Positions 1-64,000 of a DNA stretch of 64,000 nucleotides are shown one piece after another. The first letter of the stretch is position 1. Each line of letters begins with the position of its first letter. The notes beneath the pieces are model-generated. The model did no database searches. It was not told the DNA's origin and saw only the letters and a program-made list of their open reading frames with translations. The translations under genes were made by a program, and so were the position numbers. The DNA is from Chiloscyllium plagiosum (Eukaryota), in the NCBI RefSeq assembly GCF_004010195.1, contig NC_057718.1, positions 78,116,638 through 78,180,637 of the forward strand, written 5' to 3'.

Positions 1-1290
1 CTTGTCAAATGCCTTACTAAAATCCATGTTTACTACATCCACTGCTCTACCCTCATCTACATGCTTGGTCACCTCCTCGAAGAATTCAATAAGACTTGTA
101 AGGCAAGACTTACCCTTCACAAATCCGTGCTGGCTGTCCCTAATCAAGCAGTGTCTTTCCAGATACTCATAAATCCTATCCCTCAGTACCCTTTCCATTA
201 CTTTGCCTACCACCGAAGTAAGACTAACAGGCCTGTAATTCCCGGGGTTATCCCTATTCCCTTTTTTGAACAGGGGCACAACATTCGCTACTCTCCAGTC
301 CCCTGGTACCACTCCCGTTGCCAGTGAAGACGAGAAGATCATTGCCAACGGTACTGCAATTTCCTCTCTTGCTTCCCACATAATCCTAGGATATATCCCG
401 TCAGGCCCGGGGGACTTGTCTGTCCTCAAGTTGTTCAAAATGTCCAACACATCTTCCTTCCATCAGGTATCTCTTCTAGCTTACCAGTCCATTTCACACT
501 CTCCTCTTCTACAATACGGTCCCTCTCGTTCGTAAATACTGAAGAGACGTACTTGTTCAAGACCTCTCCTATCTCTTCCGACTCAATACAGAGTCTCCCA
601 CTACTGTCCTTGATCGGACCTACCCTCGTTCTCGTCATTCTCATGTTTCTCACATACGCATAAAATGCCTTGGGGTTATCCTTGATCCTATCCGCCAACG
701 ATTTTTCATGCCCTCTCTTAGCTCTCCTAATCCCTTTCTTTAGGTCCCTTCTGGCTATCCTGTATCCCTCCAATGCTCTGTCTGAACCTTGTTTCCTCAA
801 CCTTATGTAAGCCCCCTTCTTCCTCTTTACAAGATATTCGACCTCCCTCATCAACCAAGGTTCCCTCACACGACCATCTCTTTCCTGCCTGACAGGTACA
901 TAATTATCAAGGACACGTCGTACCTGTTCCTTGAAAAAGTTCCACATTTCCACGACATCCTTCCCTGACAGCCTATGCTCCCAACTTATGCTCTTCAGAT
1001 CCTATCTTACAGCATTGTATTTACCCTTCCCCCAATTGTAAAACCTACCCTGTTGCACGCACCTATCTCTCTCCATAACCAAGGTGAAAGTCACAGAATT
1101 GTGGTCACCATCACCAAAATGTTCACCCACTAACAAGCCCATCACTTGTCCCGGTTCATTACCAAGTACCAAATCCAATATGGCCTCCCCTCTGGTCAGA
1201 CAATCTACATCTTGAGTTAGAAAAGCTTCCTGGACACACTGCACAAACACCGCCCCGTCCAATCTACTTGATCTAAAGAGCTTCCAATCA
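1..1290 (-). mobile_element. CR1-type LINE ORF2 fragment (end of endonuclease, linker, start of RT), degenerate
   Basis: Minus-strand peptides PKAFYAYVRNMRMTRTRVGPIKD and AILDLVLGNEPGQV..HFGDGDHNSVTF. The window begins in the reverse complement of the RT motif MDFSKAFDK. Frameshifted. Confidence 0.9.
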
Positions 1291-1977
1291 ATAACTGGTG
1301 CTTTTCATCAGGTATAGTGTGTTGTCACAATTGATGCAAGGACGGGAAAGGAAATTTGTTTTTGAAAAGCAAATCATCAAATAAAAGTAGTGGTTCAGTT
1401 GCTTTATATGTTAAACTTTATTTAAAATATTATTACTGTCTTTGTCATATATCCCTTGTCTTTGATGTTGGATTGAGGTATGATTAAATTATATTTTAAA
1501 GTATCTCTTATTGTAAAGATGTGTCTGTAAAGCTAAATATTATAATGAGATCAGGGTACTGTTTTTGTGGAACTGAAATTGATTCCAGCTTTTCTCCCTA
1601 TAAATACGGTCTGATTCAACTTATGCAATTTATTGGGTGTTAACATTGTTTGAAAGTGTCAAGCATGTGGTAGAACCTGTCAGAAAAATATGCTATGATG
1701 TGAGTTTTATAGTAATGAAATGTCAGAACACAACTTATAGTTTAGCAGTCACTATTGCCCTCATCAGTATTAGTGCTTCTCTAGTGTTTTATTTTAGTTG
1801 AAATGGCTGAGCAGGATTGCATCATTTCAGCTGACTAACACCTCAAACAATTTTCAGGAATTGTTGATCGAGCAGTTATGCTAATGGAAGTTGTTAATCT
1901 GTACTTAGAACTAAAGGAAGAGTGACATGTAGAATGCAAAATACAATGCTGCTTTGGCCATGGAGGAGCAAAATAAA

Positions 1978-2135
1978 GTAGTCATTCTTCTCTAACGAGA
2001 TAGTCGCATTCCTCTGTGACCCCATGCTATACAAAAATCGTGCAATACAAATAATAATAATGTTGGCAATCTAATAGTGTTATAGCCAACACATTTTACA
2101 AGTTTACAATTTAGAAACGGTGTTCCCCACTTGCC
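1978..2135. mobile_element. Partial, diverged copy of the MITE at 23594-23804, in the opposite orientation
   Basis: GCATTCCTCTGTGACCCC..AAAAATCGTGC..GTGTTATAGCCAACAC aligns by eye with the reverse complement of 23650-23800. Confidence 0.55.
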
Positions 2136-2745
2136 AGCAGAACTGACTATATCTTGCCAGGGCTAACCTTTGGCTGCACATTGTAATTTTGATTGCATTT
2201 TGGATCTTTTTTTAAACCACTGTAGTATCTCTTTTCTATTGTTCAAATATCAAGGTAAAGCCTTGTTTAATTTATTTGTTCAAAAACTTCAAGATTGAGT
2301 AAGCTCTAAAACATAAATTGCTACTTGGAAAATTTATAACAATGTTCCATTATGTATTTTAAAAATTATCATTATTTGTGAGGCTGGCAGTCATCTTTTG
2401 GGGAAATCTGATCCTATAAATGAGTTACATTCTACAACATGTTGAGAGAAAATTACCTGACTAGATAAGTTGAAATTTACAATGTCAGTGCAGGTAATAA
2501 TCTGCTGGTCATAGTCATTTTTGCCAGTGCAGGAATAGAACTTCAAAGCAGTTTGCTCTCTGATAGACTGCTGATATATCAGCATTAATGGTAATGTTCT
2601 GCAGTGTAGCATCCTGGTGATCGAAGTAAAAACTGTCTTATACATACCAAATGTACCATGAATTACTGGTAGCTTACTAGAAACAATTTTTGGGAGGATC
2701 TCCAATTGTTGAATTTAAAATTAAATATCAATAAATTAATTACAG

Positions 2746-2880
2746 TTGCAAGATGAAGAACGCAGGCGTCATCAACAGCTGGAAGATATCCGAAAAAGAG
2801 AAGCAGAAGAAAGAGCAAGGCAAGATAATGAGCGTCATCGTCAAGAGGAGGAGCAAGCAAGGAGAGAAACTGAAGAAAAG
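2746..2880 (+). CDS. AFDN: Afadin coding exon (coiled-coil region): LQDEERRRHQQLEDIRKREAEERARQDNERHRQEEEQARRETEEK
   Basis: Flanked by tacag| and |gttgat; 135 nt, phase 0/0. The peptide matches the recalled afadin sequence LQDEERRRQQQLEEMRKREAEDRARQ. Confidence 0.95.
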
Positions 2881-3067
2881 GTTGATGATTTTTTTTAATG
2901 TGCATTTTCTTGCTTTGCTCCTGTCCCCAGCAGCCATCAAGTTGGTGTTGAGAGGTTTTGCCTATTTACAATTTTTCCACCACATCGTATTCCAATGAAT
3001 GTGTCAAAGCAGTTCTCTTTAATACTATTGTATTTTTCGCACTGACAGAAATTTCTGCTTTCCATAG

Positions 3068-3371
3068 AGAAGACAGGAAGAAGAATATTATACGCGTTTG
3101 GAAGCTGAAAGGCGTAGACAGCAGGAAGAAGCTGAGAGGAAGTTACTGCAACCTGATGAACCTGGTCTGTACAGGCCTCCCCTTCCAAGGAACTATGCTT
3201 CTGAAACCCAGCAGTATGAGTTCCCTCCCCCACCCCATTCATCTAACGCTCCTCCCCCTCCTCAGAGAAACATCTCTTACATGAAAACACAGATCGTCTC
3301 CCCTGACACAGTTTACACTGCCAAGTTTGTCCCATACAATGATGAGGACGAGGAAGATGCAAATCTTTCAG
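3068..3371 (+). CDS. AFDN: Afadin coding exon (proline-rich region): RRQEEEYYTRLEAERRRQ..PPPPQRNISYMKTQIVSPDTVYTAKFVPYNDEDEEDANLS
   Basis: Acceptor ttccatag|, phase-1 donor TCAG|gtcagg. Matches afadin PPPPQRNASYLKTQVLSPDSLFTAKFVAYNEEEEE. Confidence 0.95.
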
Positions 3372-3613
3372 GTCAGGATAAGTACTCCGTCACAAGAAAA
3401 TCGTATGGTGATCTCCCTTCTGCCCCTAAGCAGCCGCCATTCATTCGTCAACCCCGCCCGGTTTCAGATGGCTACTATCTTTCAAACTCATTCCGACCAC
3501 CATCTGCCAATGCCAACAGTACTACTCCAAAAGCTGGTGTTCCCCCTCCCCCTCCAACCAAACCGAACTTCGTGCCACAGAGTGGTTCAAAAGGTAGAGA
3601 TATAAACAAGTAA
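3372..3613 (+). CDS. AFDN: Alternative extension of the afadin exon (GQDKYSVTRKSYGDL..KGRDINK*), either terminal or spliced at a second donor after 3593
   Basis: The frame stays open for about 80 codons past the donor to TAA at 3611-3613. A second phase-1 donor AAAG|gtagag lies at 3593/3594. Confidence 0.7.
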
Positions 3614-5339
3614 CAATCTTGTATTCCTTTTTGATGTTTGGACTTTCTAAGTTCTTCCAACTTCCTTAGAGAGAATGCAACTATAATTGTTTCCTGATGT
3701 AAAATTCTCTTCCTCCAGAATAACACAAATTTCACTTGATATTCGAATCAATGAATCATTTTGCCTTTAAAGAATATTCTCTTTTCAATTTCTTAGTTTC
3801 TATCTCAGATTTTCCTGTCCTCTCGAATTAGATATTTTTGTTGCACTCCCCTAATATGCTTAGTGGATACCTGATCCTTTACTTTAATTTGTTCCAATCA
3901 AAGTACTGTTGGTTTTGGTTTTTAATCTGTTCTGTGAATGAATGCATCTCAAATGCCCCTCTCCATATACTGGAAGAGAAGGTGGCATGGTATGCTTGCA
4001 GTTTTTATCCATTTTGAGAATTTCAAGCCTTCTCTTTTACTGTTCATGTGGCAAAGGGGAACTGATCTGGTGTGATCTAACTTAGCATTATGAGTGGAAT
4101 TAGTTGTGAATCAACAACAAACATGCTTGTTGAGATTCTATAAATGTCTGCCTCTTAAATTTAAATTTGTAATCTATTGGTTAACTAGGAACTATTCAAA
4201 CAACAGTTTGTTGATAGGTAAATTAAGATTCACAACTATTTGTCCATAATGCATAGAATGCAATCTGGCTATAGAATTTGATTACTCAAAATTATAGTCT
4301 GTATTGTATTCATATTCTCTTCAATCATTACCTAACACTGTCATTTGCCTTACTCATTTTTTTCATTTTGTGCTTAACCAAACTCCCTGCTGTACATTTT
4401 TATAAAAAATAAATTGCTAATGCATTAGTAATGTTTTTGAATGGTAGCAAAAGAAACCAAGTTTATGTTGATGTCTTTGTTTTACAAAGCAGAAAACTAT
4501 ACAATTGTTACAACTTGTAAATTATTAAGTCTTTGATGAAATAATATCAATAATTTGGAATATGTATTTTGGTTTTAAACCCAATCTATAATTGGTCAAC
4601 ATGTACAATGGGAAAAATAATTTTAGACTTTAGTTTGGGGAAGGGGAAAGAAATATTTAGCATCCAGATCAGAGAAATCTAGGTTTAAGTTTGTGCAACC
4701 AGTCAGAATGCTGCTGAAACTCTGATGCACACAGTACATTATAGTTTATACTGTCTTAGGAGTAATATTCATGCCCAGAGACCCTCCGTGATTATCCTAT
4801 TAATTTCACTATCAAAGATTTGGTCTGAATAGATGGGATTTACCTGGAACCTTGGTCTGGAAATGTTACACAGTGTGATCTATGGTAAAGATCCTTGATT
4901 AACTAACATAACTCAATTGAATTCTGCAACCAACTGCCATGCGGTCCCTCCTTTCTTCATCACCACCTACTCCTCTTCCACATTCTCCATCCTCACTGCC
5001 TCCTTGCCTCATCCATCTCCCACTTGCTTCATCCCCCTCCCGCACCTCTATTCTCGTTTACTACCACTACCACCCTTCCACAGCTTTCATAGAATGAAAT
5101 AATCATCTCCCAGTGTCCATTGTGCAGTGTTTGCACAGCTCCATCCCCTGGTTAGTGGTTTCCTTGGCTCAGTGAATGCTTGGTAAAGAGTTCTGCATTT
5201 CACAAATTATTTCTCACTATGCCTACAATATTTTGAAAGTACAGTAATATAACATGCGAAATAAAGACAGCTGTCTTTAATTTCCAAAATGCTTCCCCAG
5301 ATAGCATAAAATTGAAAATTGGTTTGCCTTCAATTAAAA

Positions 5340-6460
5340 TTTTAAAGCATGTATGACTTGATCATTTAGGTTACATGCTCCATTTGCATGCATCTATTCC
5401 CCTTTTCCATCAAGCTAAATGTGCTCCAGTCTTGAATTCTCATCTTGCTCTTCTAGCCCTCTTTATGCTCTGTGTTTTGACACCATTGCCACTGAACGTC
5501 TGACCTCCAATTTGTTTTCTCTTCACACCAACTGAGTTCTCTCTTCTCTAGTATTGTCCAATTCCCTTTTAACACTTGCTTCCATGAACAAATATCCCAT
5601 GTCAAACCCACATTTAATTCTCTGCTTTACAAACTGAGACCCCATTACATTTCCATGAGTTCTTGAATATATTGTTGAATATTTCAATATTGTTGAAAGT
5701 CCATGTTTGAACATGTCCAATCAGGATTCCACCAATTTCTAATGAAAATCATAGGATATTCACTGTGATTGTGATATATTGTTTCCTATTGACCTCTGTG
5801 CACCAAGGCTGATTGTACCAAGTGCTGTCTCTTGTCCAATTGAGTGGAACTTAAACAACTTGCTTTTATTATCTCTGCTGTATATCCTGCAATGAGTTAT
5901 TTTATCATATATTGTTAACATATATTGTTAACATATAGTGACCGACCACTAACCTCTTTCTTTGTCCCACTCCCATCCCTCCCCGAAATAAAGTTATACT
6001 TGATCCTAATTGTTGATAAGCTGCTTGTCTGCAACCCAGTCATGTGTAACTGCAATTATCATCAATCAAGTATACAGAAGACCCAAGTTACAATCTTCTG
6101 CCTCTGACACAACTCAGTTCTCCTAAAATTCCAAGTCAACCAATTTAAAATTTGCAACATTGTGTTCCTCCTTTTCCTCCTCATTTCTATACCATTGTTT
6201 CACCCCACAACCTTCCAAAAACTCTGCATTCTTCCAGTTCCATCCTCTTGTGTATCGCCAGTTTATTTTTGTCCCAACATTGACCATAAGATCTAGAATT
6301 TTCTTTCTAACTTCTCCATTGCTTCCATAATTAAGAACCTTCTTAAAATCTGTTTTTATAACTGACCCTTCTTCAGATGCAAATTACTTTTTTCAGACAA
6401 CACCCGTCTGAAGCCTTGGAACATTATCCAGTATTACAAGTGTTAAGTAAAGGTAAATTA
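5340..6460 (+). mobile_element. Highly degraded L2-like LINE 3' remnant
   Basis: The tail GAAGCCTTGGAACATT..TTACAAGTGTTAAGTAAAGGTAAATTATT resembles L2 3' ends. No ORF; boundaries approximate. Confidence 0.3.
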
Positions 6461-6802
6461 TTATTCTGTAGCAAACCTTCTAATCAGAGGATTTTTAAAC
6501 CTAAATAGTAGGATCAGTATTACTGTCAATACAAGGCTGGAGTTTCTGATCCTGGACAGCGTGCAACTCATTTTGTTGCTTTATCTGGTAAAATAAAAAT
6601 TGAAGTCATTGTTCAGTTTTTTAACATGAAGTTTCTCTTCTGAGAATTTGTAGTCCATTGTTATAAAAACACACTCTTCCGTTTATTTTCCTACCATTCA
6701 ATTTCCAGTATTGAAAGTTCATATTTTGTATGGGCTTTTGCATTTCATTATTCCTGATTGTGATCTAACCCTTTCAAGCTAAATATTTTACTTATTAATT
6801 AG

Positions 6803-6896
6803 GATTTGGTCCTTATGGCGGATCAACTACAAGTAGCATTGGAGCAAATGAAGTTTACAAAAGCCCGAGAGAGAAGCGTCCTGAGCAGAATAAAGG
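6803..6896 (+). CDS. AFDN: Afadin penultimate coding exon: (G)FGPYGGSTTSSIGANEVYKSPREKRPEQNK(G)
   Basis: Flanked by attag| and GG|gtaagg. Phase 1 in and phase 2 out, fitting both neighbouring exons. Similar to human GPNSYPGSTGAAVGAHDACRDAKEKR. Confidence 0.85.
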
Positions 6897-7334
6897 GTAA
6901 GGTTGACACATTGTTCTCAATGTATACAAGCTTTATATTTGCAAATGCCTAGTACTGTGTTTTTTTTATTTATAGGATGAACCCCAATTCTTTGAAGGTA
7001 CAAGGCACAATTAAAACTTACTCTTCGGGTGCTTTCCGAAAGTGCCTCTTAATGATTTCCTGTTGGAACAGTCAGTTCAGTCTTGGGCAAAGACTATAAA
7101 AGTTACATGATACATAAAGTAGAAAAAGTCATTTCTGGCCCAACTAGTCAGTATTCATGTTTATTCTTGGCACAAGTTGTTATTGCAGCTTTGTTATTAC
7201 AGGCTTATTTGTATTTTTCTCCAAAGTGTTTGCAATATTTTGGGAATCACATTTGGATTAAAGAAACTGCAACACAACAATTTAATACACAGTTTAACAA
7301 GCACCACAGTGGGCTATTCTAACTGTGAGGGAGA

Positions 7335-7936
7335 TGTAACATTAAGGAATTAACATCACATCTATCTGAAAGCACAAATCGTGTATGTGCCCCATTGACA
7401 GGTTGAAAAGGTGGTGCATGGGTAGCAAAATCCAGGTTTATTGGAAATAGTTGCATTGCCCAATTCTAAAAATTGCAGGTTTAATTGTTTCTTGCTACTG
7501 AGCATTATTACTAATGTCATCTCGTTCCTCCCCCTCAGTCGAAGCAAAATGCTTAGAGGCAGTATGGTTTTACCTCCTCCTTCTTTATTCCGGGCCCTGG
7601 ACGGAGAGAGAACAATCGCCCACGTGCACAAGGACACGAGTTCTCTGACTTCTCTCTTGACCAGCAGTTTCTTAATGAATTGTAAATCATTTTACAGGGA
7701 GGAGCATCCAGATAAGGCAACGTGTAATCAATGACCTGTTGATTGGGTGACCGTTACAATCAGCGAGTGTTAATAGTAAAGATTAAGCCATCTGGAGTTA
7801 CACAATGAATGTTCTTAACCTTAACTGGCTTCACATAATGAATACTTCTCACCTTGTTAAACGGACCTTACAAACTGAATGTTTCCAATATTGTTAAATG
7901 GCTCTACATAATGAATGCTTTTCCATCTTGTTAACA
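7335..7936. repeat. Possible solo-LTR-like insertion ending in four degenerate ~36-bp tandem units (7799-7936)
   Basis: Ends TGTAACA...TGTTAACA. Units resemble TACATAATGAATGCTTYTCAYCTTGTTAAAYGGCTC. No TSD seen. Confidence 0.35.
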
Positions 7937-9347
7937 CATTGCCCTTGCCTCCAGCACCCCATTGTTAACTGCAAGTTCTTATCTGATCTGAGTTATGCTC
8001 AACTGAACTTCTTGTTTCACAAATTCAAAACTTAACTTTTTGCCTACCTGCTTATACCCGATACACATCCTCACTAAGAGATAGATAACAACCAGGTTGG
8101 AGCCATTGACCTACAGTGCTGTAGCATGGAATCTATCAATTCAAGCAGTTTTTAAATTCCATATTTATCTTTAGTTATGTCATTGGAACCTATTTTGAGA
8201 ATTTGCAAGTTATCATAATTTTCGAATGGGTTGTGTTTTCATATGCTAGTAAGCTTATCTTTTGATAAGGTTTCTTTTTTTTTGGACTGAAAGAAAGCTC
8301 AAAATTTAAATAAACGCTCCAGACTGAATTTGTACTTTGTCAAATTTCCAACTATTATCTTGGGTGTATCTGGTGTTGGACAACGACTCCATATTTTACA
8401 TCAAGTGAAAACAATGTGCCAGACTAAAGAAAGATTTGTGATCTAAGGGTGCAATAACTTCCATAAGTGCAAATTCTGAAAGCCAGGACAGAATAGGGAA
8501 GATTATGCATTTTAAGAAATAATTTGGCACATAATGCCTTATTACTGTATATAACATCATCCAAAGATACAGCACTGAAGGGGCTCATTCAGCCAAATTG
8601 TTGCAGCTGTTTGAAAGAGCAAACTAATTAATCTCACTCCTGTTAAGAGCTTCAAAACATTTCCTATATCAGGTTAAATACTCAAATCCTTAAGTTATTA
8701 TTGTCCTGCCAGTATTCCAGATCTCACTAACTCCGTGCTTAAGAGCAGTTTCCTAATGTCACTTCTGGTTCTCTCAGTTACTTTTAATCTGTAATCTTCA
8801 GTTACTGTTCTAATTCCATGAGAAATGTATTTCCTTAATCATGAGACGTTAAGAGTAACTATGAACATTTCTATTGTCTCCTGTTAACCACCTCAGCTCA
8901 AAGACAAACCCATAGTAATTATAAGTTGATCCAGCATATAAATGACCCCTTTTTTAAGCACCAAAATGCATGTTTAAGCCAATTCAACATATAAATCAAA
9001 CTCCAATTTTTTCTGTCAAAAAAATCAATGTTTAAGTTCATGCTTGCCTTGAGTTGGAACAAGGGATTGAGCAAGGTGCTGCAGGTAGTGTTTCCATTGG
9101 GTGCATGATTTGATGCACACAAAGGTTAACAGCACATGCTAACGGCTTAATAAGTGGGTCCACCTGTAAAAAGACTGATGGACAAAGCTGTTTTCAAGTC
9201 AGAACATAACATTTCCAGGATCAAATGCACTGTGAAAACCAGGGTCAACCACTGGACTGATTGCAAGAAATATAATGAGTCCTTGACATTAAATTGTCAC
9301 CACAAATGTGATGCATATATACTCAAATGGACCAAATCAAAATCACA

Positions 9348-9478
9348 TCCCTGATGAAGGACTTGTATCCAAAACGTCAACTCCCCTGCTCCTCGTATGC
9401 TGTCTGACCTGCTGTGCCTTTCCAGCACCACACTTTTTGACTCTGATCTCCCAACATCTACAGTCCTCATTTTCTCCT
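9348..9478 (+). mobile_element. Penelope-like terminal cassette, family A, degenerate hammerhead core
   Basis: CTGATGAAGGACTTGTATCCAAAACGTC followed by the family-A tail GCTGTCTGACCTGCTGTGCCTTTCCAGC..CAGTCCTCATTTTCTCC. Confidence 0.75.
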
Positions 9479-10996
9479 GGGTCAAATCAGATGTTGAGTC
9501 TAGCAAAGAAATTGGTGCAACAGCTGATAATGTAGCAGATTTGTGGAACAAAATATCTTTCATTATGACAGAATACAAGAGCACTCAGATGCTTCCAAAA
9601 AACCTTAACCAAAAGGATCAATTTCCAGCAATTTAGCAGCAAAAAATAATACCCATTGTCAAATTGGCAACATGGGTAAAATGCCCATGAATTTCAATTT
9701 GCCCCACCATCTGAAATGTCAAATGAGAAGATTCCAAAATAATTCCAGTGAAGACTTCAGGGCATGAAAAGATAATATTGATGAGTTTGCATGGTCATCT
9801 GAACAAAATTAAATATATAGTAAGGTCAAAAGGTGCCTACAAAGAAATAAAATGCAAATTGTGGTTGTGTTGAGTGGTCTGCATTCTGTTAAATCTTGTG
9901 GATGTGTGTCTCAACAAGCCGTTCAAGGATCATGTTACTATCAAATGAAGTCCAAAATGGACCAAAATTTTCTCAATCACAGCATAAAGGTTGACATTGT
10001 GTATGAAAACAATTTTTTTCACTTCCAAAGTTACGCCTAAAAATTATACGTACTTTCATTTTTTCTGTCCTCTGGCCAAATGGTTAATGAAGAAAAATGC
10101 TAGCTGCCCCACTTGATGTTTGTGAGGTTTCATCGTCAAATCTTGGGGATGTGATTAATGCACAAAATAGGAACAGGAGCAGATCATTTAGTCCATTGAG
10201 CCCTGCCATTCAATGATGGAGGATGATCAAACACTTCAGTGCCTTTACCCTTTATGCCAGTAACCTAGTTGCCACTAGTAATCAGGAATCTAGAATCTCA
10301 GCCTTAAACATGCTCGAAGACTGAGCTTCCCCAGATCTTTGAAATTTTCTAACAAAGTTCATCGCCATCTTGGACCCAACTGGCACCTCCCTTATTTTTA
10401 ACTTGTGCCTTGGTTTTCAACTCCCAAACCAGGAGAAACATCTTTCCTGCATCTAGCCTGTGTATCCCCTTTAAGTTTTTAGTTAAAATCACCCCTCATT
10501 CTTTAAATATAGACCCAGTTTGCTCAATTTCTCTTCATATGACAATTGTAGGAACAATCTAGTGAACATTGATTGCACTCCTCTTCTATGACAGTGACGT
10601 GCAGGAGTGATATCTTTCCTGAGATAAGGAGGCCAAAGTCGCCACAGTGCTTCAGATATCTATCCAAGCTTCTGTACAAATGAAGCAAGACTTCACTCCT
10701 CCTGTACTCAAATTCCTTTGTAATAAACATTAGCATTCAATCAGCCTTCCTAATAGCTTGCTGCACCTAGATATTAGTCTTCAGTGACTCATCAGCAAGG
10801 ATACCTAGGTCCCTTTTGTACACTTACATTTTCCAATCCCTAGCTCTATATTATTGATATAAATTGCAAAGAGCTGGCCTAAGTGCTGATGCTTGCAATA
10901 GCTTGTTAGTCATAGCCTGCCAATGTGAGAATGACTTATTTATTCCTCTTCTGTTTTCTATCTGTTGCCAGTCAATCCAAGTCAGTACATTACCTC

Positions 10997-11121
10997 CTGA
11001 AGAAGGGCTTATGCCCGAAACGTCGATTCTCCTGCTTCTTGGATGCTGCCTGACCTGCTACACTTTTCCAGCAACACATTTTTCAGCTCTGATCTCCAGT
11101 ATCTGCTTCCTCACTTTCTCC
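10997..11121 (+). mobile_element. Penelope-like cassette, family A, intact minimal hammerhead core, 12-bp TSD
   Basis: CTGAAGA-A-GGGC-TTAT-GCCC-GAAA-CGTC at 10997-11024. Direct repeat ACATTACCTCCT at 10987-10998 and 11122-11133. Confidence 0.85.
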
Positions 11122-11353
11122 ACATTACCTCCTCTCCCAATGCTTCCGTTTTTCTAACCAGCTTCCTGTTAGGAACTTCCTCAAACTACTTGTGAAAACC
11201 GAAGTATACTACAATCATCAGCTCTCCTTTTTAAAAATTTTGATAGTAACAGCTTAAAGGCAAATTTCTCAAAACCTATTTCCTATTTGCAAATCCAGAT
11301 GTGTATTTATCACATCCTTTGCAATAGATTCTAGCATTTATAGACATTTTTTA

Positions 11354-11682
11354 GAATCATAGAATAGAATCATAGAATCCCTACAGTGCCGCACCGATCT
11401 TCTGAAGAGTAACCCACCCAGATGCATTCCTCTACCCTATTATCCTACATTTACCCCTGACTAATGCATCTAACCTCCACATCCCTGAACTCTATGGGAA
11501 TTTTTAGCGTGTCCAATTCACCTAACCTGCACATCTTTGGATTGTGGGAGGAAACCAGAGTACCTGGGGGAAACCCATGCACATGGCGGAGAATGTGCAA
11601 ACAGTCGCCAGAGGCTGGAATTGAACCTGGGTCCCTGGCACTGTGAGGCAGCAGTGCAAACCACTGAGCCACTGCTGCCCTC
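11354..11682 (-). mobile_element. tRNA-derived SINE (HE1/V-SINE-like)
   Basis: Minus strand reads GGGCAGCAGTGGCTCAGTGG (A box), GGTTCAATTCC (B box), the V-domain-like GGTTTCCTCCCACAATCCAAAGATGTGCAGG, and a (TCTATGAT)n tail. Confidence 0.9.
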
Positions 11683-11689
11683 ACCATTT

Positions 11690-12492
11690 TAAGATGTCAT
11701 CATCTATTTCCCCACATTCTGTATTTTCCATATCTTCTCCACAGTAAACACTGATTCAAAACGCTTGTGTAGTATCTCCCCCCATTTCTTGTGGTTCCAC
11801 ACATAGGCTGCTTTGTAGATATTTGAGGGGTCCTATTGTCACCCTGTTTGCCAAAGTTATCTCCTGTCCCCTTTTTGCCCTCTTGCTTTCCTCCTTAAGT
11901 GTACTCCTACTGCCTTATACTCTTCTAAGGATTCACTTGATCTCTGCTGTCTATACCTGACATATACATCCTTTTTCTTGACCAAAACCTCAATTTCTCG
12001 AGACATCCAGCAGTCCCTACACCCATCAGCCTTGCCTTTCACCTTAATAGGAACATACTGTCTCTGGACTCTTGTTACCTCATTTTTTTTTTAAGGCTTC
12101 CTATTTTCCAGCTGTGCCTTTACCTGTAAAGGCACAGCTGGAAAAGTGTTGGCAAATGGAACTAAATTAGTTTAGGGTATCTGGTCGCCATGGACAAATT
12201 GGACCAAAGGGTCGGTTTCAGTGCTGTACATTTCTATGACACAGTCCCTACACCCATCAGCCTTGCCTTTCACCCTAATAGGAACATACTGTCTCTGGAC
12301 TCTTGTTACCTCATTTTTTTTAAGGCTTCCTATTTTCCAGCTGTGCCTTTACCTGTAAACATCAACCCCCTGTCAACTTTTGAAAGTTTTTGCCAAGTGT
12401 TGGCAAATGGAACTAAATTAGTTTAGGGTATCTGGTCGCCATGGACAAATTGGACCAAAGGGTCGGTTTCAGTGCTGTACATTTCTATGACA
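11690..12492. mobile_element. CR1 fragments (minus-strand ORF2 piece plus plus-strand 3' tail) with a local duplication
   Basis: Peptide CWMSREIEVLVKKKDVYVRYRQ. The 3' tail TGGACCAAAGGGTCGGTTTCAGTGCTGTACATTTCTATGAC occurs twice. Confidence 0.75.
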
Positions 12493-12857
12493 CTTTTCTC
12501 GACTACTGATGTAAGGTTTGCAGATCTATACTTGCCCATTTTCTCTCTCGCTCGCTCACTCACTCCTTAAAAGTGGGGTGACATTTGGTACCTTCTAATC
12601 CACAGGAATTATCCCAAAATCTAGAATTTTGAAAGGTAATCACCAATGCATCAAATTTCTATAGTCACTTGCTTCAAAACTGGGATGAAGACCATCAGGT
12701 TCTAGAGATTTATCAACTTGCAGCCCCAATAATTTCTCCAGTATAGTTGTCTTATGATTTCTTTCAATTCCTCATTCCCTCTAGCCACTTGGATCTCTCA
12801 TTCTGGGAAATTTCTCTTATCATTCTCACTGAAAACAGACAGTAATCATTTAGCTTA

Positions 12858-13035
12858 AAGGCAATATACTGCCAATGTTGGAATTCTGAATCAAACACAG
12901 CATGCTAGAGCAACTCAGCAGGTCTGGCAGCATCTGTAGGGCAAGAGACAATTAACATTTTGACTCATTTGATTTCTTTGTCCACAATGCTGTCAGACCT
13001 GCTAAGTTTTTCCAACATTGTGTTAGTTTTCATCT
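12858..13035. mobile_element. Penelope-like fold-back cassette, family C, degenerate
   Basis: Inverted arms CAGCAGGTCTGGCAGCAT / ATGCTGTCAGACCTGCT. Flanking repeat TTTAGCTTA at 12849-12857 and 13036-13044. Confidence 0.6.
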
Positions 13036-13097
13036 TTTAGCTTATCTGCTATTTCTTTCTTCCACATTATAAATTGTCTTGACTCTTCCTGTAATGG

Positions 13098-13455
13098 GTT
13101 AAAAAGTGTGGCACTGGAAAAAAACACAGCAGGTCAGGCAGCATCCGAGGAACGGGAGTGTCATACGGGCATAAGCCTTTCAACAGGAATGGAGCTGAGA
13201 GATAAATGGAGGGTTAGGGCTGGGGGAGAAAGTAGGTGGGAAGTGATTGTGATAGGTTGATGGGAGGGTAGAGTGGATAGGTGGGCAGGAAGGTGAACAG
13301 GTAGGTCGTGTCAAGAGAGTGGCGCTGAGTTGGCAGATTGAATCTAGGATGATGTGGGGATTGAGATCCCCGGTGACCTATCCTACCTGTCCATCTATCT
13401 TCCCATCTATCCATTCCACCCTTCCCATTGACTTATCACAATCATCTCCAGTCCT
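13098..13455 (-). mobile_element. Penelope-like 3' fragment (family A) with an internal inversion and 14-bp TSD
   Basis: Family-A terminus at 13100-13190, then a purine-rich segment whose inverse lies at about 13375-13447. TSD TCTTCCTGTAATGG at 13084-13097 and 13456-13469. Confidence 0.8.
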
Positions 13456-13639
13456 TCTTCCTGTAATGGATCTACATTCATTTTAGCCAAACATTCCCTT
13501 TCACTTACTTGGGTAAACTTTTGCAGTCCATTTTTATGTTTGCTAGTTTGTTCTGTTCTGTTCTCCCTCTCCTTATCAGTTTCTTGGTTCTTGTTTGTTA
13601 TGTTCTATAAATCTCCCAACCTCTAAATAGCATACCTCT

Positions 13640-14538
13640 GAGTCATAGAGCTGTACAACATGGAAACAGAACCTTTAGTCTAACTCGTGCATGTTGACCA
13701 GATATTCTCAATTAATTTATTTCCATTTGCCAGTATTTGGCCCATATCCCTGTAAATCCTTCCTATTCAAGTAGCCATCCAGATGCCTTTTAAATGTCGT
13801 AATTGGACCAGCCTCCAGCACTACCATCTGGCAGCTCATTCCATAGACGCACCACACTCTGTGTGAGAACATTGCCCCTTAGAACCCTTTTAAATCTTTC
13901 CTCTCCCACTTTAAGCCTATGCCTTCTAGTTCTGGACTCCCCTACCCCAGGCAAAAGTTCATATCTATTTACCCTATCGATGCCCCTCATGATTGTATAA
14001 ACCTCCTATGAGGTCACCAGTTCTCAAGGGAAGATAGCCCTAGTCCATTCAGCCTCTCCCCACAGCTCAATCCCTCCAACCCTGGCAACATCCTTGTAAA
14101 TCTTTTTTGCACCCTCTCAAGTTTCACAGCATCCTCCCTATAGCAGGGACACCATAAGTGAATACTGTATTCCAAAGTGGCCTAATTAATATACTGTACA
14201 ACCGCAACATGACCTCTCAACTTCTATACTCAATGCATTGTATTTGGTATGCTTTCTTTTATTGGACATTCTTCACTATCCCGTCTGCTTCCAAGGAACA
14301 ATGAACCTGTACTCCAAGGTCTCATTGTTCAGCAACACTTCTCCAGAACTTTACCATTAAGTGTGTAAGACTTGCCCTGATTTGCCTTTCCAGAATGCAG
14401 CACCTCACATTTATCTAAATTAAACTCCATCTGCCATTCATTGGCCCATCTGATCAAAATCTTATTGTACTTTTGAGTAGCCACCTTCACTGTCCACTAC
14501 ACTTCCAATTTTGGTGTAATCTGCAAAATTCCTAACCA
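13640..14538 (-). mobile_element. CR1 (HER1-like) LINE 3' portion; continues at 15409-15550
   Basis: Peptide RGIDRVNRYELLPGVGESRTRRHRLKV..VVRLWNELP. CR1 3' tail at 13640. Confidence 0.9.
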
Positions 14539-15408
14539 ATTGGTGGTGTAGTGCAGAGCGAAGAGGGTTATCTCTGATTACAACAGGATCTTGACCAGAT
14601 GAACCAATGGGCTGAGAAGTGGCAGATGGAGTTTAATTCAGGTAAATGCGAGGTGCTGCATTTTGGGAAAGCAAATCTTAGCAGGACTTATACACTTAAT
14701 GGTAAGTTCCTAGGGAGTGTTGCTGAACAAAGAGACCTTGGAGTGCAGCTTCATAGCTCCTTGAAAGTAGAGTCGCAGGTTGTTAGGATAGTGAAGAAGG
14801 CGTTTGGTATGCTTTCCTTTATTGGTCACAGTATTGAGTAGAGGAGTTGGGAGGTCATGTTGCGGCTATACAGGACATTGGTTAGGCCACTGTTGGAATA
14901 TTGCATGCAATTCTGGTCGTCTTCCTATCGGAAAGATGTTGTGAAACTTGAAAGTGTTCAGAAAAGATTTACAAGGATGTTGCCAGGGATGGAGGATTTG
15001 AGCTATAGGGAGAGACTGAACAGACTGGGGCTGTTTTCCCTGGAACGTTGGAGGCTGAGGGGTGACCTTAGAGGCTTACAAAATTGAGGGGCATGGATAG
15101 GATAAATTGGCAAAAGTCTTTTCCCTGGGGTCAGGGAGTCCAGAACGAGACAGCATAGGTTTAGGGTGAGAGGGGAAAGATATAAAAGAGACCTAAGGGG
15201 CAACTTTTTCACGCAGAGGGTGGTACATGTATGGAATGAGCTTCCAGAGGAATTGGTGGAGGCTGGTAAAATTGCAACATTTAAGAGGCATTTGGATGGG
15301 TATATGAATAGGAAGGGTTTGGATGGATATGGACCGGGTGTTGGCAAATGGGGCTAGATTGGGTTGGACCAAAGAGTCTGTTTCCATGCTGTACATCTCT
15401 ATGATTCT
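14539..15408 (+). mobile_element. CR1 (HER1-like) LINE 3' end inserted into the preceding copy
   Basis: Peptides WAEKWQMEFNSGKCEVLHFG, LYRTLVRPLLEYCMQFWS and GNFFTQRVVHVWNELP. Tail CTCTATGATTCTAT. Confidence 0.92.
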
Positions 15409-17455
15409 ATACCTGTTGTGTTCACATCTAGATCACGTACATAAATGATAAAAAGCAGTGGACCCAGCACTGATCCTTGTGGCACACTGCTAGTCATAGT
15501 TTGAAAAGCAATCCTCCACCACCATCCTCTGTCTTCTACCTTAGAGCCATTTCTTTTAATCACATACAAATCTGAACTTACTTTGTCAACTGCAGTTGAC
15601 TGAGTTTTCTGAAGGAATATATCATTCTTGTAAGTCATGTAGTAGTTCCTTACACTGAATTGCTGATGTATAGGCATGAAGTTCAATGGATTGTTTGAGT
15701 TAACCTCAACCAGCTTGTGTCTCATGCCTTCATAATTTCCTTTATTCAAATTAAACATCCTTGCTTCCTAACTACCTCACTCTTATAATTTTAAATTCTA
15801 TCACATTGTTATCTTTCATCCTGAAAGATATTTTTTACAACAAGGTTGTGAATTAGCCTTTTTTCATTTCATCATTCTAGATCTAAAATAGCATGTCCTT
15901 TAGTTGGCTCTTCAACATACTGCTCTGGGATACCATCCCTAACACACTCCAGAAACTCATCCTCCACAGGTTTAGTGCTTTATTCGATTCCCTGTCAATA
16001 TGCACATTGAAGTTACCCTTGAATACTGTCTTCCCCATGATACATATTTCTCTCATCTCTTGATTTATACCATTCCCAACACTGCCACTGCTATTTGATG
16101 GTGGTCTATAAATAACTTAAACTAATGTCTGCCACCCCTTGCTGTTTTTGGTTCCAACCAGACAGATTCAACACATCATTCTTCTGATCTGGGATTATCT
16201 TACTAATGTACTAAACCCATTTCTTAGTATCAGTGCAGCTCCCCCTCCTTTCCTTCAATGTTGTCAAATCATGAAAAAAAAATGGAATATCCATCTCAAT
16301 GGATAGAGTAGATAATTTGACAGAAGAATAATTCTGAAAATGAATATACCACATCAGATCCACAATAGGATCCTTATGATACCAAAGCCAAATGAAATCT
16401 TTGCACTGGATCTTGAAATACAGCATCTAATGCGGTTTTTAAAACATTGTAGTTCAAATTTTCCAATTGAATAAAACACAACAAATCAACTTGAATTACT
16501 ATTTTTTCACATTTCAGAATGGTAGTCAGCTACATAAACATTGGCCTTTTACAACTTCGATTAGGGGTGCTAATACATTTTTTGGAATAATTTTCTGGTG
16601 AGGTTTTTTTTTGACTAAGCAACATAATTAATTTGGAATAATTGTCAAACTGAGAAACAGTACATTGCATTGATTCTGAAAATGCAATTGTTCTTTCTGT
16701 AAAGTTGATTTTGTAGCATGAAACTGGAGTTATTCCCAACAATTATAATGACCAGCAAATGTAGACTTCCAGACGATAGAAATAGAAGAACCCATTAGCA
16801 CATTTCTCAACTAATACATAAAGGAAAGGGAACTTGTTTGCTCTCACCTTATTTATATCAGTTGCAACAGTGAAATTATACATTTTAGGATTAGTGAACT
16901 ATGTGCAGGCATTTTAACTGTTTCAGTAGTCCACACAGAGGAAAAGAAAAAATATTGGAGGTCTGAAATTTTTTGTGTATTGAGGAGATTGCGGTGTGTT
17001 CCTTTCCAAGAGATTATCCCAAAGTATATTTACGTATTTATCTTGAAGCTTTGCAGTTTCATGTAGTTACTGTCAGTTAGAATTGTCCAATTCATTTGAG
17101 ACACATTTTGCAATTATGATAGTAGTGCAGTGAAAGTGACTGTCTCCAATATCTTACATCCATTATTTCCAGTGTAGGTTTATTAGGTTGCTGACAATGC
17201 GCAAACTTCAGACAGGGGTTTGCAGGCAGAGGAGGTTTGTCATTATATTTTCATGAATTCTGCACTTGTTTGCAGTTTAATACCTTGAAGCAGAAAGATA
17301 CTGATGCATTGGAACTTTTTTAAAAAAGAAACTAACTTTAAATAAATATTTTTAAATTGGTGCTACATTGCAACTAGTAATTGTGAAAAGAATGAATCTG
17401 GACTATAATTATATATATTCCAGCATATTAACGGTTTTTTTTAAATTTAAAAAAG

Positions 17456-17615
17456 GAACGGCCAAGAGCCAGAAGCACCGGCTGTGAAAGGATCCCCAGA
17501 AAATCTAACATTTAAAGAACGTCAGCGTCTTTTCTCACATGGACAGGACATTTCTAACAAAGTGAAGGCATCACGAAAACTGATGGAACTAGAAAATGAG
17601 CTGAACACAAAATAA
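17456..17615 (+). CDS. AFDN: Afadin terminal coding exon: (G)NGQEPEAPAVKGSPENLTFKERQRLFSHGQDISNKVKASRKLMELENELNTK*
   Basis: Near-identical to the l-afadin C-terminus ENLTFKERQRLFSQGQDVSNKVKASRKLTELENELNTK. Phase-2 acceptor aaaag|G; TAA at 17613-17615. Confidence 0.96.
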
Positions 17616-18750
17616 AGTTGGCGTCTTATGAATGTGTTAATGAAACACTCAGTATATAATCTATGCTAGGTTGTACAGGCTAAATCTTTGACTCCTGCAA
17701 CTCTAAAGTAGGATGCAGGAAATCTTTCACTATGGCAAGTTGCATACCAAGCATATTATAAGTTAGCTATACAAATTGAGCACTGTTAAATGTTTTAATA
17801 AAGTTAAATGAAGGTAATGGTCACTTTTACAAAGTTTTGGGGTTCTGATTTTCTGAGAGTGCACTACACCTGGAAATGGCATATGGTGAAGCAAAATGGT
17901 ATAATACAGAACTGTAAACATTGTAATGTAGAAGCTTTTAAATGTATTGGAAGAAACCTTGCCCAGCAGCTGGTGCCTCAATCGTTTCAGCTATGCAGTA
18001 GGTGGCTAATAAATGGGAAGTGTGGACCTCATTCTACTTACAAGAAAGAAAAGCTTTCTTCTATGTGCATTTTAATAAAACTTGTTATGATTCCAACCAA
18101 AATTTCCTCTTAGCTAGATGTTCTGATTTGGATTTTAAAGTTGTTGAACAATTTTCTGTATGATATTGTGGTCTATAATTGTAATTAGGGATAAATGCAC
18201 ACTTCTAAGCATAGAGTAGACTTCCACTGCCTTAGGAAAGGAATCACTTTATATTAAATGTACAATAATTAAAATGTCTAATGAAGATTGGAGTGTAAAT
18301 ATTTTTTTTACTTATGAAGCTGTTTCACGTGGTACAGAAGAGTGCTGTACCATTTCAGCTGTGTAGCAAGAACCAGTAGAGAAGAGAATGAGAATAAACC
18401 CCCTCATGAAGGACATGTTTGAAGCTTGCTGTATTTAAAGTTGAACAGGTGATTTGGTGATTGCCAGAGTCCTGAATACCAACAGCATGATACAAACAAC
18501 TGGAACAAATTAGTGTAATTTTATAAATGAAAAATAAATTGCTATTGTTTCTGTGCTGCTGGCATTCAGAGCTCTTAGAGGAAAACTTATATTTCATGGA
18601 TTCTGTTGGGTTTACAGAGTTCTTTTGTGTGATCACCACTAGCGTGCTGTTATTAAACTGTTTACTGATCTCCAGAACTGCTGTAGTATCTTATTTCTAC
18701 TGTATTTCACTTGCAACCTATTTTTAATAAATTACTTTGTATGTATTCAG
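17616..18750 (+). other. AFDN: AFDN 3' UTR, with probable polyadenylation signal AATAAA at 18726-18731
   Basis: Repeat-free AT-rich 1.1 kb after the stop. The AATAAA is followed by a GT/T-rich tract. Earlier AATAAA hexamers also exist. Confidence 0.6.
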
Positions 18751-19677
18751 AAGTTGTCTTGGCTTGCTTTTGCCTGTAAAGCTTTAAGTGTGCATTTGAT
18801 TCAAGACATATCGACTAACTGGATATATGGTATACAGTTTAATGTATTAGAATGCCATACTTCTCATGAAATCTAGACTTAGAAATTGTTTCAGATATTT
18901 TGTGATACAATGAACAAGTTATCATTCTTGATTAAAGAACTTTGATTTTGGTATCAAGAAATTTGTATTTGAAAAATCATTCTCTTCCTACTAAATTAAA
19001 ATTAGCAACCATTCAAAAAGGTACTGCTTCATAGAGTAATACAGCACGAAACCAGACCTTACGGTCCAACTCATCCATGTCAATCAGATATCATAAACCA
19101 ATCTAGTCCCATTTGCCAGTATTTGGCCCATATCCCTCTAAACCCATCCTATTCATGGACCCATTCAGATGCCTTTTAAACGTTGTAATTGTATCTGCTT
19201 CCTCTGGCAGCTCATTCTATACACACACCACCCTCTGCATAAAAAAGTTCCCCCTCTGCTCTGTTTTAAATCTTTTCCCTCTCTCCTTAAACCTATGCCC
19301 TCTAATTTTGGACTCCCCTACCCTGTGAAAAAGACTTTGGCTATGCACCCTATCCATGCTCCTCATGATTTTATGAACCGCTATAAGGTTACCCTTCAGC
19401 TTCCAAAACTCTACGGCAAAAACAAAAGCCCCAGCCCATCCAGTCACTCCCCATAGCTCAAACCTGCCAATCTTGGAAACTTCTTTTTCTGCACTCATTC
19501 AAGTTTCACAACATCTTTCCTGTAGCAGGAAGACCAGGATTGCATGCAGTCTACCAAAGGTGGTCTAATCAACTTCCTGTACAGCTGCAACATGACATTT
19601 CAACACTCCTATTCAATACACTGACCAGTGAAGGCAAGCAGACAAGATGCCTCCTTCACCATCCTGCCTACTTGTGA

Positions 19678-19888
19678 GGAGAAAGTGAGGTCTGCAGATG
19701 CTGGAGATCAGAGATGGAAATGTGTTGCTGGAAAAGCGCAGCAGGTCAGGCAGCATCTAGGGAACAGGAGAATCGACGTTTCGGGCATTAGCCCTTCTTC
19801 AGGAAGAAGGGCTAATGCCCGAAACGTCGATTCTCCTGTTCCCTAGATGCTGCCTGACCTGCGCTTTTCCAGCAACACATTTCCATCT
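19678..19888. mobile_element. Penelope-like fold-back cassette, family A, intact hammerhead core on the minus strand
   Basis: Inverted arms of about 90 bp centred near 19801. TSD CTGCCTAC(T/G)TGTGA at 19664-19677 and 19889-19902. Confidence 0.88.
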
Positions 19889-20929
19889 CTGCCTACGTGT
19901 GACTCCAGTTTCAAGGAATTATGAACCTGCACTCCAAGGTCTCTTTGGCACCCAGGGCCCCACCATTAACTATATAAGTCCTGCCCTGATTTGCCTTGCC
20001 AAAATGCAACACCTAATTTCACGAAATTAAACTCCATCTGTCATCCCTCCACCCATTGACCCATCTGTTCAAAGTCTTGTACTCTGAGATAACTACATTC
20101 ACTGTCCATTACACACTTATTTTGGTGTCATCTGATATTCACATCCAAATCATTTATATAAATGATGAAAAGCAGTGGACCCAGTACCGACCCTTGCAGT
20201 GCACCACTAATCATAGGCCTTCAGTTTGAAAATAGACCCTCTACCACCAGCCTCCATCTCCTATCTTCAAGCTAATTTTGTATCCAATTGACTAGCTCCA
20301 CCTGGATTGCATGTAATCTAATCTTGCTAAGCAATCTACCATATGGAACTTTGTTGAATGCCTTGCTGTAGTCAATACAGATGACATCTGCTGTTCTGCC
20401 TACAATCATCTTTGTCATTTCAAAAAATCTCAATCAAGCTAGTGAGACCCTATTACCTATGCCATGTTGACTCTTCATCAATCTTGGCCTTTCTAAACAT
20501 GTGCAAATACTATCCCTCAGAAGCTCCTCCAACTACTTACCATCACTGAAGTCAGGCTCACTGGTCTATAGTTCCTGGATTTTCCTTACCATCTTTCTTA
20601 AGTAGTGGCACCACATTAGCCATCCCCTAGTCTTCTAGCACCTCATCTGTGACTATCAATGGTACAAATATCTCAGCAAGGGGCCCAGCAATCTCTTTTC
20701 AGATTCCCTCAAAGCTCTGGGATACATTTGATCAGGTCCTGGGGATTTATCCACCTTCATGCATTTTAAGACGTCAAATACCACCTCTTCTGTAATACAC
20801 ACAATTTTCAATATATCACTGTTATTTCCCCAAGTTCTCTAGCTTCCATATCTTTTCCCACAGTAAATATTGACACTTGTAAAATGGTTGTTTAGTATCT
20901 CACCCATCTCCTGTGGTTCCACACATAAA

Positions 20930-21466
20930 TAGAACATAGAAAAATACAGCGCAGTACAGGCCCTTTGGCCCTCGATGTTGCGCCGATCCAAGCCCACCTA
21001 ACCTACACTAGCCCACTATCATCCATATGCCTATCCAATGCCTGTTTAAATGCCCATAAAGAGGGAGAGTCCACCACTGCTACTGGCAGGGCATTCCATG
21101 AACTCACGACTCGCTGAGTAAAGAATCTACCCCTAACATCTGTCCTATACCTACCACCCCTTAACTTAAAGCTATGCCCCCTTGTAATAGCTGACTCCAT
21201 ACGTGGAAAAAGGTTCTCATGGTCAACCCTATCTAGACCCCTAATCATCTTGTACACTTCTATCAAGTCACCCCTAAACCTTCTTTTCTCCAATGAAAAC
21301 AGCCCCAAGTGCTCAGCCTTTCCTCATACGATCTTCCTACCATACCAGGCAACATCCTGGTAAACCTCCTCTGCACCCGTTCCAGTGCCTCCACATCCTT
21401 CCTATAGTATGGCGACCAAAACTGCACACAATACTCCAGATGCGGCCGCACCAGAGTCTTATACAA
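20930..21466 (-). mobile_element. Younger CR1 subfamily 3' end nested in the older CR1
   Basis: Peptide [67 protein letters not shown]. CpGs retained; tail TTCTATGTTCTAT. Confidence 0.9.
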
Positions 21467-23593
21467 ATGGTTCTGTTGATCTTTAAGGGGTCCTATTCTC
21501 TCCCTAGTTACTCTTTTTCTCAAGATATTTGTAGAATCTCTGAATTATCTTTAACCCTATTTGCCAAAGCTATACCATGTCTCATTTTTGCCTTTCTGAT
21601 TTCCCTCAAGTGTATTTCTACTGCCTTTATTCCTCTGGGATTCACTCAAGCCCAGCTGTCTATACCTGACACGTTCCTCCTTTTTCCTGACCAGAGTCTC
21701 AATTTCTCCAGTCATCCAGCATTCCCTACATCTACCAACCTTGCCTTTCGCAGTGACAGGATAATGTTGTATCCGAACTCTTATCTCATTTTTAAAGGCC
21801 TCCCACTTTCCATCTGTCCCTTTACCTGTGAATAATCTCTCCCAATCAACTTTTGAAAGTTCTTGCCTAACACTGTCAAAATTGGCCTTACTCCAATTTA
21901 GAACTTTAACTTTTACATCAAGTCTATCCTTTTCCATAATTATTTTAAGACCAATAGAATTATGATCACTAGCCTCAAAGTGCTTCCCCCACTGCCACCT
22001 CAGTCACTCGCTTGCCTTCTTTCTCCAAAGAAGGTTAAGTTTTGTTCTTTCTCTAATGGCTGCATTCACATTCTAAATAACAAAATTTTCTTATACACAC
22101 TTAAAGTCATCTCCATTCAAGCCGTTAACACCAAGGCAGGTCTGATGTATGTTTGGAAGGATAAAATCCCTTAACGTTACAAGGCTACTATTCTTAACAG
22201 GTATCTGAGATTGCTTTACATGTTTGCTGCTTAATTTCCTGCTGACCAATAAAGTGATCATCCTTTCCTATTTCTCAGTTCCACCCATAGAACTTAACGA
22301 CTTTCTCCCAGGAATATCCTCCCTAACTACAGCTATAATGTTATCCTTAACCAAAAACGCCCCCTTCCCTCCTTTTCTATCCTTTCTATAGCACCTGCAA
22401 CATCTGCCACTCCTGCCTTTCAATGAGCCATGTTTCTGTAGTAGCTATGATATCCCAGTCCCATGTTTCCAACCATATCCTAAGCTCATCTGCCTTACCT
22501 GTCAGGCCTCTTGCATTGTAATAAATGCAGTTTAATTAATCAGTCTCTGACTTGATCTTCTCTGACTTGATCTTCCCTGCCTTGGTGTGCTCCTCTTTAC
22601 TGCACCAGCCTCAGACTTATCTCCTTTCTTGCAATCTATTTGGGTCCTACTCACCCCCACTAGATTAAAGTAACACTAGCAAGTCTCCTTGCCAGGATAT
22701 TGATTTCCCCTCCAATTCTGTTGCAGCCTGTCCTCTCTCAGGAGTTTTCAATGATCCAAAAAATGTGAAACCCTGCCCTTTGCACCAGGGTCCCAGCCAT
22801 GCATTTGTCTGCCCTATCCTCCTATTTCTACTCTCTCTAGCACATAACACCGGGACTAATGCAGATATTACTAGCCTTGAGGACCTAGTTTTTAACCTGC
22901 CTAATTTCCTATATTCTCTTTGCAGAACTTCATCCCTTTCTCTTCCTATTTTGTTGGTATTAACGTGTACAACGACCTGCTTTTCACTCATCCCTTTGAG
23001 AATATTTTGCATCCTCTCCAAGACATCAGGGATGCAATAAATCATGCTGATGACTCACTGTCAGCCGCAGAAATGTCTATTTGTGACCCTGACTGAAGAC
23101 TCCCCTATCGCAATTGATTACTTGGAATCTGGCATGCCCCTCATTACAGTAGAGCCAGTCTCAGTACCAAAAACCTGGTTGTCAATGCTATATTCCCCAA
23201 GAGGCCATCATTCAAAACAGCATACTTGTTTGAGAAAGGGTTAGCCAAAAGAAACTCCTGCACTACCTACCAACCTCTCCTGCCTTTCCTGGTGCTAACC
23301 CATCTACCTGACTGTATCTATGGGTTTTACTACCTTCCTGAAACTGCCATGCAGCAAACTCCCGGTCCAATCAATTATTCATTGCAATTGGTTGGAGCAG
23401 CAGTTGGAGGCACGCAGTCACACTTTCTACAGACCTCAATCTTCAGGAACATTGAAGTTCTCCCAAATCCATCAGGAAGCACACATCACTCTACTAAAGC
23501 TATTCAGTACCTTAAACAATCTCCAGACCCAGAATATACCCCCAGAAGATCAGCTCTAGCTGAGTCTTACTGCTCAAAAATCCTGCTCTAGTA

Positions 23594-23804
23594 CAGGTGT
23601 TTCTGCTATAACGTGTTTTCTTAACATGAATTTGCTGCAATGCAATTGACAAATTGAGGGCATTGTTTTAAAAGTTTGCACTTTACAAACATGTTGGCTG
23701 TAACACGCTTACATCGCTAACACTTTGTGCTGTTTCCAAAGCACGATTTTTCTAAACACGGGTTTCACAGGAATGCAACCATCACATTATAGAAGAACTA
23801 CCTG
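23594..23804. mobile_element. Tc1/mariner (pogo/Tigger-type) MITE
   Basis: TIRs CAGGTGTTTCTGCTATAACGTG and (reverse complement) CAGGTAGTTCTTCTATAATGTG, both flanked by TA; 211 bp, non-coding. Confidence 0.8.
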
Positions 23805-24079
23805 TATAACTTAATAACTATTTTTCTATAAAAAATGTAATCAAGACACAGAGCTCAGTAAATCATTTTTAAAAATGCCCACCTACTCACTGTTACAGAT
23901 TTACAAAAAGAAACTAAGATTTAAAAGATGTGTCTTAAAATCAAACACTTAGCTGATGATGCTGTGCTGTATGTACTTCCAATAATGAGGTATCTCAAGG
24001 TTAGCTGTCAACTGTACAGCACTGTTTCTTTTTCTTTGACCTGCCTGCAGGGATGTTTCTAATTTCAGAGTTAGTGGCA

Positions 24080-26295
24080 GGTCTTGATGAAATTAGACAG
24101 GAGCTTGTAGGGGTTGACTGGAATAGTTTGTTTGCAGGCAAAGGGACCTCCAGCAAGTGGGAGGCCTTTAATAGTTAGAGTTCAAGGTCTACATGTATCT
24201 GAGAGGGTGAATGGCAAGGTTGACAGGAGTAGGGAACCCTGAATGACAAGAGATATTGATGTTTTGGCCAGAAAAAAGAAGAAAGCATGGCTCAGGTACA
24301 GACAGCTGGGAGCAAAGGAATCCCTGGAGGTATATAGGGGATACAGGAGTTTACTGAAGAAGGAAATCAGGAAAGCGAAAAGGAGGCACGAGGTAGCCTT
24401 GGCTGACAAGATTAGGGTGAATCCAAAGAGAATATTAATGGAAAAAGATTAACTAGAGAGAGAATAGGACCCCTCAAGGACTAAAGTGGACATGTATACG
24501 TAGAACCACAGGAGACGGGTGAGATCATCAATGAATATTTCTCCTCTGTGTTTACCATGGAGAAAAACATGAAGATGTTGGAACTTGGGGAAGTTAGTGG
24601 TGATATCCTAGGGACAGTCCATATCACAGTAGAGGAGGTGTTGGATGTATTAAAATGAATGAATGTGGATAGATCTCATAGTCCTGACCAGATATATCCA
24701 AGAACACTGCAAGAGGCTAGAGAAGAAATTGCGGGAACCCTGGCTGATGTTTTTGCTGATATCATTAGTCATGGATGAGGTCCCGGAAGACTGGGGGGTA
24801 GCGAATGTTGTGCCCTTATTCAAGAAAAGCTGCAAATAAAAACCTAGGAACTATGAACCAGTAAGCTTAACATCTATGGTAGGTATGATTCTGAGATAAG
24901 ATATACATGCATTTGGAGATACAGGGTTTGATTAGGAATAGGAGAAAGTGAGGACTGCAGATGCTGGAGATCATTCCTGAAGAAGGGCTCATGCCCGAAA
25001 CGTCGATTCTCCTGCTCCTTGGATGCTGCCTGACCTGCTGCGCTTTTCCAGCAACACATTTTCAGCTTTGATTAGGAATAGTCAGCATGGCAGATCATGC
25101 CTCACAAATTTGTTAGAGTTCTTTGATGAAGTGTCCAGGATGGTTGACAAGGGCAGGACGGTAGATGGAACCTGTATGGATTTCAGTAAGGCATTTGATA
25201 AGGTTCCACATGACAGGCTGCTCTGGAAAGTTAGATTGCTTGGAATCCAAGGAGAGCTGGTAAATTGAATGCATAACTGGCTTGATGGTAGTAAGCAGAG
25301 GTTAATAGTGGAAAGATGCTTGTCGGACTAGAGGCCTATGACTGGGGGAATGCCTCAGGGGTCAGTGCTCGGCCCATTGCTGTTTGTTATCTATATCAAT
25401 AATTTGGATGAAAATGTACAAGGCATGATTCCTAAGTTTGCAGATGGCACTAAAATCAGAGGTATCATGGACAGTGAGGAAGGTTGTCAGAAATTGCAGC
25501 AGGGGAAGTGGGCCAAAATGGCAAATGGAGTTTAATATAGCTAAGTCTGAGATCTTGCATTTTGGAAAATCAAATCAAGGTATGAGTTTCATGGTCAATG
25601 GTAGGGCCTTAAGGAATGTAGTGGAATACAGGGACCTTGGAGTTCAAGTGCATGGTTCTCTGAAAATGGAGTCACAGGTAGACAGGGTAGTGAAGGTGGC
25701 TTTTGCACACTGGCTTTCATCAGTCAGCACACTGAGTATAGAAGTTGGGAAGTTATGTTGCAGTTTTACAGTGGTGAGGCCAGACTTGGAGTATTGTGTT
25801 CAGTTTTAGTCACCTTGCTATAGGAAGGATTTCTTACACTAGAAGAAATTTACAAGAATGTTGCCAGGACTCAATGGTCTGAGTTATAGGGAGAGGTTGG
25901 ACAAGCTGGGACTTTTTCTTTACAGTATAGGGACTTCTATGAGGACCTTATAGAAGTGTATAATATCATGCTCTCAGTCTTTTTCCCAGGGTTGGAGAAT
26001 CAAGGACTAGAGAGCATCAGTTGAATGTTAAGGGGGAAGAATAAAAGGGAACCCGATGGTGAATGTTTTTACACAGAGGGTGGTACACATATGGAATGAG
26101 CTGCCAGTGGAAGAGGTGGATGCGGGTACATTAACAAAATTTAAAAGGCGTTTGGACAAATACATGGATATGAAAAGTTTAGAAAGATATGGGCCAAGTG
26201 CAGGGAAATGGGGTTAGCGTTGATGGACATTTTGGTCGGCATGGACCAGTTTGGGCCAAAGGGCCTGTCTCTGTGCTATAGGACTCTATGACTCA
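24080..26295 (+). mobile_element. 5'-truncated CR1 LINE (RT domain to 3' end)
   Basis: Peptides GRSCLTNLLEFFDEV..MDFSKAFDKVPH and PQGSVLGPLLFVIYINNL..FADGTK. Tail ACTCTATGACTC. Confidence 0.92.
24942..25066. mobile_element. Penelope-like cassette, family A, intact hammerhead core, 15-bp TSD
   Basis: Core CTGAAGA-A-GGGCTCATGCCC-GAAA-CGTC at 24977-25004, preceded by an inverted piece of the terminus. TSD TTTGATTAGGAATAG at 24927-24941 and 25067-25081. Confidence 0.88.
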
Positions 26296-27324
26296 AATCA
26301 TTCAACTTCTCATTTAATTCAGTACAGACAATTATTAAATTTACATGACAGATGATGAAACAACAATCTCCATGTCCCATGGCTTCCTTGGAAATTACAC
26401 AAGTGATGAGTTGCCTTTGCCTGTGATTGGCCTCTTTTTTAGTCGTTCACATTTCAATGATACTGAAGTTAGCCACAATGTTAAATTTACAAAAACCAAT
26501 GGCATGGTGCAAATCATCTGTGAACCGCATTAGGCCCTAAGCACATTTACTCTGCATGCATTACAGAAGAGAAATGAAACAATTGCAAAGGAACAGTAAG
26601 AGTAGTTTGCAAATGCCTGTTTTGTGCATTTCCCCCTTCTCTGTCCTAGGGACCAGCAGATATTCCCTTCATACATTTGTCCATCAAAATCACACCAGCT
26701 CCATCTGTCCTGGATGTTGTTCCAATCATTTTCCAGTTGCATTTTTCATTTAAAGAAGAGCAAGTAATGGCAGGTAACATAACTCGCAGTGGACAGGGAC
26801 CATCCCTTGCATTCTTCTTAATCCCCAGGACTGTATTCACCCCATATTTCTGATCAACTTTAATGACAGACCAGATTCCCGACCCCTGTGTTTGCAACTC
26901 CCTGATAGATGATATGTGATTCCCTGACCAGTGGATCTGGCCTGAAAGAACTGACCATTGCCCACTTCTCAGAATGTAATCAGAATATCCCCTGAGTGTG
27001 AGCAGACAACAGACATAGCCAAATCACTATACCTGGATTGATGGTGCTAGGATACCCCTCCCCTGCCCTCAACTGGCCTGAGGACTGGCCCCTTCCTTTT
27101 TGCTGGCTTAATCAAATAAACATGCAGAATGCTAGCCATGCAGGTTGCTGGTACATGCTATGGGAGTTACATTAATAAGACGAATTCCCCCTCTCTCCAG
27201 CTGGGGTAGGTGCGCAATGACAAGGAGCTTGAAGCAGCCTTTCAATGCCAGTTGCCAGCAATTCCAGAATCATGTGAGACTCCACAATACTGTTGATACC
27301 TATTAAGTTGCTAGTTTCAAATGT

Positions 27325-28600
27325 GGGAACACAGGAATTAGGAACAAAACAGGCAATTAAGCCCTTTGAACCCATTCTGCTTTTTAACATGATCATGGCT
27401 GATTTTATTCTGGTCCCAACTCCATTTTTCTGCCTGCTCCCCATAGCCCTTTATCCCACTTTTCATCAGAAATATCCCAGTTTCTTTCATGAATCTGTTG
27501 ATTAATTCTGCCCCCACTGCACTCTGGGGCAGTGAGTTCCACAGACTCTGAGAGAAGTAGTTTTCTCCTCATCTCAGTTTTGAACCTACCTCCTCTCAGT
27601 CAATGTCTGTGACCTCTTCTTCTAGACCATCCCACAAGTAGGAACACCTGTTTAACATCCACCTTATCAATTCCCTCTAGCATTTTATACGCCTCAGATT
27701 TCTACTCATTTGTCTGAACTCCAGTGAGTTTAATAGCAAGCTGTTCAGCAGCTCCTTGTACAACAGCTCTTTCATCCCTGGAATGAATCCTCTGGACTAC
27801 CTCCAGTACCAGCACATCTTTCCTCAAGTAAGGAAGCCAAAACTGGACACAATATTCCAGGTGTAGTCTCACCAATCCTTATTTCATTGTAATAACACTT
27901 CTTTATTTTTATAGTCCTTTTACAATAAATGCCAGGATTTCATTTGCCTTTATTCACTTTCTGTGATTCATGCACAAGGATACCCAGATCTCTCTGCACT
28001 GATACTTTGAATCTGCTTCCCATTTAAATAATAATTTGCCCTTTTATGTTTCTGGACAAAATGGATAACCTCACACTTATGCACATTAAAATCCATCTGT
28101 TAGATTATGTCCCATTTTTCTAGCCTACCAACATCCATCTGTAAACTCTTTTTCTCCTAATCCCTGCCTGCATTCCCACCTATTTTAGAATAATCCGTGA
28201 GCTTTGCTGTGTTAAACTTTGGCCCTGCTTGCAGATCATTTCTGTAAATTGTAAATAGGTGAGGTCTGAGAACTGAACCCTGTGTTCCTCACTGCTTACG
28301 GTTTACCATCCAGCAAAAGACCCTTTTATCCCAACCCTTTGCTTTCTGTCCGTCAACCAATCTTCTATCCAAGCCAATTCTCTACTCTTACCGCCTCCCC
28401 CCTCCCTCCCCCCACCTTGCCAAATGCCTTCTGGAGGTCCAGATGTACTACATCCACCAGATCCCCATTATCCACATTGCTGGTTTCATTCTCAAACACC
28501 TCCAGCAAGTTTGTTAAGCATGACTTGCCCTTCATGAAACCATGCTGACGTTGGTGAATGAATCTTTGTTGCTCCAAGTGTTCAATTATCTCATCCTTTA
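27325..28600 (-). mobile_element. Old CR1-type LINE fragment
   Basis: Peptide QHGFMKGKSCLTNLLEVFENETSNVDNGDLVDVVHLDLQKAFGKV. 3' tail near 27330. Confidence 0.8.
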
Positions 28601-28779
28601 TCACCAATTCCAGCAACAGCCATATCTTTAAATGAAAGCTTTTCTTTCTCAAAACATTCTTACATGTGTTAAATTTATATTAGCTTGAGCCACAAAACAG
28701 CAATATGAATTACTTGCTATGAATCTATTTTACAATTAACCATAATTAAACAAAATATAATTTAATTCGTTAGTTATAC

Positions 28780-30392
28780 AGTTACAGAGTTGTACAGCAC
28801 AGAAACAGACCCTTCGGTCCAACTCGACCATGCCCACCAGATATCATAAATTAATCTAGTCCCAGTTGCCAGCACTTGGCCCAATAGGATGGTTTTACCC
28901 TTCCTATTCATATACACATCCCGATGCCCTTTAAATGTTGTAAATGTACCATCCTCCACCACTTCCTCTGGCAGCTCATTCCATACATGCATCACCCTTT
29001 GCATGGAAAAGTTGCCCCTTACGTCCCTTTTAAATCTTTCCCTTCTCACCTAAACTCATGCCCTCTAGTTCTGGATTCCCTCAACCCAAAGAAAATACCT
29101 TGTCTATTTACCCTATCCTTGCCCCTCATGATTTTATAAAGCTGTATAAGGTCACCCCTCAGCCTCTGACACTCCAGAGAAAACAGCCTTAGCCTGTTCA
29201 GCCTCTCTCTATAGCTCAAATCCTCCAACCCTGGCAACATCTTTGAAAATCTTTTTTGAACCCTTTCAAGTTTGTGGGCGGCACGGTGGCACAGTGGTTA
29301 GCACTGCTGCCTCACAGCGCCAGAGACCCGGGTTCAATTCCCGCCTCAGGCGACTGACTTTGTGGAGTTTGCACGTTCTCCCCGTGTCTGTGTGGGTTTT
29401 CTCCGGGTGCTCCGGTTTCCTCCCACAGTCCAAAGATGTGCAGGTCAGGTGAATTGGCCATGCTAAATTTCCCGTAGTGTTAGGTATAGGGGTAAATGTA
29501 GGGGTATGGGTGGGTTGTGCTTCGGCAGGTCGGTGTGGACTTGTTGGGCCGAAGGGCCTGTTTCCACACTGTAAGTAATCTAATCTAAATCCTTCCTATG
29601 GCAGGGAGACCAGAACTGCACACAATATTCCAAAAGTGGTCTAACCAATGTCCTGTACAGTCACAACATGACCTCTCAACTCCTATATTCAATGTTCTGA
29701 CCAATAAAGGAAAGCATACCAAACGCCTTCTTCACTATCCTATCTACCTGCGACTCCACTTTCAAGGAGCTATGAACCTGCACTCCAAGGTCTCTTTTGT
29801 CAGTAACACTCCCCAGGACCTTACCATTATGTGTATAAGTCTTGTCCGGATTTGCCTTTCCAACATGCAGCACCTCACGTTTATCTAAATTAAACTCCAT
29901 CTGCCACTTCTCAACCCATTGGCCCATCTGATCAGGATCCCGTTGTATGCTGAGGTAACCTTCTTTGCTGTCCACTACACCTCCAATTTTGATGTCATCT
30001 GCAAACTTACGAACTATACCTCTTATGCTCGCATCCAAATCATTTATATAAATGACAAAAGGCAGTGGACACAGCACCAATCCTTGTGGCACACCGCTGG
30101 TCAGAGGCCTCCAGTCTGAAAAACAACCCTCCACCACCACCCTCTGTCTTCTACCTTTGAGCCAGTTCTGTATCCAAATGGCTAGTTCTCCCTGTATTTC
30201 ATGAGATCTAACTTTGCTAACCAGTCTCCCATGAGGAACCTTGTTAAATGCCTTACATGTAGATCAAATCCAACACTCTCTCCTCATTAATCCTCTGTTA
30301 TTTCTTCAAAAAAATCAATCAAGTTAGTGAGACATGATTTCCCACGCACAAAGCCATGTTGACTATCCCTAATCAGTCCTTGTCTTTCCAAG
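28780..30392 (-). mobile_element. CR1 (HER1-like) LINE RT/3' portion, interrupted by a SINE
   Basis: Peptide TSGVPQGLVLCPLPFVIYINDLD..KFADDIKIGG..WQMEFN. Confidence 0.92.
29276..29590 (+). mobile_element. tRNA-derived SINE (HE1/V-SINE-like), young copy
   Basis: GGGCGGCACGGTGGCACAGTGGTTAGCACTGCTGCCTCACAGCGCCAGAGACCCGGGTTCAATTCCC; tail (TAATC)n. Confidence 0.93.
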
Positions 30393-30515
30393 GTTTTTTA
30401 TTATAAAACCTGGCTCTCAGCTGAAAATTCCTTCTTATATCTGACCACTTTAACTTTATTGTGCCAATAACTGAACATGATTAAAACCCATCTTTTCATT
30501 GCCAAGTATTTTCAC

Positions 30516-30635
30516 AATGTGGAAGTGCCAGTGTTGGACTGGGGTGGACAAAGTTAAAAATCACACAACACCCGGTTATAGTCCAACAGGTTTAATTTGA
30601 AGTACAAGCTTTCGGAGCGCTGCTCCTTCATCAGA
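30516..30635 (-). mobile_element. Penelope-like cassette, family B, with hammerhead core
   Basis: Minus strand reads CTGATGA-A-GGAG-CAGCG-CTCC-GAAA-GCTT-GTAC (30634-30602), followed by AAACCTGTTGGACTATAACC..GTGTGATTTTTAAC. Confidence 0.8.
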
Positions 30636-30807
30636 AATTCATAAAACACCCAGGCTGTTTATTGTTAATGTTGCCTTGAAAATAAAAGTTTCTAATTTCT
30701 TTTAAAGTCCAAGAAATTCACTTTCCCTTTTGAGTATATAGAACAGAAACTCATATCAACTTCATTTATCTCTTTAACTTGCAGTAAACTAATTCCAGGC
30801 TTATTTA

Positions 30808-31445
30808 AACTCACTTGTGGAACGTGCACATCATTGGCTCGCCAGCATTGGCTCTGTCCCTAGTGGCCTTAAGAAAGTGGAGGTGAGCTGCCTTCTTGAA
30901 ACACTGCAACTGACATGCTGTTGGTTGACACACAAAGCCCTTAGGGAGGGAATTCCAGGATTTTGACCCATCGACAGTGAAGGGACAGTGATATTTTTCC
31001 AAGTCAGCAGATAAGTGACTTGGAGGAGAATTTGCGAAAGGTGTTGTTCCCATGTATCTGCTGTCCTTGTCCTTGCAGATGGAACTGGTCATGGGTTTGG
31101 AAGGTGCTATCTTAGGATCTTTGGTAGTATTTGCAGTGCATCTTCTAGCTAGTACCCAGTCCTGTTAATGAGGGTTGATGGTGGAGGGAACGGATGCTTG
31201 TGGATGTGATGCCAATCAAACGGGCTGCTTTGTCCTGGATGATGTCAAGAATCTTGAATGTTGTTGGAGCTACACCTATCAGGCAAGTGGGGAGTATTCC
31301 AACACACTCCTGACTTGTGCCTTGTAGATGATAGATAGGTTTTGCGGAGTAAGAAGGTGTGTTACTTGCTGCAGATTTCCTAGCCTCTGACCTGCTCTTG
31401 TAGCCACTGTATTTATGTGACAAGTCCAGTTGAATTTCTGGTCTT
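30808..31445 (-). mobile_element. 3' end of a second LINE family (CR1/L2 group), same family as 55022-56536
   Basis: Peptide APTTFKILDIIQDKAARLIG matches 56090-56150; the 3' UTRs are collinear. Confidence 0.8.
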
Positions 31446-32162
31446 GATGGTGGTTTTTCTAAAAAAATCAAATGATCAAAGATTGCAATATTTGTTTCTT
31501 TTGTATCAAGCTTTTAGTTGTTCTTTGCTGGTGTTTAAAACTTTCCAAATCCTCAGGCTTATTACTATTCTACATCACAGTCTCTTCTTGTAAGCTGACA
31601 CCATCCCTGACTTACCTGATTAACCACAGATGGATCATTCTCATTGAGATTTTGTTTTTTAATGGAATATAATGTTTCTTTTTTTTTTAACTTTTACGCT
31701 TATTAGCCTATTCTTGCAAATAATCTTAGCCAGCTCTTCCTTATTTCTATGTGTTGTAACTTCTAATAACCAACCATCAGAGTCTGAGTACAGGTTTACG
31801 ACAGTTATATTCAAGTGATGCAGTGAGAGTATCACTCCAGTAGATTGCAGCAAGACTGAAGAATTCAGAAAAAATTGAGTACCTTTCTACATTTTTGCTC
31901 ATGTAAGTGTCTCATTATCCAAATTCTAAGTTTGCTTTATAAACACCTAAGATACAGTTGTCTATTTTAGGTCATAGGTTAATGTTGCTGATGTCTCCTT
32001 CACCTGTTCAGGAAACAGTTAATCTTATCTGAGATCCTTTTCCCCTTTCCCTATCAGTGTCAATCACTTCCTCATGTCTAAAGCTGTCTTGAAGCCAAGG
32101 TCTCTCTAGAATATTTTTGTTAATACTACTTGACAGTGTTGCTTACACCTGATGTTAAGGAA

Positions 32163-33182
32163 GATGTGAGGTGCTGCATTTTGGAAAAGGTTAAAAATCG
32201 CACAACACCAGGTTATAGTCCAACAGGTTTATTTGGAAGTACAAACTTTTGAAGTGCTGTTCCTTCATCAAGTAACTAGCCCCACTAGCTACCTGATGAA
32301 GGAGTAGCGCTCCAAAAGCTGGTACTTCCAAATAAACCTGTTGAACTATATCCTGGTGTTGTGTGATTTTTAACTTTGTCCATCCCAGTTGAATGCTGGC
32401 ACCTCCACATCATGGCATTTTGGAAAGGCAAATCAGGGCAGAACTTATACATTTAATGGTAAGATCCTGGGGAGTGTTGCTGAACAAAGAGGCTGTGGAC
32501 TGTAGGTTCATTGTTCCTTGAAAGTGGAGTTTTACGTAAATAGGATAGTGAAGAAGGTGTTTAGTATGCTTTCCCTTATTGGTTAGAACATTGGGTATAG
32601 GAGTTGGGAGGTCATGTTCTAGCTGTACACAACATTGATTAGGCCACTTTTGGAATATTGTGTGCAATTCTGGTCTGCCTCCCATTGGAAACATGTTGTG
32701 AAACTTGAAAGTGTTCAAAAAAGATTTACAAGGATTGGAGGGTTTGAGCTATAAGAAGAGGCTGAATAGGCTAGGGCTGTTTTACCTGGAGCATCGACGG
32801 CTGAGGGGTGACAATTTAGAGGTTTAGAAAATCAGGAGAGGCTTGCATAGGATAAATATACAAGGTATTTTTCCTGGGTTGAACTAGAGTCCAGAACTAG
32901 AGGGCATAGGTTTAGGGTGAGAAGGGAAAGATTTAAAAGGGATGTAAGGGGCAACTTTTTCAAGCAAAGAGTGATGCATGTATGGAATGAGCTGCCAGAA
33001 GAAGTGGTGGAGGTTGGTACAATTACAACAATTAAAAGGCATCTGGATGGGTATATGAATAGGGTGTAAGGGACATGGGCCAAGTACTGACAAATGGGGC
33101 TCAATTAATTTAGGATATCTGGTCGGCATGGTTGAGTTGGTCTGAAGGGTCTGTTTCCATGCTATACATCTCTATGATTCTA
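32163..33182 (+). mobile_element. CR1 LINE 3' end interrupted by a family-B palindrome
   Basis: GATGTGAGGTGCTGCATTTTGG resumes at 32415; tail CTCTATGATTCTA. Confidence 0.9.
32188..32414. mobile_element. Penelope-like fold-back cassette, family B
   Basis: Inverted arms of about 90 bp (32190-32278 / 32285-32374). Core CTGATGAAGGAGTAGCGCTCCAAAAGCT at 32293 has a G>A change. TSD GCATTTTGGAAA at 32176-32187 and 32415-32426. Confidence 0.85.
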
Positions 33183-33984
33183 AGTACTCAAGACCCATAG
33201 GTATTGCAAACATTGTCCTTACTTGCACATCTGAAATGTTTTTGGCAATTCTAATTAATTTATTAGTAATGCCCATATGATCTTCTAGTACAGTAATCAA
33301 GCCCTGAACTATTCCTGTCAAGTCTTGGTCTATACCTAATTGGACATCTTAAATCCTTCACCTGCTTTCATTTGTAAGATTTTCCTAAGCTGTGAACTTA
33401 GAATTTTGGTCCACAGTAGCTAAATCAATTTAATTCACTATTGAGGTCCCTGTATTGAATACTCCAGCAGCATCATTATCAGGTCACATTCAGCCTGTTC
33501 TTTCCCTGGGTCACAAATGTCCCACCATTCAGCTCAACTACTTTTATCATTAACTGACCCATTAAAATAATATACAGTGCTTGAGTATGTCAGGGCAGGG
33601 TTATGTTAGAAATGTTTAAGACTATGGACAACAGCTCATGGTGCACATTATCATTCAAGGTTTTACCACGGTTACATAAGTCCATTTTCTGGTGATCAAA
33701 ATCATATTTCTTATGTCTAAAACAACTGTCTAGTTAGTTTCAAAAACAAATCTCTCCAAAGAATCCCATCAATTATCTATTTGAGTCAAATTATTGCTTC
33801 TACATCTGAACTTAAGTAGATTCATTCTGAAATGCACAGTTTCTTGCTCCTGTAGTTACACTCATTGCTCCGTAGTGAATGTTACACTCCACATTTCTTG
33901 TGGTGTGGTACAGTCCATACTGTGGGTGTTTGTTGCTCCTTGTTCCCTCCGCTAAGAATACCAATCGTGGGACAAACCCCTTAG

Positions 33985-34110
33985 AGTCATAGAATCATAT
34001 AGCATGGAATCACACTCTTTAGCCTAACTCATCCATGCCAACTAAGTTTCCAAAACTGAACTAGTGTCGTTTGCCTGCACGTAGCCCATATGCCTCTAAA
34101 CTTTTCCCAT
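33985..34110 (-). mobile_element. Short CR1 3' tail fragment
   Basis: GAGTCATAGAATCATATAGCATGGAA..CCCATATGCCTCTAAAC matches the other CR1 tails. Confidence 0.7.
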
Positions 34111-34671
34111 TCCTGACTATGCTAATCCAGACTAGATCTGATTACCCTCTCAACACCTGATAACCCCAATGCAACCTGACTCACCTCTAACCTGATATCC
34201 CTCCCAACTCAACTTAGCCATCTGACTGTCACCAATACTCTGACCAGCTGCCTGACCTTTCTTGCCCTCTTGACCAATATAACCCTGACTAGCTGCCTGA
34301 CCAGATCTACCTCCCAGCATCCAACATCCTCCCTCACCCAATCCAACCTAACCTGACTAGCCCTCCTGATCCAAATAGCCTCCAACTTACTTACCCCACT
34401 GACCTGCCAACCTACCCATCTTCTCACTTTTCCATTTAACTTACCCAAGTTACCACCCTACCTATTTTCTAACGAGCACACCCATTTTCTTTGAATGTTT
34501 AAACTTCCTATGTTGCAGTTAGTGCTATGAAAGGAGTATTTGAAATCTCCCACTGCCTTGCACTCTGCTGGAAATCTGTTGGATGCTGCACTCAATATTT
34601 CTGAAGAAGCACTGAACAGAATTCCCAGTCAAGAACTGTGGAGCAGTATTGGGACGTGGAAAAGTGTTTGG

Positions 34672-35196
34672 GGCCGAACACTTCAATTCCCCCTCCCTCT
34701 CTGCCAAGGACATGCAGGTCCTGGGCCTTCTCCATCACCACTCCCTTACCACCTGACGCCTGGAGGAAGAATGCCTCATCTTCCACCTTGGGACCCTCCA
34801 ACCCCACAGCATCAATGTGGATTTCACCAGTTTCCTCATCTCTCCTCTGCCCACCTTATACCAGTTCCAACATTCCAACTGGGTACTGCCCTCATGTCCT
34901 GTCCCACTTGTCAATCTTTCTTCCTGCCTACCGCTCCACCCTCCTCTTGATCTATCACTATTAGCCGCACCTCCGTCTACATATTTGCCTGCAAACTCTC
35001 AGCTCCCTTCCCTCCAGCCCCACCCTCTCCCATTTATCTGTATACCCCTTTGGTTCACAAGCCTCATTCCTGATGAAGGGCTCTTGCCCTAAACATGGAC
35101 TCTCCTGCTCCTGGGATGCTGCCTGACCTGCTGTGCCTTTCCAGCACCACACTCTCCACTCTGAAATCTCCAGCATCTGCAGTCCTCACTTTCTCT
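34672..35196 (+). mobile_element. Penelope-like element 3' fragment: GIY-YIG endonuclease C-terminal remnant plus family-A terminal repeat
   Basis: Translates to AEHFNSPSLSAKDMQVLGLLHHHSLTT*RLEEECLIFHLGTLQPHSINVDFTSF, then a pyrimidine-rich UTR, then CTGATGAAGGGCTCTTGCCCTAAAC at 35070. Confidence 0.8.
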
Positions 35197-35960
35197 TAGC
35201 ACAGCAAGAGCCAACCTATTGTATTGTCCCCTTCCTGCAAATCCCAGCACACCAATTTACTTTTAAACTCTGAAAAGCTGGGTTTTGACTGATGAAATAT
35301 CTAACTTCCCGTATCATATCAGATCCGGTGACAAGTCAGAAAACTGAAGATTGCTAGAATAGAACCTCAGCGAGGGTGAGTCAGCAACATTTTGAGATAA
35401 GCTCCTGACAATTTTCTTGGTATTAACCCTGTAAGTGTATCTGAACGTTAATCAGCGTCATGTCCCATCAGATAAACGGACCCGCAGGTATAGGTTGCTT
35501 TCATTTGCACTGAGCAGAGAAGCGCAGAGCTGTCCACATTGAAAATGTGCTGCTGGACTTTCCAGAGGGAATTCTACAGAAAGGTCAGATAATTGAAGCT
35601 CTAATTTTCCACACGGAGCTGCCAAAATTGCTGAGAATCCTGCATTCTTTGTCTTTATATATATATGTATATATACCAGAGACACTGTAATTGAATGATG
35701 TACAAGTGTGAACAGTGCAAGTACCTGCGTTGAGCTGACTGTGAATGTGAAATCGGTTGCACTGTTTATTTAACAAGGTCAAATTCACGGAAATCTCGTT
35801 GACCTGCACCGCAGACAATATTTTAAAAACCCTCAAGACTGTGAAGACTCGACTTGGAAACTTCCAAAAAGTGACTTGTAACTTTCTCCTCGCAATAAAA
35901 TCTACGAATGTTTAATAAGAAGTATTAGCATCGAGTGATACAAACGTTTCGACGGTTACA

Positions 35961-36977
35961 ATGACTATCTCAACAAATTTTGAAAACTGCAACGAGAAAC
36001 AGTTTTACGATACATCTGAAGTTACTTACACGGTTTCCGCAATTTTTTACAGCTTTATAGTTATAGTGGGAGTCCCGGAAAACGTTGCAGCACTTTATTT
36101 TTTAATATGCAAGAAAAAGGAACTGACTGAAGCTAAGATCTACATGATAAGTCTAACAGTGGCCGATCTCCTATTTGTTACATTTCTTCCTCTCTGGATT
36201 GATTACTATTATCGCAAAGGCAATTGGATCTTCACCAGCTTCGTGTGCAGCCTATGGGGATCGCTGTTCTACATCAACACATATAATACCATCTTCTTTC
36301 TGGCTGCCATCAGCTTTATTCGTTACCGCGCGGTCTCACAGCCGGTAACGGCAGCTCAGTCCAGACAGATTGTGAGAGGCTCAGTTTTAACTGCTTTAAT
36401 CTGGACGTTAACAGTTTGCTTTTCTTTACCGATTGTAATCAATCATGAAGATTACCTCATCAAAACAAACACTAGCAATGAAAGATGTTTTGAAAGTCAT
36501 GAAGCAAAAAATACCAAAACACAAGTAATCGTTATACATATGCTCATGGAGCTGGGTTTTGTCCTTAGTTTTGTCGTGGTCATCGCCAACAATGTCCTTA
36601 TCCTTCGAATACTATCGGCTGACCAGAAAGCATTGCGAACTTCGCAAAATAAGTTCAAGACCCGGGCTTCTCGGTTGGTGCTAATGGTCCTGATCATCTA
36701 CACGGTTTCGTTTCTACCTTACCATGTGGTCCATTTGCTTTGGACGCTTTTGGTCCTCAACTTCTGGAAATCTGACGACTGCGCTTTCAGGAAAACTGTC
36801 AACGATGTTCACCATATCTCCCTGTGCCTGATGTGTACCAACTGCATTCTGGATCCCATTCTTTACTGTTTCATGACAACAAATTTCAGACAATATTTTA
36901 AAGAATTAAGACAGTCCTTCACACGTAAATGCGTCCTCGGTAGAAGCCCTAAGCCGCAAGAAATTCAGCTGTCATGA
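35961..36977 (+). CDS. Platelet-activating factor receptor-like class A GPCR, 338 aa, single coding exon
   Basis: Seven hydrophobic segments. Motifs [31 protein letters not shown] and [24 protein letters not shown] parallel PTAFR ([42 protein letters not shown]). Intact ORF. Orthology unresolved, so no symbol given. Confidence 0.9.
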   Translation: [338 protein letters not shown]

Positions 36978-37345
36978 AATGTTACCCTAGTACGGTAACT
37001 TTATTATGTCAATACTTGACCCATCACCTGAAAATCACCGCTGCACAACTTGTGTGTTTTATCGCCAGTTCATATAGTTTACCATGAGAAAGAAAAGTTA
37101 GTCCTAAGTACATCTTATTTGCAAGATTTTAGATTTTTGAATATTTTAAAACAAGGAAAGAAGTATGAGATCAGAACAAAAAGTTTCTTCCTTTTAATAT
37201 TTGTGAAGCTTGTGATGTGGAGCATTTGAGGAATGTATTACAGCCTTCACTGAAGAGGTGGTAGTTCCCTCTTATTCAGTTCACGCAATGAGGGCAACAG
37301 ATAGGAAGTTAGAACTGGTTTCAGCAACTTTGAGCTGGAGGTGGA

Positions 37346-37351
37346 AATAAA
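37346..37351 (+). promoter_or_regulatory. Candidate polyadenylation signal of the GPCR
   Basis: First AATAAA downstream of the stop codon. Confidence 0.4.
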
Positions 37352-37719
37352 AGCATTGTTGGCCCCAATATTGATTTCCATTGCTAAGTGCACAGTGTTG
37401 AGAATAACAGCTTCATCCGAAATGCCATTTATGACATTTTACTCATGATTATGTATTATAAACATATCAACAAAGGCAGGAGAAAACTTTGGGCCCATCC
37501 AGCCTCACGCAACTCATGTGAGTTTTCATCATTTTATATGACGACAGCGCTCAAAAACCATATGATCTTCTCGAAGTAGCAAAAAACTCAGGTGGACTTG
37601 GTTGGACAAATTTTGGGTAATATAGCTCTGATTTGGGGCTTCTCCTCATTGCCAATTGCTAATGTCTCAGGAGTTCACTTTGACTGTGATAATATTGCGC
37701 AGTGCCTACACTTAACAGA

Positions 37720-39950
37720 AATATAGGAACAGGAATAGGCCATTATGCACCTTGACCTTGTTTCACGTTCAGGCCATAAGATTATCGCTGATATGCAATC
37801 TAATTGTATTTACCTGTCATTGGTCCATCCATAGAAACATAGAAAATAAGAGCAGTAGGCCATTCAACCCTTCAATGCTGCTCCACCATTCATTATGGTC
37901 ATGGCTGAACTTTGACTCAGTAGATTGTTTTCGCTTTCCCCCCTTACCCTTTAGCTCCAAATACTAACTCCAACTCCTTTTCAAAGTCTTGACTGCTTTC
38001 TGTGGGAGTAAATTCTACAGGCTCATCACTCTTAGGGTAAACAAATTTCTCCTCATGTCAGTACTAAATGGTTTACCACATATCCTTAGACTGTTACCAC
38101 AAAGATACTTAGACTATATGAATTAATTTACTCAGAATTATCACACAACTAGGATTATACTTTCCATAATTTAGAAGGTTATGGACGCTTTGATTGCAGT
38201 TTTCAATGTACTAGGGTCCATGGAAAAATTTAGGGCTGGTGGACAGCCTATCATTGGGAACATCCTTCCTGCATCTACCTTGTCTAGTCCTGTTAGAATT
38301 TTATAGGTGTCTGAGATCCCTCTTATTCTTCTGAATTCCAGTGAACATAATCCTAACTGATTCAACCTCTCCTCATACATCAGTCCCACCATACCAGGAA
38401 TGTGTCTGGTAAATCCTCTTAATCCCTTTGGTTAACAAAAATCTATTTGTCATGTTAGTAATTGATGTAGCATCTTTTATCATGAGCAAAAGAAAATTCC
38501 AAACTTGTACACTTCTTTGTATCAAAATGTTTCCTAGCTTCACACCTGAAAGGTCTTTTTTCCTTTTTAGGCTATGTCACCAGTCTTAGACACCCAACTA
38601 ATACAAATAGTTTATTTCCATTGACCTATTTCCTCTTATGACATTGAAAACTGCAATCAAAGCATCTCTAACCTTCTAAATTATGGGAAATGCAATCCTA
38701 GTATGTCTGATCATTCTGTGCAAATTAATTCATAGAGTCCAAGTATTATTGTTGTGAACATGCACTTCACTCCTTTCAAAACCATATCCTTCCTAAGGTG
38801 TGGTGCCTAGAATTCCAGGAGCTATCTAACTAGGTATTTGTTTAACTGTGGCATAGCTTCCAGTCTTCTTTATTTGAATTCTAAACATACAAGTCTTCAT
38901 TACCATTTTTTTTAATGACTTGCTGTATTTGTTCATGCCATTTTAATGATCTATATNNNNNNNNNNNNNNNNNNNNNNNNNNNNNNNNNNNNNNNNNNNN
39001 NNNNNNNNNNNNNNNNNNNNNNNNNNNNNNNNNNNNNNNNNNNNNNNNNNNNNNNNNNNNNNNNNNNNNNNNNNNNNNNNNNNNNNNNNNNNNNNNNNNN
39101 NNNNNNNNNNNNNNNNNNNNNNNNNNNNNNNNNNNNNNNNNNNNNNNNNNNNNNNNNNNNNNNNNNNNNNNNNNNNNNNNNNNNNNNNNNNNNNNNNNNN
39201 NNNNNNNNNNNNNNNNNNNNNNNNNNNNNNNNNNNNNNNNNNNNNNNNNNNNNNNNNNNNNNNNNNNNNNNNNNNNNNNNNNNNNNNNNNNNNNNNNNNN
39301 NNNNNNNNNNNNNNNNNNNNNNNNNNNNNNNNNNNNNNNNNNNNNNNNNNNNNNNNNNNNNNNNNNNNNNNNNNNNNNNNNNNNNNNNNNNNNNNNNNNN
39401 NNNNNNNNNNNNNNNNNNNNNNNNNNNNNNNNNNNNNNNNNNNNNNNNNNNNNNNNTTAATATTTTCTCCCTCACAATGTTTATCCCATCCAATATTTCA
39501 CACTCCTCCTTATATACTTTGTTTGTTTTCTCAAAAGAGAGGGACAAAGTATTCATTGAGAGCTATACCCGTGGTTTCTGCTTCCACATTCTTGCTACAT
39601 TTAGGGTCTCAGTTAGACCTATTATGTATAAAACATCTCTAGGCTTTTGTGACTTCATATGACAATTAATTTTCGTACAGTCTGTTTGATTTCCTAATTT
39701 CATTTCTAATTTAATCCCTATATTTTTTACTCTTGTAACTCAAGAGCCTAGATTTTTGCCCGTGAGGACATAATTGTCCAGAATCCCACTTTACCTCTTT
39801 GCTGAATGGTTTCCATTTTTCTGGCACAAATTTATCTTCAAGGAGGACTTTCCATCTCACTTTTACCAAGTCACATCTCAGGCTGGTAAAATTGACCTTT
39901 CACCAATTTAAAATGTTTATTATTGGACTGTGTTTGGTCCTTGACTGGAT
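37720..39950 (-). mobile_element. Degraded CR1-type fragments spanning an assembly gap
   Basis: Peptide MVGLMYEERLNQLGLCSLEFRRIRG..YKILTGLDKVDAGRMFP; CR1-type tails at about 37720 and 37830. Confidence 0.65.
38957..39456. other. Assembly gap (N run)
   Basis: Run of n. Confidence 1.
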
Positions 39951-40153
39951 CAGAAAAGACAAAATACTAATTTCTGAGTTTCATCTGCAGAAGTAAACAA
40001 AATCTCTGTGAATATCAGTAAATGGATAACAGAGTTGGCATTTACTGTTTGTTTATCCTTGCCATGAGAAGTTTGAAATAACCGACTAACTGTCTTAGCT
40101 ACTTCAGAGGGCATTTAAAAGTGAATCATTGTGATATTAGATTGGCACGGCAT

Positions 40154-40794
40154 TATTATGGACCAGGCCAGACCCTCTCAAAACACTTCAAGAAGGTAGC
40201 CCAGAACCTAACTTTTCTAGTTATTTTAAACAGGTGTAGAATGGATAATCTAGGAATTATGCAGCTGACCCAACCACTCAGTTTTAAACAAAACAGAATT
40301 TATTTAGAGACTACTGAATGAAACACAATCAAAAGAGAACTGAACTTAGAATAACAATCTATCTGAAAAGCCAAACGACTCTATCGCAACTTGGTGATGT
40401 TGTTCAAAATACTTGCAACATCTCCATAAACGCCCCCTTTGCAAAAAAAGGTAAAATCAAACATAGGTTTTTACAGGAAAGATGACAGAGAGAGAGGATT
40501 AGTATGGAACTGCTTCTTTGGGTCCCCAGCAGCTTCTCTGAGTTCCCAGCTAAACCTTGACCAGCAGCCGCAAACAAAACAGCTTGCTAAAACCAAACCA
40601 AACCAAACCAAACCCAACCCAACCCTGAACTGGGAGAACTGGCCACTCCCCTTTCATTATAAAAGTGTTCCAAAAAGCACTTAAAACCTTTATCAAGTAG
40701 ATATTTATAGACATATCAGAATGTCTGTCTTTACAACCCTTCTGAAAAAAAATCAAGGTCAAAATACTCTTGTTAAAGGAGCAGCATCGACACG
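40154..40794 (-). repeat. 3' LTR of the Gmr1-like element, with adjacent polypurine tract (40795-40805)
   Basis: Direct repeat of 45706-46270. CCCTCTCCTT abuts it (AAGGAGAGGG on the minus strand). Confidence 0.88.
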
Positions 40795-43700
40795 CCCTCT
40801 CCTTAAAAAAAACCATCAATATCCAAAGATGATTTCATTTAAAGAACGCCTTAATCTTGCACTGTTAGTACACTACAACACACATATATTTTACATTGAC
40901 TATAAACAAGCAAACATGCACCACTACATTCTGTTTCAATTTGTTTTACTCCTGCCATCGAACACCTCCGTTTCCCATCCGAGTCTCGACAATGCATCGG
41001 CAATCACATTTTCTCATCCTGTCACATGCACAATTTTCAAATTGAATGGCTGTAACAACAAGTTTCCATCTAAACAGTCTGAAATTTTCTCCTTAAATTT
41101 CTCCACAAACTTCGATAGATTATGATCAGTGTATATGATTCTCTCAGATACATTACTGGTAACCTAAACGTTGAAATGTTGTAATGCCAACACCAATATC
41201 AAAATCTCCTCCTCAACTGTTTCTGCTGATGAATGTTCAATTTCCTGAAGAAATGTCTGATAGGTCTTTCTATCTTCTCATCGTGTTTCTGTAAGAGCGC
41301 AGCACTGACACGCACATCACTCGCATTGATAGCCACTTTGAATGGCTTTGCGTAATTAGGTGTGGCTAACATGAGAGTGGTTAACATAGCTTTCAGGCTG
41401 TCAAATGTCTTCAGGCAGTCCGCTGTTCACTGAAACTTCTTGCCTTTCTTTAGTAATTCAGTGAGTAGAGCAGCCATACTCTAACATTTGGTACAAATTT
41501 CCAATAAAACCCATTCAATCCCAGGAATCGTGGCACTGCCAATCACTTTTGTTTTGCATTCCATGGGGCCATTTGTCCAATAACATGGCCCAGGAAGGTG
41601 ACATGAGCTTTGGCAAATTTACTTTTAGTCAGATTTATCATCAAACCTGCCTTCCAAAGTCGATCGAACAATTTTGATAAATGTTGCAAATGTTCCTTCC
41701 ATATGTGACTAAAAATCACCAGGTCATCAATATATACCACACAACTGGGTAATCCAGAAACAACCTTATTGGTTAGTCTTTGAAATGTGGCTGGTGCATT
41801 TTTCATACCAAATGGCATGACTTTAAACTGATACAGTCCATTCATCGTTACAAAAGCTGAAATTGACTTTGCCCTTTTGGACATAGATACCTGCCAGTAC
41901 CCTCTAAGCAAGTCCAACTTAGAAATATAACTTGCTTGTCCCGCATTTTCAATACAGCCTTCCAAATGTGGAATCGGATATGCATCAGTATTTGTAATTG
42001 CATTGATGTTGCGATAATCCATACATAACTGTTGGGTACCATCTGGTTTTGGCTCCAATCACTGTAACTCATGTTGATTATGTCATCTTGGAGCATGCGT
42101 TCAATCTCCTTTTGAACCTGTGCAAACTTTAGACGGTTATGTCTATAAGGGTGTTGCTTAAGCGGAACAGTATTTCCTATATCTATATCACGCATCATTA
42201 GGTTAGTACTTCCCAGCTTATTACCACATAGTTCCCTGTATAATAGCAATAATTCTTTCAGGTCATTTAGATTTTCCTCTGGGTGATAACTCAATAATGT
42301 ATCCCAATTTTTGATAACTTCCTCATTGTCCAATTTAATTTGAGGAATGTCCAATTCAGAATCCTCTGAAGTTGGTTCTTCCCTTTGTGTTGTAACCAAT
42401 AACAGTCTACTTTGACTTTCCTTTTCTGTCTAAATACTTTTTAAGCATATTCACATGACACACTCTGTGAGATTTCTTTCTGTTATGAGTCCTTATCAAA
42501 TAGTTCATCTCCTTTTGACTTGATAAGGCCCACTAAACCTTGCTTTCCACCTATCACTGGAAGTGACACTAACACCTTATCCCGGATAGCAAAATTGTGA
42601 GTTTTTGATTTCTTGTCTGCTTCCCATTTCATTGTATGCTGTGATATTTTTAAACGCTGTCTAGGCAGTTCCCCCACTCTATTTAATCATTCCCTAAAAT
42701 TTGACACATAGTCCAAATATGTGGTCTCAGAATTCTGACTTAACAATTTCTCCTTAATCAATTTTAGTGGTTCTCGCACTTCATGGCCAAAAACTAATCC
42801 AAATAGACTGAGTTTGGTCAATTCATTTGGTGCATCTCTGATGGCAAAACGTACAAACAGAATTCCTTTATCCCAGTCATCCGGATAATCTTGACTCTAA
42901 GCCCTCAACATGGTCTTTAATATTTGATGCCACCTTTCTAGCATTCCCTGTGATTCTGGATAGTATGCACTGAATTTGAAGTGTTTTATTCCTAAGACGT
43001 CCATAACTTCCTTGAATAAGTTTGATGTGAAGTTTGACCATTGATCTGATTATACCTCTGTGAGTAGTCTGTACCTAGTGAAAATTTTGAGTTTTAGCTG
43101 TGATATTGAGTAATGGAATAGCCTGTGGAAATCTAGTGGACATACCCATATTGTTAACAAATACTGATTCCTACTTTTTGTTTTAGGTAGGGATCCTACA
43201 CAATCAATTAAGACCCTTGTAAAAGGTTCCTCAAATGCAGGAATAGGTATTGAAGATGTGGGTTCTATTTCTGCCTGTGGTTTTCCAATTACTGCCTGTG
43301 GTTTTCCAATTACTGACATGTATGACAAGTTTAGCAAAATTCAACTATATCCTTGTGCTAGTAAACTTTTTTTTTAAATTTTAGCTTGTGTTTTTCTTAT
43401 CTCTAAATGACCTCCTACTGGTAGTTCATGTGCTACCCACATAACCGCCTTTCTATAACCCTCTGGCAATGCGACTTGATTAATTTCTGCTCATTTCTCA
43501 TGTGCTTGAATATATAGTAGCACACCAAGATGCATCTTCCATTTATGCTTTTTGATGCAATTAGTTTAGTTACTTATCTTTCTGATGTAACTCAGTTAAT
43601 TTCTGAGTTATTAAATTTCTCAGTTAATAACAGAAGTCTGTTTTGTCATCTATTTGCTCCTGTTTTGTCTCAACAGTTTAATCAAACAGGGTCTCTGATA

Positions 43701-45091
43701 ATTCCACTTTGACTTTCTTATCTGAACTCTTTGATCTCTCCTGTTTCAACCTGTGACTTTGTGACCTCTTTAACACACAGTCAGGAAAAGTCCCAGGATA
43801 TGATTCCTGTAATGGTTCAGTTGCCTGAGTTTCCACTGGCTTTTCAACCACAGTAGGCAGCACTCCTACCGGTGAATCAGCTATATCATTAGCAAGGATG
43901 AATTGTATTCCTGGAGCTAAGAGTTTGTCCAGTACTCCTACCATGACTTCTCCACTTTTCACTGGACACTCTAACCACCTCTACATAATTGAGCACTTCT
44001 TGTCTCACCATGAATTCCTGTTATTAGCACTTTTTCTGGCAATACTCCTTCAGAGGTATATATCTCCTCATCTTTCAACATCAAAGATTGAGAGGATCCT
44101 GTATTTCTTAATATTGTAACCTCTTTACCTACTGCTCCTGGCCTATGCAAATAAACTTTAGCTTTGCAGCTAAAGGTCTGGCACTTCCTCCTTAACCAAC
44201 CTCCAACCAGCTTTTGGTGCTGCTTTCTCGCCTCTACTGTGCTTTCCGTTACCACTCCAACTAAATTCACTGGCTTATCCTGTTTTCCTACATCTGGCTT
44301 CCCAGTACTTTTCCTAACCCACCAACATTATGATTTTGTTTAGCCTACTTTGTCACAGTGAAAACACCGGAGCTTTTTAACTTCTCTTTCCCGTTCAATT
44401 GTTTCCTCTTTACCCTGTGGTAAGTTATCCTTATGATCTTCACCGAGATCTACCTTTCCCTGACCATATGAAGACTTCTCTTTTCCCCAATTGCTATCCC
44501 TCATGGATTGAAATTGATGTTAGAAGTTAAATTTTGGTTTATGAACCAACTTATAATCATCAGCCATTTCAGCTGTCCTTTCACATGAGTTCTCACTACC
44601 TCAGGAAGTGAATTTTTGAACTCTTCCAAAATAATCATTTCTCTATGAGCAGCATAGGTTTGCTCTATTCTTCATGCCCTTATCCACCTATCAAAATCAC
44701 TTTGTTTGTACCTTTCAAACTCAATGTAGATTTGACCACGGTCCCGTTTAGGTTCCTGAGACATTGTCTGTTGGCCTCTAGTACAAGCTCATTTGCATTT
44801 AAAATGGTTATCTTCACTCATATGTCCTAGGTACCTCCTCTGACAGTGATGCAAATACCACACGGGCTCTACCTACAAGTTTTATTTTGACCAACAAAAC
44901 CCACGTGGTCACTGTCACTGCATTTGTTTAGCCACCTTTTCAAATGAGATGAAAAACGCTTCTACATTCCTTCTCATCAAATTTAGGCAATGCTTGAATA
45001 TATTTAAACAGTTTCTCACCAGGTTTGCTCTTCCTCACTCTCTTTCTCATTAAGCTTACCTTCAGCATTCATCTCTATCCTTTTAGGTTCG

Positions 45092-45140
45092 ATTAGATTA
45101 GAATAGATTCCCTATAGTATGGAAACAGGCCATTTGGCCC
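45092..45140 (-). mobile_element. Short SINE/CR1 3'-tail insertion within gag
   Basis: GATTAGATTAGAATAGATTCCCTATAGTATGGAAACAGGCCATTTGGCCC matches the SINE tail at 56635-56690. Confidence 0.7.
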
Positions 45141-45705
45141 ATTTTAAGCTGACTTTCCTGTAAGGGCCAATTTCTGAAGTGCAAGCTCGCTTTCTTCCTT
45201 TCGTCTCTCTCTTCTCTGTTTCTTTTTGTTCTTCTAAGGCCTTTTGTTCTTTTTCTCTTTCCTCTATTTTTGCTAGTGATTCAAACAGTTTCATTTCTTT
45301 TTCACTTCTTTTTCTTTTGCCTCTACATAAAGCTGCTTCATTCTCAATTGAACTTTAGCCATTTCCAAAGATTCTGATGGCGTTTCCAGCAAATTTAAAT
45401 GCTGAGCTATTGCTGTAATTATCTCTCTTTTCCTCATGGAAGGAGGCAGCTCCAATTCCAGTTTGACTGTCAATTCCAGCAGATTTTCCTTGTTCACCTT
45501 TTGTAATGCTCCCAGCGTCACTTCTTGCACCCCCAGAAAACTCTTAGTGAATGAAAGAGCCATTACCACACCAAGCACTGTTTGAACCAACCGAATTCAA
45601 CGCCCAGAACAAAGACACTCACATCTAACACTCACTGCCCTTGAGTCCAGCAACCATAAACCCAATTTGAAACTATAGAACAAATCCTGCAAAGAGCACC
45701 CAATT

Positions 45706-46270
45706 TGTCATGGACCAGGCCAGACCCCCTCAAAACATTTCAAGAAGGTAGCCTGGACACTCTGGGAGGTGATGCAGCTGGCCCAACCACTCAGTTCTAA
45801 ACAAAACAGAATAGATTTACAGACACTGAATGAAACACGAACAAAAGAGAACCAAATTTAGAATAACACCCTATTGGAAAAGCCGGTCGACTCTATCGCA
45901 ACTTAATGATGCTGTTCCAAATACAGTACTTACAACATCCCCATAAACACCTCCTTTGCAAAACAAAGTAAAATCAAACACAGGTTCTTACAGAAGAGAT
46001 GACAGAGAGATAGGGGGAGAGGATCAGCATGGAACTGATCAGCATGGGTCCCCAGCAGCTGCAAACAAAACAGCTTGCTAAAACTAAACCAAACCAAACT
46101 CTAAACTGGGAAAATTGGCCACTCCCCTTTCATTGTACAAGTGTTCTAAAAAAAATTGAAAAGCTTTTTTCATGTAGATATTTCCAGACATATCAGAACT
46201 TCTGCCTTTACGACCTGTCTGAAAAAAACCAAGGACAACATAACCTTCTTAAAGGAGCAACATTGTCACA
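45706..46270 (-). repeat. 5' LTR of the Gmr1-like element, with a degenerate tRNA-Pro-type PBS at about 45685-45703
   Basis: Ends TGTCATGG...GTCACA. The minus-strand TGGGTGCTCTTTGCAGGAT resembles TGGGGGCTCGTCCGGGAT. Confidence 0.88.
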
Positions 46271-46582
46271 GTATCAACAATCAATATAATTGTTGCTTCC
46301 ATAACCTCTCCATGATTGTCTTTATACTATTTAAATCTGCACGATGGGTGTATTTCATTGGCTTCCACAACCCATCCAAATGGAGGAGCTACCCACACCT
46401 ACCAGATGTGAGTATGATACTTTGATATCGCTGGGTATTCTTCATTTGGATTTTTTAAGTGATCAAAGGAGTATTTCAACATTGAATCCTATTTCTGATT
46501 CAGAGTGAAAACGAAAACCACTAAAACCAATGTTTCATCCCAGGTGATGTACAGTTATTGTAGTGGGATGTAATAAAAGGCT

Positions 46583-46788
46583 GAAAATGTGTTGCTGGAA
46601 AAGCGCAGCAGGTCAGGCAGCATCCAAGGAACAGGAGAATCGACGTTTCGGGCATAAGCCCTTCTTCAGGGCTTATGCCCGAAACGTCGATTCTCCTGTT
46701 CCTTGGATGCTGCCTGACCTGCTGCGCTTTTCCAGCAACACATTTTCAGCTCTCATCTCCACCATCTGCAGTCCTCACTTTCTCCTGG
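46583..46788. mobile_element. Penelope-like fold-back cassette, family A, intact core on the minus strand
   Basis: Near-perfect inverted arms of about 82 bp centred near 46665. TSD AATAAAAGGCT at 46572-46582 and 46789-46799. Confidence 0.9.
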
Positions 46789-47234
46789 AATAAAAGGCTA
46801 ATGGAACAAAACAGCTGGAAATGTGATGATGATAAATGAAATTTCATGTGGGGTACTTAGGAGGATATAAACTGAGAAAAAGAGAAAGCAGCCAAACCAT
46901 TTCTGATGCAACTAACTAAATTAAACTTGCATCATTTGACTATCCAATGTAGCAAAAACCCAATTGTGTTTCAGAGCCTCTCAAATAAACAGCTGAGTAA
47001 GCCCCATTTGTAGAACTTCTGTTTTCCCATACAAAATGCACCATTTCTCCTGATATCCTAAAGAGATTATGTGCAGCTGGCAGGCCCAAGGTCTAGATCC
47101 ACTCCGGTATGCAGAGGTAGTGCTGAGACTAAACCAGCTAAAATTGCACAATTTACCAGCATATATCATTGACACGTCTTCAATTACTTATCCACATGGA
47201 AGACCATTTGAACCATAAGGAATTGACTTATGGA

Positions 47235-48095
47235 TCATAGAGCCATAGGTGTCTACAGGTAGAAAAGACCCTTTAGCCCATCATGGCGGTATTGGTTAAA
47301 AACAATCAACTAACTATTCAAACCCCATTTTTCAGCTCTTAGCTTATAGTCTTGTAAACCTGGGCATCGCAAGCGCACATCTAAATACTCCTTAAATGTT
47401 ATAAAGTTTTCTGCCTCAATCACATTTAACAGCAGTGAGTTTCAGATTCCCACCACCCTCTGGGTGGAAAAAATGTTTCCTCACCTTGCCTCTAAAATTT
47501 CTGCTCTTTACCTTAAGTCTATGACCCTAGTCATTGATCCCTCCATCAAGGAGAAAAGTTCCTTCCTGTGTACCATCTCTTTACCCCTCATCCATCTCAA
47601 TTGTCTCACAACCTCTCTGTCTCCTTTGCTCTAAGGAAAACAACCCCAGTCTATACAATCTCCTTCGCTACTAAAAGTCTGCAGATCTGGCAACATCCTA
47701 GTAAATCTCCTCTGCACCCTCTCCAGGGTAATAGCATTCCTTCTATCTTGTGGATTCCAGAACTGCACACATTACTCTAGCTATGGTCTCATTAGCATTT
47801 ACAGTTCTAGAAGACCACCCTGCCCTTAAACTCTACACCTCAAATAATAAAGACAAGTATTCCATGTGCCTTCTTAACCACATTTCCAACCTGTCCTGCC
47901 ACCTAAGGGTCCCTAATGTCCTCCTAAGTCTTTGGTGCTCCCCAGGGTCCTACCATTCATCATTTAATCACTTGCTTTGGTTGTCCTGCCCAAATGTATC
48001 ACTACACCCAGATCAAATTCCATTTTCCACTGATCAGCCCATCTATATCTTCCTATAATCTAAGGCTATACTCCTCACTATTTATCACTCCATCA
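47235..48095 (-). mobile_element. Old CR1-type LINE 3' fragment
   Basis: Collinear with the other CR1 3' ends (CAACATCCTAGTAAATCTCCTCTGCACCCTCTCCAG, CAGAACTGCACAC). Confidence 0.75.
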
Positions 48096-48831
48096 ATCAT
48101 CTGGAACAAAGTGGGAAAAATTCCAGCTCCCAGCGAGGGACTCACCTCTTTTGATTGGGTGTCATACCATCAGCAGTAGCCTGGGGTCATGCATTCTGTA
48201 CAGGTCAGCTGTGACATTATTGTATCCATTACAGCAGGTTCAATGAATTGCAATGAGCCAGATACCAAGGAGTCCTTAGTTCCTTTTTAAGAGGGAGGCT
48301 CATGTGTTACTTATCAGATGGGTACAGGTTTGAGTATGGCATGGGTAAGCACCAAGAAAATCTGAGGGTGTCATAACAGCTGAAAATGCATGCTTATAAC
48401 ATTAAAACATGGTTTCACTTGTTGGAAGCACAGAGTGTGCTTTAGTTACTTGACACTTTCTAGACCTACTGCTCTGGATGTAATAGCTGTTCTAATTTCC
48501 AATCTCCTGGCAATGTCCTTCAGCTGCAATCTTCTAACAATTATCATACTAATATGGAAGGGCCTACACAGAGTAGCCTGCATTGTCCCAGTGTCCGAAC
48601 CCTATGTGCATACTCCAGAGCCACACCAATGTGGTTGACTCTCCACAGCCCTCTGAAATAGTCTAGCAAGTCAGTTGTAACAATTGCTACAAAGTCTCAA
48701 CAAAGACATTAAACCATTTGGAACATCGGGCATTGACCGAGGCACCAGAAACAACAACAGCAAAAACAGCCCTGTCAATCCTGCAAAGTCCCCTTACTAA
48801 CATCCTGGAGATAAATGCCAAAATTGGGAGA

Positions 48832-49043
48832 CAGTGAGGTCTGCAGATGCTGGAGATCAGAGTTGAGAGTGTGTTGCTGGAAAAGCACAGCAGGTCAGGC
48901 AGCATCTGAGGAGCAGGAAAATCGCGTTTCAGGCCAGAGCCCTTCATCATACTCCTGATGAAGGGCTCTGGCCTGAAACATCAATTTTCCTGTTCCTAGG
49001 TTGCTGCCTGACCTACTGTGCTTTTCCAGCAACACATTCTCAA
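48832..49043. mobile_element. Penelope-like fold-back cassette, family A
   Basis: Inverted arms around 48950. Core CTGATGA-A-GGGCTCTGGCCT-GAAA-CATC at 48955-48982. TSD CCAAAA(T/C)TGGGAGA at 48818-48831 and 49044-49057. Confidence 0.88.
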
Positions 49044-49767
49044 CCAAAACTGGGAGAGCTGTCTCACAGACGAGTGAAGCAAATGCCTGACATAGTGATA
49101 CTCACAAATCACACCTTACAATGTCCCAGACACCACCATCACCATCTCGAGCTATGTCCTCTCCCAGTAGACACAGACGCCGCAGAGGTGGTGATATACT
49201 TGGGAGTACTTGACATCGACTCTGCACCTCATGAAGTTTCATGGCATCAGGTTAAATACAGGAAAAGAATTGTCTTGCTGATTACTATGGACTCTCCTCC
49301 CTCCTGTGATGAATCAAAGTTCTCCATTATGAACAATACTTTGAGGAAGCACTGAGGGTGGCAACGGCCCAAAAAATACTCTGGGTGGGGGATTTCAGTG
49401 TCCACCAGCAAGAGTGCTCAGCATTAATACTACTGTTCACACTGGTCAGATTCTAAAGGACATAGCTGCTAAACTGGGTCTGTGGTGGGTTGTGAGGAAA
49501 CCAACAAGAGGGAAAAATGTATTTAACCCCATTCTTTCCATTCTGCCAGCTACAGATGTATCTGTCAGTGAGAATATCAGTAAGAGTGACTACAAAACAG
49601 TCCTTGTGGAGGCAAGGTCCTGCCTTCAGATTGAGAAAGTCCTCCACCATGTTTTGTGAGACTATAATCATGCTAAATGGAACAGACTGCTAACCGGCCT
49701 CACAACTCAAGACTGAGCCATCACTGTAGGCCATCATAATCTGCAGTCTCATAGTCCGCATATTTAC

Positions 49768-50095
49768 GGGCGGCACTGTGGCATAGCGGTTAGCACTGCT
49801 GCCTCACAGTGCCAGAGACCTGGGTTCAATTCCTGCCACAGGCGACTGACTGTGTGAAGTTGTACATTCTCCCCGTGTCTGCGTGGGTTTCCTCTGGGTG
49901 CTCCGGTTTCCTCCCACAGTCCAAAAATGTGCAGGTCAGGTGAATTGGCTATGCTAAACTGCCTGTAATGTTAGGTGAAGGGGTAAGTGTAGGGCAATGG
50001 GTCTGGGTGAGTTGCGCTACGGCGGGTTGGTGTGGACTTGTTGGGCCGAAGGGCCTGTTTCCACACTGTAAGTAATCTAATCTAATCTAATCTAA
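49768..50095 (+). mobile_element. tRNA-derived SINE (HE1/V-SINE-like)
   Basis: Collinear with 29276-29590; (TAATC)4 tail. Confidence 0.92.
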
Positions 50096-50975
50096 CATCC
50101 CACGTTCAAGCATTACCATCCAGCCTGGGGATCAACCCTAGTTCAATTGAGAGTGTAAGGAGGGCATGCTAGGAGCAGCACCAGGAATATCTCAACTGAG
50201 GTGTCAACTTGAAGTTACTAAACAGGGCCACTTGCACGCCAAAAAGCATAAGTAGTAAGTGTTGAGCTGAGTGATCCCACAGCCAACAGATCAGATCTGA
50301 GCTCTGTTATGCTGCCACATCTAGTTGTGAATGGTGGTGGATAATTGAATAACTCACTGGAGGAGGCTTCACAAATATCCCCACCTTCAATGAAAGAAGA
50401 GTCCAGTATATCAGTGCAAAAGATAAAGCTGAAGCATTTACACCGATCTTCAGCTAGTAATGCCATGTGGATCATCCATCCCAGCCTGCTCCAGTGGTAC
50501 CCAGTATCACAGATGCCAATCTTCAGTCAATTTGATTCACTTCACGTGATATCACGAAAAAGTTGGAGGCATAGGATACTGCAAAGGCTATGGGCCCGGA
50601 TAAGATACACAATAGTACAAAGATATGCTCCGAACTTGGCGCTCTCTGAGCCAAGCTGTTCCAGTACAGTTGCAATACTGGCATCTACACAGTAATGTGG
50701 AAAATTGCTCAGGTATGTCCTGTACACATAAAGGACAAATCCAACCTGGTGAGTTACCGCTTTTGTCAGCCACCCATAATCATGTCTCACAAACTTGATT
50801 GAGTTTTTTGAAGAAGTAACAAAGAAGATTGATGAGGGCAGAGCAGTAGATGTGATCTATATGGACTTCAGTAAGGCGTTCAACAAGGTTCCCCATGGGA
50901 GACTGATTAGCAAGGTTAGATCTCATGGAATACAGGGAGAACTAGCAATTTGGATACAGAACTGGCTCAAAGGTA

Positions 50976-51731
50976 NNNNNNNNNNNNNNNNNNNNNNNNN
51001 NNNNNNNNNNNNNNNNNNNNNNNNNNNNNNNNNNNNNNNNNNNNNNNNNNNNNNNNNNNNNNNNNNNNNNNNNNNNNNNNNNNNNNNNNNNNNNNNNNNN
51101 NNNNNNNNNNNNNNNNNNNNNNNNNNNNNNNNNNNNNNNNNNNNNNNNNNNNNNNNNNNNNNNNNNNNNNNNNNNNNNNNNNNNNNNNNNNNNNNNNNNN
51201 NNNNNNNNNNNNNNNNNNNNNNNNNNNNNNNNNNNNNNNNNNNNNNNNNNNNNNNNNNNNNNNNNNNNNNNNNNNNNNNNNNNNNNNNNNNNNNNNNNNN
51301 NNNNNNNNNNNNNNNNNNNNNNNNNNNNNNNNNNNNNNNNNNNNNNNNNNNNNNNNNNNNNNNNNNNNNNNNNNNNNNNNNNNNNNNNNNNNNNNNNNNN
51401 NNNNNNNNNNNNNNNNNNNNNNNNNNNNNNNNNNNNNNNNNNNNNNNNNNNNNNNNNNNNNNNNNNNNNNNNNNNNNNNNNNNNNNNNNNNNNNNNNNNN
51501 NNNNNNNNNNNNNNNNNNNNNNNNNNNNNNNNNNNNNNNNNNNNNNNNNNNNNNNNNNNNNNNNNNNNNNNNNNNNNNNNNNNNNNNNNNNNNNNNNNNN
51601 NNNNNNNNNNNNNNNNNNNNNNNNNNNNNNNNNNNNNNNNNNNNNNNNNNNNNNNNNNNNNNNNNNNNNNNNNNNNNNNNNNNNNNNNNNNNNNNNNNNN
51701 NNNNNNNNNNNNNNNNNNNNNNNNNNNNNNN
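50976..51731. other. Assembly gap (N run)
   Basis: Run of n. Confidence 1.
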
Positions 51732-52228
51732 TTTCATGCAGAGGGTGGTACGTGTATGGAATGAGCTGCCAGAGGATGTGGTGGAGGCTGGTACAATTGC
51801 AACATTTAAAAGGCATTTGGATGGGTGAGAGGGGAAAGATATAAAAGAGACCTAAGGGACAACTTTTTCATGCAGAGGGTGGTACGTGTATGGAATGAGC
51901 TGCCAGAGGATGTGGTGGAGGCTGGTACAATTGCAACATTTAAAAGGCATTTGGATGGGTGAGAGGGGAAAGATATAAAAGAGACCTAAGGGACAACTTT
52001 TTCATGCAGAGGGTGGTACGTGTATGGAATGAGCTGCCAGAGGATGTGGTGGAGGCTGGTACAATTGCAACATTTAAAAGGCATTTGGATGGGTGAGAGG
52101 GGAAAGATATAAAAGAGACCTAAGGGACAACTTTTTCATGCAGAGGGTGGTACGTGTATGGAATGAGCTGCCAGAGGATGTGGTGGAGGCTGGTACAATT
52201 GCAACATTTAAAAGGCATTTGGATGGGT
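51732..52228 (+). repeat. Perfect 134-bp tandem repeat (about 3.7 copies) of a CR1 segment
   Basis: Units start at 51827, 51961 and 52095; copies appear identical. Confidence 0.95.
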
Positions 52229-53356
52229 ATATGAATAGGAAGGGTTTGCAGGGATATGGGCCGGGTGCTGGCAGGTGGGACTAGATTGGGTTGGGATTTC
52301 TGATCGGCATGGACGGGTTGGACCGAAGGGTCTGTTTCCATGCTGTACATCTCTATGACTCTATACTCACCACCACAAAACAGAATCACAGAGACAGATA
52401 CCAACACATGATATGCCATATGTAACAAATGAGTCAAGAGATAAAAGCCACATTTGGTGACAGTGAAGATTGGGTATACATGGAATGCATTCAGTTATTT
52501 TTTGCGAACATTTTTAATATCAAAATGGTAACATTTTGGCCCTGGGCTTGAGCTAGATTAATACTATGCTTCAGATTGATCAGATGAGTCTTGGACTCAT
52601 TTTCATGTTTGAGGCGAGCTGCTGGCATTTGTTGCCTCCAATGGTAGCTTGCCTTATACTGGGAATTAAATTAGATGGATGGGAATTAGGGGATAGGTCT
52701 TTGAGGTATTGGAGGCAGAGGGGGATGCAAGTCAGGAGGGGAGCTGGTCGGTGTTAAATTAGGGTGGGGTTCTGATTAGGGTACAGGCCCAATTTTACCT
52801 CCAGACAGGAATTATAGCGTGTTCTAATACCTCTAACCTTTCCTGGTTAACTTTTAAGTTAAGTGACTTGAAACACTCCAAAATCTCCAGTTCATCTCAG
52901 AGTTTCAAAGGGTTTCAGATGGATAACTTGGTAATGGCCCAATTGGAAATTTCAACTTGCCAGGCAATTCCCATAGAAGGAACAGTGTCAGCATCTCCAC
53001 ATGGTCCTGATGCACATCTCCATTCTATGTTGCCCAATAATTACTTTCCTACTAGAAGATTGAGGGCAAAGAGTAGCAAGGCATGAGGAAGTATTTCTGT
53101 TAAATGCTCTGCACTGCAGTCTGGTCATCTGTTCAATCTACAGAGGCCAATGATCGGTACATTTACTTTCCGTTTTCTATGATTGTCTTACATTGATTAC
53201 AGAACTTTAAAATCTGATACTCAGGGGTTGCATTTTCTCTTCAGGTAATAGTTCTGAAAAAGTTAATGTTAATGACTGTATTGAGCTTCAATAATATCAT
53301 ACTGGCTCTGTGGGAATAAAATATCTTAGGATCTCACTGAATGCAGACCTACTCAT

Positions 53357-55020
53357 TGTCACAAAGCTGGTACGTTTTCTCAAAGTTACTGTGTCCTTGA
53401 TTTTTTTCAGAGGGTTCATAAAACAGCCCAGGCACTGAAACAGCTGAGTTGGTGCAGAGATGAATGGTTTATTGGGGCCCTTTTTGTTTACCCCTAAACA
53501 ATTGATACCTCAGGCCAAAGGCTTTCATGTTTTAGAAGTAACTTGTATAATGAAAGGGGAATGGCCAATCCTGGCAGCTGAGGTTTTATGGTTCAGTTGT
53601 ATTGGGACTGTAGCACGTATTTTCGCAACAGCATCATTAAGTCAGGTTTGGATAGGATAAATTATCGGGTATTCTATTTTCTGTTCTTTCTGTTACATTA
53701 TGTAATTTTGTAAATAAATTTTGTTTGTTTAAAACTTGGCAGTCGACCCAGCTAATTTACATCAGGAATATCCACGATACACCTAGCTAAACAAATAGCA
53801 AAGTTACAGTCTGGGCTACCTGCTTAAAAATGTTTTGATGGGTCCAGTCTAGTCCATAATAGACTGGGAGCTCTTTGCAGGATCTAAACAGCAAATGGGA
53901 GATGTTAGTGTCTTTTGTTTTGGGTGTCGAATAGCAATGGTTCTTTCAGTCAGCAAAGAGTTTCTGGGGGTGGAAGAAGTGACCCTGGGGGTTTTACAAA
54001 AGGCAAATAAGACCAAGCTGTGGGAATTAATACACAAGCTGGGGTTGAATTTACCTCCTAATGCGAGGAAAGATGCAATGATTTTAGCTGTTGCTCAATA
54101 TTTAAATTTGCTGGAAACACCATCAGGATCTATAGTGATGGCAAGAATTGCATTTCAAATGAAGCAGCCTGAGTTGGGGATGAGAGATAGGGAAGCGGTA
54201 GCTGAAATGAAACAGTTTGAGTTATGATTAAAATCAGAAGAAAATGTACACAGGGCTTTAGCAGAAAGGAAAGAAAAAGAGAGAGAGAGTTTGAACCTCA
54301 GAAATTGACACTTAAAAAGGGAAGTCAGCATAAAAGGATGGAGATGAAGGCTGAAGGTAGGCTTAATGAGGAAGAGAGTGAGGATGAGCAAGCCCCTGCT
54401 AGGCAAACGCCTGGTGAGAAACTGTTTAAGTATGTTCAGGCATTGCCTAAATTTGAAGAGAAGGATGTGGAAACCTTTTTCATCTCATTTGAAAAAGTGG
54501 CTAAACAAATGGAGTGGCCAGTGACCATGTGGGTTTTGTTGATCCAAACCAAACTTGTAGGTAGAGCTAGTGAGGTCACTATCAGAGGAGGTATTTGGGT
54601 AATATGAGAAGGTGAGAAAAAGCCATGTTAAGTGCTAATGAGCTTGTACCAGAAGCCAATAGACAATGTTTCAGGAATCTAAGGAGGGACCCTGGTCAAA
54701 CCTATATTGAGTTTGAAAGGATCAAACAAAGTAATTTTGATAGATGGATAAGAGCCTTAAAAGTAAAGCAAATTTATGATGCTCTTAAAGAGACAATTAT
54801 TTTGGAGGAGTTCAAAAATTGACTGCCTGACATATTGCGAACTCATGTGGAAGAGCAGAGAGTTAAAATGGCGAGGTTAGTAGCTGAAGTGGCTGATGAC
54901 TATGAGTTGATCCATAAACCGTGAGTTGACTTCCTAAATCAATTCCAATCCATGAGGGATAGAGGCTGGGGAAAAGAGAAATCCTTACACGGAAGGGGAA
55001 AGGTAGATCCCAGTGTTGAT
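53357..55020 (+). mobile_element. Partial Gmr1-like LTR element: 5' LTR (53357-53861), PBS, gag remnant
   Basis: LTR similar to the reverse complement of 45706-46270. PBS TGGGAGCTCTTTGCAGGAT at 53865. Peptides MVLSVSKEFLGVEEVTLGVLQK, LPKFEEKDVETFFISFEKVAKQMEWP and ALKETIILEEFKN. Confidence 0.88.
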
Positions 55021-55021
55021 C

Positions 55022-56536
55022 ATAACCATTCCATCAGTTTACTTTCGATTATCAATGAAGTGATGGAAGGCATTATCAACAGTGCTATCAAGCACCACAT
55101 GCTCAGAACCAAACTAAGCAGATTATTGCTATCAGGGTCACTCTGCTCCTGACCTCATTACAGCCTTGGTTCAAACATGGACAAAAAAACTAAATTTTAG
55201 AGGTGAAGTGAGAGTAAACTGATGGAATCTTCACATCAAGGCCACATTTAACCAAGTAGTCTCAAGGAGCCTGAGCAAAACCAGAATCAATGGAAATCGG
55301 GTGGGGGCTCTACTAGTTGGACTCAATCCTGGAAATTGGTCTTGGTTGTTGAAAGTCAGTCATCTCAGCTCCAGGGCATGTTTGCAGGAGTTCCTCTTTG
55401 TTCTAGGCCCAGCCATCTTCATCTGCTCTCTCAATGATCCCTCCATCATAAGGTCAGAAGTGGTAATGTTCGCTGATGATTGCACAATGTTCAGCATTGT
55501 CCGTGATTCCTGAGATACCGAAGCAGTCCATGTTCAAATGATATATAATCTGGACAATACCTAGGCTTGGGCTGACAAGTGGCAAGTAACATTCATGCTA
55601 TACAAATACCAGGCTATGACCATCACCAACAAGAGACATTCTAACCACAACCCCTTAACATTCAGCAATGTTACCATCACTGAATCCCCACCACCAACAT
55701 CTTGGGGCTTACCATTGACCAGAAACTCACTGGACTCCTCATATAAACACAGTGGCTACAAGAGCAGATCACAAGCTAGGAATACTGTGGCAAGTAACTC
55801 ACCTCCTGACTCCCCAAAGCCTACTTAGCATCTATAAGGCGCAAGTCAAGAGTGTGATAGAATATTAGGAAAACGTGAGGACTGCAGATGCTGAAGATCA
55901 AAGTGGAGGTTGTGGTGCTGGAAAAGCACAGCAGGTCAGGCAGCATCCGAGGAGCAGGAGAATCGACGCTTATGCCCAAAATGTCGCTTCTCCTGCTCCT
56001 CAGATGCTGCCTGATCTGTTGTGCTTTTCCAGCGCCACAGTCTCGACTGTAATGGAATACTCCCGATTTGCCTGGATAAGTGCAGCTTTAACAACATTCA
56101 AGCTTGACACTATCCAGGACAAAGCAGCTCACCTGATTGGCACCATATCCACAAACATCCACTTCCACCACCACCAAAACACAGTAGCAGCAGTGTGTAC
56201 TATCTACAAGATGCGCTACAGATATTCACCAAAGATCCTTAGACAGCATCTTCCAAACACATAAACACTTCTATCTAGAAGGACGAGGGCTGCATAACAC
56301 CATCACCTGCAAATTCCCTGTAAACCACTCACCATCCTGACTTGGAAATATATTGCTGTTCCTTCACTGTCACTGGGTCAAAATCATGGAATTCCCTCCA
56401 TAAGGACATTGTGAGCCAACCAACAGGGACTGGAATGGTTTAAGAAGGCAAATCACCATCAACTTCTCCAGGTAAATGGGATGGGTCATAACTGCTGGCC
56501 AGTCAGCGATGCCCATGTCCTACAAGTGAATAAAAG
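55022..56536 (+). mobile_element. RT and 3' end of the second LINE family (CR1/L2 group)
   Basis: Peptides SISLLSIINEVMEGIINSAIKHH and VLGPAIFICSLND..MFADDCTMFS. Ends GTGAATAAAAG. Confidence 0.82.
55866..56047. mobile_element. Penelope-like fold-back cassette, family A, centre deleted
   Basis: Inverted arms around 55970. Imperfect TSD TGTGATAGAATA / TGTAATGGAATA. Confidence 0.8.
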
Positions 56537-56634
56537 AAGCTAGTCTTTATTCACCAATAACTATTTCATCCAGGTTTTCATGTAAGAGGCTTGAGCTGAT
56601 TTTCCAACCAATCAGTCAGTTAAAATCAGGCAAG

Positions 56635-56961
56635 TTAGATTAGATTAGATTTGATTTCCTACAGTGTGGAAACAGGCCCTTCGGCCCAATTAGTCCACAC
56701 CCACCCTCCGAAGAGCAACCCACCCAGACCCATTCCCCTACATTTACCCCTTCACCTAACACTATGGGCAAGTTAGCATGGCCAATTCACCTAACCTGCA
56801 CATCTTTGGACTGTGGGAGGAAACCGGAGCACCTGGAGGAAACCCACACAGACACATGGAGAATGTGCAAACTCCACACAGACAGTTGCCCGAGGCAGGA
56901 ATTAAACGCGGGTCTCTGGTGCTGTGAGGCAGCGGTGCTAACCACTGTGCCACCGTGCCAC
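56635..56961 (-). mobile_element. tRNA-derived SINE (HE1/V-SINE-like)
   Basis: Reverse complement of the 29276 SINE, with a (GATTA)n tail. Confidence 0.92.
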
Positions 56962-57534
56962 CCCTTATCAAACTGACATCACACTGGCCCAGCACTACAA
57001 TCTTCACCATTTTTTTCAAGTGAGCCAAGGTTCCCGCCTCAGGAAGACACAGACTTTGTTAAAGTATGAACACCAATGCAATTGGGTTTCTAATTAAAAT
57101 AGCAATTAAACTGTCTCTGTGTCTTCTTCTGCAGGCACATCCTGCCATCATTCTTTAGCAGGTGGAGAAATGTTAGAGGAGGATGATATAATCAATTGTG
57201 TCAAAGGTTTCAGACAAATCAGGAGGGATTAAGCTTCATATGGTCTCACCAAAATCTTCTCCTCTTCGTCAAACTCTCATCAAAGATGCACCCTAATGGT
57301 TCTAGTGTAACCGTTACCCAGTAACAAGATTCAGCTTGCTTTTTTGAAGAAACTGGAGGAGGGGGAAGAATCACGTTGTCCTCATGGAGGAAGAGGAGAA
57401 CAGGCAGGATGAAGACATTGATTGAATCGATACTACTGTTGCCAGCACCAGCTTAGAGGACAAGTGCACCTGATGTCACATAAGTTAGAGACTATGGTTG
57501 CATAATTATATAGTCAGTTGCATAGTTAATAAGG

Positions 57535-57875
57535 TGAGCAGGATGGCACAGTGGCTCACTGCAGCCTCACAGTGCCAGGGACCCAGGTTTGATTTCAGCC
57601 TTGGTGACTATCCATGTGAGTTTACACATTCTGCACATGTTTGCTTGGGCTTCCACCAGGTGCTCCAGTTTCCTCCCACAATCCAAAGATGTACAGGTTA
57701 GGTTTGGCCACAATGAATTGCCTCGTTGTGTCCAGGGATGGGCAGGCTAGGTGGATTAACAATGGTAATTGAGGAGCTATGGCAATAGAGTTGGGGGATG
57801 GCTCTGGAATGGATGCTTTTTGGAGGGTCAGTGAGCCAAATGGCCTCTTTCTGGAGTGTAGGGATTATCTGATTC
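57535..57875 (+). mobile_element. Older degenerate V-SINE-like copy
   Basis: TGGCACAGTGG..GCCTCACAGTGCCAGGGACCCAGGTTTGATT..TTTCCTCCCACAATCCAAAGATGTACAGGTTAGG. Confidence 0.8.
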
Positions 57876-58226
57876 CAACAACAGAGTTGCATACGAAAAT
57901 TTGCCATGTGCTGTGAATTTCATTTGACACTAACTGAAATTAGAAAAACATAGGGTGGAAGGAAGACCGTCTCCATTGGCATCTCACAAGCTGTTAAATG
58001 AGTGATCCGATTTTTTTTAGTCAACAGCACTGATGTTGTTACAAATTGTACAGGATTGTTGTCTTCAGCACAAAGTACTGTCTTGTGTGGATGTGATAGT
58101 GGCAAACTCTTTTGAAAAGAGTCAGTAAAACAAGTCTGTAAAAGCAGAAGTGGTTTGATGGAATCTGGAATAGATTTATGTTATGTGTCCTCTGTTGTCT
58201 CAGTTGCAAGATTGTTCCTGCGTTTA

Positions 58227-58588
58227 GGTAAAAACAATGACTGCAGAGGCTGGAAACCAGATTCTGGATCAATGGTGCTGGAAGAGCACAGCAGTTCAGG
58301 CAGCATCGAGGAGCTTCAGCAAAATCGACATTTCGGGCAAAAGCCCTTCATCAGGAATAAAGGCAGAGAGCCTGAAGCGTGGAGAGATAAGCTAGGGGAG
58401 GGTGGGGTGGGGAGAAAGTAGCATAGAGTACAATGGGTGAGTGGGGGAGGAGAAGAGCTTCAGGGCGGAGGAAATGACCTGGGAGTTGCAGTGGGAGAGG
58501 GACTCCCTGAGATTCTTGTAGACATAGGAGGAAAACTTCTTCAAGTCAGGCATCCTTGCAAGAGGATTCGCACTCTCCACGCTTCAGG
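58227..58588 (-). mobile_element. Penelope-like 3' fragment, family-A variant, with hammerhead core and a short 5' inversion
   Basis: Minus strand reads CTGATGA-A-GGGCTTTTGCCC-GAAA-TGTC (58354-58327). 58573-58588 is the inverse of 58371-58386. Confidence 0.8.
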
Positions 58589-58589
58589 A

Positions 58590-59530
58590 TAATCGTGGCT
58601 GATCATCCAACACAATATCCTGTTCCCACCTTCTCCGTAAAGCTTTTATATACCTTTGGCCCCAAGAATTATATATATCGCCTTCTTGAACACATGCAAT
58701 GTTTCGGCCTCAACTGCTTAGCACTCTCTGGGTGAAGAAATTTCACCTCATCTCAGCCTAAATGACCCACCCCATATCTTTACTGTGGGGTTCTGGACTC
58801 CCCGTCATTGGGAACATTTTTCCTGCCTTTGCCTTGTTTAACCTGTTAACATTTTATAGGGTTCTATAGGCCCTCTCATTCTCCTAAACTGCAATGAACT
58901 GAGCCGGACTCTCTCATACATCAGTCCTGTTATCCCAGGAAGCAGTCTGGTAAATCTTAGTTGTACTCCCTCTATAAACAGAGAATCCTTCCTCAGATAA
59001 GTTCAAAACTGCACTAAATATTCTTAATGCTGTACTCAAATCCTCTTGGTATCAAGGTCAAAATATGATTTGCCTTCTTAAAAAGGGTTCTGGCAAAGGA
59101 TCACTGGACTCAAAACGCGACCTCTGTATTACCCCACAGATTCTGCCAGACCTGCTGAGTTTCTCCAGCAATTTTTTGTTTTATGATATCTTCATCATCT
59201 GCAGCTCTTTATTTTATTAAACAATTTGCCTTTTTCACCACCTGCCTCATGTACATGCCTACTTTCAGAGACTAATATACAAGAACACCCAGGTCTCATT
59301 GCAATTCCCCTTTTCCAATCTGTTCATTCAGATAATAATCTGTCTTCCTGTTTTGCTACCAAGTGGCTAACCTCATATTTATCTACATTATACTTCATCT
59401 GCCACCCAGTTGCTCACTCAACTTCTCCAAATCACACTGAAGCATATCTGCATCCTCCTGACAGTTCACCCTCCCAGCCAGTTTTGTCTTGTCTGCAAAA
59501 TTGGAGATATTGCATTTGTTCCATCATCTA
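58590..59530 (-). mobile_element. Old CR1-type LINE 3' fragment
   Basis: Collinear with 37870-38420 (GGGAACAT..CCTGC, CATACATCAGTCC..CCAGGAA..CTGGTAAATC). Confidence 0.75.
59080..59223 (+). mobile_element. Penelope-like cassette, family C, decayed core
   Basis: CTGGCAAAGGATCACTGGACTCAAAACG followed by CTGCCAGACCTGCTGAGTTTCTCCAGCA. Flanking repeat ATTTGCCTT at 59068-59076 and 59224-59232. Confidence 0.6.
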
Positions 59531-59749
59531 TATCATTACTCTAGAGTCTTTTATCTCTGGACCTCTGCACTATGGTCCTTGCTAACTATAAATCCAACAT
59601 AAGAATTTTACAAACTATAAGCAATAAAAATGGTATAAATTCTCCCTGGGCCTTACACAATCAGCTAGTTCCACTTGCGCACCCTCATGTTTTGACACAA
59701 TTCCCAGACTGCTTCTAGAAGGTAAAATCTTATCAGATCCTATGGCTAT

Positions 59750-59920
59750 TCTGTCACCAGAGAGAGATGACTGGTGCTGATTTAACTTGAGGGTCACTAG
59801 AAGCTGAGATGTTGAGAAGGCGAGACCTTCAGGGTAATCTCAGCCAGTGCAAGAATTGAATCTATGCTGTTGGCATCTCTCTGGCATTGCCAACCTGCTG
59901 TCCAGCTAACTGAGCTAATC
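59750..59920 (-). mobile_element. tRNA-derived SINE of a different family
   Basis: Minus strand reads TTAGCTCAGTTAGCTGG (A box) and AGATTCAATTC (B box-like). Confidence 0.6.
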
Positions 59921-59924
59921 AACT

Positions 59925-60852
59925 GATCTCAGACTGCTTCACTGTGGTGCTGCCTGTCAGAGACTGTTCCTAGACTGTTTCACCACAATGCTACTACAGG
60001 ACGCTGCTAGCAGGCTGCCTCACTATAATGCTGACAGTTGGATATTATTTTATTACCTATTCACTGCAATTCTGCTACAAAACACTGTTCCCAGACTGCT
60101 TTACTTTGATGATGAGATGGACATTCTTCCTACACTGCTTCACTATGCTGCTGCTATAGGTCTGGAAATTGGGACTGGGTTGGGGGAGTAGATGGCAGGG
60201 ATGATGGATGGGAGGGTTTTGATGGTCAGGCCGTGTAGGCTTGGGTGAAGAGAGATTGTGAGGACCCAGGAAGCGAGTGGTGAGATTATGATCCAGCAAA
60301 GCACCAGAGGGGAAGGAGGTTGGTGCAGAGAACTGGGAGGGGAACATGGAAAGGAGGCAGAGAAAGAGAGAGCCTCCCACCTCTTTGGCTGTCCTTGCCA
60401 CTCCCCTACCCTGTCATGGCGACTAGGTGCTCCTTGTCAAATCTTTCCCCGTCCCCATACCTCTACTCCCGATTTCCCAGGCTCTCATCTTCCCTTCTCA
60501 CTCTGAGAGCTTCCCCCCATTCAGCGCAGCCTCTCTACACCACTGAAGCCCAGTTCAAACTCACACATGCACATGCACAGTGATGTATTTGTGCATGATG
60601 TTACAAGTAAAATCTACATTTTGATGTCATTGCTTGGAAACATATGTCTCTGAATGAGCATGCATGCAAAGTTGCCCACAATTGTTGCTGTCAGCAAACA
60701 CTGCCACCCCAGAATGCTTCATTGCAATGATGCTAGAGGACATTGTTGCCAGTCTACTTCACTGGAAAGCCAACTGTCAGATATGTTCTCATACAGTTTC
60801 ACTATCTTGCCAACTGTCAGATACTGTTCCCAGACTGCTTCACTGCAATGCT
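59925..60852. repeat. Degenerate ~40-bp tandem repeat in two blocks (59925-60160, 6 units; 60690-60852, 4 units)
   Basis: Motif ACTGTTCCCAGACTGCTTCACTGCAATGCT recurs at 39-41 bp spacing. Confidence 0.75.
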
Positions 60853-60870
60853 ATATTTTGGATTGTGGAC

Positions 60871-62785
60871 ACCCTCATCTTCAAGCAGAAGGGGGAGAGG
60901 GAGGAACTCAAAAATTGGAGACCAACCTCACTATTGAATGCGGATTACAAAATTCTGTCAAAGGTAATCGCCAACCGGGTCAGGTCTGCTCTCGGGTCGG
61001 TGATTCACCCTGACCAAACCTGTGTTGTGCCGGGCAGAAAGATCGCTGAGAGCCTCGCGCTCCTCAGGGATACGATCGCCTACGTGCAGGACAGGGGGTT
61101 GGACACCTGCCTGGTCAGCCTGGACCAGGAGAAAGCCTTTGACAGGATATCACACAGGTATATGAGAGATGTTCTCTCCAAAATGGGCTTTGGGGAGGGA
61201 ATCTGCAATTGGATCAGACTGCTCTACACCAACATTGTCAGTGCAGCCTCAATCAATGGGTGGGAATCAGATAGCTTCCCAGTCAGATCTGGAGTCAGGC
61301 AGGGCTGCCCCCTCTCTCCTGCCTTGTTTATGTGCTGCATANNNNNNNNNNNNNNNNNNNNNNNNNNNNNNNNNNNNNNNNNNNNNNNNNNNNNNNNNNN
61401 NNNNNNNNNNNNNNNNNNNNNNNNNNNNNNNNNNNNNNNNNNNNNNNNNNNNNNNNNNNNNNNNNNNNNNNNNNNNNNNNNNNNNNNNNNNNNNNNNNNN
61501 NNNNNNNNNNNNNNNNNNNNNNNNNNNNNNNNNNNNNNNNNNNNNNNNNNNNNNNNNNNNNNNNNNNNNNNNNNNNNNNNNNNNNNNNNNNNNNNNNNNN
61601 NNNNNNNNNNNNNNNNNNNNNNNNNNNNNNNNNNNNNNNNNNNNNNNNNNNNNNNNNNNNNNNNNNNNNNNNNNNNNNNNNNNNNNNNNNNNNNNNNNNN
61701 NNNNNNNNNNNNNNNNNNNNNNNNNNNNNNNNNNNNNNNNNNNNNNNNNNNNNNNNNNNNNNNNNNNNNNNNNNNNNNNNNNNNNNNNNNNNNNNNNNNN
61801 NNNNNNNNNNNNNNNNNNNNNNNNNNNNNNNNNNNNNNNNNNNNNNNNNNNNNNNNNNNNNNNNNNNNNNNNNNNNNNNNNNNNNNNNNNNNNNNNNNNN
61901 NNNNNNNNNNNNNNNNNNNNNNNNNNNNNNNNNNNNNNNNNNNNNNNNNNNNNNNNTCCGTCAGGAAGTGGTCAGCACGTAGTGTCCTTGAGATCCTTCG
62001 GGAAAAGGAGAGGGCGGATCCTGTCGAGCGGTTCGCTGAGCAGACTGTCAAAGCCATTTGGCAGGATGCCTCATCGCCAGAACTTTCCAACACGCACCAA
62101 GACATGGCTTGGCTGGTGGTGAGAAGGGCTCTGCCTGTGAGATCATTTATGCACGCCCGGACTCTCTGCCGCACCGCACGCTGCCCTCGAAGCGGTTGCG
62201 GGGGGAACGAGACTGTCATATACCTCCTTCTGGAATGTGCCTATGCAGAGGGAGTCTGGAGAGGAATGCAGTGGTGTTTGTCGAGGTTCGTCCCGAGCAG
62301 TGCCGTGACGCGGGACTCCGTGCTCTACGGTCTGTTTCCCGGGACGCACACCGAGACGAACATCAACTGTGCCTGGAGGATCATCAACTCGGTGAAGGAC
62401 GCTCTCTGGGTGGTCTGAAACCTGCTGATCTTCCAGCTGAAGGAGTTGACCCCGACTGAGTGTTGCAGACTGGCACATTCCAAGGTCCAGGACTACGTGT
62501 TGAGGGATGCGCTGAAGCTTGGGGCAGCTGCCGCCAAGGCGCGGTGGGGAAAGATCACTGTGTAAAGTCTGCCTGCCTAACGAAGAACAGGGGGCCCATG
62601 CAGTCATTTGGGCTCTGCTGACGCCTCAGCTAATTATATGGGCATATGATTGAAAAATGTACAGACCTGTATAAAAATGATAAATTCTGAAATCTGTATG
62701 TAAATGTTTACATATGTATGGCATGACCAATTGTACAGACCATCAAATTATTTTATGAATAAAGTATATTTTTGAAATAAAAAAA
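60871..62785 (+). mobile_element. 5'-truncated Tx1-type (L1 clade) LINE: RT plus C-terminal zinc-binding domain
   Basis: Peptides NWRPTSLLNADYKILSK, LDQEKAFDRISH, GVRQGCPLSP and CPRSGCGGNETVIYLLLEC. AATAAA and poly(A). TSD ATATTTTGGATTGTGGAC at 60853-60870 and 62786-62803. Confidence 0.93.
61342..61956. other. Assembly gap (N run)
   Basis: Run of n. Confidence 1.
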
Positions 62786-63639
62786 ATATTTTGGATTGTG
62801 GACTGACATAGGTAAAGATCTATTTTAAAAAGCAAAAGATGTAAAAGGGATTGCTTTGCTTTTTAAAAGCAAGCTACCAACACATATTGTAAAGTTATTT
62901 AGACTGTGGCTTACTCACCAGTGGGGGAAGATTATTTGCTGATGAACTTGCACCAGGGTGTGTACAAAGTGGGGCTTAGTCAGCAACGAGTAGCTCATTA
63001 CTCTGTGGAGTAGTGATGACTTGTCACAAAGCCCCCCTTCCTGCCAACAACTATGTGGTTGGCGTACAAGTAGCTGAACAGTTTGTGGGTGTGAATGGTA
63101 TAGCAAGAAGCCTTAGGACCTCCGGACAGGGAGGTGCTGCCTTTCTGTGGTATAACACAACTAAAGCCTGAAGAAAGTCAGTTTATTTCCCTCATCAATT
63201 GCTGTAGGCTGTGGCTTGTAGCCAATAAGACAGCAATTTCTAAACCAGTCACATTGTGCCTCTTGATAGCAGATGAAAGTATTTCGAGAAGAAAGATCAA
63301 GGACCAGCAAGTCATTGTGAACCAAAAGGAACACCTGAGTGAACCATGAAGACAGGGACTACTGAACTTCATTCCCATCCATCCATACCACTGACTTTTT
63401 TTGCATCTTTCTTTATGTGTGTGCAAGGACAATTTTATAACAGGTTTGAGAGTTTCAGTGGAGTTACATGTCAACAATTCATATTTGTTTACCTACAGTA
63501 ATTTGTAATAAGTAATAATTCTTGTTCAGCACAGGAACCTGGTCCATGCTTCTGTTAACCTGGATCTAAAAAGACAGGCAGATTTGGAATTTTGTGAACA
63601 TTGATAAAATCTTTAACTTCTGTGACAACTCCAGGATTA

Positions 63640-63850
63640 GCAAGACTTGATTTCCAATGTGCTAACTCAATGAGTTGCGACAATATTCAAGATGGAAATC
63701 AATAGATTTCTACATGTTAAAAACATCAAAGGACAAAATGGTGGTTCAGGAAAATCAAATTGAAGTAGATGATCAGCCACAATCTTATTGAATGCCAGAA
63801 AAGACTCAACAGGCTGAATGGCCTACTCCTGCTCCTGTGTCTTATGTTTT
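63640..63850 (+). mobile_element. Degenerate CR1-type 3' tail
   Basis: GATCAGCCACAATCTTATTGAATG..GGCTGAATGGCCTACTCCTGCTCCT..CTTATGTT. Confidence 0.65.
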
Positions 63851-64000
63851 TCATATGATTTTCCAATGGGGATCCTTTCTGAACATTTACATATATTTTA
63901 ATTTTTATATTGTATATTAATTTACTTTCTCTCATCTGCCTTGAGCAAACTAGATGCTGAGAGTTCTTGAGCTGGAAGTCAGACCAGGTTGACAATTTCA

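Follow-up and report, generated by a model that had tools for sequence, protein, structure and literature searches.

Hammerhead-bearing units in a window of the Chiloscyllium plagiosum genome are truncated ends of an endonuclease-positive Penelope-like retrotransposon

Units in the window and their abundance

The window analyzed here is a stretch of 64,000 nucleotides from Chiloscyllium plagiosum (contig NC_057718.1, positions 78,116,638 to 78,180,637), in which the initial annotation had described at least ten related units. A unit is indeed present at all ten loci named there, which together comprise 15 arms grouped in 10 insertion clusters, five of the loci being head-to-head inverted insertions (Table 1). 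The motif CUGA(A)GA-A-GGGC-loop-GCCC-GAAA-CGUC is exact in four of the 15 arms; two further copies, at 58354 (-, TTTT loop) and 48955 (+), retain the boxes and have lost the ACGU palindrome, and the remaining arms are decayed or cut within the motif.

Table 1. Features of the window. Exact motifs are given by the position of C3, strand and loop.
Positions	Strand	Feature	Exact motif	Target duplication; identity between arms
9346..9476	+	Decayed single arm with long tail; broken stem II, G12 to A		
10995..11121	+	Single long-tail arm, motif intact, predicted cut after 11024; 5' truncation at -2, stem I only 2 bp	10997, +, TTAT	12 bp
13105..13191	-	Short arm, decayed; C/T-rich UTR remnant extends upstream towards about 13444		
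19677..19891	-/+	Head-to-head inverted insertion: long arm - (intact), short arm +	19802, -, TAAT	14 bp; 89 aligned nt identical
24939..25072	-/+	Inverted insertion: tail-only arm - (24939-24981), short arm + (intact, 4-position stem I, predicted cut after 25004)	24977, +, TCAT	17 bp, one mismatch
34673..34850	+	Endonuclease domain (GIY-YIG) of the element, C-terminal remnant, one in-frame stop (translation)		
34851..35197	+	C/T-rich 3' UTR, then long-tail unit (C3 35070) with disrupted G12 and palindrome		
46580..46790	-/+	Inverted insertion: short arm - (intact), long arm +	46669, -, TTAT	14 bp; 83 aligned nt identical
48827..49044	-/+	Inverted insertion: long arm -, short arm + (C3 48955, palindrome lost)		14 bp
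55866..56048		Inverted insertion, joint inside the motif; both arms without the first catalytic box		
58226..58426	-	Long-tail unit of the TTTT-loop subfamily (C3 58354, palindrome lost) and UTR remnant		
58452..58572	-	Annotated part		

For comparison, 1.14 Mb of the genome and 62 targeted loci were sampled. A minimal-hammerhead descriptor, suggested as a check, yields 75 matches in the 1.14 Mb and 7 in the window, versus 0–1 match in each of five Markov-shuffled controls, so the motif is not a chance occurrence. The exact motif has 81,303 matches genome-wide (0 for the reversed-pattern control), and extrapolation gives ~230,000 descriptor matches and roughly 430,000 insertion records. The density of units in the window, previously called striking, is ordinary for the genome: 10 clusters are seen where the sample predicts 7.6 (P = 0.23), and 15 arms where it predicts 9.7 (P = 0.07).

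Identity of the units and state of the hammerhead

The earlier picture of a dispersed family of free-standing ribozyme cassettes is not supported. Each window unit is a truncated end of a retrotransposon, namely the 3' (pseudo-LTR) terminus of an endonuclease-positive (EN+) Penelope-like element. In longer copies the order is reverse transcriptase (RT), Cys linker, GIY-YIG endonuclease, C/T-rich UTR and unit, and a remnant with this context is found in the window at 34673-35197, where the unit is a pseudo-LTR end in its original context and the endonuclease part matches the endonuclease end of locus L026 (24/33 identical, E = 1e-12). Translations of L006, L010, L017, and L026 contain RT motifs, a CX4CXXC linker and GIY-YIG, followed by the UTR and the unit; RT motifs are visible in L006, L015, L017, and L025, and CX4CXXC lies between RT and endonuclease in L026 and L006. 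Pfam matches fall just below the cut-offs, with RVT_1 on L017 at E = 7.9e-6 (26.2 bits, cut-off 29.6) and GIY-YIG on L010 at E = 2.1e-4 (22.0 bits, cut-off 22.6); L026 alone has no Pfam or PDB match, and a PDB sequence search with the endonuclease part gave no significant match. Among Atlas matches at 0.96, HTH_animal occurs in 89–98% and GIY-YIG in 13–18% of members. At at least six loci (L032, L033, L036, L045, L048, L050) the unit runs directly into the ORF start, and the element has a pseudo-LTR by partial tandem, with the unit both ahead of the ORF start and behind the ORF end. The 20 fetched loci, many with N gaps, contain no full-length uninterrupted ORF.

A CX2-5CxxC linker between RT and endonuclease characterizes the Neptune and Nematis clades (PMC8557442, passage on the linker). 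The CX4CXXC linker found here is of this type. Host range would tentatively favor Neptune over Nematis. Among the papers listed by literature searches there was no account of shark Penelope/Neptune hammerhead elements, although the family may already be catalogued in Repbase or Dfam; one shark genome preprint contains no passage on Penelope, and the supplement text of PMC4209133, figures apart, mentions neither "shark" nor "Callorhinchus".

The assignment of the motif to the Penelope-type minimal type I hammerheads stands, since it agrees both with the published motif, as described in the cited part of PMC4209133, and with covariation across families; the same evidence supports the proposal that ACGU forms stem III only between two motifs. 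The CUGANGA, GAAA, and UH boxes are present, as are an extra base before G10.1-C11.1 (A in 78 of 82 descriptor matches) and the palindromic 15.2/16.2 (CG or GC in 59 of 82, most others reflecting CpG decay). Covariation, suggested as a check, is seen in the stems: four sequence families of the sample, two of which rest on 3 and 2 matches, stay paired despite different letters in stem I, stem II and the palindrome. Stem I, previously put at about 2 bp, forms a helix of four positions in the element: 62 of the 83 intact copies with four upstream bases kept have three pairs plus U.U, and 14 have at least four pairs, the 2 bp at 10997 being due to 5' truncation. Upstream of the motif, AG-ended pyrimidine runs are seen at about -17 and -26 (C3 = 0). 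A search of Rfam up to E = 5 gave 18 matches, none of them to a hammerhead family, as expected for a loop-less stem III; on inverted pairs, the matches are only sub-threshold miRNA-hairpin ones.

The initial annotation also held that stem and boxes are kept while the loop varies. This conservation holds between lineages and fails among individual copies, only 36 of 113 sampled arms being intact. In family A, one of 16 lineage-variable columns falls within the 23 core/stem columns (P = 0.023). At one CpG, the catalytic G12>A change (20/112) is as frequent as C11.1>T (24/110, P = 0.50). In the proposed comparison of core with flanks among copies, non-CpG core positions have 44 changes versus 60 expected from base-matched flanks (P = 0.019). 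This slight deficit could reflect weak selection, or an ascertainment effect, since the arms were chosen for alignments extending into the core. Individual copies decay largely neutrally, and stems covary between families. Comparing cores among copies therefore tests the wrong level: a dead copy decays regardless of whether the ribozyme of the source element works, and the signal sits between lineages.

Copy ends and the insertion process

The ends of the copies are highly regular. Most 3' ends (168 of 188) fall in two peaks, giving two fixed ends at about +75..99 and +120..134. After removal of 3 of 38 pairs for tile edges or N, the 35 scored pairs comprise 28 long+short, two short+short, one long+long and four long+other, so that long+short accounts for 28 of 31 pairs (P = 1.3e-6). 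Target duplications flank 28 of 37 pairs (versus 1.2 in controls), with a mode of 14 bp, and only 13 of 39 short single copies, some of these being doubtful 8-mers. Arms are more similar within a pair (92.1%, n = 29) than between pairs (88.3%, n = 524), and gene conversion could be an alternative source of this higher identity; one-strand A-to-G editing between arms was rejected, as 38 pairs show no skew (AG 29, GA 30, TC 35, CT 42).

At the 5' side, 90 of 183 ends lie at -12..+9, and only five at +24..+32 around the predicted cut, so the copy ends give no sign that the RNA was cut after GUC. Of the 114 copies with the exact motif, 66 end at 0..-8 (mode -4, 15 copies), six at -9..-29, and 42 extend at least 30 nt upstream; these positions are approximate by a few nt, and microhomology at junctions can shift them. 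The peak is not an artefact of the reference, since the upstream flanks of short single copies are mutually unrelated (one match among 39) and the peak persists with subfamily-matched upstream profiles, nor does it mark a splice acceptor, only four of 114 ends lying at -18..-25. The 5' ends thus pile up at the first bases of stem I and not at the cut site, and therefore the templates were likely uncut RNA.

Taken together, these data make it probable that the units are 5'-truncated EN+ Penelope-like ends with a known minimal hammerhead, likely derived from uncut RNA by two cDNAs primed at a staggered cut. The endonuclease would nick both strands about 14 nt apart, and each 3'-OH would serve as a primer, with reverse transcription starting from either of two positions within the same RNA. 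Each cDNA would usually run off the RNA 5' end, which would lie at the first bases of stem I, and the two cDNAs would be joined head to head, many single copies presumably being pairs with one arm nearly lost. Judging from the DNA, the template RNA possibly starts at the first base of the ribozyme. The ribozyme itself would be under selection only in source elements, and would need a second motif and probably the help of a protein; the window copies are mostly inert by-products. This explanation fits the passages of PMC11167929 in which both strands are cut and extended, RT starts at two adjacent sites, uncut RNA is the main template, and the ribozyme is active only with protein. More tentatively, the stumps may record Penelope insertion as follows: uncut RNA from the first base of stem I would be copied twice by a dimeric RT/endonuclease at a 14-nt stagger from two fixed start sites, and the 5' hammerhead would serve as an off-switch or timer, dimer cleavage removing the first ~32 nt with the capped end, so that only uncut RNA is inserted.

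Given the same element identity, the 5' pile-up might instead be produced by annealing of cDNA ends or RT stalling rather than by the RNA start, which we regard as possible but rather unlikely. The self-complementary hammerhead would offer the final opportunity for this ahead of the C/T-only UTR, pair junctions often lie on palindromic parts of the motif, ends at -12..+9 are found in 56 of 87 arms from multi-arm clusters versus 34 of 96 single arms, and remnants of the opposite arm persist in several single copies. However, the mode at -4..-1 lies upstream of the strongest palindromes (stem II, ACGU), stops almost vanish beyond -8, and the ORF-entering partial tandems L032, L033, and L045 also start near -5.

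It is very unlikely that the short units form an element of their own, non-autonomous, ribozyme-driven (retrozyme- or SINE-like) and spreading via self-cleaved or circular RNA. Very high copy number, young subfamilies with intact motifs, target duplications and the reported pseudo-LTR origin of animal retrozymes (bioRxiv 10.64898/2026.07.22.740005, passage on origin) would all agree with such an element, but Tandem Repeats Finder detects no array of the unit, plain same-strand (direct) pairs make up two of 149 clusters, the ends do not map to the cut site, the 42 intact copies mentioned above run on into the UTR of the element, and the same subfamily marks are found in short units and in ORF-linked copies.

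In a related organism (organism B), the unit occurs among the RNA reads of one run (X20, single-cell poly-A; 2601 reads, both strands); a second run, X21, gave 0 reads on the unit; in X20 the depth profile resembles that of DNA contigs, with no pile of starts or ends, this library type being blind to the cap site and ribozyme cut. For the 24969-25016 copy, the predicted energies are -10.5 for the hammerhead dimer, -16.4 for two monomers, and -24.1 kcal/mol for the best dimer, so the energy model does not favor the hammerhead dimer; in the two inverted pairs that were folded, a hairpin of about -183 kcal/mol is predicted, in which the intact motif would be locked. The least probable reading, that the host retains some copies as functional ribozymes cutting intronic or intergenic transcripts in trans-dimers, could draw on these reads, the third of arms that are intact and the slight deficit of core changes, but faces the decay of catalytic G12 and C17 at CpG rates, the low predicted dimer stability, and the poor cleavage of published minimal motifs even as dimers (PMC4209133, cited part).

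As a ribozyme discovery the units are ordinary, the motif, the extra base, the dimer logic and the Penelope pseudo-LTR location being already published. Their value is in scale and regularity, the extrapolated number of insertion records being coupled to sharp, testable predictions from copy ends: an RNA start at stem I, an uncut template, and pairs made of a long and a short arm. What the hammerhead does for Penelope elements is described as an open question in the relevant passages of PMC8557442 and PMC11167929. If transcribed, inverted pairs would yield many long double-stranded RNA hairpins.

Comparison with known systems

The units closely resemble the minimal hammerheads of metazoan Penelope-like elements in the cited part of Cervera and De la Pena (2014; PMC4209133): the catalytic boxes are alike, one extra base lies between 9 and 10.1, G10.1-C11.1 and the palindromic 15.2/16.2 are shared, loop III is absent, stem I is short, the location is the pseudo-LTR, and copies are mostly single or on opposite strands, from truncated elements. 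Stem II is short here (4 bp), and the copy number is far higher, with 81,303 exact matches versus top counts there of about 9,000 in Xenopus tropicalis and about 4,000 in coelacanth, although descriptors and genome sizes differ.

Animal non-LTR retrozymes, as outlined in the cited passages of bioRxiv 10.64898/2026.07.22.740005, likewise have a type I hammerhead, a pseudo-LTR origin and no coding capacity. Their defining feature is a tandem arrangement in which every unit has its hammerhead; this is not seen here, where units are single or inverted.

The Anolis Poseidon element PAc (Frangieh et al., 2024; PMC11167929) is similar in its two adjacent internal RT start sites about 100–130 nt past the hammerhead, extension of both strands, uncut template RNA, and absence of RNA ends at the cut site. 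PAc belongs to the Penelope/Poseidon clade, whereas the linker of our element is of the Neptune/Nematis type, and the sections on PAc contain neither a long+short arm rule nor a fixed 5' stop at stem I.

Finally, in the cited passages on insertion units of EN+ Penelope-like elements (PMC8557442, PMC3846280), an inverted pseudo-LTR is accompanied by a 30–40 bp tail. Heavy 5' truncation, partial tandems, an inverted 5' copy, a tail at one end, target duplication and a Cys linker of the Neptune/Nematis type are common to both. The unit here is shrunk to 130–220 bp in most insertions, and target duplications are about 14 bp versus 8–10 bp in the Adineta examples. The arrangement typical of EN+ insertions, an inverted 5'-truncated copy with an optional 30–40 bp tail and a target duplication, is found in the units described here.

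Units and their parent element

The initial annotation had listed ten related units in the window; BLAST with one copy against the window recovered all ten, and three natural reference copies resolved them into 15 arms (an arm is one copy of the unit) in 10 clusters. Their density, previously considered striking, is within expectation (P = 0.23), given 179 arms in 139 clusters in a sample of evenly spread genome tiles (1,140,705 non-N bases; four tiles flank the window). In the 3.56-Gb genome, the exact 29-letter motif pattern has 81,303 matches (40,615 + 40,688), and the same pattern reversed as a control has none.

Longer copies elsewhere in the genome (loci L006, L010, L017, L026) contain, in this order, RT motifs, a CX4CXXC linker, a GIY-YIG domain, a C/T-rich UTR of approximately 250 nt, and the unit; the Pfam matches to RT and GIY-YIG are both slightly below the curated cut-offs, and Atlas hits also support the identification. 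In partial tandems at at least six loci (L032, L033, L036, L045, L048, L050), the unit continues straight into the ORF start. Because the unit follows RT, GIY-YIG, and UTR in the former and precedes the ORF start in the latter, it is the pseudo-LTR end of an endonuclease-positive Penelope-like element (PLE), not a dispersed ribozyme cassette as had been proposed. The element is probably of the Neptune/Nematis type, as judged from the linker between RT and endonuclease that defines this type in PMC8557442. No intact ORF was found among 20 loci.

The C-rich element also has long open frames overlapping beside the endonuclease frame (L010, 992–1360; L015, L017, L022, L025), likely a composition effect. 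In the CUGAUGA subfamily (pseudo-LTR/ORF junction of L050 and L032), AUG within the motif starts a short reading frame, some 18 codons long, that differs in phase from the main ORF, and the main ORF's own frame is open across the whole unit.

Features of the window with their positions and strands
Feature	Position	Remarks
Arms with the full motif	10997 (+), 19802 (-), 24977 (+), 46669 (-)	4 arms
Arms with boxes kept, ACGU palindrome gone	48955 (+), 58354 (-)	2 arms
Endonuclease end	34673-34850	Directly upstream of UTR and unit
Piece of the element's ORF start	58452-58572	
Second hammerhead-bearing family	30517-30640 (-), 32182-32410	5-bp stem II; AGCU palindrome (19 descriptor matches in sample and window); 32182-32410 is a head-to-head pair, one short and one long arm, with an apparent target duplication
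Third related family	12903-13018	Decayed inverted pair; motif mostly gone at the junction
Rhodopsin-type GPCR ORF	35919-36977 (+)	Intact, single-exon; 7tm_1 E=1e-48; lies downstream of the 35070 unit on the same strand, starting ~0.7 kb away; presumably resembles platelet-activating-factor receptor
Coding-like exon	3068-3613 (+)	Proline-rich; no significant match in Pfam search; presumably resembles the C-terminal part of afadin
Broken LTR-retrotransposon RT and gag-like fragments	41543-44327 (-), 53853-54607 (+)	Presumably gypsy-like
Many LINE fragments, presumably CR1-like	435-1001, 21557-22003, 25429-25809, 29676-30263, 50780-52369	Several adjoin N gaps
One RT fragment, presumably L1/Tx1-like	60658-62418	
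134-bp tandem	51732-52228	100% identical, adjoins gap; possibly an assembly artefact

Hammerhead motif and its decay

According to the available text of PMC4209133, minimal hammerheads of PLEs have an extra base after A9, G10.1–C11.1, palindromic 15.2/16.2, and a short stem I, and the window motif shows every one of these features, which bears out its original identification as a minimal PLE-type hammerhead. A general descriptor yielded 82 matches (75 in the sample and seven in the window) vs. 0–1 in controls. These matches form four families (the two smallest with just three and two matches) whose letters differ yet pair in stem I, stem II, and the palindrome, bearing out the covariation suggested as a check. 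Stem I, earlier put at about 2 bp, comprises four positions. All of them pair in one subfamily, whose copies are nearly identical, and most other subfamilies have a single U·U. In family A, found at the ten loci, 16 out of 81 columns vary among lineages. The core and stems make up 23 columns, and just one of these varies (P = 0.023), a decayed CpG. Since the stems pair across families and the core and stem columns rarely vary between lineages, there is good structural evidence that the motif is under selection in source elements.

Individual copies mostly decay: 36 out of the 113 motif-covering arms (194 arms in total) are intact. Catalytic G12 and C11.1, the two sides of one CpG, are changed equally often (20 out of 112 and 24 out of 110; P = 0.50), and C17 is changed in 19 out of 113 arms. 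By contrast, core positions outside CpGs have slightly fewer changes than base-matched flanks (44 vs. 60, P = 0.019), a deficit inseparable from ascertainment.

In a nearest-neighbour energy model, which leaves out core contacts, two inverted window insertions fold into hairpins of -184 and -182 kcal/mol with the motif buried in both, and the 24969–25016 copy gives -10.5 kcal/mol for the hammerhead dimer vs. -16.4 for two monomers. In the available parts of the respective sources, activity of PLE minimal hammerheads is low even as dimers (PMC4209133), and the hammerhead of an Anolis element has no activity without protein (PMC11167929).

Copy ends and paired insertions

With C3 of the motif as position 0, 168 out of 188 usable 3' ends lie at +75..99 (short arms) or +120..134 (long arms); by analogy, the two peaks would represent the two RT start sites and the tail of the literature. 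The 149 clusters comprise 107 single arms, 38 head-to-head pairs, two direct pairs, and two more complex arrangements. The 35 scorable pairs are mainly long+short (28, with two short+short, one long+long, and four long+other), and 28 out of 31 departs from independent choice (P = 1.3e-6). Target duplications, with a mode of 14 bp, occur at 28 out of 37 pairs vs. 1.2 in the control, and arm identity is 92.1% within pairs vs. 88.3% for arms of different pairs; in the window, the pairs at 19677 and 46580 each have two identical arms. Short single copies (L085–L090; T129, T144, T91, T154, and other tiles) often contain scraps of the opposite arm or a few bases of filler copied from the target duplication.

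Judging from these sequences, pairs most likely arise by a staggered double nick that would prime two cDNAs on one uncut RNA, the rival explanation being that junctions arise where cDNA ends are able to anneal. Under the staggered-nick scheme, cDNAs begun at the 5' junction would run off the RNA start after 90–130 nt, yielding stumps, and those begun at a downstream junction would yield long copies.

Ninety out of 183 5' ends lie at -12..+9, and five are near the predicted cut (+27/28). Among 117 exact-motif copies (three excluded for N), a choice that rules out ends within the motif, 66 end at 0..-8 (mode -4), six between -9 and -29, and 42 run on upstream. Stem I begins at position -4, which presumably lies within an initiator-like pyrimidine–A–pyrimidine run. 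An internal TATA-less promoter in the pseudo-LTR is described for Drosophila Penelope in the available text of PMC2377424.

Comparison with known elements

No published description of this element family turned up in literature listings or in the text of supplements. Unlike retrozymes, the window units are not arranged in tandem. Judged by the features tested, the unit is the end of an endonuclease-positive PLE with a minimal hammerhead, and it behaves like one; the units are real, the kind of element is already known, and what the end statistics add is modest and testable.
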